From positions 1 to 60,216 of the forward strand of contig JAWAEB010000001.1 in NCBI GenBank assembly GCA_038891515.1: DNA of 60,216 nucleotides, written 5' to 3'. The notes beneath the pieces were generated by a model. The model was not told where the DNA came from and made no database searches. It was given only the letters and a program-made list of their open reading frames with translations. This document shows positions 1 to 60,216 of the stretch, one piece after another. Within the stretch, counting starts at the first letter, position 1. Each line of letters opens with the position of its first letter. The translations under genes and the position numbers were made by a program. Source of the DNA: Nitrososphaerota archaeon (GTDB taxonomy: Archaea > Thermoproteota > Nitrososphaeria_A > Caldarchaeales > Caldarchaeaceae).

Positions 1-1
1 G

Positions 2-250
2 CCGGGGGCTTATGAGAGGGGGGCATTCAGAAGGGGGACTGAGATGGTTTATAGGTCCCTCTCAAGGACTAGGGCGGCCACTCTAATAGGAGGCGGCGAT
101 TCTGTAACTGTTATCGAGAAGATGGGTATGAGGTTAAGCGACTTCACCTACGTCAGTCTGGGAGGTGGAGCGCTAATATCATTCCTCTCCGGCGAGCACA
201 TGCCCGGCCTCTCAGCCCTTGAGAGATGGGCGCAACACCACCGAAGATGA
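2..250 (+). CDS. pgk: phosphoglycerate kinase, C-terminal fragment (5' end lies outside the window)
   Basis: Frame-2 ORF is open to the window edge. LIGGGDSVTVIEKMG...YVSLGGGALISFLSGEHMPGLSAL resembles the conserved C-terminal GGGD and (S/T)GGGA..FL.G..LPG segments of PGK. Confidence 0.8.
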   Translation, partial: PGAYERGAFRRGTEMVYRSLSRTRAATLIGGGDSVTVIEKMGMRLSDFTYVSLGGGALISFLSGEHMPGLSALERWAQHHRR

Positions 251-296
251 TGCCGAATCTCTTAAATGGTCCCGCTAAATCCATATTGTTTAGAAA

Positions 297-704
297 ATGG
301 GCGAATACACCATCACGTTCAAAGGGGAGAAGTTTGACATCTCATTAGAGACGGAGAGTAGGGATGAGCTGCTGTCAGGGCTTGAGGATCTTCTAACTCT
401 GTATAACCAAATCTCAGTCCGCATTAAAGATCTCAGATCTCCGACTGCTACACCGACTTCGTCTAGGCGTAGAAGGGGAAGGTCAGAAGCTGTGGAGGTC
501 CTGCGCCATCTTGAGGAGAAGATAATCACAACCAACTTCTTTAAACAGCCCAGATCAACGTCTGATGTGCGTGCCAAGCTTAAGGAGGTGGTGGGTGTGC
601 TATTCCAGAGTAGGAAGGTAAGCCAAGCCCTGGGGATACTCCACGGTAGGGGAGCTCTGTCTAGAGTGGGTCAGAGGGGCTCCTACAAATACTACGTGAG
701 GTAG
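297..704 (+). CDS. hypothetical protein, possible C-terminal winged-helix
   Basis: 135-aa ORF ending 2 nt before the ctaB start. The C-terminal half (FFKQPRSTSDVRAKLKE...SRKVSQALGILHGRGALSRVGQRGSYKY) looks wHTH-like. No family recognised. Confidence 0.45.
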   Translation: MGEYTITFKGEKFDISLETESRDELLSGLEDLLTLYNQISVRIKDLRSPTATPTSSRRRRGRSEAVEVLRHLEEKIITTNFFKQPRSTSDVRAKLKEVVGVLFQSRKVSQALGILHGRGALSRVGQRGSYKYYVR

Positions 705-706
705 CG

Positions 707-1597
707 ATGCATAGCTTGACAGCTACTGGTCTCCTGACCACGGCGAAAATATACTTCGGCCTAACCAAGCCCAACGTCTGGTGGCTCCTAGTCTTCACAG
801 GTCTCGCTGGACTCGTGGCAGGTGCAGGCGGAATCCCAGACCCTTTTACAGCCGCACTGGCAGTAGTCACAATCACGACGGGCTCAGCTGGGTCTGAGAC
901 GGTCTCCAACTATCTTGAGAGAGATATAGACGCCGTCATGAGGAGGACTGCTCGGCGGGCCCTGCCTAGGGGGTTGGTTAAGCCTGAATGGAAGGCTCTA
1001 TTGCTGGGCCTTGTCCTACTGGCGGTCTCCCTAGCGACAGCAGTCTTCATTAATCTCCTGACCTTCGTCTTCATGCTGGCCGGCATGCTAGACTATCTGC
1101 TCGTTTACATAATCTTCACCAAGAGAAGGTCTCCCATAAATATAATTCTAGGCGGCTTCGCAGGTGGCGCACCACTGATGGCGGGTTATGCGGCAGCCTC
1201 TGGCGAGGCTACGTTGGAGGCTTGGATTCTGGCCAGCTTGATAGTTCTCTGGATTCCCGCCCATGTTTGGAGCCTAGCTCTGAGGTATAAGGAGGACTAT
1301 ATGAGGGCTGGCGTACCCATGCTGCCTGTGGTGTTAAGTGAGAGGAGGGCCATACGCTGTATCGCCTCAACGGTCATACTCTTCATAATCTTCTCAGCAG
1401 CGCCCTATCTCCTTTACCCGTCCAAGTATGGCCTGCTCTACCTAGTGGTGGCGGGGATAAGCGGTGCAGCCCTCACCTGCTATAGCTTCCGCCTTATCCT
1501 CAAGCCCACCAAGGAGAATGCGTGGAGGCTCTTCAGGCTCACCAGCCCCCAGCTGGCCATCTTAATGGCTGCAGTGATTATCGAAAACCTCCTCTAG
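707..1597 (+). CDS. ctaB: protohaem IX farnesyltransferase (haem O synthase), UbiA superfamily
   Basis: 296 aa, polytopic. LTKPNVWWLLVFTGLAG N-terminus and NYLERDIDAVMRRTARRALPRG prenyltransferase motif are typical of CtaB/CyoE. Confidence 0.8.
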   Translation: MHSLTATGLLTTAKIYFGLTKPNVWWLLVFTGLAGLVAGAGGIPDPFTAALAVVTITTGSAGSETVSNYLERDIDAVMRRTARRALPRGLVKPEWKALLLGLVLLAVSLATAVFINLLTFVFMLAGMLDYLLVYIIFTKRRSPINIILGGFAGGAPLMAGYAAASGEATLEAWILASLIVLWIPAHVWSLALRYKEDYMRAGVPMLPVVLSERRAIRCIASTVILFIIFSAAPYLLYPSKYGLLYLVVAGISGAALTCYSFRLILKPTKENAWRLFRLTSPQLAILMAAVIIENLL

Positions 1598-2592
1598 CCA
1601 CCTATCGTATACATAGGCCTAACGTGCTGGGCCATCAAGCTGTTTTTCAGCATGAACTCGACGCCGGGAGACTTGAGCTTAAAGACATCCCTGATGAAAT
1701 TCTCCAGCATCTCATCAGAAGCACCACCCCTCAAGAGTGGCTTGATATCATACTCATCCCTGCTGAAGAGGCATGGAACAATCTTTCCATCGGCGGTCAT
1801 CCGAATTCTGTCGCAGTCACCGCAGAATGGCTGGGTCATTGAGGTAATGATGTTGATTTCGCCTGGGCTCCCATCCTTGAACCTGTAGGATGACGCAGTG
1901 CTACCTGGCTCTCGAGGCATCTTTTCCAGCCGATAAGCACGCCCAATCCTCTCAATTATCTCGTCTCCGCTCACGACCAGATCTGGCCTCCACATCCTCC
2001 GACCGTCGAACGGCATATACTCTATGAATCGGACGACCAGTCCGCTCTCCCTTGCCAGACCCACGAAGTCTAATATCTCGTCATCATTGCACCCGCGTGT
2101 CACCACACAGTTTATTTTTACAGGGTTGAGTCCAGCCTCCACCGAGCGCCTTATCCCCTCCAAGACACGGCTGAACACATCCTTCCTGCCAACTATTGCT
2201 TCAAACCTCTCGGGCTTGAGACTGTGGAGGCTTATGGTGACGCTATGCAGACCAGCTTCCCTGAGCGGTTTGGCCATCTCCCCCATCAGGTAGCCGTTGC
2301 TGGTGAGGGAGATGCTCCCAACACCCTCCACACATCTCAGTAGGTTGACCAGCTTGGGCAGATCCCTACGCATCAGTGGCTCTCCACCCGTCAGCCTTAC
2401 TGTATCCACACCCATCGCCGCCAAAACCGAGGCGACCCTAACAATCTCCTCGAATGTGAGTATCTCACTATGCGGAAGCCATACAGGCTGGCTGGGCATG
2501 CAGAAACTGCATCTAAAGTTGCACCTATCGGTCACGGAGAGCCGCAGCTTCCGAGCTATCCTTCCAAGCCCGTCGGCTAGGGGCCGTCTCAT
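1594..2592 (-). CDS. moaA: GTP 3',8-cyclase MoaA (radical SAM, molybdenum cofactor biosynthesis)
   Basis: CNFRCSFC radical-SAM cluster motif, LTGGEPLMR, and C-terminal FCGDCDRIRMTADGKIVPCLF second-cluster motif. Its 3' end overlaps the ctaB 3' end by 4 nt (convergent). Confidence 0.9.
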   Translation of the reverse strand: MRRPLADGLGRIARKLRLSVTDRCNFRCSFCMPSQPVWLPHSEILTFEEIVRVASVLAAMGVDTVRLTGGEPLMRRDLPKLVNLLRCVEGVGSISLTSNGYLMGEMAKPLREAGLHSVTISLHSLKPERFEAIVGRKDVFSRVLEGIRRSVEAGLNPVKINCVVTRGCNDDEILDFVGLARESGLVVRFIEYMPFDGRRMWRPDLVVSGDEIIERIGRAYRLEKMPREPGSTASSYRFKDGSPGEINIITSMTQPFCGDCDRIRMTADGKIVPCLFSRDEYDIKPLLRGGASDEMLENFIRDVFKLKSPGVEFMLKNSLMAQHVRPMYTIGG

Positions 2593-2617
2593 CTTCCATG
2601 GAGTCCCTTTAGCCGGT

Positions 2618-2727
2618 TAAAAAATGTGATGGGGTTCTTTGGGGATCATCGCACCCAAGCCCCTCGCGGGTTCATTGGAGCCTCGTCGGTCTGGTCCCCG
2701 TTCGTGTGAGCCCACCCCATTCACAGA
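2618..2727 (-). ncRNA. candidate structured RNA (independent sRNA or cis-regulatory leader of moaA)
   Basis: Minus-strand reading gives four nested helices:
- P1: UGUGAAUGGGG (2725-2715) with CCCCAUCACA (2634-2625), 10 bp with one bulged A.
- P2: GGGGA (2699-2695) with UCCCC (2645-2641).
- P3: UCCAA (2679-2675) with UUGGG (2658-2654).
- P4: CCC-GCGA-GGG hairpin (2670-2661) with a GNRA loop.
P1 is followed directly by U6 (2624-2619). An AT palindrome lies upstream at 2741-2750. There is no convincing ORF. Confidence 0.35.
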
Positions 2728-2740
2728 GGAAGGGAGGATC

Positions 2741-2750
2741 AATTAATTAA
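2741..2750 (-). promoter_or_regulatory. AT-rich palindromic box aattaattaa, candidate TATA element for the minus-strand RNA element / moaA leader
   Basis: Perfect 10-nt AT palindrome about 20-25 nt upstream (minus sense) of the 5' arm of the closing stem at 2725. Confidence 0.3.
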
Positions 2751-2761
2751 CGTCTACGGCA

Positions 2762-2806
2762 GACTATACATAGACTATAGCCCTCTTAACCTAAGCCACG
2801 ACTATA
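2762..2806. repeat. three direct copies of GACTATA
   Basis: gactata occurs at 2762-2768, 2773-2779 and 2800-2806, inside an AT-rich, ORF-poor spacer (2741-3369). Confidence 0.6.
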
Positions 2807-3293
2807 CACCATCTATGCTTAGCTTCAGAAGCTATCTTCACTTCTTCAGAGACCTTCCTAGCCAAATCATGTAGGGTAGACTTGCTTATAGTCTCCAGAG
2901 CAATGCTTAGAACCAACCCTCCTACAGATTCCATGAAACATATACTCCTATACAGCTAAAACCCCGACCTCGCAGCTTTTTATTATGGTCAAAACAACTT
3001 GAGACGAGGGCCACAACATCCATACAACAAAGATAACTCCCGGCCTTTAAATATACCACTTATCCGGACACTACCGTGGTTGCACGTGAAATAGCTCATA
3101 TATTCATAAAGAGACATACTGGGGAAAGGTCGAATTAATGTACCCAAGCTATGAAAAAGTAAAAAATCCTTGATGAATATAGTGATATTATCTCCAACAG
3201 GTGGGTAGTATCCACAACAGATCAAAAATTCTAACAACTGTATTTCCTATTTCGCGTATAAGAACTATGTATATTCGTTCTTCGCTGTGTATT

Positions 3294-3318
3294 CCCTATG
3301 TATTGGATATACATAGGG
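3294..3318. repeat. perfect 10-bp inverted repeat (hairpin), core of a longer imperfect palindrome
   Basis: ccctatgtat (3294-3303), tggat, atacataggg (3309-3318). Outer arms attcgttct (3273-3281) and agaacgaat (3336-3344) are also complementary. Lies about 50 nt downstream of the cytochrome b stop. Confidence 0.7.
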
Positions 3319-3369
3319 AGGAATAAAATGTGAATAGAACGAATAGACCGCATGTTGGGCTTATGGGCT

Positions 3370-4716
3370 CTACTTTATCTGGCCCATGGCATGCCTGTAG
3401 ATATGGGCCGCGAGCCCGAAGATGGCTAGGGCCACGCCTAGGTTGAATAGGGATAGGTTCTTCAAACCTTCGATATACTGCTGGAAAGCCAGCAGTCCAA
3501 AAATACCTATAACCGCCAGAAGACCCACTATGAGCCTCACAGACCACTCATACGGTAGCTGGATCGTTATCGGTCTAGGCTTGGGTGCCGGCCTAGCTGG
3601 CTCAGACCTTGGAGGTGCTATGAACTTATAGCTTATCAAGAATGAGATGGCTATGAGAAAGAGGAGGGCTGGATAAAATACCAGAGGCTCCACATACACC
3701 GCTGTAAAGGCGTCAACCCGGGGGACCGTGTAGAAACCCCAGACGGTGGTCACTATGATCAGCACAAGCCCGGATACGCCAGCTGCTGTGAAGAAGGGTC
3801 TCTCCCGCCAGCTCAGCTTCTTAGACCTGTCCACAAAGGGTACGAGAAGGAAGAAGAGGATGAAGAGGAGGGGTAGGAGGGCGCCGGAAGTGAACCTCTC
3901 CAGTCCCGTTCTGATGAAGGCGTAGATGCCGGTGAGGTACCATTCAGGAACCTCAACTATGGCCTGTGTGGGGTTGTATTTTGTGCCCAGCTCAACCGGG
4001 AAGAGACCAGCTCCGATGAATAGGGCGCCGAGGATACCTGCCACCACCGGTGGGTCGAAGACTAGGTTGCGGGGAAAGTGGACTAGAGCCAGAAGGAGCA
4101 TCACCATAGGCAGTATGAATACATGGAGTGCGTAGAATCTGACTATTAGGTCGTATAGGCCTCCGCCCAGTAGTATGGGTGCTATCTGTGGGCCTAATAT
4201 GGGCGCCGAGTTGGTGAGACCCACCGCTATGTTGACAGCCAGCATGGCCCTCTGGTTGAGTATAAGGTCATATCCCGTGAAGGCTTCCAAGACCGTGACC
4301 GTCCCTAGTATGACACCTGTGACCCATAATATCTCATTCTTCACCTTATAGCGGCCGCTGAAGTATTGGTAAAACATGTGGGCTATGGCGAGCAGGACCA
4401 TCATGTTGGATGCGTGGTAGTGTATGTTGCGTAGGAAGAATCCGAACTCTATCTCATCCTGTATCTCCTTGACACTCTCATAGGCTGTCTGCACGTCAGG
4501 CCTATAGTAGAACATCAGAAGGGCTCCAGTTATCCCAAGTACAGCGAAGACCACGGCTGTTAGGGTGCCTAGATAGCCGAATGGACTGACGAACAGCCTT
4601 GGAACCTGGAATCTAAAGGAGAGGAGGGGTGTCCTCTCAAGCCTATCCACCAGCCACTTGATAAATTCGTCAAAAACCCTCCCCAGGGGACCGGGCTCCT
4701 CAGCCTTCTGGGTCAC
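3370..4716 (-). CDS. cytochrome b-like membrane protein (bc-complex / SoxC-SoxN type)
   Basis: 448 aa, polytopic. FLRNIHYHASNMMVLLAIAHMF matches the haem-ligand helix of the cytochrome b N-terminal domain. A second His-bearing helix is FYALHVFILP. Confidence 0.75.
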   Translation of the reverse strand: MTQKAEEPGPLGRVFDEFIKWLVDRLERTPLLSFRFQVPRLFVSPFGYLGTLTAVVFAVLGITGALLMFYYRPDVQTAYESVKEIQDEIEFGFFLRNIHYHASNMMVLLAIAHMFYQYFSGRYKVKNEILWVTGVILGTVTVLEAFTGYDLILNQRAMLAVNIAVGLTNSAPILGPQIAPILLGGGLYDLIVRFYALHVFILPMVMLLLALVHFPRNLVFDPPVVAGILGALFIGAGLFPVELGTKYNPTQAIVEVPEWYLTGIYAFIRTGLERFTSGALLPLLFILFFLLVPFVDRSKKLSWRERPFFTAAGVSGLVLIIVTTVWGFYTVPRVDAFTAVYVEPLVFYPALLFLIAISFLISYKFIAPPRSEPARPAPKPRPITIQLPYEWSVRLIVGLLAVIGIFGLLAFQQYIEGLKNLSLFNLGVALAIFGLAAHIYRHAMGQIK

Positions 4717-5433
4717 TGCCTATCGCCTACCAGGCTACCGTTTCCATAATTTAAACCGTTCCAATGTCTTACCACAGCTAGTGTCTGCCACGCTTGGCCA
4801 TCAAAAGTGCTATTACTTCAGCCAAAACTACTTTTACCAGCGGGTTCGGCATGAGGGGTATGTTAAAGATAGTGACCCCCCAAGCGTGGACCTCACAGCA
4901 TATACAGGCGGTGACAGGTTTCCGGCTGTGAGTAGTGTGGAGAAGAGCAGGAAGGGGGCTAAGATGTTGGGGCTGTTATCCCAGATATCACGCGTTGAAG
5001 ACAACCATGAGAGGTATGGCCTGAGATGGGAGGGGCTCGGGCGGTAGATTTCTGACAGCCCAAGACATATATGGCTGGGAAAACTGTAGAGAATATGAGA
5101 ATTGTCAGGTCTAACCCTGCGAAGGAGCCGGTCGTTCTCATCAGCTCCACGATGGTTTGCATGTAGCAGTGTCTCCCGACAGGACTGTGGTGAGGCCTAG
5201 ATTGTAGATCTAGGGGCGGCACGACCGTCAGAACCCTCTTCACCCACATGGCGGCTCGGAGAATAACCGTAGCCACCAAGACATGAACCTTGAATATCCT
5301 TAATATAGGTATCAGGAGTACAACTCTAGAGAGCATGGGTGAAGACAGCATATAATATGTGAAGATGCTGCAGTGGCCTGTCCAAATGGTTTGGGAACAG
5401 CGATATCTTCTGCGACAGCATCTTAACCACTTC

Positions 5434-5491
5434 TATGATACTGCTTATCCGGTCCGCTTATATACAGATTAGTCCTAGAGGCAGTATCATA
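5434..5491. repeat. 11-bp perfect inverted repeat bracketing a TATA-like box
   Basis: tatgatactgc (5434-5444) and gcagtatcata (5481-5491) flank cttatatac (5457-5465), upstream of the ABM-like gene. Confidence 0.6.
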
Positions 5492-5535
5492 CATTGAGGT
5501 GAAGACTTATCTCAGGGCTTCGTTTGGCTCCAAAC

Positions 5536-5823
5536 ATGATTGTAAGGGTTTGGCGGTGTAGAATTTCATCTGTGGAGGGGTTTCGAAGGTTCACACACGA
5601 GGATGCACTTCCAATCCTGAGGAGGCAGGACGGGTGTATGTCCGCTGTTGTGGGGGTGGATGACTCGCAGAACGGTGTAGTGGTGACGGTTTGGCGGGAC
5701 CTCGACACACTCAAAAGATTCGCAGGCGAGCAGTGGGCGGAGCCGGTCATACATCCCAACGAGGTTGGACTATTGGTCGGGACGCCCAACGTGGAGCATT
5801 ACAGTCTTGTGGGAATGCTATAG
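5536..5823 (+). CDS. antibiotic-biosynthesis-monooxygenase (ABM/Dabb)-like small protein
   Basis: About 95 aa. MIVRVWRCRI...FRRFTHEDALPILRRQDGCMS...VVVTVWRDLDTLKRFAGEQW has the ferredoxin-like ABM pattern. The track start is TTG 5524; ATG 5536 is preferred but uncertain. Confidence 0.5.
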   Translation: MIVRVWRCRISSVEGFRRFTHEDALPILRRQDGCMSAVVGVDDSQNGVVVTVWRDLDTLKRFAGEQWAEPVIHPNEVGLLVGTPNVEHYSLVGML

Positions 5824-6420
5824 TTGCGCCCGAGATACCTCATAGGGGTAGACCTTGCAGCTTCACCAAGGAACCCCACCGGCATCTGCCTAATGACAGA
5901 CAAGCTCACCTGTCTGACGTGGACAGCCTTCACAGACCAGCAAATACTGGAGACCGTGGCCTACTACCGTCCCGCAGTCACAGCCTTTGACGCACCTCTC
6001 AGCAGACCCATATTAGGAGGTCTTAGGAGATGTGAGAGGGAGCTGATACGTGAGGGTATAAGACTGTTGCCACAGACACTAAGCCCGATGAAGCGGCTGG
6101 CCATGAGAGGTATGAGACTGGCTGAAAGGGTCAGACGTATGGGCTCGACCGTGCTGGAGACATATCCGAGGGGTGTCCAGCGGCTTCTCGGCTTCAGCAT
6201 CTCCAGGAGGCCTAGACATGGAGTGAGTATGTTGAGAAAGCTGGGTGTGGCGGGGTTGCAGCCCCACCCCTCTATACACGAGGCTGACGCTGCCATCTGC
6301 GCTTTCCTAGCCTATCTCTGGTTGAATGGCTTAACAAAAGAGTATGGCGATAAACGTGAGAAGTTCATCACGATGCCTAAATCCTCAGCCCGCCGCCATC
6401 TCCTTTTCAAGAGACTTTGA
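5824..6420 (+). CDS. predicted RNase H-fold nuclease-like protein (DUF429-like)
   Basis: 198 aa, TTG start directly after the ABM stop. YLIGVDLAASPRNPTGICLM ... AFDAPLS ... HEADAAICAFLAYLW resembles the archaeal DUF429/COG2410 pattern. Assigned from memory only. Confidence 0.4.
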   Translation: MRPRYLIGVDLAASPRNPTGICLMTDKLTCLTWTAFTDQQILETVAYYRPAVTAFDAPLSRPILGGLRRCERELIREGIRLLPQTLSPMKRLAMRGMRLAERVRRMGSTVLETYPRGVQRLLGFSISRRPRHGVSMLRKLGVAGLQPHPSIHEADAAICAFLAYLWLNGLTKEYGDKREKFITMPKSSARRHLLFKRL

Positions 6421-7674
6421 AAGCCTAGTGATAGCTGTGGAGGCTAGGAGAGAGACTATGAATGAGGGTATGCTGGCTCCCACCGATGGTGCGAGCTGGA
6501 CTATTGAGATGTAGGCCACAATACCCAGTGACCATGCAGCAATGTTGCCGTACCTGACCCCCGAGGCTCTGTAGAAGCTTTCAACAGAGGTTATCTTCCT
6601 ACCACTAGTGAAGTACTCGGCTGCCAAGACACCCAAGAGAGGGACAAACACAGAGCCTATGAATAGCAAGAACCACTCATACTGGAGCAGGGGAACAGTG
6701 AGGGCGAGAGCCACACCAGCCGCCGTCGTAACAGCCACAAGCTTCCACTGCCTAACTTTTGGGAATATGTTCTGAATTGAGACGGCTGTCGAGTATATGT
6801 CTGCGAACGCATTATCAGTCTCGTCCACTAATATGAGTATGAGGGCGGCGTTCCCAAGGAAGAGCAGGCCTATTGAGGATATGATGTCACCCGTGCCTAG
6901 GACGGCCACCAAGGCAGCACCCAGCACATAAAACCAAGTATTGGAGACAGTGTAGCCGGCGACCGTTCCGAGGAAAGCCTTCCTTGGCTGAATTGCGAAG
7001 CGGTTGTAATCTGAGATGAGTGGCCACCAAGATATGGGCATAGCTACAACTATGTCGAGTGCAAGTAGGAGTGGTATAGTGGGGGATGGGGCTCTTGTCA
7101 TCCAGTTGCCTACGGTAGGTGAGGTGAAGACCGAGTAGGTTATCCAGACTGTCGAAGCGTAGACCAGCCATATGGCATAGCGTTCAAGCCATTTCCGGAC
7201 AACTGCCAAGGGTCCCCCCAAGGCAAGGAACATACACCAAACAGCAAATATAGCTGCCCAGAAGGGGAAGCCAGCGTCACCGAGAAGCCAGTGGGTTATC
7301 GAGCCCGCCGCCTGAGCCATTATCATGATTTCAAAGCCGGTCCAGCCCACCAGCTGGACTATGTTAAGGAATGTGGGTACATAAGAGCCGCGCATACCCA
7401 GCACAGGCCTAAGGCTCACCATTGTGGGCACACCATATCTGCTGCCCATAATACCTGCCAGCCCCAGCATCACACTTCCTATAACTGAGCCTATAATGGA
7501 GACGACCAACACATCCACCAAGCTGAGCGATGAGAGGAAAGACCCAGCAAGGAGAACCAGCAGACCCACACCGAGACTGGACCAGAGCACGAAGTAATCC
7601 AGCCCACCTAGCTGCCTAGCCTCCACAGGAACAGGCTCAGCTCCCCACTCTGGTGGGAGCTTGATTCTTACCAT
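6385..7674 (-). CDS. NCS1-family permease (cytosine/purine/hydantoin/HMP type, CytX/CodB-like)
   Basis: 429 aa, about 12 TM. N-terminal VEARQLGGLDYFVLWSSLGVGLLVL is typical of this family. Confidence 0.7.
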   Translation of the reverse strand: MVRIKLPPEWGAEPVPVEARQLGGLDYFVLWSSLGVGLLVLLAGSFLSSLSLVDVLVVSIIGSVIGSVMLGLAGIMGSRYGVPTMVSLRPVLGMRGSYVPTFLNIVQLVGWTGFEIMIMAQAAGSITHWLLGDAGFPFWAAIFAVWCMFLALGGPLAVVRKWLERYAIWLVYASTVWITYSVFTSPTVGNWMTRAPSPTIPLLLALDIVVAMPISWWPLISDYNRFAIQPRKAFLGTVAGYTVSNTWFYVLGAALVAVLGTGDIISSIGLLFLGNAALILILVDETDNAFADIYSTAVSIQNIFPKVRQWKLVAVTTAAGVALALTVPLLQYEWFLLFIGSVFVPLLGVLAAEYFTSGRKITSVESFYRASGVRYGNIAAWSLGIVAYISIVQLAPSVGASIPSFIVSLLASTAITRLSKSLEKEMAAG

Positions 7675-7696
7675 GGAGGGGCGGGTTCAGCAGCCG

Positions 7697-7703
7697 TATA
7701 TAA
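7697..7703 (-). promoter_or_regulatory. candidate TATA box for the NCS1 permease (leaderless start)
   Basis: tatataa is centred about 26 nt upstream of ATG 7674 on the minus strand. Confidence 0.35.
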
Positions 7704-7962
7704 GACAATGTATAACCAACTTATACGAAATTAGCTTATCACATGGTCCGGTGTCATCTACTCACGCGTCATCAGTTATGACATGCCACCGTTACGACTT
7801 TAGTTCCTCAGAAAATGGCCCATACTGCCTAGTTCGGGGGTGATCCCATTTAACAAAACCCACGGTGAGTTCAGAACTATTGGTGAACTGATTATGATAT
7901 ATTATCCAACTAATTTTTCCTCATACAGGCATTTATGCTAGTCTCACAGTTAACAACATGAT

Positions 7963-8445
7963 ATGAGTGTTGAGAAAAACCCTGAACCAAGAGGGTTCTG
8001 GAGAGACCTAGTAAGTACAGTTGCATTCTTCTCACCAGCCCTTAACCCTCTCCAGAGATATGTGGGCATCAGTTCCAAGGAAATACTAGCCATCATAGGT
8101 GAGGAGATGGGTAGGGAAACCTCCTCCAAATTCTCACAGCTAGATCTGAAAGGTCTCCTATCCCAAATGTCAGAGACTTGGCACATACTCGGCTTGGGGA
8201 GGTTCGAGGTTGTAGGTGAGAATCCACTCACAATCAGAATCTCAAACTGCACAATATGCGGTCAGATACCAGAGCTGGGAAGAACATTTGAATGCAGTTT
8301 CCACGAGGGGTTCATACGTGGCCTTCTCAGCCACCATCTCCGCAAACAGGTTAAAGTAAGGCAGGAGGGCAGCACAGAAGGCGAGTCAGGCACATGGACT
8401 AGGACCTACTCCACCGACATCAGCTTGTCGCCTCTGAATCTTTAA
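7963..8445 (+). CDS. V4R (4-vinyl reductase) domain protein, putative small-molecule binding
   Basis: 160 aa. NCTICGQ...ECSFHEGFIRGLL matches the Cys/His-containing V4R domain (COG1719-like). Confidence 0.6.
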   Translation: MSVEKNPEPRGFWRDLVSTVAFFSPALNPLQRYVGISSKEILAIIGEEMGRETSSKFSQLDLKGLLSQMSETWHILGLGRFEVVGENPLTIRISNCTICGQIPELGRTFECSFHEGFIRGLLSHHLRKQVKVRQEGSTEGESGTWTRTYSTDISLSPLNL

Positions 8446-8537
8446 AGCCTGCCCATTCCAAGAACACGATGATGATGTGAGCGGGTATTTCTGAACTGTG
8501 ATGAAAGTACCCGTTCTGACCAACAAAGCTTATATCA

Positions 8538-9254
8538 TTGAGTTTCCCGCCACATATGTTGGTACTGTCAAGGATCCTAGACAAACAGTTAGTCGAGCAT
8601 GGAGCTTCCAAGCTTATACCAGAACCCATAGAATTGAACAGACAAAAAACTATGCTGGTAATTGTTGACATGCAGAACGATTTCGTGAAGCCGGGAGGAG
8701 CCATATACCTAGGGACTGATGCGGAGGCAACTGTACCACCGATAAAGAAGCTACTTGAGAAAGCCCGTAAAAATGGGATGAGAATCCTATTCACTAAATC
8801 TTGGTATGAGTCCGATGATCCTAGGTTTTCAGACCATCCTAAGGCTGGCGCGAAGTACAAAGGCTGTATGGCTGGAACAGAAGGAGCTGAGATAATCAAG
8901 GAGCTCGCTCCACAACAGGGAGAACTAATCATAACCAAACCCTCATATGACTGCTGGTTCGGCACCAAGCTAGAAGAGACGCTAAAAGGATTGAAGTTCG
9001 GGACCTTCTCACATTGGTCCGTACACAGGAACAGACTCATGAACGATTGTGGCGTCATCATCACGGGAGTCGCAACAAACATATGTGTTGAAAAAGCCGT
9101 TACCGGCTTTTATCTGAGAGGCTACGAGATCACCATACCTATTGACTGCGTAGCTGCTACAGATCAGTTCACCCAGCTCTTGGCCCTCTACCAGTTCAAG
9201 GAGTTTTATGGAGCAAATCTAACCTTATCAGATCTAATCGGGTTTGTATCTTAA
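8538..9254 (+). CDS. isochorismatase-family cysteine hydrolase (nicotinamidase / N-carbamoylsarcosine amidase / RutB group)
   Basis: MLVIVDMQNDFVKPGGAIYL and ITGVATNICVEKAV (catalytic Cys). Track start is TTG 8538; ATG 8556 is an alternative. Confidence 0.8.
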   Translation: MSFPPHMLVLSRILDKQLVEHGASKLIPEPIELNRQKTMLVIVDMQNDFVKPGGAIYLGTDAEATVPPIKKLLEKARKNGMRILFTKSWYESDDPRFSDHPKAGAKYKGCMAGTEGAEIIKELAPQQGELIITKPSYDCWFGTKLEETLKGLKFGTFSHWSVHRNRLMNDCGVIITGVATNICVEKAVTGFYLRGYEITIPIDCVAATDQFTQLLALYQFKEFYGANLTLSDLIGFVS

Positions 9255-9285
9255 AACTTAAATCCATATTAGATGAGAAACAGGT

Positions 9286-10614
9286 ATGCCTGAGGCTACA
9301 AGCATCAGGGACTTCCTAGCAACATTAGAGGAAAACAATCTTCTTATCAGGGTTCGGAGGCCTGTAAACCCTCGATTTGAGCTTGCAGCAGTTCTTAAGA
9401 AAATAGTTGCAAATGGCCGTGCTGCACTATTCGAGAAGGTGGAGGGCTACTCTAACACCGTTGTAGGTGGAATCTCAGCCACGCGGAAGATGCTGGCGCT
9501 AGCTATGGGTGTAAAGGAGGAAGACCTCCTTAGGGAGTATGCTGCTCGGTCCTCCTCAAGGATTAAGCCTAATGTATTACGTAACTCACCACTTTATGAA
9601 AACTATAAGGAGAACGGGGACATCTCCCAATTACCAATCATAACACATTTTGAGCGAGATGCAGGCCCATATATTGTGGCAGGTATAGTAGCGGCGAAGG
9701 ACCCTGAGACAGGGTTCACAAACCTATCCTTCAACAGGATGCAAGTCAAAACTGGTAGACGCCTCGGAATAAGGATGATGCCACCCCAGCATCTGGGCAT
9801 TATCCACTCAAAACAAGAGGCTAAGAAACGTAACCTCGAGGTAGCCATCTCAATAGGCAATCACCCCATAGTTATGATGGCCGCTTCAGCCACGTTGCCA
9901 TATGGAGACGACCACCTAGAGTTGGCGGGAGGACTACTTAGAAGACCCCTAGAAGTCGTAAGGTGCAGGATTAGTGACATATTTGTTCCAGCGTATTCGG
10001 AAATAGTGCTCGAGGGTGTTGTCCTAGCCGGGGTTCGGGAATTAGAAGGCCCATTCGGCGAGTTTATGCAATACTATACACCTGTCACAGAGAATCATGT
10101 CTTTGAAGTGAAAAGTGTGATGTACAGGACAGATTACATATATCAGACGCTTATATGCGGGTCGTCAGAGGACCTTGGACTTCTAGCCCTCTCCCGCGAG
10201 GCATTAATATATAGAACACTAAAAGATATGGGATATGATGTTGTGGATGTAAGCCTAATGCCCTTCATCTTTAATGGAGCCATATCGATCAGGAAACGAT
10301 TCGAAGGTGAGCCAAAAAACGTAGCGATGGCAGCTTTCGGAGCATATCAGTGGCTAAAACACTGCGTGGTGGTCGATGAAGACGTCGATGTACGTAATCT
10401 CAACGATGTCTGGTGGGCAATGGCTACAAGAAGCAAACCTGATACTGGTGTATTCGTAGTAAGCAACGCACTTGGCTTCGGAAGAGGTGACAAGAAAGGA
10501 CTGCACAAGTCAAAAGTGTGTATAGACGCCACCGTTCCGATGGATGTTAAAGATGAGTTCGAACGAAAGAAAATACCCGGAGAAGAATCAATAAATATAG
10601 AAAGATATACATAG
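9286..10614 (+). CDS. UbiD-family (prFMN-dependent) decarboxylase, paralogue 1
   Basis: 442 aa. ERDAGPYIVAGI, NLSFNRMQV and EGPFGEFMQYY are UbiD-family signatures. Confidence 0.85.
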   Translation: MPEATSIRDFLATLEENNLLIRVRRPVNPRFELAAVLKKIVANGRAALFEKVEGYSNTVVGGISATRKMLALAMGVKEEDLLREYAARSSSRIKPNVLRNSPLYENYKENGDISQLPIITHFERDAGPYIVAGIVAAKDPETGFTNLSFNRMQVKTGRRLGIRMMPPQHLGIIHSKQEAKKRNLEVAISIGNHPIVMMAASATLPYGDDHLELAGGLLRRPLEVVRCRISDIFVPAYSEIVLEGVVLAGVRELEGPFGEFMQYYTPVTENHVFEVKSVMYRTDYIYQTLICGSSEDLGLLALSREALIYRTLKDMGYDVVDVSLMPFIFNGAISIRKRFEGEPKNVAMAAFGAYQWLKHCVVVDEDVDVRNLNDVWWAMATRSKPDTGVFVVSNALGFGRGDKKGLHKSKVCIDATVPMDVKDEFERKKIPGEESINIERYT

Positions 10615-10753
10615 TCACATCGATCTTTTTTTGAACACATCACATGAAGTATGAATCAACACTCTAGGGTGATTGGTGTCTTGTAGTTTCTGGCGTTTTC
10701 TTTTCTTCATAAGTGGGTCCAGATGCTCTGAGCTATCATGTTCTATTGTTCTT

Positions 10754-11152
10754 CTCTTCCCAGACTTGAAATCGAAAGCTTTTAAAAAGGCTGGTCTGCT
10801 CAGTGGTGGTGAAAGACAAATGCTTGCTATTGCCAGAGCTTTAATATTGGATCCAGACCTGCTTCTGCTTGATGAGCCTACAGCTAACCTTTCGCCTATA
10901 GCTACCATGAACCTAATAGACAGCATAAGACCGATAAATGTGGACGGTGTCAGCGTGCTGCTGGTGGAACAGAACGTTAAGAAGGCTCTTTCAGTAGCTT
11001 CACGAGTATACATATTAGTTTCAGGCCGCATACTCCATCATGCACCGGCAGAACAAGTAGTGATGGGCGACATCAGCAAACTTTTCTCCCTGATTTCAGT
11101 AAATGATGATGTTATCTATCGTCAGTCAGCTCCGATGACACAAGCTATTTAG
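10754..11152 (+). pseudogene. 5'-truncated remnant of a LivF-type ABC ATPase
   Basis: [48 protein letters not shown]...VLLVEQN covers only the signature, Walker B and H-loop half. No Walker A is found in any frame upstream, and no partner transporter genes are adjacent. Confidence 0.7.
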
Positions 11153-11230
11153 CCGAGACACTCAATGAACAAACACTAAATTGAAGTCATCAGGTGTTAA
11201 AAGCGTTGTAAATGACATAGTTATGGAGAG

Positions 11231-11828
11231 GTGGGATCTGACCACCGGGCAGCAGTGATAGTGATTGACATGCAGAGAGTTTTTCTTGAGCCTATGTCAC
11301 CTCTCGAAATAGCACCAACCTGAACAAAGGAAGTCGTTAACTCAATTCGCTCCTTACTAGAAATTGCTAGCACAGTGAAACTGCCTGTTTTTTATACGAT
11401 GATGGTTTTCAATCGAGACCTGTCAGACGCTGGTAGATGGATGGATAAGTATCCGGAGTTGAAAAATGACAGATGGTTCACTCCTTGTAGAGATAATAAC
11501 TGCGTTAAAGCCGCTCCCCGATGAAAGGATCATTAAAAAACCTAAGCCGAGCGATTTCTTCGGAACGGATCTACATGTATTTCTGAGAACATATAACATT
11601 GACACCTTGATAATTACGGGTTGTGTCACAAGTGGATGCGTGAGAGCTACAATAGTGGATGGTTTCTCGTATGACTACAGGTGTATAGTACCCAAAGAGT
11701 GTGTGGTGGACAGGAATGACGAACGCCACCTATCCAATCTCAGAGATATTGCTATGAAGTATGCTGATGTAACAGGATTGGATGTCGTCCTTGACTATAT
11801 TCGCACCAAATATACTGGTAGCCTATAA
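11231..11828 (+). pseudogene. isochorismatase-family hydrolase, disrupted (in-frame TGA plus frameshift)
   Basis: Frame 2 reads GSDHRAAVIVIDMQRVFLEPMSPLEIAPT, then TGA (11321-11323), then KEVVNSIRSLLEIASTVKLPVFYTMMVF...YPELKN. Homology then continues in another frame from about 11466 (DGSLLVEIITALKPLPDERIIKKPKPSDFFGTDL...LIITGCVTSGCVRATIVDG). Confidence 0.75.
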
Positions 11829-12139
11829 ATCACAGACACAACGATCAACCCTAGCTTTATACCTTATTAGTCCGCTAGAAGTCCTAGATTGAAGCATTTT
11901 GATGACCTAAACGACCTTGGTGGCGCCTAGTAAATACATCTGACCCAGCAACCTATGAAAAGACTGTTCGAGTCAAGGCAAACCAGCAATTAACATACCC
12001 ACTTCATCATACAAATCTCAGCTATGGACAAGTTAGCGAGTGGGTTTATCTTATTCAGCTTATCGTCACCTAATGACTGTGATAACAACTGGAATTCTAA
12101 TATAGTATTATGCTGCTATATACTGGGAGGGGGTGAATC

Positions 12140-12706
12140 TTGAGAATCGTTGTAGGGATAACCGGTGCCAGCGGCGTGGTATTAGGGGTCAGATTCCTTG
12201 AAGTAGCGAGAAAGGTAGCTATCGAGACACACACCATAGTTAGTCCCTCAGCTTACGAGACTATGGTGTTAGAGACTGACATGAAGCCTGAGTATGTTAG
12301 GGCTTTAGCATCCAGACTATATGGATACCGAGATATGGCCGCGTCAATATCGAGTGGATCATTCATGACAGACGGGATGGTGGTGATACCCTGCAGCATG
12401 AAGACCCTAGCCGGCATAGCTCATGGGTATGACGACAACCTTATCATAAGGGCTGCTATGGTGACACTCAAAGAGAGACGTAGGCTCGTTCTGGTTCCTA
12501 GAGAAACACCCCTAAACATAATGCACATACGGAACATGCTCATTGTTGCAAAGGCGGGTGCAGTGGTATTGCCTGCAATGCCTGCATTCTATCCAAGGCC
12601 TGCCACTGTGGCCGACATCGTTGATTTTCTCGTTGGCAAGGTGTTCGATATGTTCGGAGTTAGTCATGACCTCTACAAGAGATGGGAGGGCGTCAACCCT
12701 GAATAA
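12140..12706 (+). CDS. ubiX: flavin prenyltransferase UbiX (prFMN synthase)
   Basis: MRIVVGITGASGVVLG...VIPCSMKTLAGIAHGYDDNLIIRAA...LVPRETPL. TTG start is preceded by gggagggggtga (SD-like). Confidence 0.9.
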   Translation: MRIVVGITGASGVVLGVRFLEVARKVAIETHTIVSPSAYETMVLETDMKPEYVRALASRLYGYRDMAASISSGSFMTDGMVVIPCSMKTLAGIAHGYDDNLIIRAAMVTLKERRRLVLVPRETPLNIMHIRNMLIVAKAGAVVLPAMPAFYPRPATVADIVDFLVGKVFDMFGVSHDLYKRWEGVNPE

Positions 12707-12943
12707 AGTTGGAGCGAAACTGTAGATGAGTCAGGTGAACTGTGTTTTAGCCCGCGTCAGTGTGTCAGGATCATGTTGAGCAGAACAGGACGCAGCAAAC
12801 CAAACACCCAACGAACCACTAAGAAGCATATGGTTACTGAACTATGACCTAGTCACACCTTCTATTTTAGTGATTTCACCGAGCATTTCTGGAAACATCT
12901 CGGTACAATTTACACCTCAAGGCTGACTTCGCTAACCCTATGT

Positions 12944-14425
12944 CTATGTATACGTTCTGAGTGAATGGATTCCTTTTCTTCCTTTTTCATGTAATATTAT
13001 TGACTTTGAGACAAGATATTCATCCAGACCCTCCAGCCCCAGTTCACGTCCGATGCCACTATTCTTTACACCTCCGAACGGCATCTCAATTCTTGGTACG
13101 TGCAGGTTATTTATCCAGACAGTACCCACCTCAAGCTTTCTAGCCGCCTTCATTGCTTTCTCTATGTCCCTAGTCCATATGGAGGCGTCTAGTCCATAGA
13201 TGCTGTCATTAGCCTTTGATATAGCCTCTTCCAAGTTCGTCACAATGAAGACTGGCAGGACGGGGCCAAAGCACTCCTCACGACAGACTCGGCTGTATTC
13301 ATCAACATTATCCAATACTGTGGGGAGGTAGAAATGTCCAAGGGAGAGCAGTGGGTCTTCAGGTCTCTTTCCACCGGCTAGCACTCTTGCACCCCGCTGC
13401 TGGGCTTCAGAGACCATCTCCTCGATGTTATTCCTCTGTCTGGCGGAATGCAGCGGCCCCATCCCAGTACTGGGATCCAATCCATTGCCGACCCTAAGTG
13501 AATTGACACACTCAACCAGTTTATTTAGGAATGATTGGGCCATGTCCTTCATGATGTAAAGTCGTTTGACACTATTGCATGTCTGCCCTGCATTTCTGTA
13601 CCGTCCTAAAAGACAAGCGTTAACAGCCATTTCAAGATCCGCATCCTCACATACAATCATGGGATCACTACCGCCCAGTTCAAGGGTAACCCTCTTCAAA
13701 CCCTTTGCCGCAACCTCCATGACATGCTTTCCTGTCTCAGTATCCCCTGTAAAGGCAATTTTTGTGATTTTTTTATTCCTAATCAACGCCTCACCAACAG
13801 TGGCTCCAGGTCCCACCACAATATTCATAACACCCCGAGGTAATCCCGCCCTTACAAATAAACCGCCTATCTCTAGTACGGTTAGTGGTGTAGTGCTAGC
13901 TGGCTTTAAGACTATAGTGTTACCTACAGCTAGGGCCGGAGCCACCTTCACCATTGACAGAACTACTGGTGCGTTCCATGGAGATATGGCAGCACAGACC
14001 CCCACTGGGAGTTTCCATACGAGCCCATGTTCTCCCTCATCTAGCCTGACGTATCTATTACTTAACTGTCGGGCTAAGATACCATAGTATTCTAGGCAAT
14101 GGGCGGTCATATGCAGCTCGGCCCTAGATTCTGAGATAGTTTTCCCTTGCTCCATCGTGAGTAGTCTAGCAAGCCTATCCATAGAGGTTTGAATCCACTG
14201 GGATACCTTAATGAGAATTTTCGAGCGTTCACCTGGGTCCACCTCACACCAGCTCTGGAACGCCTCATGCGCCGAGTCTACAGCTGCTTCCACGTCCTCA
14301 GGCGTACCTCTGCTTACCTGAGCGACAGTCTCGCCCGTAGCAGGGTTTGTTACAGCGTAGTGCGATTTATCTGATGAGTCAACCATTTCGTTATTGATAA
14401 GTAACCTGTGGTGTGGAGCGCTCAA
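12944..14425 (-). CDS. NAD(P)+-dependent aldehyde dehydrogenase
   Basis: 493 aa. FTGDTETGKHV, LELGGSDP and NAGQTCNSVKR (catalytic Cys) are ALDH-family motifs. Confidence 0.9.
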   Translation of the reverse strand: MSAPHHRLLINNEMVDSSDKSHYAVTNPATGETVAQVSRGTPEDVEAAVDSAHEAFQSWCEVDPGERSKILIKVSQWIQTSMDRLARLLTMEQGKTISESRAELHMTAHCLEYYGILARQLSNRYVRLDEGEHGLVWKLPVGVCAAISPWNAPVVLSMVKVAPALAVGNTIVLKPASTTPLTVLEIGGLFVRAGLPRGVMNIVVGPGATVGEALIRNKKITKIAFTGDTETGKHVMEVAAKGLKRVTLELGGSDPMIVCEDADLEMAVNACLLGRYRNAGQTCNSVKRLYIMKDMAQSFLNKLVECVNSLRVGNGLDPSTGMGPLHSARQRNNIEEMVSEAQQRGARVLAGGKRPEDPLLSLGHFYLPTVLDNVDEYSRVCREECFGPVLPVFIVTNLEEAISKANDSIYGLDASIWTRDIEKAMKAARKLEVGTVWINNLHVPRIEMPFGGVKNSGIGRELGLEGLDEYLVSKSIILHEKGRKGIHSLRTYT

Positions 14426-14440
14426 AGCCTATTCCGCCCC

Positions 14441-15499
14441 TTAACCACTATCCTTCAATATGTGAGGCATTATCTCATGAGCTATTAGCTTAAGAGCTGT
14501 GAGTGGCTCAGGACCTATTACATCAAAAGCTATTGGTAGCTTTATACCACTCCTAATAAGTGAGTGAAGCTTTTCGACACAGTCTTCCGGAGTCCCAGAA
14601 ACCGAGAGCTGTTCCACCAAACTATCACTGACGGCTTTGGCTGCTCCGGGAAGTCCAGATACCTTCATGGCATTCTTTATCGCCTGCACCTCGCGCTCAT
14701 CTAGGTCCACGTACCTACTGATTGTCTCTACAGCGGTCAACGTCGGGTCCGCGATGTATAGGGCAACGGCCTCCCGCACGGCCCGTCTGGCCGTCTCGCG
14801 TTTTCTGTCCACTGAGAAATTCAGGTTGGCTGCGAGACAGAAGTCTTCCCACAGCCTTCGCCTTTTCTCCAAACCTTTCACCACGTATGAGACACAGTCC
14901 TTGACATAACGCTCTGAGGCCGAGAGAAAGCGGCTTAGAATAACACCATCAGCGTCCTCTCCCGCAAGCTCTAGTATTCGCGGACTTCTACTACCGACAT
15001 AGATGGGGATCCTGTTCCTAACCGGCCTGAATCCGTGGAAATCGAGTCTACTGGGTATGGAGAGTTGATATACTTTTCCACGGTATGTTCCTCCCTCTCC
15101 GATGAGAGTCCTGATTATTTGGATAGAGTCTTTAATTGCCCAATAAGGTTTCGCCTCGGCAGCTGCAGACTGGTCCTTCACCAGTCCATGCTTGACTAGT
15201 GCGGAGACATTGACACCTATCCCCAAGGTGAAGCGGCCCTTAGATATCTCGTCTAATGTTGCTGCCTCCATGGCCAAAATGCTTGGATGTCTAGTATACA
15301 CGCCTATTACAGATGTCCCCAGTCCGATCTTTTTAGTTCTTGAAGCTATGACGCTCATGAGGCTTGTAGCGCTCCTGCCGTAATACCCTTCTCCAAGCCA
15401 GAAACTTGATATACCTAGTAACTCAGCTTGCTCGGCCATCGCCACGGTCTCTTCATAAGATGAAAAGGGAGCTATCCCGAACCCGTCGCAGAACTCCAT
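14441..15499 (-). CDS. LLM-class (luciferase-like) flavin/F420-dependent oxidoreductase
   Basis: MEFCDGFGIAPF...AEQAELLGISSFWLGE...RFTLGIGV is the LLM pattern. The track ORF extends to 15601, but family-typical length favours ATG 15499. The stop lies 15 nt upstream of the ALDH start, so the two are probably co-transcribed. Confidence 0.7.
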   Translation of the reverse strand: MEFCDGFGIAPFSSYEETVAMAEQAELLGISSFWLGEGYYGRSATSLMSVIASRTKKIGLGTSVIGVYTRHPSILAMEAATLDEISKGRFTLGIGVNVSALVKHGLVKDQSAAAEAKPYWAIKDSIQIIRTLIGEGGTYRGKVYQLSIPSRLDFHGFRPVRNRIPIYVGSRSPRILELAGEDADGVILSRFLSASERYVKDCVSYVVKGLEKRRRLWEDFCLAANLNFSVDRKRETARRAVREAVALYIADPTLTAVETISRYVDLDEREVQAIKNAMKVSGLPGAAKAVSDSLVEQLSVSGTPEDCVEKLHSLIRSGIKLPIAFDVIGPEPLTALKLIAHEIMPHILKDSG

Positions 15500-15603
15500 A
15501 TCCTCCTCGTAACTGTACTGGTATTTCACTCTTAAGGCAGGGGTTGGTCCCACAGTTCTTAACAGTCCACACAATGCTGGAGAGGAGTCATTCACCAACA
15601 AAA

Positions 15604-15611
15604 CTTATATT
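15604..15611 (+). promoter_or_regulatory. candidate TATA box for hyuA
   Basis: cttatatt is centred about 30 nt upstream of ATG 15638. Confidence 0.35.
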
Positions 15612-15637
15612 GGGACTTTGGAACAATACGCCTCGTT

Positions 15638-17698
15638 ATGCTCCGATTGGCCGTTGATATAGGTGGAACCTTTACTGACTTTGTCCTATACGATGGCCAT
15701 GGTTTACATCCATACAAGACCCTTACAACTCCTGCCGACCCGGCAGAGGGGGTACTTGACGGTACCAGTGACCTTTTAGTGATGCATGGAAAGAGAGCGG
15801 AGGAGATTGAGGTCATACTGCATGCGACAACATTGGCTACAAACGCCGTGATCGAAAGAAAGGGCGCAAAGACAGGTCTGATAACCACAGCGGGATTCGA
15901 AGACCTGCTAGATATCAGGAAGGGCTTCAGATATGACCAATACGATCTGAATATCAAGATGCCTCCTCATGTTGTCCCGAGGAGACTGAGGAGGGGTGTA
16001 TCCGAGAGAATAACGGCCGATGGTCAGATTTACACAAAACTAAATGAGAGGGATGTTAGAAATTTTGCTAGAGAACTTGTTGAGTTAGGTGTAGAGTCAC
16101 TGGCTATATGTTTCCTGAACTCCTATTCAAATCCAATACACGAGGTAAGAGCTAAAGAGGTCATCCTCAATGACTTTCCTGATTTGCCGGTTTCCATATC
16201 CAGCGAAGTCGCTCCCAGAATAAGAGAATATGAGAGGATGTCAACGACAGCCATAAACGCATACATAAAGCCTATTGTAGCGAGATATCTTGAGAGAATG
16301 AGACGGGGGCTGACGCATATCGGTTTCCGAGGAATGCTTTACCTCATGACAAGCGGGGGAGGAATGATAATACCTCAACTTGCGATAGATCTTCCTATTT
16401 TGCTCCTCGAGTCTGGCCCAGCTGCAGGGGCTCTGATGGCCTCTCTGATCGCCCAAATAAGGTCTATCTCGCGTTGTGTTTCCTTCGACATGGGTGGAAC
16501 GACGGCCAAGGGCTGTCTCATCCAAAATGGAGAGATCGGCAGATCATACGAATTTGAGGTTGCCAGATACCATAGGTTCAAGCGTGGGAGTGGGCTGCCA
16601 GTACTGACGCCCAGTCTAAAGCTAATCGAGATAGGCAGTGGTGGCGGGAGTTTGGCCTATATCGACGAGCTGGGTCTGCTCAGGGTTGGCCCCATATCAG
16701 CCGGAGCCAACCCCGGACCAGCATGTTATGGCCTAGGAGGAAAAATGCCCACCGTTACCGATGCAAATCTTATCTTAGGTTATCTCAACCCGTCCTACTT
16801 CTGCGGTGGTGCGATGAAGCTCTTCCCAGACAGAGCGGCCCAGGCTATAATGTCTCATGTTGCCAAAAAAGGCGGCATGGATGTAGTAGAGGCTGCTTGG
16901 TGGATACATGAAAAAGTGAATGAAGACATCGCCACAGCCCTTAGGTTACATGCTGCTGAAAGTGGTCAGGATCTGAGCACCTTCAGTATAATAGCTTTTG
17001 GCGGTGCTGCGGGAGCCCATGCATGCCGGATAGCCAAGAAGCTGAATATAAATAGCGTAATCCTCCCCCTAGGGGCAGGGGTATTCTCAGCTGCAGGACT
17101 CCTGCACACTCCATTGGCTGTTGATTTGGCTCAGTCATGCAACTTGGAGCTGGATGGAGCCGGATTTGACACCTATATGCAACTCTTCAAGGTATTAATC
17201 AAGAGGGGGAAGAGATTAGCACATTTTGAGACTGGAGATGAGATAAAGATAAGGAGGTGGGTTGATATGCGGTATAAGGGACAGGGATACGAGGTGGAGG
17301 TGCCCCTACCTACTTCCCACCCAGATATCCACGAGTTCAGTTCCCTCAAAGAGATCTTTGAGAGAGAGTATGAGAGGCTCTATTCAGTAAGAGACGTAAT
17401 AAGAAATGTTGAGCTAGTTGGAGTAAAGGTCTCACTCATTAAACAGGAGAAATTGGATGTAGCTTGGACGGCTGTAAAAGATGAGACACACCAAGCCTTG
17501 AAAGGAATGAGGCGAGCCTATTTCCCAGAACTAGGCGGGATGATAGAATGCAAAGTGTACAATCGTTATGGTCTTTCGGTTGGGGAGGTTCTTGAAGGCC
17601 CCTTGATTGTAGAGGAACGTGAATCCACTGCGATAATACCACCGGGTTTCACCGCGTCTATCGATGACGTTGAAAATATAATTGTGGAGGTGAGGTGA
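15638..17698 (+). CDS. hyuA: hydantoinase/oxoprolinase family, A (beta) subunit, ATP-dependent
   Basis: 686 aa. MLRLAVDIGGTFTDFVL at the N-terminus and SFDMGGTTAKG (ASKHA fold) are typical of HyuA/OplA and the acetone-carboxylase beta family. Confidence 0.85.
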   Translation: MLRLAVDIGGTFTDFVLYDGHGLHPYKTLTTPADPAEGVLDGTSDLLVMHGKRAEEIEVILHATTLATNAVIERKGAKTGLITTAGFEDLLDIRKGFRYDQYDLNIKMPPHVVPRRLRRGVSERITADGQIYTKLNERDVRNFARELVELGVESLAICFLNSYSNPIHEVRAKEVILNDFPDLPVSISSEVAPRIREYERMSTTAINAYIKPIVARYLERMRRGLTHIGFRGMLYLMTSGGGMIIPQLAIDLPILLLESGPAAGALMASLIAQIRSISRCVSFDMGGTTAKGCLIQNGEIGRSYEFEVARYHRFKRGSGLPVLTPSLKLIEIGSGGGSLAYIDELGLLRVGPISAGANPGPACYGLGGKMPTVTDANLILGYLNPSYFCGGAMKLFPDRAAQAIMSHVAKKGGMDVVEAAWWIHEKVNEDIATALRLHAAESGQDLSTFSIIAFGGAAGAHACRIAKKLNINSVILPLGAGVFSAAGLLHTPLAVDLAQSCNLELDGAGFDTYMQLFKVLIKRGKRLAHFETGDEIKIRRWVDMRYKGQGYEVEVPLPTSHPDIHEFSSLKEIFEREYERLYSVRDVIRNVELVGVKVSLIKQEKLDVAWTAVKDETHQALKGMRRAYFPELGGMIECKVYNRYGLSVGEVLEGPLIVEERESTAIIPPGFTASIDDVENIIVEVR

Positions 17699-17700
17699 TT

Positions 17701-19350
17701 ATGAGATCACTTGACATTGCAACTTTAAGCATCCTGTGGGACAAGCTGATATCCATCGCAGATGAGGGGTTCGCTGTCTTAGTCCGGACGTCCTTTTCAC
17801 CCATCGTTAGGGAGGCACTTGATGCGACATGTCAGCTATTTGACGACAGAGGAAGAGCGATAGCTCAAGCTTGGTCTGGCCCCCCATCATTCACTGGAAC
17901 TCTACCCGTCACGCTTGCCAACATTCTTAAGAAATTCCCACCTGAGACGCTAAAGCAAGGTGACGTCTTGGCCACAAACGACCCGTGGATAGGTACCGGA
18001 CATCTCAACGATATCTGCATCATTAGGCCAATTTTCAGGGAGGGGGAGCTTTTAGCCTACTCAGGTGCTGTCAGCCACCTCCCAGACATAGGTGGAGCCT
18101 TATGGTCAGCCACGGCTGATGACGTATACTCTGAAGGGTTGAGGATCCCGCCATGCAAGTTGATGGAGGCTGGGGTAAGGAACAGACTGATTTTCGAGTT
18201 CATCGAGTCTAACGTAAGAACACCTGAACAGACTATCGGTGACATCATGTCAGACATAGCTACAGTCACAATCATGGACAAGCTACTCAACAAGATGATG
18301 TTAGAGTACGGCATTACAGACCCGTCAGCCCTCTGGAACGCCATCATTGACAGAACTGGACAAACCCTTATGGAGGAGTTGAGTAGGATTCCCCACGGAA
18401 GCTATTTTAACGAGAGATATGTGGAGGGGTTCAATGAAGACCATCTAATAAAATGCCGAGTAACAGTCAGGGGGGACAAAATTGTTGTTGATTATGACGG
18501 TACGAGTTCGATGTCTAATAAGGCTATAAACTGCCCCCTCCAGTATACTAGGGCTTATACACTTTATGCGGTCAAATGTGTTTTGAATCCCGCGGTGCCC
18601 AACAACCATGCGATCGAGGCTATAGTTGATGTGAAGGCACCTGAAGGATGCATCTTAAACCCAAGACCTCCCGCTGCAACAGGTGCAAGACATATAACAG
18701 GCTGGCATACACCTCTCGTTGTATGGGGAGCGCTCTCACAGGCTGTTCCGGATAGAGTCATCGCAGAGTCCGGGCTGCCAAGCAGCTGTACCGTTAAGGG
18801 GGAAGATAGAAGAGGGAAACCATTTATCGCGATAGTGGTCATCGGAACAGGTGGAACTGGTGCAAGACCTGAAGCCGACGGTTTGGACTCTACTGCCATG
18901 CCCACAGTCACCTCACTCATATCTGTCGAGCAGATAGAGAGCACAAGCCCACTTCTAGTAGAGTATCTGCGTCTTATAAGGGATTCGGGGGGTGCTGGTA
19001 AGTTCAGAGGAGGACTAGCCGCAGCATACTCTGTGAGAAACATATCGGGGGGCCCCATTCGAGTAGCCTTCATTGGAAACCAACATAAGTTTCCGCCCAA
19101 AGGCATCTTAGGAGGACTTCCAGGCACTCCGAGACGGGTTTTCATAGACGATAAAGAAGTCAGCCCTATGGGTGTTTACGAGGTTGGCACCAACTCCTGC
19201 TTCATAGTTGAGAATGCCGGTGGTGGCGGATTCCTCAACCCTGATGAAAGAGACTTTAAAAGTATCCGTGATGATCTAGACAACGGTTTCATATCCGAGG
19301 CAGCAGCAAGAAACCTTTACCACCTAGTGGAGGGCGGGGACAACGTCTAA
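17701..19350 (+). CDS. hyuB: hydantoinase/oxoprolinase family, B (alpha) subunit
   Basis: About 550 aa. LSILWDKLISIADEG..., NDPWIGTGHLNDI and SGGAGKFRGG match HyuB. GGAGGTGA (17686-17693) lies 7 nt before ATG 17701. The hyuA stop is at 17696-17698. Confidence 0.85.
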   Translation: MRSLDIATLSILWDKLISIADEGFAVLVRTSFSPIVREALDATCQLFDDRGRAIAQAWSGPPSFTGTLPVTLANILKKFPPETLKQGDVLATNDPWIGTGHLNDICIIRPIFREGELLAYSGAVSHLPDIGGALWSATADDVYSEGLRIPPCKLMEAGVRNRLIFEFIESNVRTPEQTIGDIMSDIATVTIMDKLLNKMMLEYGITDPSALWNAIIDRTGQTLMEELSRIPHGSYFNERYVEGFNEDHLIKCRVTVRGDKIVVDYDGTSSMSNKAINCPLQYTRAYTLYAVKCVLNPAVPNNHAIEAIVDVKAPEGCILNPRPPAATGARHITGWHTPLVVWGALSQAVPDRVIAESGLPSSCTVKGEDRRGKPFIAIVVIGTGGTGARPEADGLDSTAMPTVTSLISVEQIESTSPLLVEYLRLIRDSGGAGKFRGGLAAAYSVRNISGGPIRVAFIGNQHKFPPKGILGGLPGTPRRVFIDDKEVSPMGVYEVGTNSCFIVENAGGGGFLNPDERDFKSIRDDLDNGFISEAAARNLYHLVEGGDNV

Positions 19351-20525
19351 TGGTGCCGAATCTTCCTCGAAGGGTTGTAAGAATACCCAGCTCACCAATG
19401 CTAACATTTGCAGAAAAAGTAAGAGAACTCAAACGTAGGGGCGTACAGATCATAGACCTGAGCCTAGGGCAGCCGGAAGAACCACCACCATCACATGTAG
19501 CTGAGGCGGTCGCCAAGGCTTCTCTCGAAACTAGACCGGAATACGAGAGCATCGCCGGCCTATGGGAGCTCAGAGAGGCCATAGCACGTAGACTCCACTT
19601 AGATGATGGGTCTGAAGTCACCCCTGACCGAATAATAATTACATCTGGTGCGAAGCATGCCCTGATGCTGTCCATTATGTCGCTTGTCGAAGATGGTTCT
19701 GAGGTGCTCTTACCCACTCCTACCTTCCCTCCATACAAAGAGATTGTGTCCTTGGCTGGTGGATCACCCATATTTTATAAGCTTGATCCTAGTAATGAAT
19801 GGTATCCCAGCTTGTCCGAGATTGAGGGAAAGATATCTGGTAGGACTAGGCTAGTGGTTCTGAATTATCCGCATAACCCCACTGGTTGGGAGCCCAACGA
19901 GGATATAATCCGTCGGATATTGGAGGTTGCAAGTGCACATGATGTCTATGTTCTGTCAGATGAGCCTTACGAGAAGATAATCCTGCACAGTAAGGTCAAG
20001 CACTATCACCTCACCTACTTCTCCCAGTTCTCGGATCGGTGTATAATGGTTAACAGTTTCTCCAAGACCTACGGGATGATAGCATATAGACTCGGATACC
20101 TTGTCTCACCACCCCATTTAGCCGAGCAGATAACAAAGCTGCAGCGGTCCAGTATAACAAATGTCAGCCCAATAATCCAGAAGGCCGGACTAGCCGCACT
20201 CACTGGGCCTCAGGACTATGTATCGAGACGTCTGCTGAAATACCAACAGAGGGTTGCGATAAGTGTAAAAGCCCTGCGAGAAGCTGGATTCAAGTGTACA
20301 GAGCCTCAGGGAGGTTTCTACCTGTTTCCCAAGCTCCCAAGTGCAACTGTCAACTCAACTGAATTCGCCTTAAGACTCTTGGAAGAGGAGGGCGTAGCTG
20401 TAACGCCAGGGTGTGTCTTCGGTGAGGAATGGGACTATTACGTTAGGCTGGCTCTCACATCACCAGATAAGGAGATAAACCTCGCACTAAGCAGGATCAT
20501 GGACTTTGTCTCGAAATATGGTTGA
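19350..20525 (+). CDS. class I/II PLP-dependent aminotransferase (aspartate/aromatic type)
   Basis: 391 aa. NYPHNPTG and NSFSKTYGM (PLP Lys). The ATG overlaps the hyuB TAA by 1 nt (taATG). Confidence 0.85.
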   Translation: MVPNLPRRVVRIPSSPMLTFAEKVRELKRRGVQIIDLSLGQPEEPPPSHVAEAVAKASLETRPEYESIAGLWELREAIARRLHLDDGSEVTPDRIIITSGAKHALMLSIMSLVEDGSEVLLPTPTFPPYKEIVSLAGGSPIFYKLDPSNEWYPSLSEIEGKISGRTRLVVLNYPHNPTGWEPNEDIIRRILEVASAHDVYVLSDEPYEKIILHSKVKHYHLTYFSQFSDRCIMVNSFSKTYGMIAYRLGYLVSPPHLAEQITKLQRSSITNVSPIIQKAGLAALTGPQDYVSRRLLKYQQRVAISVKALREAGFKCTEPQGGFYLFPKLPSATVNSTEFALRLLEEEGVAVTPGCVFGEEWDYYVRLALTSPDKEINLALSRIMDFVSKYG

Positions 20526-20589
20526 CCTCACCTATCTTGTATGTCTTGAAGGTTAATTAGTAGGTTTTACAAGCCCCCGACGTATCTCC

Positions 20590-21978
20590 ATGACAAATGA
20601 CCTTCGGTCTTTTCTTACCAAGCTTAGCGGGCTGGGTGATGATGAGTTTGTTGAGGTACACCGTGAAGTGGATCCTAAGTATGAACTTTCGGCTGTCTTG
20701 AGGAAACTTCAGGAAAAAGGACGCTATCCTGCGGTGCTATTTAGCAAAGTCAGAGATACAAGGATGAAGACTGTGAGTAACATTTTCGCCAGCAGAAAAC
20801 GTCTGGCTTTAGCGTTCAATTCATCAGAAGATCGGTTGTTGGAGACGTATATGGTTAAGGAGGAGAACCGTATAAAGCCTAAGAAAGTGACCACAGGCCC
20901 GGTTAAGGAGAGAGTTCTGACGGGTAATGATGTAAACCTAGATATTCTACCCAAAATTGTACACTGCGAGAAGGACGCAGGACCATATGTAACCGCAGGC
21001 GTCATGGTCACACGCGACCCTCAGTCAGGCGCTTATGATGTCGGTATATTCAGAATGCAGTTCAAGGGCAGGAATAGGTTCGGCGTTCTCTTCGGTGACT
21101 ACTCAAAGCCAGCTAGGTTGATAAGGATGAATGAGGCCAATAACAAGCCCACTGAGTGCGCTGTCTTCATAGGGCATCATCCCGCCTGTATACTTGCGAG
21201 CCAGACTAAAGTACCCTATGGGATAGACGAATATGAGGTCATGTCCGGTCTACTCGATGAGCCAGTGGAGATAACTCAATGCGAGACAGTGGATTTGGAG
21301 GTTCCTAGTAGGGCGGAACTCGTACTTGAGGGCGTCATCCTTCCAATGGTGAGAGAGCCGGAAGCACCCTTCGGTGAGTACACCTGGTATTATGGGTTGG
21401 AGAGGGAGAGTCATGTGATGGAAGTGACTGCTATAACCCATAGGGAGGACGCGATCTTCCATGACATATTTAGTGCTCACCCCGACCACAATATGACAGC
21501 TCTTGTCCAACGTGAGGCGGTGCTGTATAGAAGAGTTAAGATGCTTGTACCCAGCCTACGCTCTGTACGTCTTCCAATCTCTGGTGTCTGTAGACATGTT
21601 GCATATGTCTCCATCAGAAAGGAGTTCGATGGTCAGGGAAAGCTTGCTGCGTTAGCTGCACTGGCCGCGGACCCGCTCTCAAAGCTAGTTGTGGTAGTTG
21701 ATGATGACATAGACATATCGAACGAGTCTGAAGTAATATGGGCAGTGGCCACTAGAGCACAGGCTGATAGGGCCATCTTCATGGTGCCGGAAGCGTATGT
21801 AAGTGAACTCGATCCATCCAGCTATTCTATACATGGACGCAATACAAAGGACTCTCTTAACACAAAGTGGGCTATTGATGCTACCAAACCCGTAGGACTA
21901 CCATTCGAAGAGAGGGCTGATGTACCAGCGGAGATATGGCGGCAGATAGACTTGTCGGAATATTTGGAGGTGGGTTGA
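20590..21978 (+). CDS. UbiD-family (prFMN-dependent) decarboxylase, paralogue 2
   Basis: 462 aa. EKDAGPYVTAGV, GIFRMQF and EAPFGEYTWYYG. Confidence 0.85.
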   Translation: MTNDLRSFLTKLSGLGDDEFVEVHREVDPKYELSAVLRKLQEKGRYPAVLFSKVRDTRMKTVSNIFASRKRLALAFNSSEDRLLETYMVKEENRIKPKKVTTGPVKERVLTGNDVNLDILPKIVHCEKDAGPYVTAGVMVTRDPQSGAYDVGIFRMQFKGRNRFGVLFGDYSKPARLIRMNEANNKPTECAVFIGHHPACILASQTKVPYGIDEYEVMSGLLDEPVEITQCETVDLEVPSRAELVLEGVILPMVREPEAPFGEYTWYYGLERESHVMEVTAITHREDAIFHDIFSAHPDHNMTALVQREAVLYRRVKMLVPSLRSVRLPISGVCRHVAYVSIRKEFDGQGKLAALAALAADPLSKLVVVVDDDIDISNESEVIWAVATRAQADRAIFMVPEAYVSELDPSSYSIHGRNTKDSLNTKWAIDATKPVGLPFEERADVPAEIWRQIDLSEYLEVG

Positions 21979-21991
21979 GACGCAGAGTAGC

Positions 21992-22303
21992 TTGCACGAA
22001 TTCATACTGGCATGGCTGAACATTAACACCATAGAGATAGCCCTGATAAGGGAGAACGACATGGTCAACTCATGGGACCTGAGGTCTGCCATGACAGAAC
22101 TTGACAGAATCGCAAACATTGTCGCCACAACCAAATGGCCTCCCGAGGTTGCAGGCCAAGTTATGACAGTAGTCCGGTCGCTTGAGGAAGCTACTCACAC
22201 CGTGAGGAACAAGGACTCAACTAGGGTGAAGGCAGCCCACAGGAGGCTACTGGCTTCTGTTCACACTTTGAGGGATGCTATACGGAGATACCTCAGTCCC
22301 TAG
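21992..22303 (+). CDS. hypothetical helical protein
   Basis: 103-aa ORF (TTG start; an internal ATG at MVNSWDL is possible). No family recognised. Its stop abuts the stop of the convergent ThDP enzyme with 0 nt between. Confidence 0.35.
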   Translation: MHEFILAWLNINTIEIALIRENDMVNSWDLRSAMTELDRIANIVATTKWPPEVAGQVMTVVRSLEEATHTVRNKDSTRVKAAHRRLLASVHTLRDAIRRYLSP

Positions 22304-23992
22304 CTACTGCAGTATAAAATGTTTGAAATCCAGCTTGAAACCCCTATCTAGGGGGTCTGTTCTAACATCGATCAATACAGGTTTATCCAATCCAAGAGCC
22401 GACTTCAAGGTATGAGCAATCTCATCCTCTTTCTCAACGGTCAATGTAAAGGCCCCCATGCTCTCACCGAGCTTAGAGTAGTCGATTGGTGGGTCCAGCT
22501 CTGTCCCCACATACCTAGAGGCGTCCCCACCAAGCGCATCAAAGCTCATTTTCACTGATACGTATGAGCGATTGTTACATAATATGATTATGACTGGTAG
22601 GTTATATCTAGACGCCGTCCAAAGACTCTGGGGTGCAAACATAAACGCTCCATCACCTGTGAAGCAAACCACATGGCGGTCGTCTGCTGCCATTTTAACC
22701 CCAAGCGAGGCAGGAACACCCCAACCAAGAGATCCCGCGCTCCTACCTACGAGGGTCTTCGGCTTGCTGAAAGTGTAAAACGAGTCTAGGTACGTGGAAG
22801 AGACTACACCCTCATCAACTATAACAGTATCTTTTGGAAGGATGTTGTTCATCTCTTCTACTAGTTTCCAAGTTCTTACGAGTCCTACCCCCTCCCTCTT
22901 TCTGCAGGCGTCCTTTGAAGCTTCGATGAACTCCCTATAACTTCTCACAACAGATAACCTAGCGGACTTGCTCGAGAACTCTCGGCGTCCCGTGCTTCTA
23001 ACTTCGTTTAGAAGCATCTCCAAAGCTGATTTCGGGTCGGCGACAATGCCCACATCTACCGGGTGCACACGGGCGATCTCCCACGGCGAAGTATGGATAT
23101 GTACAAGTCTAGAATGTCTGGGTAAATAGGGTTTGTTACTGAAGGCACGTTCACTGAATACACGGCATCCCACTGCCAGAACAGCATCTGCCGCCTTAAT
23201 GAATGGGTGGTTGGGGTCGAACACGCCCACGTACAGCTCATGATCATTGGGAAAGTTGATGGATTGGGTGAAAGGGTATGGGGACTCGGATACAACAGGC
23301 AGGGCCAGCTCCTCACAGAGTGTCATTAGTAGATGTAAGGCGTCAAATTCAGCTACCTGCCTACCGGCTATAACAACTGGTCGTTGGGCGTTCATCAGTA
23401 GGTGGAAGCATGTAGTTATAAGATCCTTATTCGGTGTAACTTGCTTGTTGATTCTGTACCTAGATGGTTCCACGGGCTCGTATCTCGCATCGGATTCTGA
23501 GACGTCCTCAGGTACTATTATGCAGGTGGGGCCTGGGTCATGAGGAGAGGTTGCGACCTTTATTGCCCTTCTGATTGCTCTAGGAACATCGTTAGGATTG
23601 CTCACCTTCCAACAAAACTTCGTATAATGGGCTGCAACACCCCGCATATCTTCCAACCAGAGACCAGGCTCATTCAATTCATGCCGGCTATCCGTGTCAC
23701 CGAGGTAAATCACAAGAGGTGAACCATCGATATAGGCATTATAGAGGTTGGGAAGGGCTGTGGAAAGCCCGGGAGCGGCGTGCAGAGCAATGAACGTTGG
23801 CTTCCCCGTGTACCGGGAATAGCCATCCGCCATCCCCACAGACACATTTTCATTTAGTCCCGCCACAAGATCTATGCCACGATATGAGCAGGAACGCAGC
23901 AAACCTACGATTGTAGAACCGGCAAGACCGAAGAGCCAGTAGGCACCCTCCCGCACCATAATATCCGTAACCGTATCCGCAGCTTTCACCAC
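22304..23992 (-). CDS. thiamine-diphosphate-dependent enzyme (acetolactate synthase / sulfoacetaldehyde acetyltransferase / benzoylformate decarboxylase superfamily)
   Basis: 562 aa. The N-terminal Pyr domain is GLNENVSVGMADGYSRYTGKP. The ThDP-binding motif is GDGAFMF...NNRSY. Confidence 0.85.
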   Translation of the reverse strand: MVKAADTVTDIMVREGAYWLFGLAGSTIVGLLRSCSYRGIDLVAGLNENVSVGMADGYSRYTGKPTFIALHAAPGLSTALPNLYNAYIDGSPLVIYLGDTDSRHELNEPGLWLEDMRGVAAHYTKFCWKVSNPNDVPRAIRRAIKVATSPHDPGPTCIIVPEDVSESDARYEPVEPSRYRINKQVTPNKDLITTCFHLLMNAQRPVVIAGRQVAEFDALHLLMTLCEELALPVVSESPYPFTQSINFPNDHELYVGVFDPNHPFIKAADAVLAVGCRVFSERAFSNKPYLPRHSRLVHIHTSPWEIARVHPVDVGIVADPKSALEMLLNEVRSTGRREFSSKSARLSVVRSYREFIEASKDACRKREGVGLVRTWKLVEEMNNILPKDTVIVDEGVVSSTYLDSFYTFSKPKTLVGRSAGSLGWGVPASLGVKMAADDRHVVCFTGDGAFMFAPQSLWTASRYNLPVIIILCNNRSYVSVKMSFDALGGDASRYVGTELDPPIDYSKLGESMGAFTLTVEKEDEIAHTLKSALGLDKPVLIDVRTDPLDRGFKLDFKHFILQ

Positions 23993-24780
23993 TGCCTCCT
24001 CATCGCTTCTTCCAATTTTGAGAGGGCCAGTCTTTCAAATTCAAACAGTCGTGGGTCGTCATAACTTCTAGGTCTCGGAAGCTGGACTTCTAATATGGAA
24101 TATATCGAGCCCGGTCTGGGAGTGAAGATTGCGACTCTGTCACCCATATATACTGCCTCAGAGATGCTGTGAGTGACGAAGACGACTGTTTTCCTGTCTT
24201 TCGCCCATATGCTTAGTAGCTCTGACTGCATGCGTCTTCTTGTTATCTCATCCAATGCTCCAAAAGGCTCATCCATCAACAGGATATCCGGGTCTGTGAC
24301 TAGCGCACGGGCTATACCCACTCGTGTCTGCATCCCACCTGATAGCTGCTGCGGATAAGCATTTTCAAAGCCCTTCAAGCCCACCAGGCCTATGACGCCG
24401 CTTATTCTATCGTTCCACTCACCACGGCTTACACTGTTGTTGGATTCCAAGGCGAATTGTATGTTCTTCCAGACAGTTCTCCAAGGTAGCAACAAAGGTG
24501 TCTGGAAGACGGTGGATATCCTTGTTGGGCGGCTCTTGAGCTGGGCTATGCGAACGGTCCCCAAGTCATGCTGTTCAAGTCCTGCTATTATATTGAGGAG
24601 CGTTGATTTACCGCATCCCGAAGGGCCGAGTAGACAGATAAACTCTCGATCGTATATTGAGAGGGTGAGGTTTGAAATAGCACCTATGATTGTGCCATTG
24701 GGTAGTGTGAAGGATTTGGATACACCGTTAATGGTTATTATCTCCTCCACAACCTCTAGATTCCCGCCTGCTTCCGCCAC
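23986..24780 (-). CDS. ABC transporter ATP-binding protein, NitT/TauT (SsuB/TauB-like) family
   Basis: GPSGCGKSTLLN, LSGGMQTRVGIARAL and LLMDEPFGALD. Overlaps the downstream ThDP gene by 7 nt. Confidence 0.85.
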   Translation of the reverse strand: MAEAGGNLEVVEEIITINGVSKSFTLPNGTIIGAISNLTLSIYDREFICLLGPSGCGKSTLLNIIAGLEQHDLGTVRIAQLKSRPTRISTVFQTPLLLPWRTVWKNIQFALESNNSVSRGEWNDRISGVIGLVGLKGFENAYPQQLSGGMQTRVGIARALVTDPDILLMDEPFGALDEITRRRMQSELLSIWAKDRKTVVFVTHSISEAVYMGDRVAIFTPRPGSIYSILEVQLPRPRSYDDPRLFEFERLALSKLEEAMRRQW

Positions 24781-25514
24781 TTGAAGGCCACCCCTTCCAC
24801 ATTCTTAAGTATTACATTATCTATGACGAGAATCAATAGTGTTATGGCAAGTGTCCATGCGAAGACCTGCTCCATGTCCAGCCGCCTATAGTACAAGTCA
24901 AGCATCCTACCAACACCAGATGGAAGCCCCACAAGCTCGGTAATAACAGTTAGTTTCCACGCCAGACTTATGGCGTATCTGGCACTTCCAAACATGTATG
25001 GATAAATCCAGGGGATAACAACGCTTCTTAATATCTTGGAGGTGCTGCTCCCCACGGACCTTGCCATCAAGAGCAGTCCCTTGTCAAGACTTCTCACACC
25101 TTCCCTTATGGCTATCACCACTGAGGGAAAAATAATCACAGCAGTAACGGCTATACCAGCGTATTCATTAGGGCCTATAGATAGAATGGCTATGATTATC
25201 CAAGCCAAGCTAGGGATCGTCATGATGATATAGATACTGTATTCAAGCAGTATGTCGCCCAACCTCCTAAGACCCATGAAGGAACCCACGAGAACGCCGG
25301 CGCCAAACCCGATGAGAAACCCGAGCCAAGTTCGCCTGACGGTGTCAGCCAAGTTTGTCCAGAGTATGCCGGCTGTAGCGTTAGAAACCAATGTTTCCAC
25401 TGTCCGGACAGGGCCAGGCGCCCACCCGGGTGGTAGGAGGACTGAGAGCATCTCCCAACCTAGTATTAAAGCAACTGGTCCGGCCGTAGTCCTGATGGCC
25501 CTTTTGATGTTCAT
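24756..25514 (-). CDS. ABC transporter permease (SsuC/TauC-like)
   Basis: 252 aa, 6 TM. EAA-type loop ARSVGSSTSKILRSVVIPWIYP. Confidence 0.8.
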   Translation of the reverse strand: MNIKRAIRTTAGPVALILGWEMLSVLLPPGWAPGPVRTVETLVSNATAGILWTNLADTVRRTWLGFLIGFGAGVLVGSFMGLRRLGDILLEYSIYIIMTIPSLAWIIIAILSIGPNEYAGIAVTAVIIFPSVVIAIREGVRSLDKGLLLMARSVGSSTSKILRSVVIPWIYPYMFGSARYAISLAWKLTVITELVGLPSGVGRMLDLYYRRLDMEQVFAWTLAITLLILVIDNVILKNVEGVAFKWRKQAGI

Positions 25515-26284
25515 GTGGTTATTTCAGCCCTCCAGTTCAGAAGATGCCTCTCCAGCATTCGAAGAAACAGGGTATCAGATACCAGTATTACGATAGCGAA
25601 GGATAGAGTCCACGCGAATACTTGGTCCATACGTAAGACCCCGTAGTTGAAGCCAAGCTGGTAACCGATGCCGCTCTGCATACCTAGCAATTCAGCTATG
25701 ATGGTAAGCTTCCATGCGAGACCAAGACCGTACCGGGATGCAGCTAGCAGGTAGGGGTAGATTGTCGGTATCACCACAGATCGGGTTATACCCCAGCTCG
25801 TGTGCCCAAAGCTCCTCGCCATCCTAACCGTATCGGAGTCCACAGTTCTGACACCTTCTCTTATTCCTATGGCGAATACAGGGGAGCATATCGCCACCAC
25901 GAAGAAGATGACTGATAACTCGCTTAGTCCAAACCATATAAGGGCCATCACAGCCCAGGCCACGCTGGGAAATGAGACAAGTATTATTACAATCGGGTCC
26001 AGTAAGTCGTTGAAGAATTTTCGTATGCCCATTAGCAGGCCGAGACACGTGCCAATCATGAGTGAGAGTAGGAGGCCCGTGAGGACTCTTCGGATGGTGT
26101 CGAGGAGATGGGTGAACAGGACTCCAGTTACTACATTACGGGCTAGGGTGTCGATAACTGGTATGGGACCGGGGATTAGACGCTCAGGAAACAATAAAGC
26201 AAGTAACTGCCATACGGTAACTGGTATGGCTACTGATGCGAGCCTCAGAAATATTGGGCTGGTCAGGCTACGGCCTGACTTCAC
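25511..26284 (-). CDS. ABC transporter permease (SsuC/TauC-like), second copy
   Basis: 257 aa. ARSFGHTSWGITRSVVIPTIYP. Overlaps the next permease by 4 nt. Confidence 0.8.
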   Translation of the reverse strand: MKSGRSLTSPIFLRLASVAIPVTVWQLLALLFPERLIPGPIPVIDTLARNVVTGVLFTHLLDTIRRVLTGLLLSLMIGTCLGLLMGIRKFFNDLLDPIVIILVSFPSVAWAVMALIWFGLSELSVIFFVVAICSPVFAIGIREGVRTVDSDTVRMARSFGHTSWGITRSVVIPTIYPYLLAASRYGLGLAWKLTIIAELLGMQSGIGYQLGFNYGVLRMDQVFAWTLSFAIVILVSDTLFLRMLERHLLNWRAEITT

Positions 26285-27257
26285 GTATCAATACCCTTGG
26301 GTCGTCCACTGCGTTTTGGCTGATGGCTCCGGCGTCACGAATTATGCGGATATTCAGTGCAACATTATCAAGGTTCCAAGCATCAGACCGCAGGTATAAT
26401 GGAACTATTCGCTCCTTATAGACGGCAATGGCTTCAGGACTGTCCGGCAACCTTGTCAATGAGGCGTATCTCTTCATTGCCTCGTCTGGATTGTTATGAA
26501 TCCAATCTACTGCCTCATTCCATATCTTTACAATTTTTCTAACAGCTTCTGGATACCTATCAAGAAACGCAGATTGAACCCCTATCCCCGTGAATACAAG
26601 GTCGTAGCCAGTCTTCTGCCTCCAGACTTGGTTCACATCTGCAAGCTCACGCGCTTGCCCTGTCACAAGTAGCAACGATGTAAATGGGTCAAATATAGAA
26701 ATGAAGTCTGCATCACCCTTAGCCATGATCTCAGGCAGCACAGGTGGCGGACCAGTGAGAACCTTACTAGCAGACTTCTCCAGGTTCGGGAGACCAGCGT
26801 ATTCGAGTACTGGTGAGACATCGTCAGGCTGGTCTAGTATTGCGTAAACTTTACCTCTAAGATCCTGTAGGCTCGTAAAAGGTGAGTCCGGTTTCACGAG
26901 TACCGACTGAAGGCCACGTAGTGAAGCACCTACCAACACGATATTACGTCCAGCGCCTCTGAATTCTGCTGCAGTATGCACGCTGAGAGGAAGTTCTATA
27001 TCGAGTTGCCCAACTCCGAACGCAGTATTCATATCGTCCGGATTCGGAAACTCAACCCATTCTATGTTCAGTCCCTCACGTTCAGCCAGCTTGTTTTCCT
27101 TTATGTAGGCCACGGGTAAACCAGAGATAAACGGCTCGTAACCCACTCGGACTTTGTCAGGCAGAGGTGGTGGAAGAGTCAAGAAGTATACGGTCACAGC
27201 CAAGGCGATTATAACCACAGCCCCAATAACGGCTGCGATCAGTCCCCTTCTTCGCAT
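26268..27257 (-). CDS. ABC substrate-binding protein, NMT1/THI5-SsuA-like, membrane-anchored
   Basis: 329 aa with an N-terminal TM anchor (LIAAVIGAVVIIALAVTVYFL). Overall resembles sulfonate/nitrate/taurine/HMP-type binding proteins. Confidence 0.7.
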   Translation of the reverse strand: MRRRGLIAAVIGAVVIIALAVTVYFLTLPPPLPDKVRVGYEPFISGLPVAYIKENKLAEREGLNIEWVEFPNPDDMNTAFGVGQLDIELPLSVHTAAEFRGAGRNIVLVGASLRGLQSVLVKPDSPFTSLQDLRGKVYAILDQPDDVSPVLEYAGLPNLEKSASKVLTGPPPVLPEIMAKGDADFISIFDPFTSLLLVTGQARELADVNQVWRQKTGYDLVFTGIGVQSAFLDRYPEAVRKIVKIWNEAVDWIHNNPDEAMKRYASLTRLPDSPEAIAVYKERIVPLYLRSDAWNLDNVALNIRIIRDAGAISQNAVDDPRVLIREVRP

Positions 27258-27259
27258 GT

Positions 27260-29704
27260 CTACTTGCTTCTTGATGAGGTATTTAAATCTTTGAAGCTTT
27301 CCGAGAAGTGAATAGCTCTCTTAACCCTGTAAGGGGTCAGCGGCATCTCATCAATCTCGACACCCAATGGACGCAGTGCATCCTCAACGGCATTGAGAAG
27401 GGCCACAGGAGGAGGTATGGCTCCACCCTCTCCACCACCCTTGAACCCACCTACGGTATAAGGTGACGGTGAAGACAGATGCTCTATTGTGAGCGGGGGC
27501 GACTCTACAGCGGATGGGAGTAGGTAGTCCATCAATGTTGTGTTTAGTGGATATCCGTTTTCGTCATAGCTCAGTTCTTCAAATAGTCCGCCCCCAATCC
27601 CCTGGACAACTCCACCTGCTATCTGCCCATCCAACAGAAGAGGATTTATGATGTTCCCAGTATCGCTTACAAACACTTGACCGAGGATCTTCACCGCACC
27701 AGTTTCAATATCCACCGCTACTGTCACTCCGTAAGCACCGGAGCTATAGGTAGGATAGATATTCGTCCTCCCCTTTTCATCCGGGAGATATCTTAGATTG
27801 GGTAGGACATATATGGAGCTTTCTTCAAGTGAGGGTGCCATATCACTTGGCATCCGGTAGGGCTGGGTATAAGCTATTTTTGCCAAATCTTTCATAGTGA
27901 TAGATCTTGATGGTGTATCCTTGACCCATATCCTACCATCCTCAACCAATAGGTCAGCTTGGTTAGCCTCAAGTAGGTATGCAGCTATCCTCGTCAACCG
28001 GTCCCTGAGTTTCCTACATGCTGTGGCAACAGCTCCCACGCCAGCGACTGAGGACCGGCTGGCCCAAGCTCCCAAACCATATGGGCATTCCTCAGTGTCA
28101 CCCTCAACAACGTGCACCATTTCAATCGGTAGCCCTAGCTCGTCCGCCGCTATCTGTGCCAAGGCTGTCTTATGTCCTTGGCCTTGGTCGGCAACTCCAA
28201 CATAGACCGTTATTTCACCAGAGGGCCACATTCTCACCTTCGCGCTCTCATACCCAGTATGCAATGAATTGGGAACAGCGTTAGCCACAGGCTCAAGCAT
28301 AAAGACGATACTTACCCCACAATACACACCGTTCCTCCAAAGACTTTTCTGACGCGACCTGAACCCATCATAATCGATAAGCGTCTTCACCCTCGCCATA
28401 CATTCAGCGTATTGACCACTATCGTACATTGCTCCCGTAGTTGAAACATAGGGAAACTCATCTGGTTTTATAAGGTTCTTGACTCTCAAATCAACAGGGT
28501 CTACCCCGAGTTCCCTTGCAGCCTTATCCATCGCGTGTTCTATTACATAGTTCGAGTCGGCCTTCCCAAAACCGCGGACGGCGCCATAAGGCGCCTTGTT
28601 AGTTCTCACACACACCATCTCGACCAAGTAGTTGCTGACTCTGTAGCCACTTGGGATGAACCTAGCAGTAGCCATAACAGAAGCTAAGCCTGGTTGGGGA
28701 ACGTATGCCCCTAGGTCGGCCAAAAATCTATCCTTTATAGCCAGCAGTGTACCATCCCGCCTGAAGCCGAGTTCTACGTAGTGAACTTGCTCCCGTGAAT
28801 GGCATGTGGCCATTAGATGCTCACTTCTAGTCTCAATCCATTTCACAGGTCTCCCCAACATCTTTGAGGTTAGAGGGATGAGGGGTTCTTCTTGGTATAA
28901 GGGTATCTTGACCCCGAACCCCCCACCCACATGTCTGGCTACCACACGTATTTTATGCTCAGGAATGTTGAGAGACTGGGCGATCACCGATTTGAATATG
29001 TGAGGAGTTTGGACGCTTGCGTAGATTGTCATGCTGCCGTCTCCGGGGTTGTAAGCTGCCACATACCCCCTAGGCTCTATCGGTGAACCCGTATACCTAT
29101 GCCTCCTCACTCTATCCTTGACAACTACATCCGACTGCTCAAATGCGGACGCAACATCACCAGACTCAAACCTTGTCGAAAGCACAATGTTGTCAGGCCA
29201 GCCCTCATGTATTATGGGCGCATCATCTCTAATGGCTTTTTCCATATCTACTACCGGTGGTAATTCTTCGTAGTTAACTGCTATTAGTTCAAGGGCATCC
29301 TGTGCAACATACCGGTCTTCTGCTATGACAATAGCCACGGGCTCCCCGACATAGAACACTTTATTCACAGCAAGACAGTAACATTCTGCACGTCTCATCT
29401 GTGGATGTGAGACTGTCAGTGGGAGAGGGGGGAGAATCTTAACAATATCGCTCCCAGTCAATACGAGAGCAACCCCTTGGGATCTTCGTGCCTCGGAAAC
29501 ATCTATGCTTCTAATTCTTGCATGGGGATACGGGCTTCTTAGAAAGGCGGCGTACAGCATTCTAGGTAGGAAAACATCGTCAACATATGTTCCTAACCCT
29601 CTGACCAGCGTGGGATCTTCAGCTCTTCTCACAGCTTGCCCTATAAAGTCACCCAAAAAGACTACACACCTCAGAATCCAATGAATACACCTTCTTAAAT
29701 CCAT
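27260..29704 (-). CDS. xanthine dehydrogenase/CoxL-family molybdopterin-binding large subunit (orphan)
   Basis: AVRRAEDPTLVRGLGTYVDD N-terminus, RHVGGGFGVK and GGFKGGGEGGAIPP are family motifs. There is no form-I CO dehydrogenase CSFR loop. The start is uncertain: the track ORF runs to 29845, while homology starts near 29650 (ATG 29704/29710 or TTG 29656). No FAD or 2Fe-2S subunit genes are adjacent. Confidence 0.85.
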   Translation of the reverse strand: MDLRRCIHWILRCVVFLGDFIGQAVRRAEDPTLVRGLGTYVDDVFLPRMLYAAFLRSPYPHARIRSIDVSEARRSQGVALVLTGSDIVKILPPLPLTVSHPQMRRAECYCLAVNKVFYVGEPVAIVIAEDRYVAQDALELIAVNYEELPPVVDMEKAIRDDAPIIHEGWPDNIVLSTRFESGDVASAFEQSDVVVKDRVRRHRYTGSPIEPRGYVAAYNPGDGSMTIYASVQTPHIFKSVIAQSLNIPEHKIRVVARHVGGGFGVKIPLYQEEPLIPLTSKMLGRPVKWIETRSEHLMATCHSREQVHYVELGFRRDGTLLAIKDRFLADLGAYVPQPGLASVMATARFIPSGYRVSNYLVEMVCVRTNKAPYGAVRGFGKADSNYVIEHAMDKAARELGVDPVDLRVKNLIKPDEFPYVSTTGAMYDSGQYAECMARVKTLIDYDGFRSRQKSLWRNGVYCGVSIVFMLEPVANAVPNSLHTGYESAKVRMWPSGEITVYVGVADQGQGHKTALAQIAADELGLPIEMVHVVEGDTEECPYGLGAWASRSSVAGVGAVATACRKLRDRLTRIAAYLLEANQADLLVEDGRIWVKDTPSRSITMKDLAKIAYTQPYRMPSDMAPSLEESSIYVLPNLRYLPDEKGRTNIYPTYSSGAYGVTVAVDIETGAVKILGQVFVSDTGNIINPLLLDGQIAGGVVQGIGGGLFEELSYDENGYPLNTTLMDYLLPSAVESPPLTIEHLSSPSPYTVGGFKGGGEGGAIPPPVALLNAVEDALRPLGVEIDEMPLTPYRVKRAIHFSESFKDLNTSSRSK

Positions 29705-30101
29705 TACCATAGCAGAATTGATGATGTCCTGATAGACAGCACCAGTATGTTTCATAAATGCCATGGTCTTAGGAGAGATTAGAACAAAAAGTTTCCCGTT
29801 CTCAATCTCTTTGTTGTGTCTGGTTCCAAGGTGATAGCCCTTCAAAAAGAGATCAAGAGTTCATCTAGCTCGAATAACACGACTCCCGCGAAAAAGGCAA
29901 GATAATCACCCAACGGTTTTTAAGAATCACACTATAGGGATTAAAAGTGGTTTTGTTCCAAGAGCATCCATTGTGGACAAAGTCTTAACCGCTCATAACT
30001 GGCTTTGCTCATCAGAAAAGAGGCATAACCTAGTGCCCGCAAAGGTATTTGGGGGTATGGCCCCCGGGGGAAGCTGTTCGAGATCTATGATGAACTAGCA
30101 G

Positions 30102-30593
30102 TTATAGCTTGTACCCTATTTTTCTGATAAACTCCTTTCTCTCTTTTATTTGTTCTTGACCCTCTATTCCTTTCGGCTTAAAGCCGTCCACCACGCCCAA
30201 TAGGCTGCGGCCCTGCTCGGTCTCGGCAACTATCACCTGTAGTGGGTTGGCTGTGGCTGCCAGTATTGTGCAGACTTCCGGGACGTCTTTGAGGCGTTGC
30301 ATTATGTTGATGGGGTAGAAGCCTCTGATGTAGAGGAGGAACGTGTGGCCGCATCCTATTCTGAGGGCTGTCTGGGCTGCTGTGTCTCTCAGTTCAGGGT
30401 CTGTGCCCTCATGTCTGATGAGGCATGGCCCGCTGGCCTCCGTGAAAGCTAGGCCGAACTTTGGGTTGGGGACTGTGTTTACGATGGCCTCGTATATGTC
30501 CTCCACACTCTTGATGAAGTGGCTTATGCCTAGGATTACGTTGCACCCCTCAGGCGGCTTGACATCAATAACCTCCAACTTGATGCTGGACAT
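30102..30593 (-). CDS. adenosine-specific kinase family protein (PAE2307/COG1839-like)
   Basis: 163 aa. NVILGISHFIKSVEDIYEAI...KFGLAFTEASGPCLIRHEG...GCGHTFLLYIRGFYPINIM...ATANPLQVIV...LLGVVDG...IGYKL matches this conserved archaeal family. Assigned from memory. Confidence 0.6.
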   Translation of the reverse strand: MSSIKLEVIDVKPPEGCNVILGISHFIKSVEDIYEAIVNTVPNPKFGLAFTEASGPCLIRHEGTDPELRDTAAQTALRIGCGHTFLLYIRGFYPINIMQRLKDVPEVCTILAATANPLQVIVAETEQGRSLLGVVDGFKPKGIEGQEQIKERKEFIRKIGYKL

Positions 30594-30625
30594 GAATATT
30601 CATCGACATTCTTGGATAAATAATT

Positions 30626-31687
30626 TCACATGCTCCTCTCGATGAGGAAACGACAGAGCATAGCCAGCTTATCTCTAGCCTCTGAGGGCTTCAGAAGCCT
30701 CTCCACTACCGCCCATGACTCGGAGAGTATTCTAACCGCTACCTCTCTGGCATATTTGTCAGCGCCCGACCTTCTCACCAGCTCTATGGCCTCGGCTATG
30801 AGTGACCCGTCCTGCGTATGCATGGCTAGAATCTCCTTCAACCTAGCAGCGTCTTCAGGCTGTAAGTGTCTCATAGCATAAACTGTGAGTATGGTTTTCT
30901 TGCCCTCTGTGATGTCTCCACCCACCTCCTTTCCATACTTCCGCTCCTCTCCGAAGAGGTTCAGCAGGTCATCCTGTATCTGGAAGGCTACGCCTATCGA
31001 TTCTCCGAACTCCCCCAGCTCCCTTCTCACCTCGTCTCCACAGCCTGCGGCTATGCATGCCAGCTCGACGGCGAGCCTAGACATAGAGCCTGTCTTAAGC
31101 GCACACATCTGGAGATACTGCTCCACCGAGACATCATCCACTAGCCCCCTATGCCACACAATATCCATCGTCTGGCCCAGGCTCAGTCTAACCATATGCT
31201 CCACATATAGGATTGATAGCTTGGCGGCAGTCTGCGGGTCGAGCTTACGTAAGAGAACATGGACTGGGATATAGTAGAGGGCGTTGCCAGCGTTGACGGC
31301 TATATCCACACCATAAATCCTATGTATGCATGGTGCTCCCCTCCTCATCAGGCTTCCATCCTCCACATCATCGACGATCAATGTAGCGTTGTGAATTATC
31401 TCTGGAATGGCTGCGAACTCCAGTATGTCCTTGGAGGTTCCGCCCAACGCCTCATAGGTGAGTATTGTCAGGGCTGGTCTCCACCTCTTCCCACCACGTC
31501 CCAGAAGGTCCCAAAATGGTCTGGAAATCCCATCCGTGAGTGACTGGGTCTCATAGGCGTAACGGGGTTTTCCGAAGAATCTCTCCAAGTAGCTAAGCTT
31601 GAACTCCTTGGGCGCCAGCTGCTCCATTATCTCATCAACCCTTTTGGAGTATTCGGCTAGCACGGCCAATATGTCTTGCTCCTTCAT
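30626..31687 (-). CDS. polyprenyl (geranylgeranyl) diphosphate synthase
   Basis: 353 aa. First Asp-rich motif IVDDVEDGSLMRRG; second Asp-rich motif FQIQDDLLNL. Confidence 0.8.
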   Translation of the reverse strand: MKEQDILAVLAEYSKRVDEIMEQLAPKEFKLSYLERFFGKPRYAYETQSLTDGISRPFWDLLGRGGKRWRPALTILTYEALGGTSKDILEFAAIPEIIHNATLIVDDVEDGSLMRRGAPCIHRIYGVDIAVNAGNALYYIPVHVLLRKLDPQTAAKLSILYVEHMVRLSLGQTMDIVWHRGLVDDVSVEQYLQMCALKTGSMSRLAVELACIAAGCGDEVRRELGEFGESIGVAFQIQDDLLNLFGEERKYGKEVGGDITEGKKTILTVYAMRHLQPEDAARLKEILAMHTQDGSLIAEAIELVRRSGADKYAREVAVRILSESWAVVERLLKPSEARDKLAMLCRFLIERSM

Positions 31688-31725
31688 CTCCCACCGGATT
31701 GACTATGCATCTGGGTTAAAAGGAG

Positions 31726-32493
31726 TTAGGCCCTCAGGCCACGCCTCCTTAGATAGGATGAGACAGCCTCATTCGCCTTACGCGCTTCCTTGGTCAGGAG
31801 TGTCCTCTGGGCTAGATATTCCCTGTAGCTCCCCGTCCAGCCAGCGTATTTCTTGAGATATCCCTCCTGACCTAGCAATCTATCAACTGTGGCTACGTAT
31901 CTCTCCACATCCTCAGCGCTAACTGGTGTGTAACCATCCACGTGGAGGACGGTTTCTATGGGCCACCTAGGTCTCTGGGGTGGCGCCTCATCCTTCTCAC
32001 CTATGAGGAGGACAACCAATGGAATCACGCCGGCGGGGAGCTTCAAAACCTCGGAGATCCGCTCACACTCGTAAAGTCCGCAGTCTAGGATAAGCGTTCC
32101 ATATCCCATTATCTCCGAGGCCAGAATCGCATTCATCACGGCCAGTCCCACCTCAAAGACTCCGAGCAGGGACTCGGCTGGATAGGCGTCAGCCCTCAGA
32201 ACATGCTCTGTTACAAGGCTGTCCAGAAGTGTGGTTACCCTCTTGAGATCTAGGCAGACGACTAGAGCTGCGCCAGCCTGTCTGATGGCATCACTTCCGC
32301 AAATCTTGTACAGCTCCTCCCTCAGCTCAGCCCGCTCCACAAGTATGAAGGAATATGCTTGGTAGTAATATGGTGCGGCCTGCCCAGCCTCGATGATCAC
32401 CTTGAGGACATCCCTATCTATCCCACCCGGTCTGAAGCGCCTGATCGAGCGTCTGGAGAAGATGATGTTGAATAGGGCATGAGGCTTTTTCAT
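31726..32493 (-). CDS. nitroreductase-family protein
   Basis: 255 aa. N-terminal IIFSRRSIRRFRPGGIDRDVLKVIIEAGQAAP is the typical nitroreductase start. Confidence 0.7.
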   Translation of the reverse strand: MKKPHALFNIIFSRRSIRRFRPGGIDRDVLKVIIEAGQAAPYYYQAYSFILVERAELREELYKICGSDAIRQAGAALVVCLDLKRVTTLLDSLVTEHVLRADAYPAESLLGVFEVGLAVMNAILASEIMGYGTLILDCGLYECERISEVLKLPAGVIPLVVLLIGEKDEAPPQRPRWPIETVLHVDGYTPVSAEDVERYVATVDRLLGQEGYLKKYAGWTGSYREYLAQRTLLTKEARKANEAVSSYLRRRGLRA

Positions 32494-32534
32494 TTAAGAT
32501 GTGCGTGGATCCGGTGTAGATAAATATAAAAAAA

Positions 32535-33626
32535 TTAGTGGTAGTTGGGTGGGTTCAATGTTTTGATTCCCAGCTGCTCCAGCAGACGGTCCACCTCTTG
32601 GCTCTCATCTGTTGATGTCTGAAGGCCTTGGGCGGCTGTCGGCACCTCGCTCACCTCTAGGACCTGATCTGCGGCCGACAATCCGGTCAGTATCAGCGAC
32701 ACCTGCATGCTGGACGTGTATGTATCCTCCACCCTAGCCCCCCATATCACAAGTCCATCGTTACCCATTAGCTCGGAGATTATCTCCGCCGGCCTAGCTG
32801 CCTCCGAGAGCTGCATATCCTCACCCCCACTGACATGGACTATTGCGCCTGAGAGACCTTCATATGATGCGTCTAGCAAGGGTGATTGGAGGGCGATGAA
32901 TGTGGCTTCTTCTGCCTTATTGGGTGAGGATGACCTGCCTATGCCCAAGGAAGCCAGCTTACCCCTTGATATGATGGTCTTGAAGTCGGCGTAGTCGATG
33001 TTTATCAGGCCTGGCTTGGCTATGGACTCTGTTATGCTGTGAATCATGTTGCTTATGACCTCATCGGCTAGGCTGAAGGCCCTCTTGATGCCATGCTGTG
33101 GGTAGAGGTCTAGAAGCTTATTGTTGTCCACAACGACTGAGGTGTTGGTGTGCTTCCTCAGCTCCTCCAACCCCTGAAGGGCTAGCCTCTTCCTCACCTG
33201 CCCCTCGAAGACAAAGGGCAGGGTCACCACGCCCACGACTATCGCGCCCTCCTCCCTAGCGGTCTCAGCTATGACCGGGGCAGCGCCAGTCCCAGTTCCT
33301 CCGCCCAGTCCGGCAGCGATGAAGACTATGTCGGAGCCTTGGAGAGACTTCCTCAGCTCCTCCCTCGACTCCTCAGCCGCCATCCTACCTCTCACTGGGT
33401 CACCTCCAGCGCCTCGGAGCTTCGTCACAGTCTTTCCCAACAGTATCTTCCTATCAGCCCTTATGAGGTCTAGGTGCTGTAGGTCGGTGTTGGCCGCCAT
33501 CGTCTGGACGCCGAAGAGACCGGCTTCCATAAGCCGGTTCACAGTGTTGCATCCGGCCCCTCCGACTCCCACCAGCTTTATCCTAATGTCCTCAACCGGT
33601 GAAGTAGCATCTATCAGGTCACTCAC
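32535..33626 (-). CDS. ftsZ: cell division protein FtsZ
   Basis: VGVGGAGCNTVNRL, GLGGGTGTGAAPVIAE and INIDYADFKT (T7 loop). GTG start at 33626. Confidence 0.9.
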   Translation of the reverse strand: MSDLIDATSPVEDIRIKLVGVGGAGCNTVNRLMEAGLFGVQTMAANTDLQHLDLIRADRKILLGKTVTKLRGAGGDPVRGRMAAEESREELRKSLQGSDIVFIAAGLGGGTGTGAAPVIAETAREEGAIVVGVVTLPFVFEGQVRKRLALQGLEELRKHTNTSVVVDNNKLLDLYPQHGIKRAFSLADEVISNMIHSITESIAKPGLINIDYADFKTIISRGKLASLGIGRSSSPNKAEEATFIALQSPLLDASYEGLSGAIVHVSGGEDMQLSEAARPAEIISELMGNDGLVIWGARVEDTYTSSMQVSLILTGLSAADQVLEVSEVPTAAQGLQTSTDESQEVDRLLEQLGIKTLNPPNYH

Positions 33627-33765
33627 TCACCTGTACCTCCACCCTGATGAAGTCTCTGACAGCCATTCTGATAGCTTCGGCGCGATTGGGGTATAGCCTA
33701 CGCCTTACCAACTCGTCGATCGCCTGTAGGTATGGTTCAGGTAGGTGCACGGTCACTACTCGCAC
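33619..33765 (-). CDS. ribbon-helix-helix (CopG-type) small DNA-binding protein, CdrS-like; not in the ORF track (48 aa)
   Basis: GTG 33765 is preceded by ggaggtga (33780-33773). The product is (M)RVVTVHLPEPYLQAIDELVRRRLYPNRAEAIRMAVRDFIRVEVQVSE, a beta-strand plus two helices as in RHH proteins. The TGA at 33621-33619 overlaps the ftsZ GTG start (33626-33624). Confidence 0.6.
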   Translation of the reverse strand: MRVVTVHLPEPYLQAIDELVRRRLYPNRAEAIRMAVRDFIRVEVQVSE

Positions 33766-33962
33766 TATTTCTTCACCTCCTCGGTTGGTCCGTTGGGGAT
33801 CATGTTATCGGATAAGGGTTGGTAATACGTCCGTATACCTCCCGTCTCCCGTTCTAATCAATTTTCACCCATCCCTCCAGCGGAAAATGGTTGATGTCGG
33901 GCAACCTGTTGTGGTATGTTACCAATATATGATAGTTTTGGACTGTTCCAGAGGAAGATGGC

Positions 33963-34331
33963 GTGGGTCACCTGGACTCCACATTAGAAGCTGTGAGGGC
34001 TGCTTTGGAGAAACTGTGCCGTGAGGACGAGTCGGCGGTCGTGCTGGTGGAGGGGCCTAGGGATGAGAAGAGTCTGAGGGCGGTAGGCTTTGGTGGCAGG
34101 GTAGTCCACTTGAGGGCGTTGAGAGAGCTGGTGGACACTCTCCCATCTTCAGCTAAGGTGATTCTGCTGCTGGACTTTGATAGGGAGGGTAGGGCTATGA
34201 CCAAGAAGGTGGCTAAGATGCTTGCATCGGAGCATGTGAAGGTGGATCTCTACTACTACCGTGAGCTGAGCTCTGTCAAGAGACTGGGTGTCAACACCGT
34301 CCAAGACTTGGTCTCCCTACTTGAAGGATGA
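33963..34331 (+). CDS. small Toprim-domain protein (COG1658-like)
   Basis: 122 aa, GTG start. VVLVEGPRDEKSLRAVGF (Toprim Glu) and ILLLDFDREGRAM (DxD). Confidence 0.6.
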   Translation: MGHLDSTLEAVRAALEKLCREDESAVVLVEGPRDEKSLRAVGFGGRVVHLRALRELVDTLPSSAKVILLLDFDREGRAMTKKVAKMLASEHVKVDLYYYRELSSVKRLGVNTVQDLVSLLEG

Positions 34332-34670
34332 TGATAGTATATCATTGAGCTCTTGTGTGGCGAATATGTTGCCACGGACCTTGAGCCGTCCTGAGAAGAA
34401 GGCCTTGACTGCGTCTAGCTCACCCTTCATCACAGACACCAGGTCCTGCTGGCTTGCCTCGATTGTGGAGGTGGGTGTTGGATGGAGCCCCTCCACAAGT
34501 CTTATCGTGTTGGATGACACCTCGATATAGAATGGCTCGCCGTCGGATGGTTTGAACTGGAAGATCCGCTCCCACCCGCTCATCTTGTTGAGAAGCTCCG
34601 GTCTACCCTTCACAGCTTCCACAATCCTGGAAGCCTGCTGATACGCCTCCCTACCACTCATCTCCGACAT
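34317..34670 (-). CDS. SCP2 sterol-carrier-like domain protein
   Basis: 117 aa. VMKGELDAVKAFFSGRLKVRGNIFATQEL is the typical SCP2 C-terminal segment. Its 3' end overlaps the Toprim gene by 15 nt. Confidence 0.6.
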   Translation of the reverse strand: MSEMSGREAYQQASRIVEAVKGRPELLNKMSGWERIFQFKPSDGEPFYIEVSSNTIRLVEGLHPTPTSTIEASQQDLVSVMKGELDAVKAFFSGRLKVRGNIFATQELNDILSSSFK

Positions 34671-34698
34671 CCCACGTACGCCCCCATATTAAAATGGT

Positions 34699-36672
34699 TT
34701 ATCTCCCCTTGAAGGATGGCTTCCTCTTGGAAAAGAATGCGGAGACACCTTCCATGAAGTCTTCGGTGGAGAGAAGGAGGCTGAATAGGCTTCTCTCCAC
34801 TGCTAGTCCCAAGTCTAGTGGAGCGTATCTGCTGATGTTGATTGCTTGTTTCGCAGCCTTCAGGGCTAATGGAGGTCTCTCAGCCAGTTTCATGGCGGTC
34901 TCCCTCACCCTCTCATAAAAGTTCCCGGCGGGAAAAACCTTGTTGACAAGACCTATCCTATGAGCCTCAGCCGCATCGATCCTCTCGCCAACGAGGATAA
35001 GCTCCTTAGCACTGGCAACCCCTACTATCCGGGGAAGCCTCTGCGTCCCACCAGCCCCCGGAATTAGGCCCAGTAGGATTTCCGGCTGTCCAAACTCACT
35101 CCTGTCGGTCGCCAGCCTTATATCGCATGCAAGGATGAGTTCGCATCCACCGCCAAGTGCATACCCATCGACGGCGGCAATCAAAGGTTTGGAGAGGGAC
35201 TCCATGGTGTTCGTAAGCTCTTGGAATTCTGTGAGCAGCTGGTAGCCCCTTGCTGGCGTGGCAGCCTCGGTGAATGCACTTATGTCGGCTCCGGCTGAGA
35301 AGGCTCTGTCACCAGCTCCCTTCAGTACAATGACACGCACCCCTTCATCCCGCTCCAGCTTTTTTATTGCATCCTTAAGCTCCTCAATCATCTTAGGGGA
35401 GATAGCGTTGAGCCTGTGGGGTCTGTTGAGTGTAAGCCAAGCGAGGGGGGGCTCCCTCTTCAAGACTATCTCACTGTAGATCCCTTCCTCTTTCTCATAT
35501 CTGTGGAAGCCCTCACCGGCCTTTCTCCCAGTCTTGCCCTCGGATACCAGCTTCATGAGGAGGGGGTCGGGCTTGTAGGCTTCTCCACACTTCGCCATGA
35601 GACTCTCCAGCATATGGACGACGTTGTCAAGTCCCCAGTTGTCAGCCATCTCGAGAATGCCGCTGGGGTATCCTAGTCCAAGCTTGACAGCCGTCTCCAC
35701 ATCCTCGATGGATGCTACACCATTCCTCACAATCCAAGCAGCCGAGTTTATGGAGGGGGCGAATAGCCTGACGAGGTCAATCTTCTGACCCGCATCTCTA
35801 GGTATCTCGGGCCTCTCATACTTGTCCCCTCTATATTCGTAGAAGCCACGTCCGCTCTTCTGACCATACATCCCCCTCTCATAGTATTGCTGGAATATGG
35901 GACATACCTCCAAGCCGCCGGGCTCTCTACTTCTTATTGATGTGAAGGCCATGTAGAAGACATCCAGCCCAGAATAGTCAGCCAGCTCGAAGACACCCAT
36001 CGGCAGGCCAACCCTGAACCTCACGGCAGAGTCTATCTCCACCACACTGGCCTCTCCCCTATGGACCATCCAGCACGCCTCATTGAGAAGCGGTGCGAGT
36101 ATTCTGTTGACTATGAAACCTGGGACATCCTTCCTACACACTATCACGTGCTTACCCATTCTCCTCCCTAGCTCGACGGTGGCCTCCACAGTCTCCCTGG
36201 AGGTCTTCTCACCCATCACCACCTCCACCAAGGGCATCAGGGGTGGTGGGTTGAAGAAGTGCATACCCACAACCCTCTCGGGACTGTTGGTGGCCTCAGC
36301 CAACTCGGTTATGGGAAGTGTACTTGTGTTGGTGGCGAGAATAGCTGTGGGCTTGGCCATGCGGGAGACCGTGGTAAATATCTTCTTCTTCAACTCAAGG
36401 TTCTCAGGTACGGCCTCTATCATGAAATCGGCTTGGGAGGCTGCTTCTTCAAGGTTGGTCGAGGTCCTGATCCTGCCCAACGCCCTTTCAGCCTGCTCCC
36501 GGGTTAAACGCTTCTTCTCAACAAACTTGTCTAAACTCCATCTGATCTTCTCAAGTCCTTTGGCGAGATAATCCTCGGTGACATCAACCATCACCACATC
36601 CAACTCGGCTAGGGCGGCCAACTCGGCTATCCCATGCCCCATAACCCCTGCTCCCACAACTAGAACCAGCAT
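34699..36672 (-). CDS. fused 3-hydroxyacyl-CoA dehydrogenase / enoyl-CoA hydratase (crotonase)
   Basis: 657 aa. The N-terminal Rossmann segment is LVVGAGVMGHGIAE with the 3HCDH domain. The C-terminal crotonase part is AAVDGYALGGGCELILACDIRLA. The domain order matches the archaeal crotonyl-CoA hydratase/(S)-3-hydroxybutyryl-CoA dehydrogenase fusions. Confidence 0.85.
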   Translation of the reverse strand: MLVLVVGAGVMGHGIAELAALAELDVVMVDVTEDYLAKGLEKIRWSLDKFVEKKRLTREQAERALGRIRTSTNLEEAASQADFMIEAVPENLELKKKIFTTVSRMAKPTAILATNTSTLPITELAEATNSPERVVGMHFFNPPPLMPLVEVVMGEKTSRETVEATVELGRRMGKHVIVCRKDVPGFIVNRILAPLLNEACWMVHRGEASVVEIDSAVRFRVGLPMGVFELADYSGLDVFYMAFTSIRSREPGGLEVCPIFQQYYERGMYGQKSGRGFYEYRGDKYERPEIPRDAGQKIDLVRLFAPSINSAAWIVRNGVASIEDVETAVKLGLGYPSGILEMADNWGLDNVVHMLESLMAKCGEAYKPDPLLMKLVSEGKTGRKAGEGFHRYEKEEGIYSEIVLKREPPLAWLTLNRPHRLNAISPKMIEELKDAIKKLERDEGVRVIVLKGAGDRAFSAGADISAFTEAATPARGYQLLTEFQELTNTMESLSKPLIAAVDGYALGGGCELILACDIRLATDRSEFGQPEILLGLIPGAGGTQRLPRIVGVASAKELILVGERIDAAEAHRIGLVNKVFPAGNFYERVRETAMKLAERPPLALKAAKQAINISRYAPLDLGLAVERSLFSLLLSTEDFMEGVSAFFSKRKPSFKGR

Positions 36673-36709
36673 CTCGGATGGGCTGGGTGAATGGAGTTAT
36701 TTAACCTAG

Positions 36710-37951
36710 CTATGTGGACACTCTGAAGAACCTAAGGGCCTTCCTAAGGGTGTGGGCGAGCAGCTCAATCTCCTCAGGAGTGTTATATATGTGGAAGCTG
36801 GCCCTCGTAGTGGCCGACAGCCCCAGCTTAGTGTGTATCGGCATGGCGCAGTGATGTCCAGCCCTCACGCATATCCCCTCCCTGTCTAGGAATGTGGCCA
36901 GGTCGTGGGGATGTATATCTGCCAAAGTGAATGAGACAAGTCCACACCTGTCACGGTAGTCGGATGGGCCGTATATCCTAAGCTGCGGTATCTCCGAGAG
37001 AGCGTCGATGGCATGTCTCGTCAACTCCATCTCATGCGCCCTCACCTTATCCATTCCCACCTTATCCAGATAGTCAATGGCGGCCGCAAGTCCTATGGCA
37101 CCGGCTATGTTTGGGGTTCCAGCCTCAAACTTCCACGGTACCTCATTCCAAGTGGAGCCGTCAAGGCTTACCTCCCTAATCATCTCACCACCACCCATGA
37201 AGGGCTCCATCGCCTCAAGGAGATGCCTCTTACCGTAGAGCACACCTATGCCCGTTGGACCCAACATCTTATGCCCGCTAAAAGCCAGAAAATCACAGTC
37301 CAGCTCACGCACATCCACCCTCATGTGTGGGACGGCTTGAGCGCCATCCACCACGGCAATCGCACCCATCTCATGGGCCAGCTTTGTGAGATTCTTAACA
37401 TCATTGATCGTCCCCAAGACATTGGAGGCATATGTGAAGCTGAAGACCCCCAGGCCTTCACCCCTATACTCGTCTAACATTGTGGTGTCAAGATATCCAT
37501 CCCTGTCGAATGGAATGTAGGAGATGGGGAGTCCCTTCATCTTGGAGACAATCTGCCATGGCACGATGTTACTATGGTGCTCCATCTCAGTTAGCAGAAT
37601 CCTCTCCCCCCTATCCATCCTCCCCAGCGTCCAAGCGTAGGCCAATAGATTCAGAGCCTCGGTGGTACCCCTCACAAAGACAATCTCCCTAGGGCTGGCG
37701 TTTATGAATGATGCGACAGCCTTCCTCGCGGCCTCATAGGCCTCCGTGGCTTCCACACTTATGGAGTAGATGCCACGATGTACGTTGGCGTTATACTCCC
37801 TATAGAAGCGCTCCACAGCACCAATAACCTGCGCTGGCTTCTGACTTGTTGCTGCGGAGTCCAAGTAGATGAGCCGCCGTCCCCCTCTGGCTGTGAATAT
37901 GGGGAAATCTGACCTAACCCTTCCCAACCCTGTCAGGAGCTTATTCTCCAT
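36710..37951 (-). CDS. sufS: cysteine desulfurase, SufS/CsdA type (class V aminotransferase)
   Basis: 413 aa. FSGHKMLGPTGIGVLYG (PLP Lys) and RAGHHCAMP (catalytic Cys loop). Confidence 0.8.
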   Translation of the reverse strand: MENKLLTGLGRVRSDFPIFTARGGRRLIYLDSAATSQKPAQVIGAVERFYREYNANVHRGIYSISVEATEAYEAARKAVASFINASPREIVFVRGTTEALNLLAYAWTLGRMDRGERILLTEMEHHSNIVPWQIVSKMKGLPISYIPFDRDGYLDTTMLDEYRGEGLGVFSFTYASNVLGTINDVKNLTKLAHEMGAIAVVDGAQAVPHMRVDVRELDCDFLAFSGHKMLGPTGIGVLYGKRHLLEAMEPFMGGGEMIREVSLDGSTWNEVPWKFEAGTPNIAGAIGLAAAIDYLDKVGMDKVRAHEMELTRHAIDALSEIPQLRIYGPSDYRDRCGLVSFTLADIHPHDLATFLDREGICVRAGHHCAMPIHTKLGLSATTRASFHIYNTPEEIELLAHTLRKALRFFRVST

Positions 37952-38024
37952 GTCACAGTAACATGTTTGTGATATATATTAAGTTGGGTGGGTATAACAG
38001 TTTAGGAGACGGCTAAAGGACGGC

Positions 38025-39854
38025 TCAGCCCGAATAGACGGGTCTCTTGGAGAGCTCCACAGGTATCTTGAGGGGCCTGAATGGGTAGCCTCTCGTCTCC
38101 GACGCTATCTTGCCTGAGAGGCCCCTTAAGGTCATCCTCGACCGCCCACCAGTCTTTCTCACACGTACATTGAGCCTGCCAGTCCTCACTTCCCTCCCAC
38201 CCACAACCACGATGTAGGGTATCCACGCCACCTCAGCCTCGTAAACCTTCTTGGAGAGGCTTTCATTCCTATCATCAAGGTCGGCCCTAACCCTCATCGC
38301 TGTCAATCTCTCCACCACCCGCCTAGCGTGCTTCAAGTATTTCTCGCTGACGGGGATGACCCTCACCTGAGTGGGGCTGAGCCATGTGGGAAGCATGGGT
38401 GGCCTGCACCTCAGCGCAGTGTCCAGCACAGTGTATAGATACCTCTCAATCGTCCCTATTAGGGCGGTGTGGAGTATGACGGGGTAGGCCTTCCGCCCCT
38501 CCCTGTCGGTGTAGGATATGCCGAACCGCTCAGCATTTCCAGTATCAATCTGGACAGTTCCAATCTCCCTCGGCCTACCTATTTTGTCTATGATGTGATA
38601 CTCGATATTCAAGACCCAATAGTAGTTGCTTCCCTCGGGATAGAATGAGAGGAGGACAGGCTTCTTCTCCCTAGCCACCAGCTCCCTGAAGAACTCTGGG
38701 TTGGACTCGTAGAACTCCCTGGAGGTGAGGTTATAGAGTGAGACATAGTCTCTGCCCATCTTCTCAATCTCCGCATATATCTTATCATGTACCTTCTTGA
38801 AGACCGTCATGGCCTCCTCCAAGTCCCTGCAGAATATGTGCAGGTCGGGCATAGCCATCTTCCTAACCCTAAAACCCAGAACCAGCTCTCCAGATTGCTC
38901 CAGCCTATAGCTGTCAGCTATCTCGAAGGCTCCGAAGGGCAAGTGTTTATAGCTAATCACCCAATCCTTTGCCAAGGCGAACTGCTGGAAACAAGCCGCA
39001 TACCTCATTACATATGCCCTCCCATCCACATCAACCCTGTACATCCTCTGGCCGAATAGGCCTGCATGCTCCCTGATGGGTTTGCTCTCAAGGCTGAAGA
39101 GGTTTGTCCCCCTCACACGGTAGACAGGTATCCCCAGCTCCTGCACTACCTGGTCAGCGTAGTCGGCTATCAGGTCGAAGATTATCGACCCCTCAGGACC
39201 ATATCTCATATGTCCTTGGTCCGACATCTCCTCCCAATCCACACCTAGCCTCTTGAGAACCTTGATGTATTCGGGCTGGCCCGCCGGCGCTTTCTCCCTG
39301 CCCAAGGCCTCCTTCTCCAAGAGTATCCTAAACTCCTCTGGTAGATTGGCTGTGGATGCTTCGTCGGGACGTATATGCTGTCCGGCCGGGGTCAGGATTA
39401 GGTATGTCTTGGAGGGGGGCTTGACTTCGGCCTTGGCTACTTCAGCCTTGGAGAAGACCCTAGACCTCTCGGCCAGCGGGTGTCCCTTCACACTTATAGA
39501 GAGGGCCTTGTTCCAGCCGAAGGGCGCCTGTACAACCTCCAAGCCGAGCTGTGACGCCATTTCGCTCATCAGCCTGACCATCTCCAGTGCATGCTCAGGA
39601 CTGGCCAACTCATGGGCCAGATGGGCGAAGGGGTAGATCACTACCCTGCCCACCTTCAGCCTACCCATATATTCATACGCGTCCTCCATAGCCATCTTCG
39701 CCACCGACTCATCGTCGTCAGGCTCCACTGAGACAAACATGACTAGGGCGTCATCAACCCTCCTAGGAGATGTGTCCGAGTCCTCGGCCTGAGGTATCTC
39801 CTTCCTGATGGGCTGGTACTCTATGTAGTTGACATGCATCTCCAAAATTCTCAA
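38025..39854 (-). CDS. thrS: threonine--tRNA ligase, archaeal type with N-terminal editing domain
   Basis: 609 aa, TTG start. MRILEMHVNYIEYQP...VIYPFAHLAHELASP is the archaeal ThrRS editing domain. A class II core and a C-terminal anticodon-binding domain (VVVGGREVRTGRLNVR) follow. Confidence 0.9.
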   Translation of the reverse strand: MRILEMHVNYIEYQPIRKEIPQAEDSDTSPRRVDDALVMFVSVEPDDDESVAKMAMEDAYEYMGRLKVGRVVIYPFAHLAHELASPEHALEMVRLMSEMASQLGLEVVQAPFGWNKALSISVKGHPLAERSRVFSKAEVAKAEVKPPSKTYLILTPAGQHIRPDEASTANLPEEFRILLEKEALGREKAPAGQPEYIKVLKRLGVDWEEMSDQGHMRYGPEGSIIFDLIADYADQVVQELGIPVYRVRGTNLFSLESKPIREHAGLFGQRMYRVDVDGRAYVMRYAACFQQFALAKDWVISYKHLPFGAFEIADSYRLEQSGELVLGFRVRKMAMPDLHIFCRDLEEAMTVFKKVHDKIYAEIEKMGRDYVSLYNLTSREFYESNPEFFRELVAREKKPVLLSFYPEGSNYYWVLNIEYHIIDKIGRPREIGTVQIDTGNAERFGISYTDREGRKAYPVILHTALIGTIERYLYTVLDTALRCRPPMLPTWLSPTQVRVIPVSEKYLKHARRVVERLTAMRVRADLDDRNESLSKKVYEAEVAWIPYIVVVGGREVRTGRLNVRVRKTGGRSRMTLRGLSGKIASETRGYPFRPLKIPVELSKRPVYSG

Positions 39855-39895
39855 TTCGCCATCAACAGACTATCCACACGTATTTAACATGAACG

Positions 39896-40105
39896 CTATG
39901 GACCGTACCTAGCTCTCTCAAAGTCCCTATCCTTCCTGCTCAGTCTCTTATACTCCCGGTAATGCACCCTACATAGGTAGGACCTCCTCTTAGCCTCGTC
40001 CAAGAGCGTTAGATACTTCTTGACGGCTCCTGTCGAGATAGAGATGGAGGCTTGACCACCGCAGTTAAGCACGCTGCAGGCTACACCTTTAGAAACCCGG
40101 CCCAT
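39896..40105 (-). CDS. small Cys-rich hypothetical protein
   Basis: MGRVSKGVACSVLNCGG...YLCRVHYREYKRLSRKDRDFERARYGP (69 aa from ATG 40105). Possible C-x4-C...C-x2-H zinc site. The track ORF extends to 40165. Confidence 0.35.
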   Translation of the reverse strand: MGRVSKGVACSVLNCGGQASISISTGAVKKYLTLLDEAKRRSYLCRVHYREYKRLSRKDRDFERARYGP

Positions 40106-40430
40106 CGGAACTCCACAGAACTTGCTGACTTTTGAGTGTGAAGTGGATGAACGGCATCCTCCCATTCATCCTGAGCCCTAGATAGAGCCTGGGCAGGTAT
40201 TCCTGAAGCTGCTGACGGTCTGGAAACCCCTCCTCCCTATAATGGGACAGCGCCTCCAGGACACTCATGCACATGAGCACCAACATCTCGGCCTCCACGT
40301 TTCTCCGCCTATCAGTTACCTTGGGCCTATCAGCATAGACATGTCAGTCAGGCCTGACAGTAGCGGTCTTCTCGCCGGCCAGTATCTTGTCCAACATCTC
40401 AGCAGCTTTAAACGTAGGGACCCCACGCAT
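40089..40430 (-). pseudogene. ASCH-domain protein interrupted by a single in-frame TGA
   Basis: ATG 40430 gives MRGVPTFKAAEMLDKILAGEKTATVRPD, then TGA (40346-40344). The same frame continues HVYADRPKV...VEAEMLVLMCMSVLEALSHYREEGFPDRQQLQEYLPRLY...MPFIHFTL. ILAGEKTATVR and the EGF...L..Y...I.F layout are ASCH-like. Confidence 0.5.
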
Positions 40431-40449
40431 CTCCCCACCAGCAAAAGGC

Positions 40450-40460
40450 TTTAACTTAAA
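40450..40460. promoter_or_regulatory. single near-palindromic A/T box shared by divergent genes
   Basis: tttaacttaaa is centred at 40455, which is 25 nt from the minus-strand ATG 40430 and 26 nt from the plus-strand ATG 40481. Confidence 0.35.
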
Positions 40461-40480
40461 CCCTGCCACTTACACTTGGT

Positions 40481-41125
40481 ATGGTGTCCGCCGCCGACCT
40501 ATTGGATGGTGAGCTGGAGGGTGGGGCAGTCTACCTGCTATATGGGGCCGCCGGTGTGGGCAAGACTACACTCGCCATGACCGCGGCAGCCAAGACCGTG
40601 GCTAGAGGTAGGAAGGTGGTATGGGTTGACTGCGGCGGCAGACTATATCTCGGGAGGCTTCATCAGATACTTGGTCTTGCCGGAGCAGACCTGGGCTGGG
40701 TATATATCTCATCACCACAGACATTTGGGGAGCAGTCTGATGCTATACTCAGGGTGGCCGACCTCCTCCCATCCAAGACTGGGCTAGTGGTGGTGGATGA
40801 CTTTACATACCTGCACCGTCTAGCCCTATCCGGCGACGTTTCCGCGGACTTGCACACCTACGAGACTCTTGCCTTCCAAGCCGCTCTTTTGAAAGAGTTA
40901 TCCTTGGAACGTGGCATACCGACGCTTCTGGTGGGACATGTACACGAGATACCTGAGCAGGGCATCTCGGCTCCCGTAGCCTCCCGAATTGTGACATTCT
41001 GGGCTGACGCAGTGGTTAGGGTTGACTACGAGGCTGGAGTTAGGCGTGTTGTAGAGGAGAAGCCCAGCACATACACCGCATCATTTAGAATCACCACGGA
41101 GGGCGCGTTGTCTATCCGCTCTTAG
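40481..41125 (+). CDS. RecA-superfamily ATPase (RadB / RadA-paralogue-like)
   Basis: 214 aa. Walker A is LYGAAGVGKTTLA; Walker B is GLVVVDDFTYL. Size and layout match RadB/aRadC-type paralogues. Confidence 0.55.
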   Translation: MVSAADLLDGELEGGAVYLLYGAAGVGKTTLAMTAAAKTVARGRKVVWVDCGGRLYLGRLHQILGLAGADLGWVYISSPQTFGEQSDAILRVADLLPSKTGLVVVDDFTYLHRLALSGDVSADLHTYETLAFQAALLKELSLERGIPTLLVGHVHEIPEQGISAPVASRIVTFWADAVVRVDYEAGVRRVVEEKPSTYTASFRITTEGALSIRS

Positions 41126-41516
41126 CCATGAACCCACTAATTATCCCTAGAGCTGAGAATATTATAAGAAGTGTGCTGAAGACGAACATCACCCTAGCAC
41201 TCCTCACACTTGTCCTTCTCTGGATTGCCAATCCGTAGAGGAGGAGGCCGAGGAATGCGAGGAAGTAGTAGGTGCCGGTTACGAATAGCTCTGCATAGGT
41301 CTGCGTCCGCATATCTGGGTAGAAGACCCTAATCACACCGCCCACCACAGCCACGCCTATGGAGACGCCGGATGAGAGAGCGTAAACCACGCCGCTCCCA
41401 ACCACGACAGTCAACAGTGCTAGGAGTATGTAGAGAGCTGTCTGGACCTGCTTTGAGCCCGCAATCTGGGAGAGCTTGTCCAGCCATCTGTCAAGGAGAC
41501 CTATTAATGATGACAT
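41112..41516 (-). CDS. hypothetical membrane protein (about 4 TM)
   Basis: 134 aa, hydrophobic helices. No family recognised. Confidence 0.45.
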   Translation of the reverse strand: MSSLIGLLDRWLDKLSQIAGSKQVQTALYILLALLTVVVGSGVVYALSSGVSIGVAVVGGVIRVFYPDMRTQTYAELFVTGTYYFLAFLGLLLYGLAIQRRTSVRSARVMFVFSTLLIIFSALGIISGFMAKSG

Positions 41517-41540
41517 CCCAGTCCCGAGTGCGATGTTTCA

Positions 41541-41550
41541 ATATTTAAAT
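41541..41550 (-). promoter_or_regulatory. candidate TATA box for the 41516 membrane-protein gene
   Basis: atatttaaat is centred about 29 nt upstream of ATG 41516 (minus). Confidence 0.35.
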
Positions 41551-41570
41551 GAGACTAGTCGGCTAGGAGT

Positions 41571-41720
41571 ACTGTCAAGTTAGGGTTGTGTATGTTTATC
41601 TTTTAACTGGTTTTGTTAGGAGGTCTGTTCTTTTACAGATTTATCCCTTTATAAACCATTCTAGAGTAAAGGTAATACCATCATATCAGAAGAAAATATG
41701 TCAGACCTTAACTTGACAGT
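41571..41720. repeat. 150-bp segment bounded by 16-nt inverted repeats (15/16 match)
   Basis: actgtcaagttagggt (41571-41586) pairs with accttaacttgacagt (41705-41720), whose reverse complement is actgtcaagttaaggt. The interior is AT-rich with ctttataaac. No ORF. Confidence 0.6.
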
Positions 41721-41777
41721 CTAGCTAGATTAGGGCACATGCTTAAATAACCACAATCCCACCGAGAAACCGCCAGC

Positions 41778-43886
41778 ATGAAGCACACCCCCATCAGCGT
41801 CCTGCGAAGGTTTGACAGGACGTTGGGAAACAGGTCTCAGCTTTTCGAATTGGCTCTCCTACTCCTCATTATGGGGATAGCCTTCATTATTAGGGTGCTG
41901 CCGATGCGTTGGGGTGTCACTCTCTCTGAGTTCGACCCGTGGATACAGTACAAGGAGGCAACATATATCATAGAGAGGGGATGGTCTGGGTTCGCTGAGT
42001 TCTTCCACTGGCATGATACGGAGTCATGGTATCCTTGGGGCAGGGACATGGGTCGGACAGCTTTTCCAGGCATACCATTCGCCATGGCCTTCATATATCT
42101 TATCCTAGCTGGGATTGGATTCAGATCTGACCCGCTGGAGCTGGCGTCCATACTCCCAGTCGTATACTCCCTCGCATCTGTCGTGCTCATGTATTTTCTC
42201 GGCAGGCAGTTGGGCGGATCGTCAACCGGGTTAGCGGCGGCACTATTCATAGCCCTAAGCAACTCTAACATAAGCCGTAACCATCTAGGATGGTTCGATG
42301 ATGAGAGCCTAAGCATACCGTTGATGCTTCTGGGGTTCACAGCCTATCTCACAGCCCTGAGTGAGAAGAGGACAACCGTAGGTGTGATAGCCTATTCCAT
42401 CCTAGCTGGAGCAGCACTCGGCGCCATGTCCGCAAGCTGGGGCGCTCACAAATTCCCCCTAGCCCTCATACCATTCTTCGCAGTAATGGCAGCACTCCTG
42501 GGAAAGTACAGCCCGAGACTCCTAATAGCAACTGCCACCACCTTCTCGCTCTACACGCTGATAGCTACCTCTGTGCCCAAGCTGGGGATGACGTACATCT
42601 TTGAAGCCACAATCTTCTCAGGCTTCATAGGACTGGGAATACTGGCAGTATTTGAGGCGGCTTCAAGGTTTGTGACCGCGGAGAGGAGACGGATATTTAT
42701 CGCAACTATTTTGGCTGGCATCGTTATAGCAGCTGTGGCTGCCATAACACTGGGAGTCTTGGGCGTTCCAGGACTAAAATTCATCTCAGTTGTCCTGCCC
42801 CAGCTGAGGGATGTGCTACCCATAGTGGTTTCCGTGGCTGAGAATCAGGTGCCAACATGGTCCATAATGTTCTCAGACCTGGGGATTTTCCTACTAATGG
42901 TCCCCTTCGGAATATACGTTCTCCTGAGGAGAGGTGGGCTGGCCAGCCTCTTCATAGTTGTTTACACGATTCTGAGCATATACTTTGCATCGTCTATGGT
43001 GAGGCTGTCACTCGTCGCAGCACCTGCCGTAGCGATAACGGCTGGACATACATTCTCAACAGTCTTCAGCCAGGTGGGTAGGATGTTCTCAGCCGCAAGG
43101 ATGCCTAAGAGGAGGGGGGCTGGGCTTCCGCTGGGCTACTCACTCATAACACCCCTGATAATACTTCTCCTAGTTGGATACTCTCTCCTGCCCGCGGCGT
43201 ATGGTGGCCTAAACATGCGAGGTGGACTCTCTATATCGCCGGTTGACCAGGGATACCAGCCAGTGACGCTACTCACCAGTAGTTTCCCCACACGGTCTAT
43301 CGTGCCCGACTGGATGCGTGCCCTGCAATGGATGAAGACCAACCTGCCCGACAACGCTGTGGTGATGTCATGGTGGGATTATGGATATTGGATAACCGTT
43401 GTGGGTGAGCATAAAACACTGGTGGATAACGGCACTCTCAACAGCACCCAGATAGGTGAGGTAGCGTACGCATTCATGTCCCCGCCCACCACAGCTTTGG
43501 AGGTTCTCCGGAGACATGACGTAACCCATGTGGTTATATTCGTTACGCATCAGTTTGTCCAGCAGGGCGGTCAGACATTCGGAAGGCTCCTCGGCTTCGG
43601 TGATGAGGGGAAGTGGATCTGGATGTTACGTATAGCCAATCAGGTGGGATACAAGTTCGTCGAGTCAGACTACTTAGACAGAAACTTTGTACCCACCCAG
43701 AGGTTCTGGGATATGACGTTGATGGGGCAGCTGATACCCTACAAGCCACGCCAGACACAGTTCGGGCTGGGGCACTTCTACGAGCCGCCCCAGCTGGAGA
43801 ATTATAGGCTGGTATATGCCTCCAGCGACCCATACACATCACTGGCCTATGTCTACATATACGAGGTAGTATATCCCGAAATTTAG
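41778..43886 (+). CDS. aglB: dolichyl-phosphooligosaccharide-protein glycotransferase AglB (STT3 family)
   Basis: 702 aa, multi-TM N-terminal domain. The WWDYGYWI (WWDYG) motif lies in the C-terminal soluble domain. Confidence 0.9.
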   Translation: MKHTPISVLRRFDRTLGNRSQLFELALLLLIMGIAFIIRVLPMRWGVTLSEFDPWIQYKEATYIIERGWSGFAEFFHWHDTESWYPWGRDMGRTAFPGIPFAMAFIYLILAGIGFRSDPLELASILPVVYSLASVVLMYFLGRQLGGSSTGLAAALFIALSNSNISRNHLGWFDDESLSIPLMLLGFTAYLTALSEKRTTVGVIAYSILAGAALGAMSASWGAHKFPLALIPFFAVMAALLGKYSPRLLIATATTFSLYTLIATSVPKLGMTYIFEATIFSGFIGLGILAVFEAASRFVTAERRRIFIATILAGIVIAAVAAITLGVLGVPGLKFISVVLPQLRDVLPIVVSVAENQVPTWSIMFSDLGIFLLMVPFGIYVLLRRGGLASLFIVVYTILSIYFASSMVRLSLVAAPAVAITAGHTFSTVFSQVGRMFSAARMPKRRGAGLPLGYSLITPLIILLLVGYSLLPAAYGGLNMRGGLSISPVDQGYQPVTLLTSSFPTRSIVPDWMRALQWMKTNLPDNAVVMSWWDYGYWITVVGEHKTLVDNGTLNSTQIGEVAYAFMSPPTTALEVLRRHDVTHVVIFVTHQFVQQGGQTFGRLLGFGDEGKWIWMLRIANQVGYKFVESDYLDRNFVPTQRFWDMTLMGQLIPYKPRQTQFGLGHFYEPPQLENYRLVYASSDPYTSLAYVYIYEVVYPEI

Positions 43887-43970
43887 TTGACAGGAATATG
43901 TGGGTAGGTTCTGTAGATGCTGGCTTATAGTTGCTGCCCGTGGTCTCATATTTCTCTTCAGTAATTGTTC

Positions 43971-44729
43971 TCAGCCGATGTAGAAGGGTTCTTTCTGGTA
44001 CTTCTCGTCCCTACCTTCCCTTCCTGCCCCATAGCCGAGCTGCTCCGCCTCTTGGAACATTTGTTTCTGCCTCTCGATTTCGGTGTCCAGCTTTGTGAAG
44101 TCCAGCTCCAGGTTTATGGCCTTGGTTACGACTTCTAGGAGTTTTCTGGCTGCTATTGGGTCTGGTAGGTAGGAGCTGGTGTCCGATACTACAAGGGAGA
44201 TCTTCCTGCCTGCCCTTGCGAAGAATGTCATGAGGAAGCCTGTCAGCCTATCTACTGGCAGGGAGTCGAGGGATGGTGATGGCTTTGCGCCCGCAGCTAT
44301 CAGTAGACCTGAGTTAGTTGGATCGGTGGAGGTGACGAAGACGCTCCTGTCACCCGTCACCCTACCGCTGGCTAGGACCATGTATTCGGCCACATCCTTG
44401 GATAGGAGATACTCGAAGACTGCCCTTGCTATTTCATGGCTTCCCTCATTACTCTCCACAGGAAAGGTCCTAGTCATTATAAGCAACTTAACCTTGTCTG
44501 ACCTTACTAGGTGAAGCTCCACCTTGGGACGTGAGGCTATACCCTTCTCATTTATTATACTCACTTGCGGGAAATGGGGTGAGAAAATCTCTAGGACAGG
44601 CTTCCCACCCAAGCTCTCCACGAGGTAGTTACATGCTATGATGCCGGCTGCACCTGGTGTGGGCGAGGCCTCTATGAATATAGCTCCCGAGATGTCTCCA
44701 CCGTCCAGAGTGACTATTTTGGTCTCCAT
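43971..44729 (-). CDS. PAC2-family (proteasome assembly chaperone-like, COG1938) protein
   Basis: 252 aa. IFIEASPTPGAAGIIACNYLVESLGGKPV...FPQVSII is typical of archaeal PAC2/DUF75 proteins. Confidence 0.6.
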   Translation of the reverse strand: METKIVTLDGGDISGAIFIEASPTPGAAGIIACNYLVESLGGKPVLEIFSPHFPQVSIINEKGIASRPKVELHLVRSDKVKLLIMTRTFPVESNEGSHEIARAVFEYLLSKDVAEYMVLASGRVTGDRSVFVTSTDPTNSGLLIAAGAKPSPSLDSLPVDRLTGFLMTFFARAGRKISLVVSDTSSYLPDPIAARKLLEVVTKAINLELDFTKLDTEIERQKQMFQEAEQLGYGAGREGRDEKYQKEPFYIG

Positions 44730-44741
44730 CTCTGTCAGCTC

Positions 44742-44951
44742 TTATGTATGTGGAGGTTTAAAGGTGTTCTGCATGTCTTTCGGAGGCCACTTTTTAAGCC
44801 TTCTCACCTTTATGAGGAGCTGTGTGTAGGGGCTTTCAGCCGATACTGCTGGCGGATGGGCTGTCTCGGTCTCGGAGCCGCATTTTGGGCAGATCTTCTT
44901 CAACGTGTAGGTTCTACAGACGCTGCATCTCAGAATCTTGCCCGAAGTCAA
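44742..44951 (-). CDS. nop10: H/ACA RNP ribosome-biogenesis protein Nop10
   Basis: (M)TSGKILRCSVCRTYTLKKICPKCGSETETAHPP is the Nop10 zinc ribbon. The TTG start overlaps the TGA of the upstream Mo-subunit gene (gTTGAc). Confidence 0.8.
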   Translation of the reverse strand: MTSGKILRCSVCRTYTLKKICPKCGSETETAHPPAVSAESPYTQLLIKVRRLKKWPPKDMQNTFKPPHT

Positions 44952-47305
44952 CTGTGGCCTGCCCCAATCACTCCATAATACCTATTGTGCACGGCCGCTA
45001 GCAACATCTCATGCTTGACTGGTGTGGCGTTAAATCTTGCACCCACTGCGTTGCAGAGAGCGTTAACTAGGGCAGCGGGCGCAACTATTGTCCCAGCCTC
45101 GCCAAGCCCCTTCACACCGAGGATGTTGAGGGGTGAAGGTGTCTCGTGGTGGTGGAATTCTATGTGGGGTGCCTCACTGGCTGAGGGGAGGGGATACTCC
45201 ATGAATGAGGTTGTGAGTATGTTTCCATCAGCGTCGTAGACTATCTCCTCCAAGGCTGCTTGGGCTAACCCTTGTAAGGTTCCGCCATGTATCTGCCCCT
45301 CAGCGATGAGAGGGTTCACCAAAACCCCCGCATCATGAACCACCACGTATCTAAGTATTCTCCACTCGGCAGTGGAGGGGTCGACCTCCACCAGGCATAC
45401 GTGGGCTCCATAGGACTTGGGCAGGCCGGTGGGTTCGTTGTAGACTGTGGATTCTAGCCCAGGCTCCATTCCAGGCGGCAGGTTGTAGGCTAGGTAGGCC
45501 ATCCTAGCCACTTCCCTGAACGGTATCTTCTTGGAGCAGCTGGCACAGGCTATATAGCCCTCTCCCATCTCGAGGTCTCTTCTCTCACATCCAAGTATGT
45601 GAGCGGCTAGGCGCATCATCTTCTCCCTCACGGCTTTGGCGGCCTGGGCAACGGCGTTACCGGCCACCACGAGGCTTCTGCTACCAAATGTTCCGTGTCC
45701 AAAAGGCGTTGTGGATGTGTCGCCATGCAGGACCGTCACATCTTCCGGACCCACCCCGAGTATGTCTGAGCATATCTGAGCCAGCGAGGTGGCTAACCCC
45801 TGACCGTGAGGCGATGCACCAACCGTAACCTCCACGGCGCCCGAAGGTGTTACCGTGACTCTGGCGCTCTCATAACCACCCATCAGCAAGCCATCCTCGT
45901 GGAACAGCCTCGACGGTGCGAAGCCTGTGGTCTCGGTGTAGAATGATATGCCCACACCCAGCATACGCCCATCCACATGCTTAGTCCTGCCATGATATCC
46001 CGCTAGCTGCAGGGCCCTTCTCAGTACCGTGGGGTAATCGCCGCTATCATATCTTACGCCTGTTGATGCTGTGTAGGGCATGTCCGACGGCTGAAGTAGA
46101 TTGCGAAACCTAGTCTCTGCAGGGTCCAATCCCAGCTCATCAGCAGCTATGTCCATAAGCCTCTCCATTATGAAGGCTGCTTCAGGCTGTCCGAATCCCC
46201 GGTAGGCGCTGACTGGTACCTTGTTGGTGAAGACGGCTGTCACATCAACTCTAACATGCCCGCACTTATAGGGGCCTGGAATGGAGTGGGCTGTGATGAA
46301 TGGCCCTCCTGCAGTAAAGACATGTAGGTAGGCTCCAAAGTCTGCTGTGAGCTTTACATCCAAGGCGTTGAGAAAACCATCTTTGGTAAAGCCTGCATCC
46401 ACCCGCGCCTTCACATCCCTAGCATGGGTGGATGAGAGAAAATCCTCAGACCTAGTGGAAACCCACTTGACAGGCCTGCCTAACTTCTTGGAGAGTAGGG
46501 GGACCACAATCTCCTCGGGGAATATCTCACCCTTAACGCCGAAAGCGCCGCCCACATCAGGTGCTATGACACGGAGACGGCTCTCCCGATGCCCAAGGGT
46601 CTCGGCAAGCCATGTCTTTAGAATGTGGGGGAACTGGGTGCTGGACCACACTGTCAGCATATCTGATGATGGGTTGTATGAGGCTATCACGCCCCGGGTC
46701 TCGATAGGTGATGCTGCCAGTCTCTGCACCCTAAACTCCTCACTCAACACTATTTCGGAGGATTTGAGAACTGCTTCAGGATCACCACCTCTCAGTGTGT
46801 ATCTGTAGCAAATGTTGTCAGGCATATTCTCATGGACTGGCGGCGCCCCATCCTCCATCGCCTTCTCCACGTCTGTCACCGGCGTCAACACCTCATACTC
46901 CACCTCAACCAACTCCTTCACATCCTCTGCCTCATACCTGTCGTCAGCAGCTATGGCTACGACAGCCTCACCAACATGATTCACTTTGTTATTGGCTAGA
47001 CCGTAGTGGACTGGCACACGCATCCCCTGCATGTACCAAATTATGGGGACAGGCTTGGAGAGGCTGGCCACATCGCTACCTGTGAGGACCGCCTTGATGG
47101 AGCTAATGCCTCCCACCCTTGACAGGTCTATCCTCTTTATTCTGGCGTGTGGATGGGGGCTTCTCACGAAAACTGCATGCAGCAAGTCAGGCAATTTGAT
47201 ATCATCTAGGAAAGATGACTGACCGGTGATTAGCCGACGGTCCTCAAACCTCCTGAGCGGCTTGCCCACAAGCCGCCTCGCCTCAACTTCCCCAATTACC
47301 TGCAC
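44948..47305 (-). CDS. xanthine dehydrogenase/CoxL-family molybdopterin-binding large subunit, paralogue 2 (orphan)
   Basis: 785 aa, GTG start. GKPLRRFEDRRLITG, DVGGAFGVKG, SAYRGFGQPE and GVKGLGEAGTIVAP. There is no CSFR loop and no adjacent FAD or FeS subunit genes. Confidence 0.85.
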   Translation of the reverse strand: MQVIGEVEARRLVGKPLRRFEDRRLITGQSSFLDDIKLPDLLHAVFVRSPHPHARIKRIDLSRVGGISSIKAVLTGSDVASLSKPVPIIWYMQGMRVPVHYGLANNKVNHVGEAVVAIAADDRYEAEDVKELVEVEYEVLTPVTDVEKAMEDGAPPVHENMPDNICYRYTLRGGDPEAVLKSSEIVLSEEFRVQRLAASPIETRGVIASYNPSSDMLTVWSSTQFPHILKTWLAETLGHRESRLRVIAPDVGGAFGVKGEIFPEEIVVPLLSKKLGRPVKWVSTRSEDFLSSTHARDVKARVDAGFTKDGFLNALDVKLTADFGAYLHVFTAGGPFITAHSIPGPYKCGHVRVDVTAVFTNKVPVSAYRGFGQPEAAFIMERLMDIAADELGLDPAETRFRNLLQPSDMPYTASTGVRYDSGDYPTVLRRALQLAGYHGRTKHVDGRMLGVGISFYTETTGFAPSRLFHEDGLLMGGYESARVTVTPSGAVEVTVGASPHGQGLATSLAQICSDILGVGPEDVTVLHGDTSTTPFGHGTFGSRSLVVAGNAVAQAAKAVREKMMRLAAHILGCERRDLEMGEGYIACASCSKKIPFREVARMAYLAYNLPPGMEPGLESTVYNEPTGLPKSYGAHVCLVEVDPSTAEWRILRYVVVHDAGVLVNPLIAEGQIHGGTLQGLAQAALEEIVYDADGNILTTSFMEYPLPSASEAPHIEFHHHETPSPLNILGVKGLGEAGTIVAPAALVNALCNAVGARFNATPVKHEMLLAAVHNRYYGVIGAGHS

Positions 47306-47330
47306 GGTCTCAACCTAGCAGGCTGAGAGG

Positions 47331-47337
47331 ATATAAA
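47331..47337 (-). promoter_or_regulatory. candidate TATA box for the Mo-subunit/nop10/PAC2 transcription unit
   Basis: atataaa is centred about 29 nt upstream of GTG 47305 (minus). Confidence 0.35.
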
Positions 47338-47370
47338 CTCTTTTAACTAACGCCCATCCTCCTCCTCCAG

Positions 47371-47646
47371 GTGTTGGTGGTGTTGAAGGTTACTGTAAGG
47401 GTCGAGGCTGAGATACCTCAGACGCTGCATCGGTATGGGAAGATGCGTATACCGCCCGTGATAATGGTGGCTGTGGGGAGGAAGGCCGGCAGGCTGTCCA
47501 TGAGGTTTGAGGGAGAGTCTATGACCCTCAAGGTGGACAAGTATGGCCGTGTCACACTACCACCCCAAGTGGTGGAGAAGGCCAAGGGCAGGGATAAGGT
47601 GCTGATAGAGGCTGTGAATGGAGAGGTAAGGCTAGCCTTTCAGTGA
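47371..47646 (+). CDS. AbrB/SpoVT-type DNA-binding protein
   Basis: The C-terminal MTLKVDKYGRVTLPPQVVEKAKGRDKVLIEAVNGEVRL is a clear SpoVT/AbrB swapped-hairpin segment. The N-terminal part (KMRIPPVIMVAVGRKAGRLSMRFEG) may be a second degenerate copy. The start is uncertain (GTG 47371, or ATG of MTLKV). The 3' end overlaps metG by 7 nt. Confidence 0.5.
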   Translation: MLVVLKVTVRVEAEIPQTLHRYGKMRIPPVIMVAVGRKAGRLSMRFEGESMTLKVDKYGRVTLPPQVVEKAKGRDKVLIEAVNGEVRLAFQ

Positions 47647-49301
47647 ACAGATCTCATCCTAAACCCCTCAATATCCTCATCGGACATCTTTCTGAAAAGA
47701 GGTGTCACCACACCTATCCTTGTGCCTGGGACAACCTCCTCCCCACCCATCTTCCACCTTAGCCCGGTGGACCGTAGGCCAAGCATCTCCAAAATTCTCT
47801 CCGATGATGTGGGGGTGAAGGGGTGGAGGAGTATGGCAAGACATTTCACAAGCTGGGCCGCCACGTAGAAGACCGATGCAGCCTCAGCCCTATCGGTCTT
47901 CAATAGCTTCCAAGGCTCCCTCCTGTTGAGGTAGCTGTTGCCCTCCCGGGCCAGGCTGACCGCTGCCTCAAGCGATTGGCGTAGCTTCAGCTCATCCATA
48001 AGCCTGCCCACCTCATCCATCACCTCAGCCATTAGACCGGCCATCCGCCCATCCTCCTCCGACAGCCTCCCCGCTGCTGGGACATATCCGTCAAAATGAT
48101 TGTTTATGAAGGATAGGACTCTGTGGATGAAGTTACCCACCGTATCGTTGAGGTCGCTGTTGACCACACTCTGGAAGCCTGTGAAGCTGAAGTTGGAGTC
48201 ACTCTGTTCAGGCCTCATCTTGACTAGATAATAGCGCCAGTAGTCAGCCTCAGCGAACTCGAGGGCCTTGTCCAGCCACACCCCCACTCCCAAGCTCTTG
48301 GAGAACTTCTGTCCCTCGAAGGTGAGATACTCGGTGGCCGAAACACTCCATGGCAGGATCAGACTCTCATCATAACCCATCAACAGAGCCGGCAGGATAA
48401 TTGTGTGGAATGGTATGTTATCCTTACCGATGAAATAGACACTTCTAGTGGTGCGGTCTCTCCAGTACTCCTCCCATAGGTGGGGCTCTCCCATCCTCTC
48501 ACCCCACTCTATGGTCGCAGTCACATAGCCGAGAACAGCTTCAAACCACACGTATATCGTCTTCCCCGCGGAGCCGGGGAACGGCGCAGGTATGCCCCAC
48601 AAGTTATCACGGGTGACGGCCCTGGGCCTAAGACCCTCAGCAACCCAGTTGAGGGAGAAACGCTTCACCTTTTCAGGCATAGCCTCGTTCCCAGCCAGCC
48701 ACCTCCTAATCCTCTCCGAGAACTGGGGTAGATCGAAGAACCAGTGGCGGCTACTCCTAACGACAGGCTCTCCGCCGCAAATGCTGCAACGGGGCTCTAG
48801 GAGATCGAGGGGGTCCAGAACCTTTCCACACGCTTCACACTGATCACCCCTGGCCCTATTGTATCCACAGTTGGGGCATACGCCAACCACAAACCTATCG
48901 GGTAAGAACCTATTGCAGCTTTCACAGTAGAGCTGGTCAACCACATGGGAGTAAATATAGCCCCTATCGTATAGGGTTTGGAAAAGGTGTTGGCAGAACC
49001 TTATATGCGTCTCGTTATGGGTCCTTGTATAGTTGTCAAATGATATGGCGAATCTCTTGAATATGTCCGAGACAGTAGCATGGTATCTGTCGGTCAGCTC
49101 CTGTGGGTTGACGCCCAACTTGGCAGCCTCCACCTCTATGGGAGTCCCATGCTCGTCCGAGCCGCTCACAAAGACCACATCCTCACCCCTGAGCCTGAGG
49201 TATCTGGCGAAGACGTCTGCAGACAGTTCGGAGCCGATAAGGGTTCCTAGGTGAGGTATGGTGTTGATGTAGGGCCATGCGCCGCAGACAATCCACTTAC
49301 C
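47640..49301 (-). CDS. metG: methionine--tRNA ligase (short form, no C-terminal Trbp111-like domain); start codon unresolved
   Basis: GKWIVCGAWPYINTIPHLGTLIGSELSADVFARYLRLRGEDVVFVSGSDEHGTPIE, a Zn knuckle CESCNRF...CPNCG, and a KFSKSLG (KMSKS) motif. The track ORF starts at GTG 49178, which lies downstream of the HLGT (HIGH) motif. Homology continues in frame to at least 49301 with no ATG, GTG or TTG. Confidence 0.85.
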   Translation of the reverse strand, partial: GKWIVCGAWPYINTIPHLGTLIGSELSADVFARYLRLRGEDVVFVSGSDEHGTPIEVEAAKLGVNPQELTDRYHATVSDIFKRFAISFDNYTRTHNETHIRFCQHLFQTLYDRGYIYSHVVDQLYCESCNRFLPDRFVVGVCPNCGYNRARGDQCEACGKVLDPLDLLEPRCSICGGEPVVRSSRHWFFDLPQFSERIRRWLAGNEAMPEKVKRFSLNWVAEGLRPRAVTRDNLWGIPAPFPGSAGKTIYVWFEAVLGYVTATIEWGERMGEPHLWEEYWRDRTTRSVYFIGKDNIPFHTIILPALLMGYDESLILPWSVSATEYLTFEGQKFSKSLGVGVWLDKALEFAEADYWRYYLVKMRPEQSDSNFSFTGFQSVVNSDLNDTVGNFIHRVLSFINNHFDGYVPAAGRLSEEDGRMAGLMAEVMDEVGRLMDELKLRQSLEAAVSLAREGNSYLNRREPWKLLKTDRAEAASVFYVAAQLVKCLAILLHPFTPTSSERILEMLGLRSTGLRWKMGGEEVVPGTRIGVVTPLFRKMSDEDIEGFRMRSVH

Positions 49302-49433
49302 TAGCTGTGACCACCGCCCACCATTGGTGTGGATTCTGTTTATAAGTCTATATTGGCCAACCCCACAGCCAACTCCGGTGACGGCAGACCTTTATTCTTA
49401 TATCCGCCCGCCCGAGCCTTTGTCCGGGAGCGG

Positions 49434-50162
49434 ATGGGAAAGACTATTCTCGACATCAAGGATGTGGGGAAGAACTTCGGCGGTGTAGTCGCGATCAGGA
49501 ATGTTAACCTTGAAGTGGTTGCAGGGGAGGTGGTGGGGTTGATTGGGCCCAACGGAGCCGGGAAGACAACCCTTCTGAACGTCATAAGCGGCTTCTACAA
49601 GCCTGACATGGGGCGGATCCGTCTAAACGGCCTAGATGTTACTGGTGAGCCGCCGCACAAGGTTGCTAGGGCTGGAGTGAGCAGGACTTTCCAGATACCC
49701 AAGATACTTAGGAACCTGACAGTAGAGGAGAACATACTCTCGGCCACCATAGTCTCTAGCAACAGCGAGAATGAGAGGCTGGGCGAGCGGCTTCTAGACT
49801 TCTTCGGCCTCAGTAGGCTGAGAGACGGTCCTGCCAAAAACCTTTCAGGCGGGCAGCAGAAGTTACTCGAGTTCATCAGGGCTGTAGTCCAGAATTCCAG
49901 CTTGGTGATGCTGGATGAGCCGGTTGGAGGAGTTCACCCCGACATGATCAGTCAGCTGGGCGAGGTTATCACTGAACTTAACAGGGAGGGCGGGAGGACG
50001 TTCCTCATAGTAGAGCATAACATACCATTTGTGGCAGAGGTCTGCAGCCGGGTCTGCGTGATGAGTGAGGGCTCGGTGATCGCGTCAGGTTCTATAGAGG
50101 AGGTTCTTCACGCCGAGAGCGTCATAGAAGCTTACCTAGGTGGGAGGAATGCTACAGGTTAG
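49434..50162 (+). CDS. livG: branched-chain-amino-acid-type ABC transporter ATP-binding protein LivG
   Basis: MGKTILDIKDVGKNFGGVVA, GPNGAGKTT and LSGGQQKLLEF. The track ORF begins at GTG 49329, but the family N-terminus fits ATG 49434. Confidence 0.8.
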   Translation: MGKTILDIKDVGKNFGGVVAIRNVNLEVVAGEVVGLIGPNGAGKTTLLNVISGFYKPDMGRIRLNGLDVTGEPPHKVARAGVSRTFQIPKILRNLTVEENILSATIVSSNSENERLGERLLDFFGLSRLRDGPAKNLSGGQQKLLEFIRAVVQNSSLVMLDEPVGGVHPDMISQLGEVITELNREGGRTFLIVEHNIPFVAEVCSRVCVMSEGSVIASGSIEEVLHAESVIEAYLGGRNATG

Positions 50163-50862
50163 GGATCTTGTGGCTGGGTATGGAGACATACCCATCATAA
50201 GAAAAGTCAGCCTCACAGCCGAGGCGGGAGAGATAACCACTATAATAGGGCCTAACGGTGCTGGAAAGTCAACGCTCCTCAAGGCAATCTTCAACCTTGT
50301 GAAGCCGATGGCTGGCAGAATCTACGTTGGGGGGGAGGATATCACGGGGCTGCCATCCAACGAGCTGGTCATGAAGGGCGTATCTTTCCTCATGCAGAGG
50401 CGGACCGTATTCCCCGAACTTACCGTTGGCGAGAACCTAGAGATGGCTCTCTGGAAAAACCGTGATAGGAAGGGTGACAGCTCCAAAACTCTCGAGATGG
50501 TCTATGATATGTTTCCAGCTCTTGCTTCCTTCCGAAAAAAGCAGGCTTATCTGCTGAGCGGTGGTGAGCAGAGGATGGTGGAGCTGGCACGGATAATTGT
50601 TCAGAAGCCTAGGCTGGCTCTAGTGGATGAGCCCACCGTGGGGCTGTCACCAAAAGTCGCCCTCAACATCTATAAGACTCTTATGAAACTAAAGGAGAGG
50701 GGGACAGCCATACTGATGGTGGACCAGAACGTGCGACATGCTATAGAAGTCTCCGACAAGCTCTATGTGATGGTTAACGGAACAGTCACCATGGAGGGGT
50801 CTGGGAAAGCGCTTTCCGCATCGCTGAGGGATATCGTGGCGTCGTGGCTCAAGTATACCTAG
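50140..50862 (+). CDS. livF: branched-chain-amino-acid-type ABC transporter ATP-binding protein LivF
   Basis: GPNGAGKSTLL, LSGGEQRMVELAR and LALVDEPTVGLSP. Overlaps livG by 23 nt. Confidence 0.85.
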   Translation: MGGMLQVRDLVAGYGDIPIIRKVSLTAEAGEITTIIGPNGAGKSTLLKAIFNLVKPMAGRIYVGGEDITGLPSNELVMKGVSFLMQRRTVFPELTVGENLEMALWKNRDRKGDSSKTLEMVYDMFPALASFRKKQAYLLSGGEQRMVELARIIVQKPRLALVDEPTVGLSPKVALNIYKTLMKLKERGTAILMVDQNVRHAIEVSDKLYVMVNGTVTMEGSGKALSASLRDIVASWLKYT

Positions 50863-51785
50863 GAGCCGATTCTACTCCGTCTAATGGGTATCAGCCCCAC
50901 TAGACCCTTAGGCATGAACAGCCCCACCACAACCAGTATCGCTCCAATTATGGTGAGCCTAACAGGGAGCTGCGTGGTGAACAGTATCTCGAAGGACGTG
51001 GTTATTATCAGGGCGCCCACCAGCGGGCCGAACACCGTCCCCGACCCACCGAAAAGGGCCATTGTGGCTGGCGCGAATATGTTTTTCAGTCCGAAGACCG
51101 TGTCGGGACTGACGTAGCTATTGTAAAGGACGTAGAAGGGGCCGGTTAGGGCTGGGAAGACTGAGCTGATTGCCAGTGACTTCAGCTTCAGGACGTAGGT
51201 GTTTAGACCGAGAGACTCAGCCGCATCCTCGCTCTCCCTCATTGTCTTAAAGGAGAGCCCCAGCTTTGACCTGGATATAAAATAGCCGGTCACCCATGCA
51301 GAGGCCCCTATTGTGAAGAGCCCATAAAAAGCCGGTAAATGCATCTCACCAAAGCTCACGGAGATACCCTCCCAGCCCCCGGTAACCCAGTCCAAGCTAT
51401 AGGCTAGGCTATATGACAGGAGTGAGAAGCCTAGGGTTATGATGGTGTAGTAGGCTCCACGCGTTCTGAAGAAGGGTGCGCCAACCCCCATGGCCAGGGA
51501 TAAGGAGAGGATCGCAGCCGTAGCCATGCTGGGAATCATACTATAGCCGTTCTTCATGAGAATTGCGAAGAAGTAGGCCGACCAGCCGAAGACTGCTGCA
51601 TGGGCCAAGTTTACATATCCGATGTTGCCCCGCAGTATATCGAAGCTGATGGCCAGTATTACGTAGAGTAGGTAGAGGTTTAGCAGTGATCTCTGGTATC
51701 CAGTAGCATAGAGGGGGATAACCAGGATTATTGCAGCAGCGGCCAGCAACATCAATAGTCCAATCCACCTCCGACCTGTCTTCAA
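50859..51785 (-). CDS. livM: branched-chain-amino-acid-type ABC transporter permease LivM
   Basis: 308 aa. ILAISFDILRGNIGYVNLAHAAVFGWSAY is the LivM pattern. Confidence 0.8.
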   Translation of the reverse strand: MKTGRRWIGLLMLLAAAAIILVIPLYATGYQRSLLNLYLLYVILAISFDILRGNIGYVNLAHAAVFGWSAYFFAILMKNGYSMIPSMATAAILSLSLAMGVGAPFFRTRGAYYTIITLGFSLLSYSLAYSLDWVTGGWEGISVSFGEMHLPAFYGLFTIGASAWVTGYFISRSKLGLSFKTMRESEDAAESLGLNTYVLKLKSLAISSVFPALTGPFYVLYNSYVSPDTVFGLKNIFAPATMALFGGSGTVFGPLVGALIITTSFEILFTTQLPVRLTIIGAILVVVGLFMPKGLVGLIPIRRSRIGS

Positions 51786-52669
51786 ATCCTCTCAGCCTTC
51801 TTACCGAAGAACCCCTGCGGCCTCACCAGTAGGATGACTATGAGTATAGCCCATGCCACTGTGAATGACCATGCTGGGCTGTAGAAGGAGACGTAGACCT
51901 CTGATAGTCCCAGTACTATGGCGCCTAGGAGGGAGCCGAGAATGCTGCCCATCCCTCCCAAAATCACTATGGTCACTGCTTTGGCGGTTATCGGGAGACC
52001 TATGTAAGCATCCAAACCCCTTATCATGATGAGGAAGACTCCTGCCGCAGCTGCCAGCGAGACACCTAGCCCGAATGTTATGGCTGAAATCCTGTCGACA
52101 TTTATCCCCATAGTAAGGGCTCCCTCCCTATCCTGTATAGTGGCCCTGATGGCTTTCCCCATGAATGTCCTTCTGAGAAAGATGTGTAGACCCACCGCCA
52201 AAGCTGTCACCAAAGCCAATGAGGCCAGCCTCGTGGTGGAGAGTATTAGGTTAAATATTTTAGTAGGTGGGAGTGAATAGGATACACCGAACTCCCTCGG
52301 AACAGCTATGAAGGCAATGTCCTCAATCACTAGTGCAACACCGAGAGTGACAAGTAGGGGAGCCCACTCTATTACATCGGCAGGCTTCTGTCTGAGAGGT
52401 CTGATGAGAAACTTCTCAAACAGATACCCTGATACAAACAGGATCGGAACTAGGATGCCTAAGGATGCGAATGGGTTAAAGGCGCCGCCCGTAAACTGGA
52501 AGAGCAGGTAGACGGCGAGGGCGCTGGCCATCATAAACTCTCCATGCGCAAGATTAAGTACCCTAGCCACACCTAAGGTGACTGTTAGACCTACAGAAAG
52601 AAGGGAGTAGATGCCGCCGAGCAGAAGCCCGGCCAGCGACAGCTCCACTAGAGCTAGAGGTGTGAGCAT
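51782..52669 (-). CDS. livH: branched-chain-amino-acid-type ABC transporter permease LivH
   Basis: 295 aa. GGIYSLLSVGLTVTLGVARVLNLAHGEFMM is the LivH pattern. Overlaps livM by 4 nt. Confidence 0.8.
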   Translation of the reverse strand: MLTPLALVELSLAGLLLGGIYSLLSVGLTVTLGVARVLNLAHGEFMMASALAVYLLFQFTGGAFNPFASLGILVPILFVSGYLFEKFLIRPLRQKPADVIEWAPLLVTLGVALVIEDIAFIAVPREFGVSYSLPPTKIFNLILSTTRLASLALVTALAVGLHIFLRRTFMGKAIRATIQDREGALTMGINVDRISAITFGLGVSLAAAAGVFLIMIRGLDAYIGLPITAKAVTIVILGGMGSILGSLLGAIVLGLSEVYVSFYSPAWSFTVAWAILIVILLVRPQGFFGKKAERI

Positions 52670-52682
52670 TGGTCAGCCGGCT

Positions 52683-54056
52683 TTACGTCCAGGGTATGGG
52701 GTAGATGTGGTCTCCGCTCCTTATCTCCGGCGGCCAGAGAACTCTGAACTTCCCATCCACAATCTGGACTGGAAATGCCCTGATTAGGCCGACGTTGGTG
52801 AACGGCCCGAAGTCCCTACCCAGCTGGGTTGGGCCGCTTATCGTCATGATGTATGTCGTGTCCAGCGCCTCCAGCAAGTCCTCAGTCTTCAGGCTCTTAG
52901 CCTTCTCGATGGCTGCAGACACAACTTCTAGCGCTTGCCATGTTACGGAGGCCCATGGGTACAGGTCGTTCACAAGACCAGCCCTCTCCATAGCCTCTAT
53001 CCAGAATTCACGTCCAAAATAGCCGTCATAGGTGATGCCCTCAGTCCAGAACCACTCACCAGTGAAGTAGTTGGCATTATTGACCCCAACAGTATCTAGG
53101 AATATGTTAGTCAGCTGAGGGACGTGATACTCCCTAGGTCGTAGTCCCTGCTCAAGGGCCTGCTTCACGAACGCCGCAGCACCTGGGTTAAGCCCTGCCA
53201 CGAACACGATATCCGGATCTGCAGCCTTAAGCCTTAGAATAATGGCTGTGAAGTCTGTTGTACCGACTGGGAACTTCTCCTCAGCCACTATCTGGAGCCC
53301 TATCTCTTGGGCTTTGGGCTTGGCGCCAGCCATCAAACCATTGGCGTAAGCCTCGTCCTGGATGACGAACGCTATAGTCCGTGCCTTTCCCTCAGCCTTG
53401 ATCATCTCAAAGTAGGAGTATGACCATGTGCTTATCAGGTCTATGGCTGAGAAGATATTCTTCAGACCTCTATTGTATATCGGAGGTGCACCGGCCTGAG
53501 TGGTCACTATCGGCGTGCCGTATCTCGCTACAACATCGATGACTGGAAGAGTAACGGGCGTGCTGTATGGTCCCAGAAGTATATCCGCCTTATCCTCGGT
53601 TATCAGCTTCTCATAGAGTCTGGCGGCTGTCTCTCCTTTGCTCTCGTCATCGTATATTATGACCTTCACAGGTAGCCTCATACCATACTCCTTCACATAC
53701 AGGCCACCCCGCTCATTCACCATATCCTGCCACGCCAGATAGAGCTTCTCAAAAGGTCCTGCTATAGGGCTGAACGGGCCTGTCTTCGGCAGAGTAGCGC
53801 CTATTATGATGGTCCTTGGAGGTATTGGCTGCTGGGTTACAGTCTGGGTTACAGTGGCAGTTACTGTCACGGCTTGACCGCCTCCAACTGTGGTGGTGGT
53901 TGTGGAAGTCACGGTTGATGTGAGGACCTGCGTTGCGGTGGATGTTATTGTTACTGTCTGCTGTGTTGGTATTGATGCTGTAGATGCGAAATAACCTCCC
54001 AAAACTCCTATGATGAGAGCTATAACTATTCCAACCGCTGTTAATGCTTTTACCAT
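52683..54056 (-). CDS. Leu/Ile/Val-type (PBP type 1) substrate-binding protein with N-terminal TM anchor and Thr/Val-rich linker
   Basis: 457 aa. TM anchor ALTAVGIVIALIIGVLGGYFA is followed by TVTITSTATQVLTSTVTSTTTTTVGGGQAVTVTATVTQTVTQQP. A LivK/LivJ-like fold follows (IIGATLPKTGPFSPIAGP...). Confidence 0.8.
   Translation of the reverse strand: MVKALTAVGIVIALIIGVLGGYFASTASIPTQQTVTITSTATQVLTSTVTSTTTTTVGGGQAVTVTATVTQTVTQQPIPPRTIIIGATLPKTGPFSPIAGPFEKLYLAWQDMVNERGGLYVKEYGMRLPVKVIIYDDESKGETAARLYEKLITEDKADILLGPYSTPVTLPVIDVVARYGTPIVTTQAGAPPIYNRGLKNIFSAIDLISTWSYSYFEMIKAEGKARTIAFVIQDEAYANGLMAGAKPKAQEIGLQIVAEEKFPVGTTDFTAIILRLKAADPDIVFVAGLNPGAAAFVKQALEQGLRPREYHVPQLTNIFLDTVGVNNANYFTGEWFWTEGITYDGYFGREFWIEAMERAGLVNDLYPWASVTWQALEVVSAAIEKAKSLKTEDLLEALDTTYIMTISGPTQLGRDFGPFTNVGLIRAFPVQIVDGKFRVLWPPEIRSGDHIYPIPWT
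53832..53855. repeat. 12-nt tandem duplication inside the Thr-rich linker codons
   Basis: ctgggttacagt occurs twice (53832-53843 and 53844-53855), encoding TVTQTVTQ on the minus strand. Confidence 0.8.
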
Positions 54057-54099
54057 GTCTTGTCCAACCTCTTCAGAGGTATATAAACATTCGCAAAAA

Positions 54100-55098
54100 T
54101 CACGAGCCCAATCGGAATAGTTTGGCGGCGTTGCGTTGGAGCATCATCCCCTTCTCCTCCTCCGGCACATCCATGTTCCTGATGGATTCCATGCACTTGG
54201 TGAAGTGGCCTATGGGTGATGGGTGGTTGCTTCCCAGCATTATATGGTGAGGACCTACATTGCGGTATAGGTAGTCCATGGCAGTGGGGTGGGCTGCTGC
54301 ACCATTCTCATAATACATCATCCTAAGATAATACATGGGCTCGTGGGCCAGCTTCCTCCTCAGCTCATCGAAGGATTCGTAGAACCTCACCATCCTTCCT
54401 GCCACAAATGGTAGTGCACCACCCAAGTCCGCCAACAGTATCTTGAGCTGGGGCAGTCTATCCAGCAGGCCGCCCACTATGAGGTCGGCCACAACTAGTG
54501 TCGTCTCTGCAGGGTATCCCACCATGAGCCCTGTGAGGTTATGCCTCATCACCTCTGAGCCTGGTGGGAGTGCCGGATGTATGAAGACAGGTATCCCAAG
54601 CTTGGAGGCCGTCTCGAAGATGGGGAAGTGTCTAGTCACCGATATGGCCTCCTCACCATTAACCCTCGTAGGAACTATAACACCCCTCAACCCTAGATCA
54701 GCCACACAACGCCTAATCTCATCCACCGCCGCATCCACATCGTTCATCGGCACGGTAGCCATACCCTCCAACCTACCAGGAAACTTCTCACACGCCTTGG
54801 CTATGTCATCATTTACCATCTGTGCGAGCTTGATGGATTGTGGTGGCGGTAGGAAATCAACCCAAGGCTCCGACAGGGACATCACCTGCGTCTCCAGCCC
54901 ACCCTCATCCAACTCGGACACCCTGGCCTCTGGATTGTTGGTGGCCTTGGTGCATCTGAAGACATAGCCACGCAAACTCCTGATGACAGGCGTCCCGTCC
55001 TGTGTATGTACGATCTCCCAACCATACTTACCGCCATGGTCCGCCAGCAACTTTAGGTATGTAGATGGATACCAGTGATTGTGGACATCTATGGGCAT
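54100..55098 (-). CDS. amidohydrolase-2 family metal-dependent hydrolase/decarboxylase (ACMSD / gamma-resorcylate decarboxylase / LigW group)
   Basis: 332 aa. MPIDVHNHWYP is the N-terminal metal-binding HxH. IFIHPALPP and LGSNHP segments also fit the family. Confidence 0.75.
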   Translation of the reverse strand: MPIDVHNHWYPSTYLKLLADHGGKYGWEIVHTQDGTPVIRSLRGYVFRCTKATNNPEARVSELDEGGLETQVMSLSEPWVDFLPPPQSIKLAQMVNDDIAKACEKFPGRLEGMATVPMNDVDAAVDEIRRCVADLGLRGVIVPTRVNGEEAISVTRHFPIFETASKLGIPVFIHPALPPGSEVMRHNLTGLMVGYPAETTLVVADLIVGGLLDRLPQLKILLADLGGALPFVAGRMVRFYESFDELRRKLAHEPMYYLRMMYYENGAAAHPTAMDYLYRNVGPHHIMLGSNHPSPIGHFTKCMESIRNMDVPEEEKGMMLQRNAAKLFRLGS

Positions 55099-55174
55099 AG
55101 GGATGCAGCAGGACCAGATTATTTAAAGGTTTGAGATGTGGAAGCCTTAAAACCCTGGGTACTCGCGGCTTCAC

Positions 55175-56191
55175 ATGGGCCGTTTGGGGCTTAGCTATGT
55201 GACTCACGCCGGCCCGACCAAGTCAAGCGAGATCGTGGAGGCCGCGGTCTACGCAGAGAGATATGGCTATCACTCGGTCTGGGTTCCTGAGCTATACTAT
55301 GACCGGGAGTGTCATACATTACTCGGTGCGATAGCGGCTCAGACGAAGCGGATCAGGCTGGCCACATCTGTTGTCAACCCCGTCACAAGGTGTCCTAGCC
55401 TGATAGCTATGGGCATAGCTACTCTTGACGAGATATCCGGAGGCAGGGCTGTCCTCGGACTGGGCTCAGGTGGAAGGATCGGCGCTGCGGTGCATGGGAT
55501 ACCTCTGGAGCATAAGGGGGTGGAGCAGGGAAGCCCTGTGAGGAGGCTCCGTGAATGTATAGAGCTGGTCCGGAGACTTCTCGGGGGTGAGAGGGTTAGG
55601 TATGTTGGTGAGTTCTATAGGTTGGATGATGTGGCGCTGGAGTTCAAGCCCGTGAGGAGGAATATACCCATCTACCTAGGACAGCAGGGTCCCATGATGA
55701 TGCGTCTCACGGGACAGGTGGCTGACGGCGTCATCCTAACACTGGTGTGCTCTGAGAGTTATATCAGACAAGCCATAAGCCAGATAGCTGACGGCGCTAG
55801 AGGAGCTGGACGAAATCCAAGGGAATTAGACATTACAGCTAGGATAGTGGTATCCATGTCGTATGATGGGAGACGGGGTAGACAGGAGGCAAAAGGGATT
55901 GTGGGTAAAGTCCTAGTACATCCAGGCTCGATTCCTGTGGTGGAGGCCAGTGGGATAGACTTGGAGGAGGTGACGCCCCTGAGGGAGGCTGTTGCGAGAA
56001 ATGATGTGGCGGCCCTTGCGAAGCTGGTAAAGGATGAGTGGGTGGATATGCTGACCGCCTCGGGCACACCTACGGAATGTAGGGATAGGCTGGACGAATA
56101 TCGGAGGGCTGGTGTGAAGATGCCTCTAATAGTCCCCATTGGCAGGAATTACCTGGAAGTTATCAGGGAGATGGCTAGGGATAGGCGCTAG
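55175..56191 (+). CDS. LLM-class F420/flavin-dependent oxidoreductase, paralogue 2
   Basis: 338 aa. AERYGYHSVWVPE, RAVLGLGSG and YRRAGVKMPLIV form the luciferase-like monooxygenase/Mer-like pattern. Confidence 0.75.
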   Translation: MGRLGLSYVTHAGPTKSSEIVEAAVYAERYGYHSVWVPELYYDRECHTLLGAIAAQTKRIRLATSVVNPVTRCPSLIAMGIATLDEISGGRAVLGLGSGGRIGAAVHGIPLEHKGVEQGSPVRRLRECIELVRRLLGGERVRYVGEFYRLDDVALEFKPVRRNIPIYLGQQGPMMMRLTGQVADGVILTLVCSESYIRQAISQIADGARGAGRNPRELDITARIVVSMSYDGRRGRQEAKGIVGKVLVHPGSIPVVEASGIDLEEVTPLREAVARNDVAALAKLVKDEWVDMLTASGTPTECRDRLDEYRRAGVKMPLIVPIGRNYLEVIREMARDRR

Positions 56192-56236
56192 TGACGCTAA
56201 AATTTTAAATATGCGGCATCGCGCTGAGGACCGCAT

Positions 56237-57019
56237 ATGGTGAAGTTATACATCATAGATGGCGGAACATTCACACAGGACCAGTCGATAGCCACTTTCG
56301 CCATAGGCGCCGGTCAGCCGATGACATCACAGGTATACTCGGTCTATGTGGATCATCCGGAGGCCAAGATTGTTATAGAGACTGGTATGGACCCGGAGAT
56401 ATGGCCTCCACTATTGAGGCAGATACTCGTGCCGAGCCAGAAGCCCGAGCAGAGACTGGACAACTCCCTCAAAAGACTAGGCGTGAAGCCTGAGGACATC
56501 GACATAGTCATCAACACCCATCTCCACGCAGACCACTGCAGCTTCAACAGACTCTTCAAAAATGCGACGTGGCTTATCCAGCGTGAGGAGCTGAGGCAGG
56601 CGTATGTTCCGGAGGTCCATGAGATAACTTACTTCCGGGGATGTTTTGACGTAGGCCTTGAGACCCAGCTTCTAGATGGAGACTATGAGGTGGTGAAGGG
56701 GGTTAGCATACTTGACACGAGAGGCCACACCGCAGGGCATCAGTCGATAGCCATAGAGACCGAGAAGTCAGGCGTCTTCCTCATAACGGGGGATGCAAGC
56801 ATGACGCGGGAGAACTTCTACGGCTCTGAGAGGACAAGCCCTCATGGGTGGCCATGCGCGCCCCTCATAGATGCTAGGCAGTACATGAGGTCTCTTGAGA
56901 AGATGAAGAGGTTTGTAAGGGAGACCGAGGCCAAGACACTGAAGACATGTAACATAGTGTTTGGCCACGACCATGCTGAATTCCAAAAACTGAAGTTAGC
57001 ACCTCTATACTATGAGTAA
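56237..57019 (+). CDS. MBL-fold metallo-hydrolase (lactonase-like)
   Basis: 260 aa. VINTHLHADHCS (HxHxDH), GHTAGHQS and FGHD. Confidence 0.75.
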   Translation: MVKLYIIDGGTFTQDQSIATFAIGAGQPMTSQVYSVYVDHPEAKIVIETGMDPEIWPPLLRQILVPSQKPEQRLDNSLKRLGVKPEDIDIVINTHLHADHCSFNRLFKNATWLIQREELRQAYVPEVHEITYFRGCFDVGLETQLLDGDYEVVKGVSILDTRGHTAGHQSIAIETEKSGVFLITGDASMTRENFYGSERTSPHGWPCAPLIDARQYMRSLEKMKRFVRETEAKTLKTCNIVFGHDHAEFQKLKLAPLYYE

Positions 57020-57709
57020 CAGCTCGGAGAGAGACCCTATCACGAGGTCGGCGGATACATCTCCGCTGTAGCCTGACCTGCCACGCCTAGCAAGGAGAAC
57101 TGCGGTCATCCCAGCAGCCCTAGCTCCAGCCACATCATTCCTAGGATGGTCGCCCACCATGGCACAGTCACGGGGGCTAACATTCAGCATCTCGGCCGCC
57201 TTGAGAAACGGTTGGAGACTCGGTTTCACCTCACCTACATCATCACCTGCCACAACAACCACCTCGAAAAATCTGGTGAGATCATATATCTCAAGCCTAC
57301 GCCTCTTCAGCCCGGGCTTCCCATCGGTATTGGTCACCATCCCCAGCCGGTGAGTCCGGACAAGCTTTGAGAGGGTGGGCTCCACATCGGGGAAGACGGC
57401 GGCAGTTGAATAGTGGCGCCAGTACAGCTCACTCCACCGGCTGGGGCTGTTTTCGGGCATGTCCGCTACTCCGAGCCTCTTTAACACATGGTGCCAGTAC
57501 TGGTCTCTGTCGAATCTGAGCTGCTCCTCCATCTCCCTCTCTACCTGACTGATTATCTCGGCCACATTAGCCGGCTGGACTTCAAGGTTACAATCTGCCA
57601 CAATAGCCTCAGCCGTCTTGAGGTGGGCGATCCCCACCGCCGAAGCCGAGTCTACTAGTGTGTTATCAAAGTCGAAGAGGAGGGCCTTGACACCTGCAAG
57701 TGGCTTCAT
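57005..57709 (-). CDS. HAD-superfamily hydrolase
   Basis: 234 aa. LLFDFDNTLVDS (DxDxT motif I) and MVGDHPRNDVAGARAAG (motif IV). The 3' end overlaps the MBL gene by 15 nt. Confidence 0.75.
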   Translation of the reverse strand: MKPLAGVKALLFDFDNTLVDSASAVGIAHLKTAEAIVADCNLEVQPANVAEIISQVEREMEEQLRFDRDQYWHHVLKRLGVADMPENSPSRWSELYWRHYSTAAVFPDVEPTLSKLVRTHRLGMVTNTDGKPGLKRRRLEIYDLTRFFEVVVVAGDDVGEVKPSLQPFLKAAEMLNVSPRDCAMVGDHPRNDVAGARAAGMTAVLLARRGRSGYSGDVSADLVIGSLSELLLIV

Positions 57710-57774
57710 GAGAGTGGCCCAGCCGCCCCATCATATTAACCGAAGCTGGATGTGGGGCTGTCATTTTGGGTTTT

Positions 57775-58383
57775 TCAGCCCATAAGGCCGAAGACGGAGT
57801 AGATGAGTGAGACAACGGCCAGCACCGCTATCGAAAGGATGGCGACCGCTAAAGTCTCCCTCCTGCCAGCTGTGGAATACCTGTAAGACTCCAGGGCTGG
57901 ATATGTCTTCCTCAGTATCCCAGCTAGGGCTAGGCTGATTATGCCGCCGAACGTTACTTGGAGGCTGTTAACAGCGACCAGCTCGGCGAGAGCCACCTCG
58001 AAGCCGATTACAGCCCACTCCACGGCAAAATATCCAGCAAGCATCACAGCAGCCCCACACACGACGCCAGCCAACTTATAGCCCGGCCCCCTTCCACGGC
58101 CAATGAGACCAGTCACATACCCCTCCATACCTTTGATGAAGAGTGTGAACGGTGCGAAGAACCCGAAGCCCAGAAGAATATCAGCCAAGGCCGAGCCTAT
58201 ACCACCTGCCAAAAACCCAATTCTAGCCCCGAAGACCAGACCTGAAAACATAACCAGTGCATCGCCCACGTTGAAGAAGCCGCGGGTCGGTGCGAAGGGC
58301 ACCACTATCAACATAGTAGTGGCTGCAGTGGCAGCAGCCATGACAGCGATGACGGCCGCATCCCTGCTAGTGAGAAGTGCCAT
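57775..58383 (-). CDS. ECF-transporter S-component-like vitamin/precursor uptake membrane protein (solitary)
   Basis: From ATG 58383: MALLTSRDAAVIAVMAAATAA...VPFAPTRGFFNVGDALVMFSGLVFGARIGFLAGGIGSALADILLGFGFFAPFTLFIKGMEGYVTGL matches the ECF S-component pattern (ThiW/HmpT/PdxU/RibU-like). The track ORF extends to 58572, but that extension overlaps the divergent gene and is non-hydrophobic. Confidence 0.55.
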   Translation of the reverse strand: MALLTSRDAAVIAVMAAATAATTMLIVVPFAPTRGFFNVGDALVMFSGLVFGARIGFLAGGIGSALADILLGFGFFAPFTLFIKGMEGYVTGLIGRGRGPGYKLAGVVCGAAVMLAGYFAVEWAVIGFEVALAELVAVNSLQVTFGGIISLALAGILRKTYPALESYRYSTAGRRETLAVAILSIAVLAVVSLIYSVFGLMG

Positions 58384-58404
58384 GGTGGTTGCGGTTATTG
58401 GAAG

Positions 58405-58413
58405 AATATATAA
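58405..58413. promoter_or_regulatory. central A/T box shared by the divergent ECF-S and ThrC-like/PadR genes
   Basis: The box aatatataa lies in a 52-bp intergenic region. The layout is ATATAAGC (58408-58415), c, GTAGcCTAC (58417-58425), ATATAAGC (58426-58433). The first ATATAAGC copy is about 24 nt from the plus ATG 58436 and about 28 nt from the minus ATG 58383. Confidence 0.4.
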
Positions 58414-58435
58414 GCCGTAGCCTACATATAAGCTC

Positions 58436-59839
58436 ATGCCATTCCACTGCCTTGGATGCGGAAGAGCATTTGACGAGCTGGAGAACCAGACAGCATGTGG
58501 TGGCTGCGGAGGTGTGCTGGTACACAGACCTGAGGCCTTTAGAGCTGGCGAGTTGGCGGATTCATCAGCCACCGGTGTCTGGAGATATTGGCGGCTCTTA
58601 CCCCATGTGCCGCCTCACTGGAGGATTAGCTTAGGAGAGGGTGGGACCTTTCTCCAGAGGGCTGACAGGCTTGGGGTTGGCCTGGGGTTTAGCCGAGTCT
58701 TTCTTAAGAATGAGGCCACCAACCCATCGGGTTCCTTCATCGACAGGGGCGTGGCTGTAGAGGTGTCCCACGCCACTTCGCTAGGGTTCAGAAAACTCTC
58801 ATGCTTCAGCCGTGGGAATCTTGGGGTCTCAGTATCGGCTTATGCAGCGAAGGTGGGTCTGGAGACACGTGTGTATGTGCCTCCCGCCATGGAGAGGGGC
58901 AAGCTCTACCAGCTACTCGCCTATGATGCACAAGTACACTTCACAGCAAGAATGGCTGGTGCGCTGGGCCGGAGGCTCCATAGGGAAGGGTTCTACCACA
59001 TCACATCCACAAGCCCATACTTCTTAGCCGGACTGAAGACCCTAGCTTATGAGCTGGTTGCAGAGATAAACCCAGACTACGTGGTCTTCCCAGTGGGAGA
59101 AGGGGGAAATATCACCATGTTCTGGCAGGGGTTGGGAGACCTTAGGAGGAGCGGTGCTACCGATGCTAGACCACGCCTCGTCGCGGTCCAGTCAGAAGGC
59201 TGCATGCCCATAGTCCAAGCATACAACAGTGGAAGAAGCATGCCAGAATGGAGGTCTGCCATTAAAACAATCTTCACCGACATCGCTGTCCCCAACCCAT
59301 CCCTCGGACCCTACGTCATAAAATCCCTCAGAGAGTCACATGGCCTAGCCATCTCAGTAAGCGACATAGAGATACTCCAAGCCACCAAAGACCTGGCTAG
59401 GTGGGAGGGCATCTTGGCCGAGCCTGCTGCAGCGTCGACGATTGCTGCCCTCAGGAAGATGGCTGAGGACGGTCGGCTGGGCGGGGATGAGAATGTGGTA
59501 TGCGTGGTTACAGGCTCTGGACTTAAGGAGCCATATATAGAGAGACCATCAGGAAGAGCTGAGAGGAGCATAGCCGCAAGGGCATTAACAGCCTCAAGGG
59601 TAGGTGTCACCAAGTCCCACATCCTCCAACTTCTCGCCGAGAGGCCCAGCTATGGATACGCAATAAGGAGAGACCTCGCCAGAAGATTCGGCATACAAGT
59701 ATCCACCACCTCAGTCTATCAACACCTAGCCGAGCTGGCTTACGCAGGACTTGTAACGGCCAGATCAACCACATACGCTAACAGAAGAAGAACACTATAC
59801 AGCCTAACACCTACAGGCAGACAGAAAACCACACACTGA
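58436..59839 (+). CDS. threonine-synthase-like (fold-type II PLP) protein lacking the Schiff-base lysine, fused to a C-terminal PadR-type wHTH
   Basis: 467 aa in three parts:
- Zn ribbon: CLGCG...CGGCGG.
- ThrC-like core: FLKNEATNPSGSFIDRG (Ile102, ATC 58739-58741, where NPTGSFKDRG has Lys), VFPVGEGGNITMFWQG and VVTGSGLKEP.
- C-terminal PadR-like region (about 59618-59836): ILQLLAERPSYGYAIRRDLARRFGIQVSTTSVYQHLAELAYAGLVTA...RRRTLYSLTPTGRQ. Confidence 0.8.
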   Translation: MPFHCLGCGRAFDELENQTACGGCGGVLVHRPEAFRAGELADSSATGVWRYWRLLPHVPPHWRISLGEGGTFLQRADRLGVGLGFSRVFLKNEATNPSGSFIDRGVAVEVSHATSLGFRKLSCFSRGNLGVSVSAYAAKVGLETRVYVPPAMERGKLYQLLAYDAQVHFTARMAGALGRRLHREGFYHITSTSPYFLAGLKTLAYELVAEINPDYVVFPVGEGGNITMFWQGLGDLRRSGATDARPRLVAVQSEGCMPIVQAYNSGRSMPEWRSAIKTIFTDIAVPNPSLGPYVIKSLRESHGLAISVSDIEILQATKDLARWEGILAEPAAASTIAALRKMAEDGRLGGDENVVCVVTGSGLKEPYIERPSGRAERSIAARALTASRVGVTKSHILQLLAERPSYGYAIRRDLARRFGIQVSTTSVYQHLAELAYAGLVTARSTTYANRRRTLYSLTPTGRQKTTH

Positions 59840-59865
59840 CAAAATACCACAGCCCACGAATAAAG

Positions 59866-59875
59866 TATTTATTTA
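59866..59875 (+). promoter_or_regulatory. candidate TATA box for tRNA-Thr
   Basis: tatttattta is centred about 28 nt upstream of tRNA position 1 (59898). Confidence 0.45.
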
Positions 59876-59897
59876 GAACAGAGCAACTACTAATCCA

Positions 59898-59998
59898 GCC
59901 CTGGTAGCTCAGCAGGTGGAGCGTCTAATACTGCAGAAGTATTAGCTCCAAGCCGCCTCGTAAGCGGCAGGTCGAGGGTTCAAAGCCCTCCCAGGGCT
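59898..59998 (+). tRNA. tRNA-Thr (anticodon CGU) interrupted by a 28-nt intron between positions 26 and 27; CCA not encoded
   Basis: Manual cloverleaf:
- Acceptor stem: GCCCTGG / CCAGGGC, followed by discriminator T.
- U8 A9.
- D arm: GCTC-AGCAGGTG-GAGC, then G26.
- Intron: 59924-59951.
- Anticodon arm: GCCGC-CTCGTAA-GCGGC, with anticodon CGT at 59959-59961.
- Variable loop: AGGTC.
- T arm: GAGGG-TTCAAAG-CCCTC. Confidence 0.85.
59924..59951 (+). other. tRNA intron with bulge-helix-bulge splicing motif
   Basis: - Central helix H: GGAG (59918-59921) pairs with CTCC (59946-59949).
- The 3-nt bulges CGT (59922-59924) and AAG (59950-59952) each lie 3' of their H strand.
- Inner helix: CTAATAC (59925-59931) with GTATTAG (59939-59945), loop TGCAGAA.
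- Cleavage after the second bulge nucleotide on each strand gives exactly ...GAGC-G | GCCGC...
- The outer helix is weak (relaxed HBh' form). Confidence 0.7.
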
Positions 59999-60216
59999 GC
60001 TATATATAGTGAGTTAAGCTTGATTCATAATCCTGTTTTTGGCTATCAGTGTTCTGTATGATCTGGCTTTTTCTGGTCTGCCTGTGGCTGCTGCGGCTAC
60101 GGCGACTGCCAGCTGGGCTGTAGCGGCCATGTATATCTTTGTTCTTCTTATGCTCTTAACCCTGTGTATGCTCTTGAGTGTGTCTAGGTGTCTTGAGTTG
60201 TTATGCTCTACAGCCC

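Follow-up and report, generated by a model that had tools for sequence, protein, structure and literature searches.

A horizontally acquired gene island in a Caldarchaeales archaeon and a plausible route for heteroaromatic carboxylate degradation

Results

The DNA analyzed here (the window, 60,216 nucleotides) comes from the MAG of a hot-spring archaeon of the Caldarchaeales. A block of about 21 kb at 8538-29845 is an insertion of horizontally acquired foreign DNA. Its GC3 is 0.40-0.56 compared with 0.59-0.70 in the flanks, and its edges are sharp. Both flanks are collinear with a same-genus genome (G014), in which only 1.2 kb separates the cytochrome b gene from the adenosine-kinase flank, compared with 25 kb here. 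Because the collinearity holds on both sides, a chimeric assembly is unlikely. Four of the genes, encoding HyuA, UbiD1, UbiD2 and the amidase, had no orthologue in any of the order's 75 other genomes. The left edge of the island is marked by a C/D-box sRNA that the same-genus genome shares. The initial annotation had set an NCS1 permease and a V4R protein at this border; both are present on the left, but the sRNA stands between them and the island, the CytX-like NCS1 permease has a native composition (GC3 of 0.59), and both genes fall outside the acquired block.

Genes were assigned with Pfam and NCBIfam profiles, which recovered every gene originally listed for the block (Table 1). Rather than lying on two convergent strands as first described, they are arranged in four transcription units (+, -, +, -) that meet at two convergent junctions and a divergent one. 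The enzyme families were confirmed by profile HMM, but matches to the named equivalogs of NCBIfam (caprolactamase, BFD, RutB, BiuH and others) all fell short of the curated cut-offs, which limits secure naming to the family level.

Table 1. Features of the acquired block, with positions in the window
Feature	Position	Strand	Evidence and remarks
Isochorismatase-fold cysteine amidase	8538..9254	+	PF00857, 124 bits; start probably Met at 8556
UbiD1, prFMN-dependent (de)carboxylase, distinct clade	9286..10614	+	All three UbiD Pfam domains
LivF-type ABC ATPase remnant, C-terminal half only	10673..11152	+	PF00005 profile positions 101-137 only
Decayed second isochorismatase gene	11256..11828	+	ORF 11466-11828 matches C-terminal part of PF00857
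UbiX flavin prenyltransferase (prFMN synthase)	12140..12706	+	NF004685 251 bits, TIGR00421 246 bits, both above cut-off
ALDH, NAD(P)-dependent aldehyde dehydrogenase	12944..14425	-	PF00171, 558 bits; under every NCBIfam equivalog cut-off
LLM, F420-type luciferase-like oxidoreductase	14441..15601	-	PF00296, 182 bits; start probably Met at 15499
HyuA, ATP-dependent hydantoinase/oxoprolinase/lactamase A subunit	15638..17698	+	Three Hydantoinase_A-type Pfam domains
HyuB subunit	17695..19350	+	PF02538, 450 bits; start overlaps HyuA end
AT, class I (AspAT-like) aminotransferase	19350..20525	+	PF00155, 213 bits; overlaps HyuB end
UbiD2, HmfF-like prFMN-dependent decarboxylase	20590..21978	+	HmfF 6h6v, 307 bits
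Small four-helix-bundle protein, UbiD2 partner	21992..22303	+	Directly downstream of UbiD2; family HMM
ThDP enzyme, benzoylformate-decarboxylase-like	22304..23992	-	Three TPP Pfam domains
NitT/TauT-family ABC importer	23986..27257	-	Pfam and NCBIfam
Importer ATPase	23986-24780	-	
Importer permeases (two)	24756-25514, 25511-26284	-	
Importer binding protein, NMT1/SsuA-type	26268-27257	-	
CoxL, orphan Mo-hydroxylase large subunit	27260..29845	-	MoCoBD_1, MoCoBD_2 and hammerhead domains; start probably near 29710

The island is composite, as had been suggested, combining foreign composition with gene debris and parts of differing histories. The debris comprises the ABC ATPase remnant, which has the lowest GC of the window, and the dead isochorismatase copy, which retains an N-terminal motif remnant at 11256-11292 and is 28% identical to the intact amidase. 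The intact amidase has the Asp-Lys-Cys triad (VDMQNDF, ITKP and TNICV); its best PDB matches, to RutB, cysteine hydrolases and biuret hydrolase, reach only 53-65 bits. Relatives 79% identical to the amidase and to UbiD1 are found in a Ca. Caldarchaeum sp. MAG, apparently on one contig (longest contig 36220 for both). By these sequence relationships the amidase-UbiD1 pair apparently has its own inheritance, separate from that of the core genes discussed below.

Both UbiD proteins have HmfF (6h6v) as by far their nearest solved structure, with 313 bits for UbiD1 and 307 bits for UbiD2 compared with at most 181 bits for any other solved UbiD, and clade members are named 2,5-furandicarboxylate decarboxylase in the JGI annotation. 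The specificity histidine of HmfF, H297 (PMC7976604), is His296 in the alignment to 6h6v. Within the UbiD2 clade, His296 and the distal Arg331 are kept in all 19 sequences and the other distal arginine, Arg304, in 18 of them; the UbiD1 clade has Asp at the His296 position and I/L/V at the Arg331 position in 62 of 62. The UbiX protein, the single PF02441 match found in the MAG, shares only 60% identity with its counterpart in the same-genus genome. The small protein encoded after UbiD2 has an AF2 model with four helices (pLDDT 96) and gave no Pfam match and no specific match in a PDB fold comparison. On 12 other contigs its family HMM identified an ORF directly 3' of the UbiD2 homologue.

The best PDB matches of HyuA are N-methylhydantoinase (393 bits) and caprolactamase-type proteins (368 bits). 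Its closest database homologues are from Nitrososphaerales (50% identity), with best matches inside the order at 35-40%; near the HyuA relatives of 80 genomes (41-47% identity), UbiD, UbiX and the amidase were not found. The aminotransferase is most similar to aspartate and aromatic aminotransferases in the PDB (205-215 bits). For LLM the best NCBIfam matches are F420 Mer-like models, below cut-off, and the genome encodes the F420 biosynthesis genes CofE and CofD. The ThDP enzyme scores 295 bits against the BFD model, whose cut-off is 493 bits, and in the PDB it matches BbmA and BFD best (approximately 176 bits).

CoxL matches the CoxL structure 8uem (536 bits) and quinoline 2-oxidoreductase (501 bits). 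Assignment as a CO dehydrogenase was rejected, as the active-site loop reads AVRGFGKA and the AYxCSFR Cys loop of CODH is absent. The importer genes overlap each other and the neighboring CoxL and ThDP genes; related Caldarchaeales carry a similar importer type beside UbiD clusters.

A second full-length instance of the cluster was recovered once, on a 123-kb contig of a Nitrososphaerales MAG (locus L133), of which 21 kb was examined. Homologues of CoxL (55% identity), the ThDP enzyme (37%), UbiD2 (60%), ALDH (53%), AT (42%), HyuB (58%), HyuA (47%) and LLM (53%), together with the small ORF, span about 16 kb in a gene order and operon arrangement that differ from those of the island. For each of the eight enzymes the best match in our whole MAG lies inside the island by a wide margin and is reciprocal-best. 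The L133 HyuA has next-best matches of 33-36% in this genome, HyuB scores 644 bits compared with 234 for the next-best, the ThDP enzyme 348 compared with 129, and CoxL is reciprocal-best among 17 paralogues. L133 also has a HyuA-HyuB-AT unit of overlapping or abutting genes, while ALDH pairs with LLM in the island operon and with UbiD2 in L133. The amidase, UbiX and the ABC importer had no homologue within the 21 kb examined. Thus the genes recur together in another genome, against the possibility, raised at the outset, that they might be co-conserved in none; co-conservation stands for eight enzymes and the small ORF but not for the whole 21 kb. Since L133 and the island may go back to a single transferred block, this co-occurrence is not fully independent.

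Homologues of UbiD2 with 50-65% identity occur on 14 of 22 metagenome contigs, and with 46-65% identity on 19 of the 22. Partial repeats of the cluster on shorter metagenome contigs include UbiD2-small-ALDH-AT (L132), ThDP-UbiD2 (L130), LLM-UbiD2-UbiD1 (L129) and CoxL-CoxL-UbiD1-like-UbiD2 (L135-137), and on L131 UbiD2 lies alongside an aldehyde:ferredoxin oxidoreductase.

Another reading is that the island is not a functional unit at all. Its genes might be unrelated paralogues of large families, juxtaposed by chance or assembly in a variable region, or UbiD and UbiX might serve the archaeal mevalonate pathway as its housekeeping decarboxylase. The families are indeed heavily expanded in this lineage (17 CoxL, 6 HyuA and 3 UbiD in the MAG), debris lies within the island, and UbiX was found in a single copy; in a sister family, the only UbiD shares 38-40% identity with UbiD1, and at the one such locus examined it adjoins an aconitase-X-type dehydratase. 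We consider this reading very improbable. The clustering of eight reciprocal-best homologues on one foreign contig largely refutes it, and the collinear flanks speak against an assembly artifact. Furthermore, 8 of 17 same-family genomes, including two that are 95% complete, are without any UbiD, and a search of this MAG and four family members, one of them a one-contig genome, gave no aconitase-X-type partner.

Discussion

We tentatively propose, at somewhat under an even chance, that LLM, ALDH, HyuA, HyuB, AT, UbiD2 plus its small partner, the ThDP enzyme and CoxL act as one unit in the breakdown of a heteroaromatic carboxylate. The route would be a nitrogen counterpart of the furoate pathway, with amidase-UbiD1 as a second module. 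We infer the order of steps and the substrate as follows. After uptake through the NitT/TauT importer, UbiD2, with prFMN from UbiX, would take one carboxylate off a heteroaromatic dicarboxylate, and the Mo-hydroxylase would hydroxylate the carbon beside the ring nitrogen to give a cyclic amide. The F420-dependent LLM could then reduce the ring, and HyuAB with ATP would open the lactam, giving an amino-dicarboxylate (glutamate or 2-aminoadipate, for example). The aminotransferase would convert this product to a 2-oxo acid, which the ThDP enzyme may decarboxylate to a semialdehyde for oxidation by ALDH to succinate or glutarate. The separately inherited module would turn a carboxamide into an acid and then a decarboxylated ring, with UbiX common to both.

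Individual segments of this route have precedents. A 5-oxoprolinase is able to open 6-oxo-pipecolate to aminoadipate (PMC11670438), and lumazine degradation combines a Mo-dehydrogenase, an amidohydrolase and UbiD/UbiX (PMC12391406).

Several observations sit less easily with the proposed route. The nearest relatives of the ThDP enzyme are benzoylformate decarboxylases, for which aroylformate fits better than 2-oxoglutarate or 2-oxoadipate, and for the HmfF-like histidine a pyridine or pyrrole ring is no better a fit than a furan. CoxL is without adjacent FAD or FeS subunits (CoxM and CoxS), in the island and in L133 alike. The amidase, UbiX and importer are missing from the examined part of L133, and the 80 genomes with HyuA relatives are without UbiD, UbiX or amidase nearby. 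Finally, directly upstream of its CoxL orthologue L133 encodes an ADP-forming acyl-CoA synthetase and an AMP-forming ligase, neither of which the island has; this hints that, as in hmf, one step depends on CoA.

The hmf pathway of Cupriavidus basilensis consists of the HmfFG decarboxylase, the HmfABC furoyl-CoA dehydrogenase, the HmfD ligase, HmfE and HmfH. Like the route proposed for the island, it follows UbiD/UbiX decarboxylation of a heteroaromatic dicarboxylate with Mo-dependent hydroxylation beside the heteroatom. Among solved structures HmfF is the closest to UbiD2, which retains the specificity histidine, and ALDH and LLM would make an aldehyde- or alcohol-oxidizing front end possible. 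In addition the island has HyuAB, AT, the ThDP enzyme and the F420-type LLM, which have no role in furan breakdown. The island could hold two independent modules that travel together and meet at 2-oxoglutarate. In the furan module, LLM and ALDH would oxidize hydroxymethylfurfural-type compounds to furan-2,5-dicarboxylate, UbiD2/UbiX would yield furoate, and CoxL would be a furoyl(-CoA) dehydrogenase. In a lactam/5-oxoproline salvage module, HyuAB would yield glutamate, AT 2-oxoglutarate, and the ThDP enzyme with ALDH succinate.

This arrangement is unlikely on balance but carries appreciable weight. The HmfF scores of both UbiDs, the conserved histidine and the JGI names point to furans, as do the L133 CoA ligases and the aldehyde:ferredoxin oxidoreductase on L131, and six HyuA paralogues would fit general lactam salvage. 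However, a CoA ligase, an HmfE-type hydratase, CoxM and CoxS are all absent from the island. Moreover, HyuA-HyuB-AT and UbiD2 form one same-strand unit of overlapping or close genes, an arrangement that favors coupled functions over modules that simply travel together, and the shuffled operon membership of ALDH between the two genomes left the neighborhood intact.

The affinities of the ThDP enzyme bring in another alternative. HyuAB could open a 5-(hetero)aryl hydantoin, with the amidase acting as an N-carbamoyl-amino-acid amidase; AT would convert the arylglycine to an aroylformate, the ThDP enzyme would give the aldehyde and ALDH the (hetero)aromatic acid for UbiD to decarboxylate. The benzoylformate decarboxylases among the best family and PDB matches of the ThDP enzyme, the N-methylhydantoinase at the top of the HyuA matches and the weak similarity of the amidase to N-carbamoylsarcosine-amidase-related structures are consistent with this chain, which delivers the aromatic or conjugated acids that UbiD substrates must be. 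We nevertheless regard it as improbable: the amidase is not co-conserved with HyuAB, being absent from the 21 kb of L133 examined, and differs in history (79% to its Caldarchaeum relative, whereas HyuA reaches no more than 50%); the chain leaves CoxL and LLM without a function; and 5-aryl hydantoins and arylglycines are rare as natural substrates.

The proposed heteroaromatic carboxylate route also shares features with other characterized systems. In Eubacterium barkeri nicotinate fermentation, which employs a hydroxylase, 6-hydroxynicotinate reductase and enamidase, Mo-dependent hydroxylation beside the ring nitrogen is followed by ring reduction and cyclic-amide hydrolysis. However, that pathway uses a ferredoxin-dependent reductase and an amidohydrolase where the island has an F420-type LLM and ATP-dependent HyuAB, and a UbiD step is absent. 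A triad of aminotransferase, ThDP 2-oxo-acid decarboxylase and ALDH occurs in the arginine transaminase pathway (AruH, AruI and KauB), and the 2-oxoglutarate decarboxylase/succinic semialdehyde dehydrogenase bypass resembles this module too, but the enzymes of the island score under the cut-offs set for these families.

Caprolactam catabolism likewise follows an ATP-dependent ring opener of the HyuAB family (CapAB) with an omega-aminotransferase and ALDH. Here the island scores 516 bits for CapA and 190 bits for CapB against a 1000-bit cut-off, and its aminotransferase is class I rather than class III. Creatinine/N-methylhydantoin catabolism shares HyuAB and an isochorismatase-fold amidase (N-carbamoylsarcosine amidase), yet creatinine deaminase and sarcosine oxidase are absent from the island. 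The earlier creatinine, caprolactam and nicotinate analogies each miss defining features.

Lumazine/pterin cluster I of Cupriavidus sp. LA-1 (PMC12391406) resembles the island as an N-heterocycle route in which a UbiD and its own UbiX are clustered with a Mo-dehydrogenase and an enzyme acting on an amide bond. Unlike in the island, the dehydrogenase there has three subunits, and the cluster includes a pterin deaminase and an Amidohydro_2 isomerase but is without HyuAB, AT, ThDP enzyme, ALDH and LLM; its UbiD is reported to be distant from HmfF and to have no activity on furan carboxylates. Clusters of amidohydrolase, UbiD, CoxLMS and ABC genes in related Caldarchaeales are closer to lumazine cluster I than the island is.

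None of the literature searched describes a pathway with the whole set, in agreement with the initial annotation. A route for an N-heterocyclic or aromatic carboxylate or lactam is plausible for the island, and the UbiD active-site signatures sharpen this hypothesis. Since about nine of its genes are clustered again, reordered, in a distantly related archaeon, they probably degrade a cyclic carboxylic acid in one undescribed pathway.

Gene content and boundaries of the island

Pfam and NCBIfam scans confirmed every gene and coordinate that the initial annotation had listed for the island. The genes do not lie on two convergent strands, as had been described, but form four transcription units of alternating orientation. 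The true start of the LLM oxidoreductase is likely the Met at 15499; the divergent spacer between this Met and HyuA would then measure 138 nt and includes a TATA-like box. The true starts of the amidase and of the orphan Mo-hydroxylase large subunit, CoxL, likely lie at 8556 and near 29710. The Asp-Lys-Cys triad of the amidase is intact. Since the island enzymes, UbiX apart, fall below the curated cut-offs of the named NCBIfam equivalogs, only family-level names are justified.

Locations of the island's transcription units and of related loci
Feature	Location	Strand	Genes or remarks
Segment from cytochrome b to the sRNA	window 4717-8445		130-aa ORF, DUF429, NCS1/CytX-like permease, V4R
C/D-box sRNA gene candidate	window 8465-8521	+	~50 nt; C, D', C' and D boxes
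C/D-box element in G014 (same genus)	G014:C4, about 9130-9185		syntenic spacer
Start of foreign block	window 8522-8537		between these positions
Unit 1	window 8538-12706	+	amidase, UbiD1, two gene remnants, UbiX
Unit 2	window 15601-12944	-	LLM, ALDH
Unit 3	window 15638-22303	+	HyuA, HyuB, aminotransferase (AT), UbiD2, small ORF; overlapping or closely spaced
Unit 4	window 29845-22304	-	CoxL, binding protein, two permeases, ATPase, ThDP enzyme; all overlapping or abutting
CoxL paralogue	window 44948-47305
Examples of other CoxL paralogue sites in this MAG (G000)	C2, C9, C17, C34
UbiD-Amidohydro_1 cluster L123/L124	G004:C11
UbiD-Amidohydro_1 cluster L125	G002:C176
UbiD-Amidohydro_1 cluster L126	G009:C75
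L112 (sister family)	G069:C14, 299-2796	-	UbiD directly upstream of aconitase-X-like dehydratase

The island genes have a GC3 of 0.40-0.56, against 0.59-0.70 in genes of both flanks, and the value changes abruptly at each edge: on the left from NCS1/V4R to the amidase, on the right from CoxL to the adenosine-kinase gene. In G014, a genome of the same genus, the site is empty: cytochrome b (81% identical to the window at the DNA level) and the right flank, which runs from adenosine kinase to FtsZ (72%), keep their collinear order with only 1.2 kb between them, versus ~25 kb in the window. The closest homologues of core genes of the island are found in Nitrososphaerales. Searches across the order (76 genomes including this MAG) returned paralogue-level matches only from the other 75, the best identities being ≤40% for HyuA, ≤40% for UbiD1, ≤43% for UbiD2 and ≤48% for the amidase, and no orthologue of these four was found there or in three phylum samples of 400 genomes. 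Together, composition, empty site and foreign closest homologues lead to the conclusion that this is a genomic island gained by horizontal transfer. The island UbiX, the sole UbiX found in the MAG, also looks imported, since its identity to the UbiX of G014 is only 60%. At the island we found no tRNA, no integrase and no convincing flanking direct or inverted repeats.

The left junction is marked by a candidate C/D-box sRNA gene. This element matches Rfam sR3 at 25 bits, under the gathering score, and is the sole Rfam match; Rfam found no riboswitch. It is kept at the syntenic spacer of G014, where both its flanks differ, and it marks the native side of the junction. Therefore the foreign block begins between the two positions listed in the table, in agreement with the edge originally placed at 8538. 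The NCS1 permease and V4R protein assigned to the left border do adjoin the island, but they are native in composition and lie left of the sRNA. The segment that contains them is absent from the G014 site despite its native composition, with pieces matching other G014 contigs (C31 and C19), and the two small ORFs at the G014 site show no relation to V4R or to the 130-aa ORF. This segment is a rearrangement-prone spot beside the insertion. The island is a clear-cut example of a gene cluster moved between archaeal orders, its insertion site being known exactly.

A rearranged core in a second archaeal genome

A metagenome scan with UbiD2 as query matched 22 contigs. One of these, 123 kb long and assigned by NCBI to a Nitrososphaerales archaeon MAG, holds within ~16 kb (locus L133) homologues of LLM (53% identity to the island gene), ALDH (53%), HyuA (47%), HyuB (58%), AT (42%), UbiD2 (60%), the ThDP enzyme (37%) and CoxL (55%), as well as a homologue of the small ORF. 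When the L133 proteins were searched back against the whole Caldarchaeales MAG, each best match fell inside the island by a large margin: 644 versus 234 bits for the next match for HyuB, 348 versus 129 for the ThDP enzyme, 371 versus 172 for LLM and, among 17 paralogues, 842 versus 588 for CoxL. This result argues against a chance juxtaposition of the genes, which is largely excluded.

Common to both loci is the HyuA-HyuB-AT unit, whose genes overlap or abut. ALDH follows LLM in the island and UbiD2 with the small ORF in L133; UbiD2 follows AT in the island and lies on the strand opposite HyuA-HyuB-AT in L133. A neighbourhood kept despite rearrangement is a classic mark of functional coupling. 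The core neighbourhood survives changed order and operon membership, so its genes are probably functionally coupled. The initial annotation had proposed a composite island serving a dedicated pathway, and the rearranged core of L133 answers the objection that such genes are not co-conserved in any other genome.

L133 is the one full second instance of the core recovered and, unlike the island, contains CoA ligases. Partial sets occur on other contigs matched by UbiD2: UbiD2, small ORF, ALDH and AT in L132; the ThDP enzyme and UbiD2 in L130; LLM, UbiD2 and UbiD1 (54%) in L129; and CoxL, CoxL, UbiD1-like and UbiD2 in L135-137. Additionally, a 38,850-bp contig seems, from database homologues, to bear HyuA-like and UbiD1-like genes, and a UbiD2 orthologue is present in a 1.75-Mb genome.

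The island is also composite in origin, as had been supposed: it joins a separately inherited amidase-UbiD1 pair, gene remnants and parts lacking counterparts in L133. Within the 21 kb of L133 read, the amidase, UbiX, UbiD1 and the ABC importer had no homologue. A 'Candidatus Caldarchaeum sp.' MAG encodes homologues of both the amidase and UbiD1, each at 79% identity, probably on one contig since both entries report a 36,220-bp longest contig, while the best relative of HyuA anywhere is 50% identical; therefore the amidase-UbiD1 pair has its own history. The two gene remnants between UbiD1 and UbiX lie at the GC minimum and look like recombination scars.

In another Caldarchaeales genus, two or three UbiD genes lie side by side in clusters that also include an Amidohydro_1 enzyme, an EamA transporter and an NMT1/NitT-TauT ABC importer; the G004 cluster has complete CoxLMS too. 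Thus the theme of UbiD, Mo-hydroxylase, amide hydrolase and NitT/TauT importer recurs in the lineage with different parts. These clusters resemble the logic of lumazine/pterin degradation (PMC12391406).

Properties of the core enzymes

UbiD1 and UbiD2 are 36% identical to each other, and among solved UbiDs HmfF is by far the best match for both (307 bits for UbiD2 with 6h6v). The residue of HmfF reported as key to furan specificity is H297 (PMC7976604), which corresponds to His296 in our alignment to 6h6v. In that alignment (HmfF numbering), His296 and Arg331 are each present in 19/19 members of the UbiD2 clade and Arg304 in 18/19. The UbiD1 clade (proteins P0236-P0299) has Asp at His296 and Ile, Leu or Val at Arg331 in all 62 members. 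All members of both clades have the catalytic Arg. The catalytic Glu is present throughout the UbiD2 clade and in the island UbiD1; within the FGE(Y/F) motif of the UbiD1 clade it is replaced by Asp in 41 of the 62. Because the specificity residues differ between the clades, these sequences suggest that UbiD2 acts on a dicarboxylate with a hydrogen-bond-accepting heteroatom and that the substrate of UbiD1 is a different one, possibly an N-H heterocycle monocarboxylate.

The small ORF directly follows UbiD2 on 12 other contigs and is confidently predicted to form a four-helix bundle; a fold search and the Atlas returned generic four-helix bundles only and revealed no specific structural relative. 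The protein probably serves as an accessory subunit. Separately, in the genome G011 (99% complete, 4 contigs; locus L127), a single UbiD lies beside LLM, ECF/ABC ATPases and CoxL. The island UbiX found no match in G011, whose UbiD may use either a very divergent UbiX or another cofactor source.

CoxL is not an aerobic CO dehydrogenase, as its loop reads AVRGFGKA where 8uem has AYACSFR (CODH motif AYxCSFR, with the Cu-binding Cys). Furthermore, it scores under the TIGR02416 cut-off for form I CODH and has no adjacent coxM or coxS. Its score as a quinoline 2-oxidoreductase nearly equals its score as CoxL. Neither the island nor L133 has FAD or FeS subunit genes next to it. The 1.55-Mb MAG encodes 17 CoxL-type Mo-hydroxylase large subunits versus five or six 2Fe-2S small subunits, so most large subunits must share, or go without, electron-transfer partners. 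LLM is F420/Mer-like, and CofD and CofE are present in the genome. HyuA lies equally far from the structures of N-methylhydantoinase and caprolactamase.

Comparison with known pathways

Our literature search found no described cluster combining these families, in line with the earlier statement that no known pathway uses the whole set. Of the analogies offered with it, that to the hmf pathway holds in part. UbiD2 is of HmfF type, retaining the furan-specificity His, and has a UbiX partner, while UbiD1 carries Asp; in contrast to the three-subunit furoyl-CoA dehydrogenase (HmfABC), the island has the large subunit alone, and Pfam scans found no HmfD-type AMP-binding ligase, no FAD or 2Fe-2S subunit and no enoyl-CoA hydratase (HmfE) among its ORFs. 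A rival reading of the same genes is an hmf-like furan module beside a separate lactam-to-succinate module, the two joining at 2-oxoglutarate.

The analogy to creatinine/N-methylhydantoin degradation fails. Both HyuAB and amidase folds are present, but they are not a conserved pair: the closest relatives of the amidase differ from those of HyuA, and no amidase lies beside HyuAB in the 21 kb of L133 read. A HyuA-anchored scan of species genomes gave at least 80 loci (41-47% identity); among those listed, HyuB lay nearby in 70 and UbiD, UbiX or the amidase in none. Creatinine deaminase and sarcosine oxidase were not found in the island by Pfam scans. The amidase would have a role in another rival, a route from hydantoin through arylglycine and aroylformate to an arene; benzoylformate decarboxylases are the nearest relatives of the ThDP enzyme, but only weakly so. 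The caprolactam (CapAB) analogy likewise does not hold, with 516 bits for NF050156 and 190 bits for NF050157 against cut-offs of 1000 bits. Moreover, the caprolactamase pathway uses a class III omega-aminotransferase, whereas the island AT is a class I (PF00155), AspAT-like enzyme.

The lumazine/pterin cluster comprises a three-subunit lumazine dehydrogenase, an Amidohydro_2 isomerase pair, xanthine-8-carboxylate decarboxylase, UbiX and pterin deaminase (PMC12391406). Pfam scans of the island found a lone Mo-hydroxylase large subunit and no amidohydrolase-fold gene, and the decarboxylase of the lumazine cluster is not close to HmfF (PMC12391406), whereas both island UbiDs are. The likeness is one of logic only.

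A housekeeping role for the UbiDs, as the anhydromevalonate phosphate decarboxylase of the archaeal mevalonate pathway, is largely excluded. UbiD is missing from 8/17 family genomes, and none of the five genomes tested (the MAG and four family genomes) contains a homologue of the aconitase-X-like gene that lies beside the sister-family UbiD; this exclusion is judged by distribution and neighbour gene. In the sister family, each genome that gave a match contains a single UbiD. At the one locus examined there (L112), the UbiD and aconitase-X-like dehydratase are candidates for the archaeal mevalonate decarboxylase/dehydratase pair. The known bacterial dip route for dipicolinate begins with a monooxygenase step and requires no molybdenum cofactor, and the island does not correspond to it.

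Proposed pathway and implications

The most likely reading, in our view, is a nitrogen analogue of the furoate pathway, the one scheme that gives each core enzyme a role. UbiD2 with UbiX would decarboxylate a heteroaromatic dicarboxylate, and CoxL would hydroxylate the carbon next to the ring nitrogen to yield a cyclic amide. LLM would then reduce the ring with F420H2, and HyuAB would open the lactam with ATP to give glutamate or 2-aminoadipate. After transamination by AT, the ThDP enzyme would decarboxylate the product to a semialdehyde, which ALDH would oxidise to succinate or glutarate. Nicotinate fermentation by Eubacterium barkeri and the arginine transaminase pathway offer precedents for the types of step. 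Further precedents are the lumazine cluster, with its Mo-dehydrogenase, amidohydrolase and UbiD/UbiX (PMC12391406), and, for lactam opening, the action of 5-oxoprolinase on 6-oxo-pipecolate (PMC11670438). The enzyme families are all known and the logic has partial precedents; the combination was not found described in the literature, nor is its conservation in two archaeal orders known to have been reported.

Dipicolinate and pyrrole dicarboxylates are guesses at the substrate. The fully specified version is a doubtful one: that the nine-gene core is an undescribed archaeal aza-furoate pathway, in which an alpha,alpha'-dicarboxylate (dipicolinate from spores or pyrrole-2,5-dicarboxylate) would pass via the HmfF-like UbiD with its four-helix partner, the orphan Mo-hydroxylase, F420H2 and HyuAB to 2-aminoadipate or glutamate and on to glutarate or succinate. 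If true, prFMN chemistry and HyuAB lactam hydrolysis would for the first time be joined in one pathway, and this pathway, being molybdenum-dependent, would be an alternative to the bacterial dip route, which an oxygenase initiates.

To our knowledge, the physiological substrates of UbiD/prFMN enzymes, HyuAB lactamases and the 'orphan' CoxL paralogues of Caldarchaeales/Nitrososphaeria are mostly not known. The results define two UbiD clades by different, invariant specificity residues, together with a previously unnoticed small partner protein. A conserved neighbourhood linking one UbiD, one HyuAB and one CoxL member provides a testable context for all three families. If the proposed route holds, it would represent a new way to mineralise N-heterocyclic carboxylates and a source of new thermostable biocatalysts for reversible carboxylation.

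Follow-up and report, generated by a model that had tools for sequence, protein, structure and literature searches.

How Bacteria keep vitamin B6 in balance, by way of PdxR, has been described in detail, whereas to our knowledge no regulator of B6 homeostasis is known in Archaea. Archaeal regulators of vitamin synthesis and uptake genes exist nonetheless, namely, ThiR, a ThiN domain joined to a helix-turn-helix, and RbkR, a riboflavin kinase joined to a winged helix-turn-helix (wHTH). PdxR belongs to the MocR/GntR proteins, in which the fold of a pyridoxal-phosphate (PLP) enzyme serves as a sensor and is fused to a winged helix. In Bacteria, the PdxR regulons comprise pdxST, pdxK and pdxU; Archaea have no MocR regulators (PMC5320631). 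The transport of vitamin B6 is a recognised knowledge gap, the only known ECF-type B6 transporters being the PF07155/COG4720 proteins PdxU and PdxU2/HmpT (PMC9997740).

Here we analysed a stretch of 60,216 nucleotides from a Nitrososphaerota archaeon (the window), in which a gene for a threonine synthase (ThrC)-like protein with a C-terminal winged helix lies next to a PF07155 gene. Like PdxR, the product has the fold of a PLP enzyme, as a putative sensor, fused to a winged helix. PdxR is linked to pdxST and to PF07155 pdxU genes, often divergent from the regulator (PMC5320631), a likeness that here consists of adjacency only. The parts themselves differ: PdxR has an N-terminal GntR winged helix and a fold-type I aminotransferase domain that keeps its PLP lysine, whereas the window protein has an N-terminal zinc ribbon, a fold-type II ThrC domain without that lysine and a C-terminal PadR winged helix, and neither module is homologous to its PdxR counterpart. 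In addition, PdxR often activates pdxST, while the position of the candidate site described below suggests repression. With ThiR and RbkR the protein shares the fusion of a vitamin-metabolism domain to a DNA-binding domain in Archaea, but these two concern other vitamins and use unrelated domains, and the sensor proposed here comes from a cofactor-using enzyme rather than from the vitamin's own pathway.

A threonine synthase-like domain is joined to a PadR-type winged helix

The gene and the parts of its product are as follows.

58436..59839, plus strand: regulator gene (ThrC-like plus PadR), proposed to be B6-responsive (ORF list, Pfam, AlphaFold2)
58448..58507, plus strand: N-terminal zinc ribbon, Cys5/Cys8/Cys21/Cys24 (family conservation)
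58625..59515, plus strand: ThrC-like fold-type II PLP domain, residues 64-360 (Pfam PALP, PDB, Foldseek)
59519..59599, plus strand: flexible linker, residues 362-388 (pLDDT below 50)
59621..59830, plus strand: PadR-type winged helix-turn-helix, residues 396-465 (Pfam PadR, PDB)

The open reading frame encodes 467 amino acids, starts with ATG and stops with the TGA at 59837-59839. An earlier note, made from the sequence alone, had read it as a zinc ribbon followed by a ThrC-like PLP domain and a PadR wHTH; the ThrC-like and PadR motifs that it quoted were all found in the translation, and Pfam together with the conserved cysteines bore out the order. PALP matched residues 64-360 (E 1.1e-63) and PadR (PF03551) matched residues 396-465 (54.7 bits versus a cutoff of 27, E 1e-14), while Pfam gave no match to a GntR domain in the 467-aa protein. 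The best PDB sequence match was ThrC (2zsj at E 4e-52), the top Foldseek matches in the PDB were threonine synthases, and the winged helix matched 2esh (TM0937, E 2.5e-5) and RosR (6qfd, E 6e-4). An AlphaFold2 prediction agreed with this picture, giving a ThrC fold and a winged helix (mean pLDDT 88.7), both with high confidence, connected by a low-confidence tether at residues 362-388. The reading frame is unbroken through this linker in all homologues. The linker is of low complexity.

The four cysteines of the zinc ribbon are 99 to 100% conserved among homologues, and the ribbon is also present in unfused archaeal ThrC proteins, indicating that it was inherited from the enzyme ancestor. The modelled winged helix consists of three helices and a beta-hairpin wing, after which comes a short helix (459-466). 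Its recognition helix reads S426-V-Y428-Q429-H430-L; Y408, Y428 and H430 are invariant, and Y428, Q429 and H430 are invariant or almost so across phyla. PadR regulators such as TM0937 (2esh) and the haloarchaeal RosR (6qfd) share this type of winged helix, but in canonical PadR proteins, which bind phenolics or drugs, it is N-terminal and precedes a dimerisation helix or domain. In the window protein the winged helix sits instead at the extreme C terminus, and the 350-aa PLP fold presumably takes the sensor and dimerisation role.

The Schiff-base lysine and the substrate-phosphate residues are replaced

The following codons stand at the altered positions.

58739..58741, plus strand: codon ATC (Ile102), Schiff-base lysine column (gap-free alignment with three solved ThrC)
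58820..58822, plus strand: Leu129, replacing ThrC Thr88 (family comparison)
59021..59023, plus strand: Phe196, replacing ThrC Arg160 (family comparison)
59279..59281, plus strand: Asp282, acidic, specific to the lysine-less hydrophobic subgroup (family comparison)

HMMER aligned NPSGSF-I-DRG of the query without a gap to NPTGSF-K-DRG of three solved ThrC structures (2zsj, 2d1f and 1uim), thus placing Ile102 in the column of the Schiff-base lysine (Lys61 of Thermus thermophilus ThrC), as the earlier note had claimed. The ATC codon is two substitutions away from AAA or AAG. In the 119 closest full-length homologues the column was occupied by Ile (81), Val (20), Leu (12), Met (3), Ala (1) or Thr (1) and never by Lys, and the motif around it was 92 to 100% conserved, so that neither chance nor sequencing error accounts for the replacement. 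A catalytic lysine at a shifted position, which the earlier note had named as evidence against its reading, was looked for in the family alignment and does not exist: the conserved lysines of the PLP domain (K91, K156, K201 and K364) are all present in ThrC as well.

Over about 320 residues, the protein is 29 to 35% identical to the ThrC proteins of Aquifex aeolicus (2zsj) and T. thermophilus (1uim), with which it shares the fold, Asn87, the TGxGLK threonine and the loop for the PLP phosphate. Retention of the phosphate-binding loop, also proposed before, was confirmed family-wide, where G221-x-G223-G224, Asn128 and Thr359 are kept. Conservation reaches 99 to 100% at N96-P-S/T-G-S-F, D103-R104-G, G127-N128, G221-x-G223-G224, E329-P330 and T359-G-x-G-L-K. 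In contrast to ThrC, however, the protein has Lys61 replaced by Ile, Thr88 by Leu, Asn154 by Thr (Thr190 in the window protein) and Arg160 by Phe, carries the added linker and winged helix, and is encoded without linkage to threonine pathway genes. In ThrC, the phosphate group of the substrate, O-phosphohomoserine (OPHS), is held by Thr88, Asn154 and Arg160 (T. thermophilus numbering), and these OPHS-phosphate residues are replaced in every fused member. The Leu129 column is 93% Leu in the family versus Thr in ThrC, and the Phe196 column contains Arg in none of 111 fused proteins versus 50 of 55 unfused ones. Position 282 is Asp in 95% of close homologues. It is Asp or Glu in 53 of 54 members of group A, that is, of the fused subgroup with a hydrophobic residue in the lysine column, while the Arg and Lys subgroups have either Ala or Gly there and ThrC has Ala. 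By homology, Ile102, Leu129, Phe196 and Asp282 would line the PLP site.

The fusion defines a large archaeal family

The fused family comprises thousands of archaeal proteins from at least ten archaeal lineages, among them Asgard archaea, Bathyarchaeia, ammonia-oxidising Thaumarchaeota and Thermoplasmata, and nearly all are named "threonine synthase." We surveyed the loss of the lysine against the presence of the wHTH and found the two to be correlated, since truly unfused relatives kept Lys in 54 of 54 cases versus 12 of 111 distinct fused homologues, the others having Arg (45), Ile, Leu, Val or Met (52), Ala (1) or Thr (1). Loss of the lysine is not obligatory, however: one subgroup keeps it and another has Arg. 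The feature common to all fused members is the loss of the OPHS-binding residues. Shorter matches of 230 to 300 aa were considered as other winged-helix architectures but rejected, as they proved to be fragments of this fusion with a truncated N terminus.

NF004170 (PRK05638), an NCBIfam equivalog model of 442 positions named "threonine synthase," spans residues 4-463 of the window protein and so covers ThrC plus winged helix. All fusion subgroups match it over the full length, the best being the subgroup with Arg in place of Lys (407 bits; cutoff, 421), and its product name very probably denotes an enzyme activity that these fused proteins lack. The earlier note had proposed a candidate new class of regulator. 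Its reading of the protein as a ThrC-derived regulator is supported, but the architecture is not rare and a model spanning its full length already exists. Full-text literature searches yielded no description of a ThrC-PadR fusion family and no characterised regulator with such an architecture, in agreement with that note; a paper on archaeal fusion proteins names a cysH-thrC fusion only. Further homology searches, for cultured carriers of the fusion, returned metagenome-assembled genomes only.

The regulator gene is linked to a PF07155 transporter gene and, elsewhere, to pdxS and pdxT

The nearest gene upstream is transcribed in the opposite direction.

57775..58383, minus strand: ECF S-component of the PdxU/PdxU2(HmpT) family, 202 aa, proposed target (Pfam PF07155, PDB 4hzu_S)

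Its product matched PF07155 (E 1.2e-28, 100.6 bits versus a cutoff of 26.7) and chain S of 4hzu (HmpT/PdxU2; E 7.6e-17). In 82 of 111 distinct fused loci, the window included, the regulator gene has a PF07155 S-component gene no more than 700 bp away, in three arrangements (divergent, same-strand downstream and convergent), whereas unfused ThrC loci have effectively no such neighbour (0 of 54) and no link to pdxS/pdxT. In five other loci (L016, L026, L030, L098 and L107), the regulator gene adjoins pdxS/pdxT, encoding PLP synthase, an assignment that Pfam matches to SOR_SNZ and SNO confirmed in L016, L026 and L030. The remaining neighbour genes vary between loci. These linkages suggest that the signal is vitamin B6 and that the regulated genes are those of B6 uptake and synthesis.

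In the pocket of the S-component, Tyr120, Asn140 and Gln143 of HmpT are kept and Glu41 is replaced by Asp or Glu (Asp in the window), but His84 is replaced by Lys, Gln87 by Glu and Ser136 by Glu in all 72 of 72 regulator-linked archaeal orthologues. As the pocket is thus only partly HmpT-like, the substrate could be another vitamer or another compound. No ECF A/T module (EcfA/A'/T) was found in the 60-kb window, nor were pdxST or pdxK.

A candidate operator lies between the two divergent genes

The two start codons enclose a short intergenic region with two boxes.

58384..58435, no strand assigned: divergent promoter region of the regulator and transporter genes, 52 bp (two start codons)
58406..58414, plus strand: Box 1, ATATATAAG (motif comparison)
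58421..58432, no strand assigned: Box 2, CCTACATATAAG, candidate operator (family palindrome CCTAT-NN-ATAGG)

Box 1 is probably the regulator gene's TATA box; from its position about 26 nt upstream of the ATG, the mRNA would be leaderless. In addition, Box 1 may be a degenerate half-site of the operator. At 14 loci, spread over different phyla (Aigarchaeota-like, Thor-, Loki- and Bathyarchaeia and Nitrososphaerota), a composite motif, ATATATAA-N7-CYTAYATATMRG, stands directly upstream of the regulator gene; the window has a single copy of it.

Box 2 is an imperfect CCTAT-NN-ATAGG palindrome with two mismatches; its end is 3 nt short of the regulator start codon, and the start codon of the transporter gene is about 44 nt downstream of it. 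The perfect form, CCTAT[AG][TC]ATAGG, occurs 15 times in 1.21 Mb of loci, and 15 of 15 sites fall in promoter regions of group A. Upstream of the Arg and Lys subgroups the palindrome was not found, and a k-mer survey there returned TATA-like words only. In the window, the search for further copies gave only one chance-level match, at 27098, with one mismatch. In most lineages the palindrome is TATA-like (CCTATATATAGG), and it could chiefly represent a strong promoter element that the loci share; the version CCTATGCATAGG, which is not TATA-like, is found in the gap between pdxS and the regulator gene in L016 and, in L107, upstream of pdxS at a distance of about 60 nt.

The product is proposed to be a B6-responsive repressor

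We consider it likely that the window protein is an autoregulated repressor responsive to vitamin B6 or PLP and not a threonine synthase; its binding to ligand and to DNA, the identity of that ligand, repression with B6 as corepressor and dimerisation through the ThrC domain are what we infer. That a ThrC-derived pseudoenzyme could be the ligand-sensing domain of a wHTH regulator, the central idea of the earlier note, is supported by the loss of the lysine, the loss of the OPHS residues and the retained PLP site. With Ile in place of Lys and the residues that hold OPHS gone, the domain would form no Schiff base, while the pocket kept for the pyridoxal-phosphate ring and phosphate would take up PLP, or a different phosphorylated B6 vitamer, as a reversible ligand and not as a cofactor. 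Because ThrC proteins are dimers, the protein is probably dimeric through its ThrC-like domain, and the dimer would offer the CCTAT-NN-ATAGG site a pair of C-terminal PadR winged helices, each tethered by a flexible linker of about 25 residues. The site at 58421-58432 would overlap the start of the regulator gene as well as the promoter/TATA region of the divergent gene at 57775-58383. With ample B6, the liganded protein would sit on the site and repress both genes by shutting out TBP/TFB or RNA polymerase; under B6 shortage, the site would be vacated and both genes released. In other archaeal lineages the regulator would be wired to pdxS-pdxT, which makes the family look like a non-homologous archaeal counterpart of bacterial PdxR. 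Taking all parts together, we lean slightly towards an independently evolved archaeal B6 master regulator made of a disabled threonine synthase and a PadR domain, in which the lysine disappeared on three or more occasions once the fusion existed, giving way to Ile/Val/Leu, Arg or Ala, and the cofactor became a freely exchanging ligand that gauges the pool of free PLP.

In GabR and other MocR regulators, an external aldimine is formed between the effector and the bound PLP. By analogy, PLP or PMP could be a permanent prosthetic group of the window protein, the signal being an amino acid or amine (threonine, homoserine or another) and B6 supply being tuned to the demand of PLP enzymes. The 12 of 111 fused proteins that keep the Schiff-base lysine are compatible with this; where the lysine is missing, an incoming amine could still be captured as an aldimine by the free aldehyde of bound PLP, and Asp/Glu 282, found only in the lysine-less hydrophobic subgroup, could pair with an amino group. 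We regard such a sensor as unlikely, however, since the linked genes are those of B6 uptake and PLP synthase and not of amino acid pathways, the former substrate site is now hydrophobic (Leu129, Phe196 and Ile102), and direct sensing of a vitamer is simpler and fits the mode of PdxR.

Bifunctional enzyme-regulators exist, archaeal RbkR and bacterial BirA being examples, and a protein with so strongly ThrC-like a fold might combine DNA binding with lysine-independent PLP chemistry, either threonine synthase activity or a related reaction. Some family members even score above the curated thrC cutoffs, L010 for example (219 bits with TIGR00260, cutoff 167, and 338 bits with NF006050, cutoff 303). 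The window protein, in contrast, passes none of the curated threonine synthase cutoffs (TIGR00260, 159.9 versus 167.1 bits; NF006050, 239.3 versus 303; NF004170, 261.3 versus 421). Throughout its subgroup the Schiff-base lysine and the three substrate-phosphate ligands have given way to hydrophobic or neutral residues, and archaea of the same phyla possess an unfused ThrC with the zinc ribbon and all catalytic residues intact, making a dual role very improbable.

A sensor of hydroxymethylpyrimidine (HMP) or HMP-P, the thiamine precursor, controlling an HMP transporter, has a still slimmer chance. HMP-P and PLP share a methyl-substituted ring and a CH2-O-phosphate group, HMP resembles PMP/PLP, and the archaeal S-component differs from HmpT at the three pocket positions given above. 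The Lactobacillus brevis PF07155 protein was first named HmpT, as a predicted hydroxymethylpyrimidine carrier, from its thiamine-related genomic context, but the compound recovered from HmpT was pyridoxamine and not HMP (PMC4860826). Moreover, pdxS/pdxT adjoin the regulator gene in five loci, with the palindrome upstream of pdxS, while in a motif search of L001-L088 ThiC was absent and the two Thi4-like matches both belonged to unfused ThrC loci. As it is pdxST and not ThiC that accompanies the regulator, we rejected thiamine/HMP as the main reading in favor of vitamin B6.

Finally, the chance that the gene is a decaying pseudogene, or a frameshift or assembly chimera of a thrC pseudogene and a separate PadR gene, against which the earlier note had warned, is negligible: the in-frame fusion recurs at equal length, with a conserved junction (G390-x-T-K393), in several hundred independent sequences and contigs from many studies, ruling out a frameshift or chimeric assembly, and both domains are under strong purifying selection.

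Consequences for archaeal vitamin metabolism and annotation

If the B6-repressor reading is true, Archaea would gain a B6 regulator, an operator motif (CCTAT-NN-ATAGG) for regulon reconstruction and a candidate first archaeal B6 transporter. The family would be a case of convergent evolution, in which a PLP-enzyme fold and a winged helix placed over pdxST/pdxU were built from non-homologous parts, and a natural experiment in which a cofactor site became a ligand sensor through removal of the catalytic lysine. Thousands of "threonine synthase" annotations in Asgard archaea, Bathyarchaeia, Thaumarchaeota, Thermoplasmata and other archaea would be wrong. As the misannotation would be systematic, and some members pass curated thrC thresholds, the apparent capacity for threonine synthesis would be inflated in metabolic reconstructions of uncultured archaea.

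Other genes near the regulator

Downstream of the S-component gene lies a further gene on the same strand.

57005..57709, minus strand: HAD-family phosphatase gene (Pfam Hydrolase/HAD_2)

It starts 65 bp downstream of the S-component gene and may belong to the same operon; its match to NCBIfam TIGR02253 is below the cutoff, and its synteny is found only in a close relative (L003). A neighbouring MBL-fold lactonase was considered as a 4-pyridoxolactonase but rejected, as its 159 bits fall short of the cutoff of 325 and about equal its AiiA score, giving no evidence of a role in B6 metabolism. ARAGORN reported no tRNA in the window, a negative that is unreliable given an Rfam match, which places an intron-containing tRNA directly downstream of the regulator gene.

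Domain structure and conserved residues

The earlier note had described a gene joining a threonine synthase (ThrC)-like PLP domain to a PadR winged helix, and the reading frame was confirmed with all of its quoted motifs:

58436-59839, + strand: the proposed regulator, 467 aa, ATG to TGA

A Pfam scan detected both domains in it, namely, PALP at residues 64 to 360 (E 1.1e-63) and PadR at residues 396 to 465 (54.7 bits; cutoff, 27). The PadR domain is thus recognized above its cutoff, yet the winged helix occupies an atypical C-terminal position. An AlphaFold2 model with 89 homologues as input (mean pLDDT 88.7) predicted a ThrC fold joined by a disordered linker (362-388) to a winged helix, the latter having three helices and a beta-hairpin wing, and the best PDB matches found by Foldseek were threonine synthases. 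HMMER alignment to 2zsj, 2d1f and 1uim set NPSGSF-I-DRG opposite NPTGSF-K-DRG with no gaps around the cofactor motif, in line with the claim that isoleucine replaces the PLP lysine, and codon 102 (58739-58741) reads ATC, as had been stated.

A homology search with the regulator returned 390 proteins, the nearest being metagenome sequences of 65 to 66% identity; an Aigarchaeota protein (Ca. Pelearchaeum) was 53% identical. All of the best 120 of these 390 matches carried PALP and PadR, and where a name was given it was usually "threonine synthase." They came from Aigarchaeota, Nitrososphaerota, Thor-, Hod-, Loki- and Odinarchaeia, Bathyarchaeia and Thermoplasmata; the archaeal survey that the earlier note had proposed thus found the same fusion in many lineages, from Asgard archaea to Thermoplasmata.

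We aligned the best 120 of the 390 homologues with three canonical ThrC sequences. The lysine column held Ile in 81, Val in 20, Leu in 12, Met in 3 and Ala and Thr in 1 each, and never Lys, while its neighbors N96, P97, G99, F101, D103, R104 and G105 were 98 to 100% conserved. The foreseen objection that the catalytic lysine might sit at a shifted position did not hold, the PLP domain having no new conserved Lys in this alignment. We then considered Thr88, Asn154 and Arg160 of Thermus thermophilus ThrC (numbering verified against the 1uim alignment), which we take to be the ligands of the substrate phosphate. Across the family, Thr88 is replaced by Leu (Leu129, 93% Leu), Asn154 by Thr, Ser or Met, and Arg160 by Phe, Leu or Ile (Phe196). 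The PLP-binding loops are retained, as had been proposed from the sequence, with Gly127-Asn128 and the phosphate loop Gly221-x-Gly223-Gly224 kept, and so are Glu329-Pro330 and Thr359-Gly-x-Gly-Leu-Lys.

Lysine loss among fused and unfused proteins

A wider sample, drawn from GTDB species genomes, JGI metagenomes and loci fetched around homologues, comprised 111 distinct fused and 55 scored unfused proteins.

Residues at three ThrC columns in fused and unfused proteins
Column; fused (111); scored unfused (55)
Lys; R45, I22, L17, V10, M3, A1, T1, K12; K54, R1
Thr88; Thr in 1/111; Thr in 49/55
Arg160; Arg in 0/111; Arg in 50/55

The sole "unfused" protein with Arg (L131) clusters within the fused Arg group and is thus probably a mis-scored fused member; with it set aside, Lys is present in 54 of 54 truly unfused proteins against 12 of 111 fused ones, and the suspected correlation between lysine loss and the winged helix was therefore borne out. 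The 4-Cys ribbon also occurs in unfused archaeal ThrC proteins and is thus ancestral.

In a rough neighbor-joining tree of the PLP domain, all fused proteins but one, from Hadarchaeota (L026, Lys replaced by Ala), fell into a single cluster, in which the members with a hydrophobic residue at the Lys column, including the window protein, formed a contiguous block and the Lys and Arg forms were intermixed within a sister block. This clustering suggests, as far as so crude a tree allows, a single fusion, after which the lysine was lost at least three times. Position 282 (Asp282, 59279-59281) is Asp or Glu in 53 of 54 hydrophobic-group members and Ala or Gly in ThrC and in the Arg and Lys subgroups, the acidic residue thus covarying with hydrophobic replacement of the lysine. 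The Arg-for-Lys subgroup (L018, L027-L029, L056, L108-L166; Bathyarchaeia and others) is very large: a search with L018 gave 2431 matches at E<=1e-20, the best 120 of which were all at least 76% identical.

The closest nonfused relatives of the DNA-binding domain were tandem double-PadR proteins of about 260 to 290 aa (11012-11869 in the Lokiarchaeota locus L007, plus two further search matches); in L007 one such gene lies 3.5 kb from the regulator.

Genes adjoining the regulator

Divergent from the regulator, and starting 52 bp upstream of it, lies an ECF transporter gene:

57775-58383, - strand: S-component, 202 aa, PF07155 (E 1.2e-28)

Its only solved relative is 4hzu chain S, the HmpT/PdxU2 of Lactobacillus brevis (E 7.6e-17). 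The ORF list had started this gene at GTG 58572 (57775-58572, - strand), overlapping the regulator start; we rejected that start in favor of ATG 58383 (MALLTSRD...), which matches 202-aa orthologues in two fetched loci (L001 and L003). Relatives with 66, 65, 53 and about 40% identity, which come from Aigarchaeota, Nitrososphaerota, Hodarchaeota and Lokiarchaeota, keep the divergent pair amid otherwise different neighbors.

Of the 111 fused loci, 82 have an orthologous S-component gene no more than 700 bp away. Three arrangements occur: the gene is upstream and divergent in 33 loci (hydrophobic group), follows directly on the same strand in 36 Arg-group and 7 Lys-group loci, and is convergent in 6. 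Sixteen fused loci lacking an adjacent S-component had a flank of less than 700 bp on one side. Beside unfused ThrC genes, the S-component was found in effectively 0 of 54 loci. The pocket signature is invariant in 72 regulator-linked S-components: relative to HmpT, E41 is D or E, H84 is replaced by K, Q87 by E and S136 by E, and Y120 and Q143 are kept, as is N140 in all Arg- and Lys-group members and, a one-column alignment shift aside, in most of the hydrophobic group. These 72 proteins make up a single orthologous group, and their substrate may not be exactly that of HmpT; one may speculate that the pocket Lys at the His84 position forms an aldimine with pyridoxal. PdxU, PdxU2/HmpT (COG4720, PF07155) and P5PA are the only characterized prokaryotic B6 transporters, and PdxR and PdxR2 are named as the few known B6 regulators (PMC9997740); pyridoxamine was recovered from HmpT, for which the conserved pocket residues have been given (PMC4860826).

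In five fused loci lacking an adjacent S-component, the regulator instead adjoins the PLP synthase operon. pdxS-pdxT is divergent from it in L016 (Thermoplasmata) and L030 (Nitrososphaerales), precedes it in L026 (order pdxS-pdxT-regulator) and follows it in L098 and L107 (order regulator-pdxS-pdxT); Pfam matches to SOR_SNZ (E 1e-96 to 1e-103) and SNO (1e-38 to 1e-52) confirmed L016, L030 and L026. Since this gene pair is single-copy and the genomes have a few thousand genes, we estimate, rather than compute, that five independent adjacencies in about 95 informative loci are far above chance.

In one Nitrososphaerota locus (L021), a candidate alternative B6 transporter, an APC-family permease (AA_permease_2; 2362-3900, - strand), stands divergent from a hydrophobic-group regulator in place of an S-component, with the composite promoter motif between the two genes.

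A putative operator

In the window, ...GAATATATAAGCCGTAGCCTACATATAAGCTC directly precedes the regulator ATG, at the end of the 52-bp intergenic gap. About 30 hydrophobic-group loci, from Asgard archaea to Thermoproteota, have a composite, ATATATAAG-N5/6-(G/A)CCTA(T/C)ATATAGG(C), immediately ahead of the regulator. Among them are loci that lack an S-component, and in L030 the composite is in the gap between pdxS and the regulator; it occurs once in the 60-kb window. The 1.21 Mb of fetched loci contain 15 perfect matches to CCTAT[AG][TC]ATAGG, every one of them within a hydrophobic-group regulator promoter; the window palindrome, with half-sites CCTAC and ATAAG, departs from the ideal at two positions. 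This palindrome was not found in the Arg and Lys subgroups.

The AT-core palindrome could be merely a strong TATA box. However, versions with a GC core, which are not TATA-like, exist: CCTATGCATAGG occurs between pdxS and the regulator in L016 and, in L107, some 60 nt ahead of pdxS, while pdxS of L098 is preceded by CTTATGCATAGG. For this reason, we read the 12-bp palindrome as a putative operator. The regulator would then have its own TATA box in box 1, some 26 nt ahead of its ATG, which implies that its mRNA is leaderless. Box 2 (58421-58432), which overlaps the regulator start, is some 44 nt ahead of the transporter ATG, at the place expected for the transporter TATA/BRE; this geometry suggests repression of both divergent genes.

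Proposed function and alternatives

We consider it likely that the regulator acts as a B6-responsive, autoregulated repressor, and are less sure of the exact ligand. PLP or another phosphorylated vitamer would be held noncovalently in the retained cofactor pocket, the protein would dimerize via its ThrC-like domain, and the tethered winged helices would contact the palindrome.

Control of B6 genes by a PLP-fold sensor joined to a winged helix is already familiar from Bacteria. PdxR regulons comprise pdxST, pdxK and pdxU, and Archaea lack the MocR subfamily (PMC5320631); the archaeal fusion thus has the genomic associations of PdxR but neither of its domains. It lacks the defining features of MocR/PdxR (GntR domain and fold-type I); its mode of working would be PdxR-like, but it does not belong to that family. 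In the literature searched, we found no description of the fused architecture, its archaeal spread, the Lys-less sensing domain or the operator.

A GabR-like sensor, in which PLP would be a fixed cofactor and an amine the signal, is an unlikely alternative to the B6-responsive repressor. The fused proteins that retain the lysine (L017, L020, L035, L037, L043, L102, L112, L117, L123, L143, L160 and L166) may bind PLP covalently; in them, Thr88 is replaced by His or Gln and Arg160 by Ser or Thr, and they still adjoin an S-component gene.

Much less probable is a residual bifunctional enzyme. NF004170 (NCBIfam, PRK05638, "threonine synthase") aligns to residues 4 to 463 of the window protein, this model thus also covering the winged helix; the protein lacks what defines a threonine synthase, namely, the Lys and the substrate ligands, and misses all curated cutoffs. 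Some Lys-less fused proteins exceed the curated equivalog cutoffs, as does that of Thorarchaeota locus L010 (3977-5467; TIGR00260, 219 bits against 167; NF006050, 338 bits against 303), and standard pipelines will therefore keep labeling such regulators as functional threonine synthases.

Marginally weaker still is the case for an HMP or thiamine sensor: in a motif search of loci L001-L088, ThiC was absent and the only two Thi4-like matches were both at unfused ThrC loci. An artefact can practically be discounted, the fusion and the lysine replacement being neither an error nor rare.

Surroundings in the window

The window also encodes AglB/STT3, PAC2, MetRS, a Mo-hydroxylase, a Liv-type ABC transporter, an amidohydrolase and an F420-type luciferase-like oxidoreductase, a content consistent with an archaeon. 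No canonical thrC, which the earlier note had proposed to seek elsewhere in the genome, and no pdxST or ECF energizing module lies within these 60 kb. Three further features flank the divergent pair:

57005-57709, - strand: HAD-family phosphatase, 65 bp downstream of the S-component, same strand
56237-57019, + strand: MBL-fold lactonase, convergent; best NCBIfam match 4-pyridoxolactonase, 159 bits against a cutoff of 325
59898-59998, + strand: tRNA gene of about 101 nt, 60 nt past the regulator stop; Rfam RF00005, 39.5 bits

Synteny of the phosphatase and lactonase was seen only in the 65%-identity relative (L003), and a role for them in B6 salvage is possible but unsupported. The length of the Rfam tRNA match implies one or more introns; ARAGORN reported no tRNA across the window.
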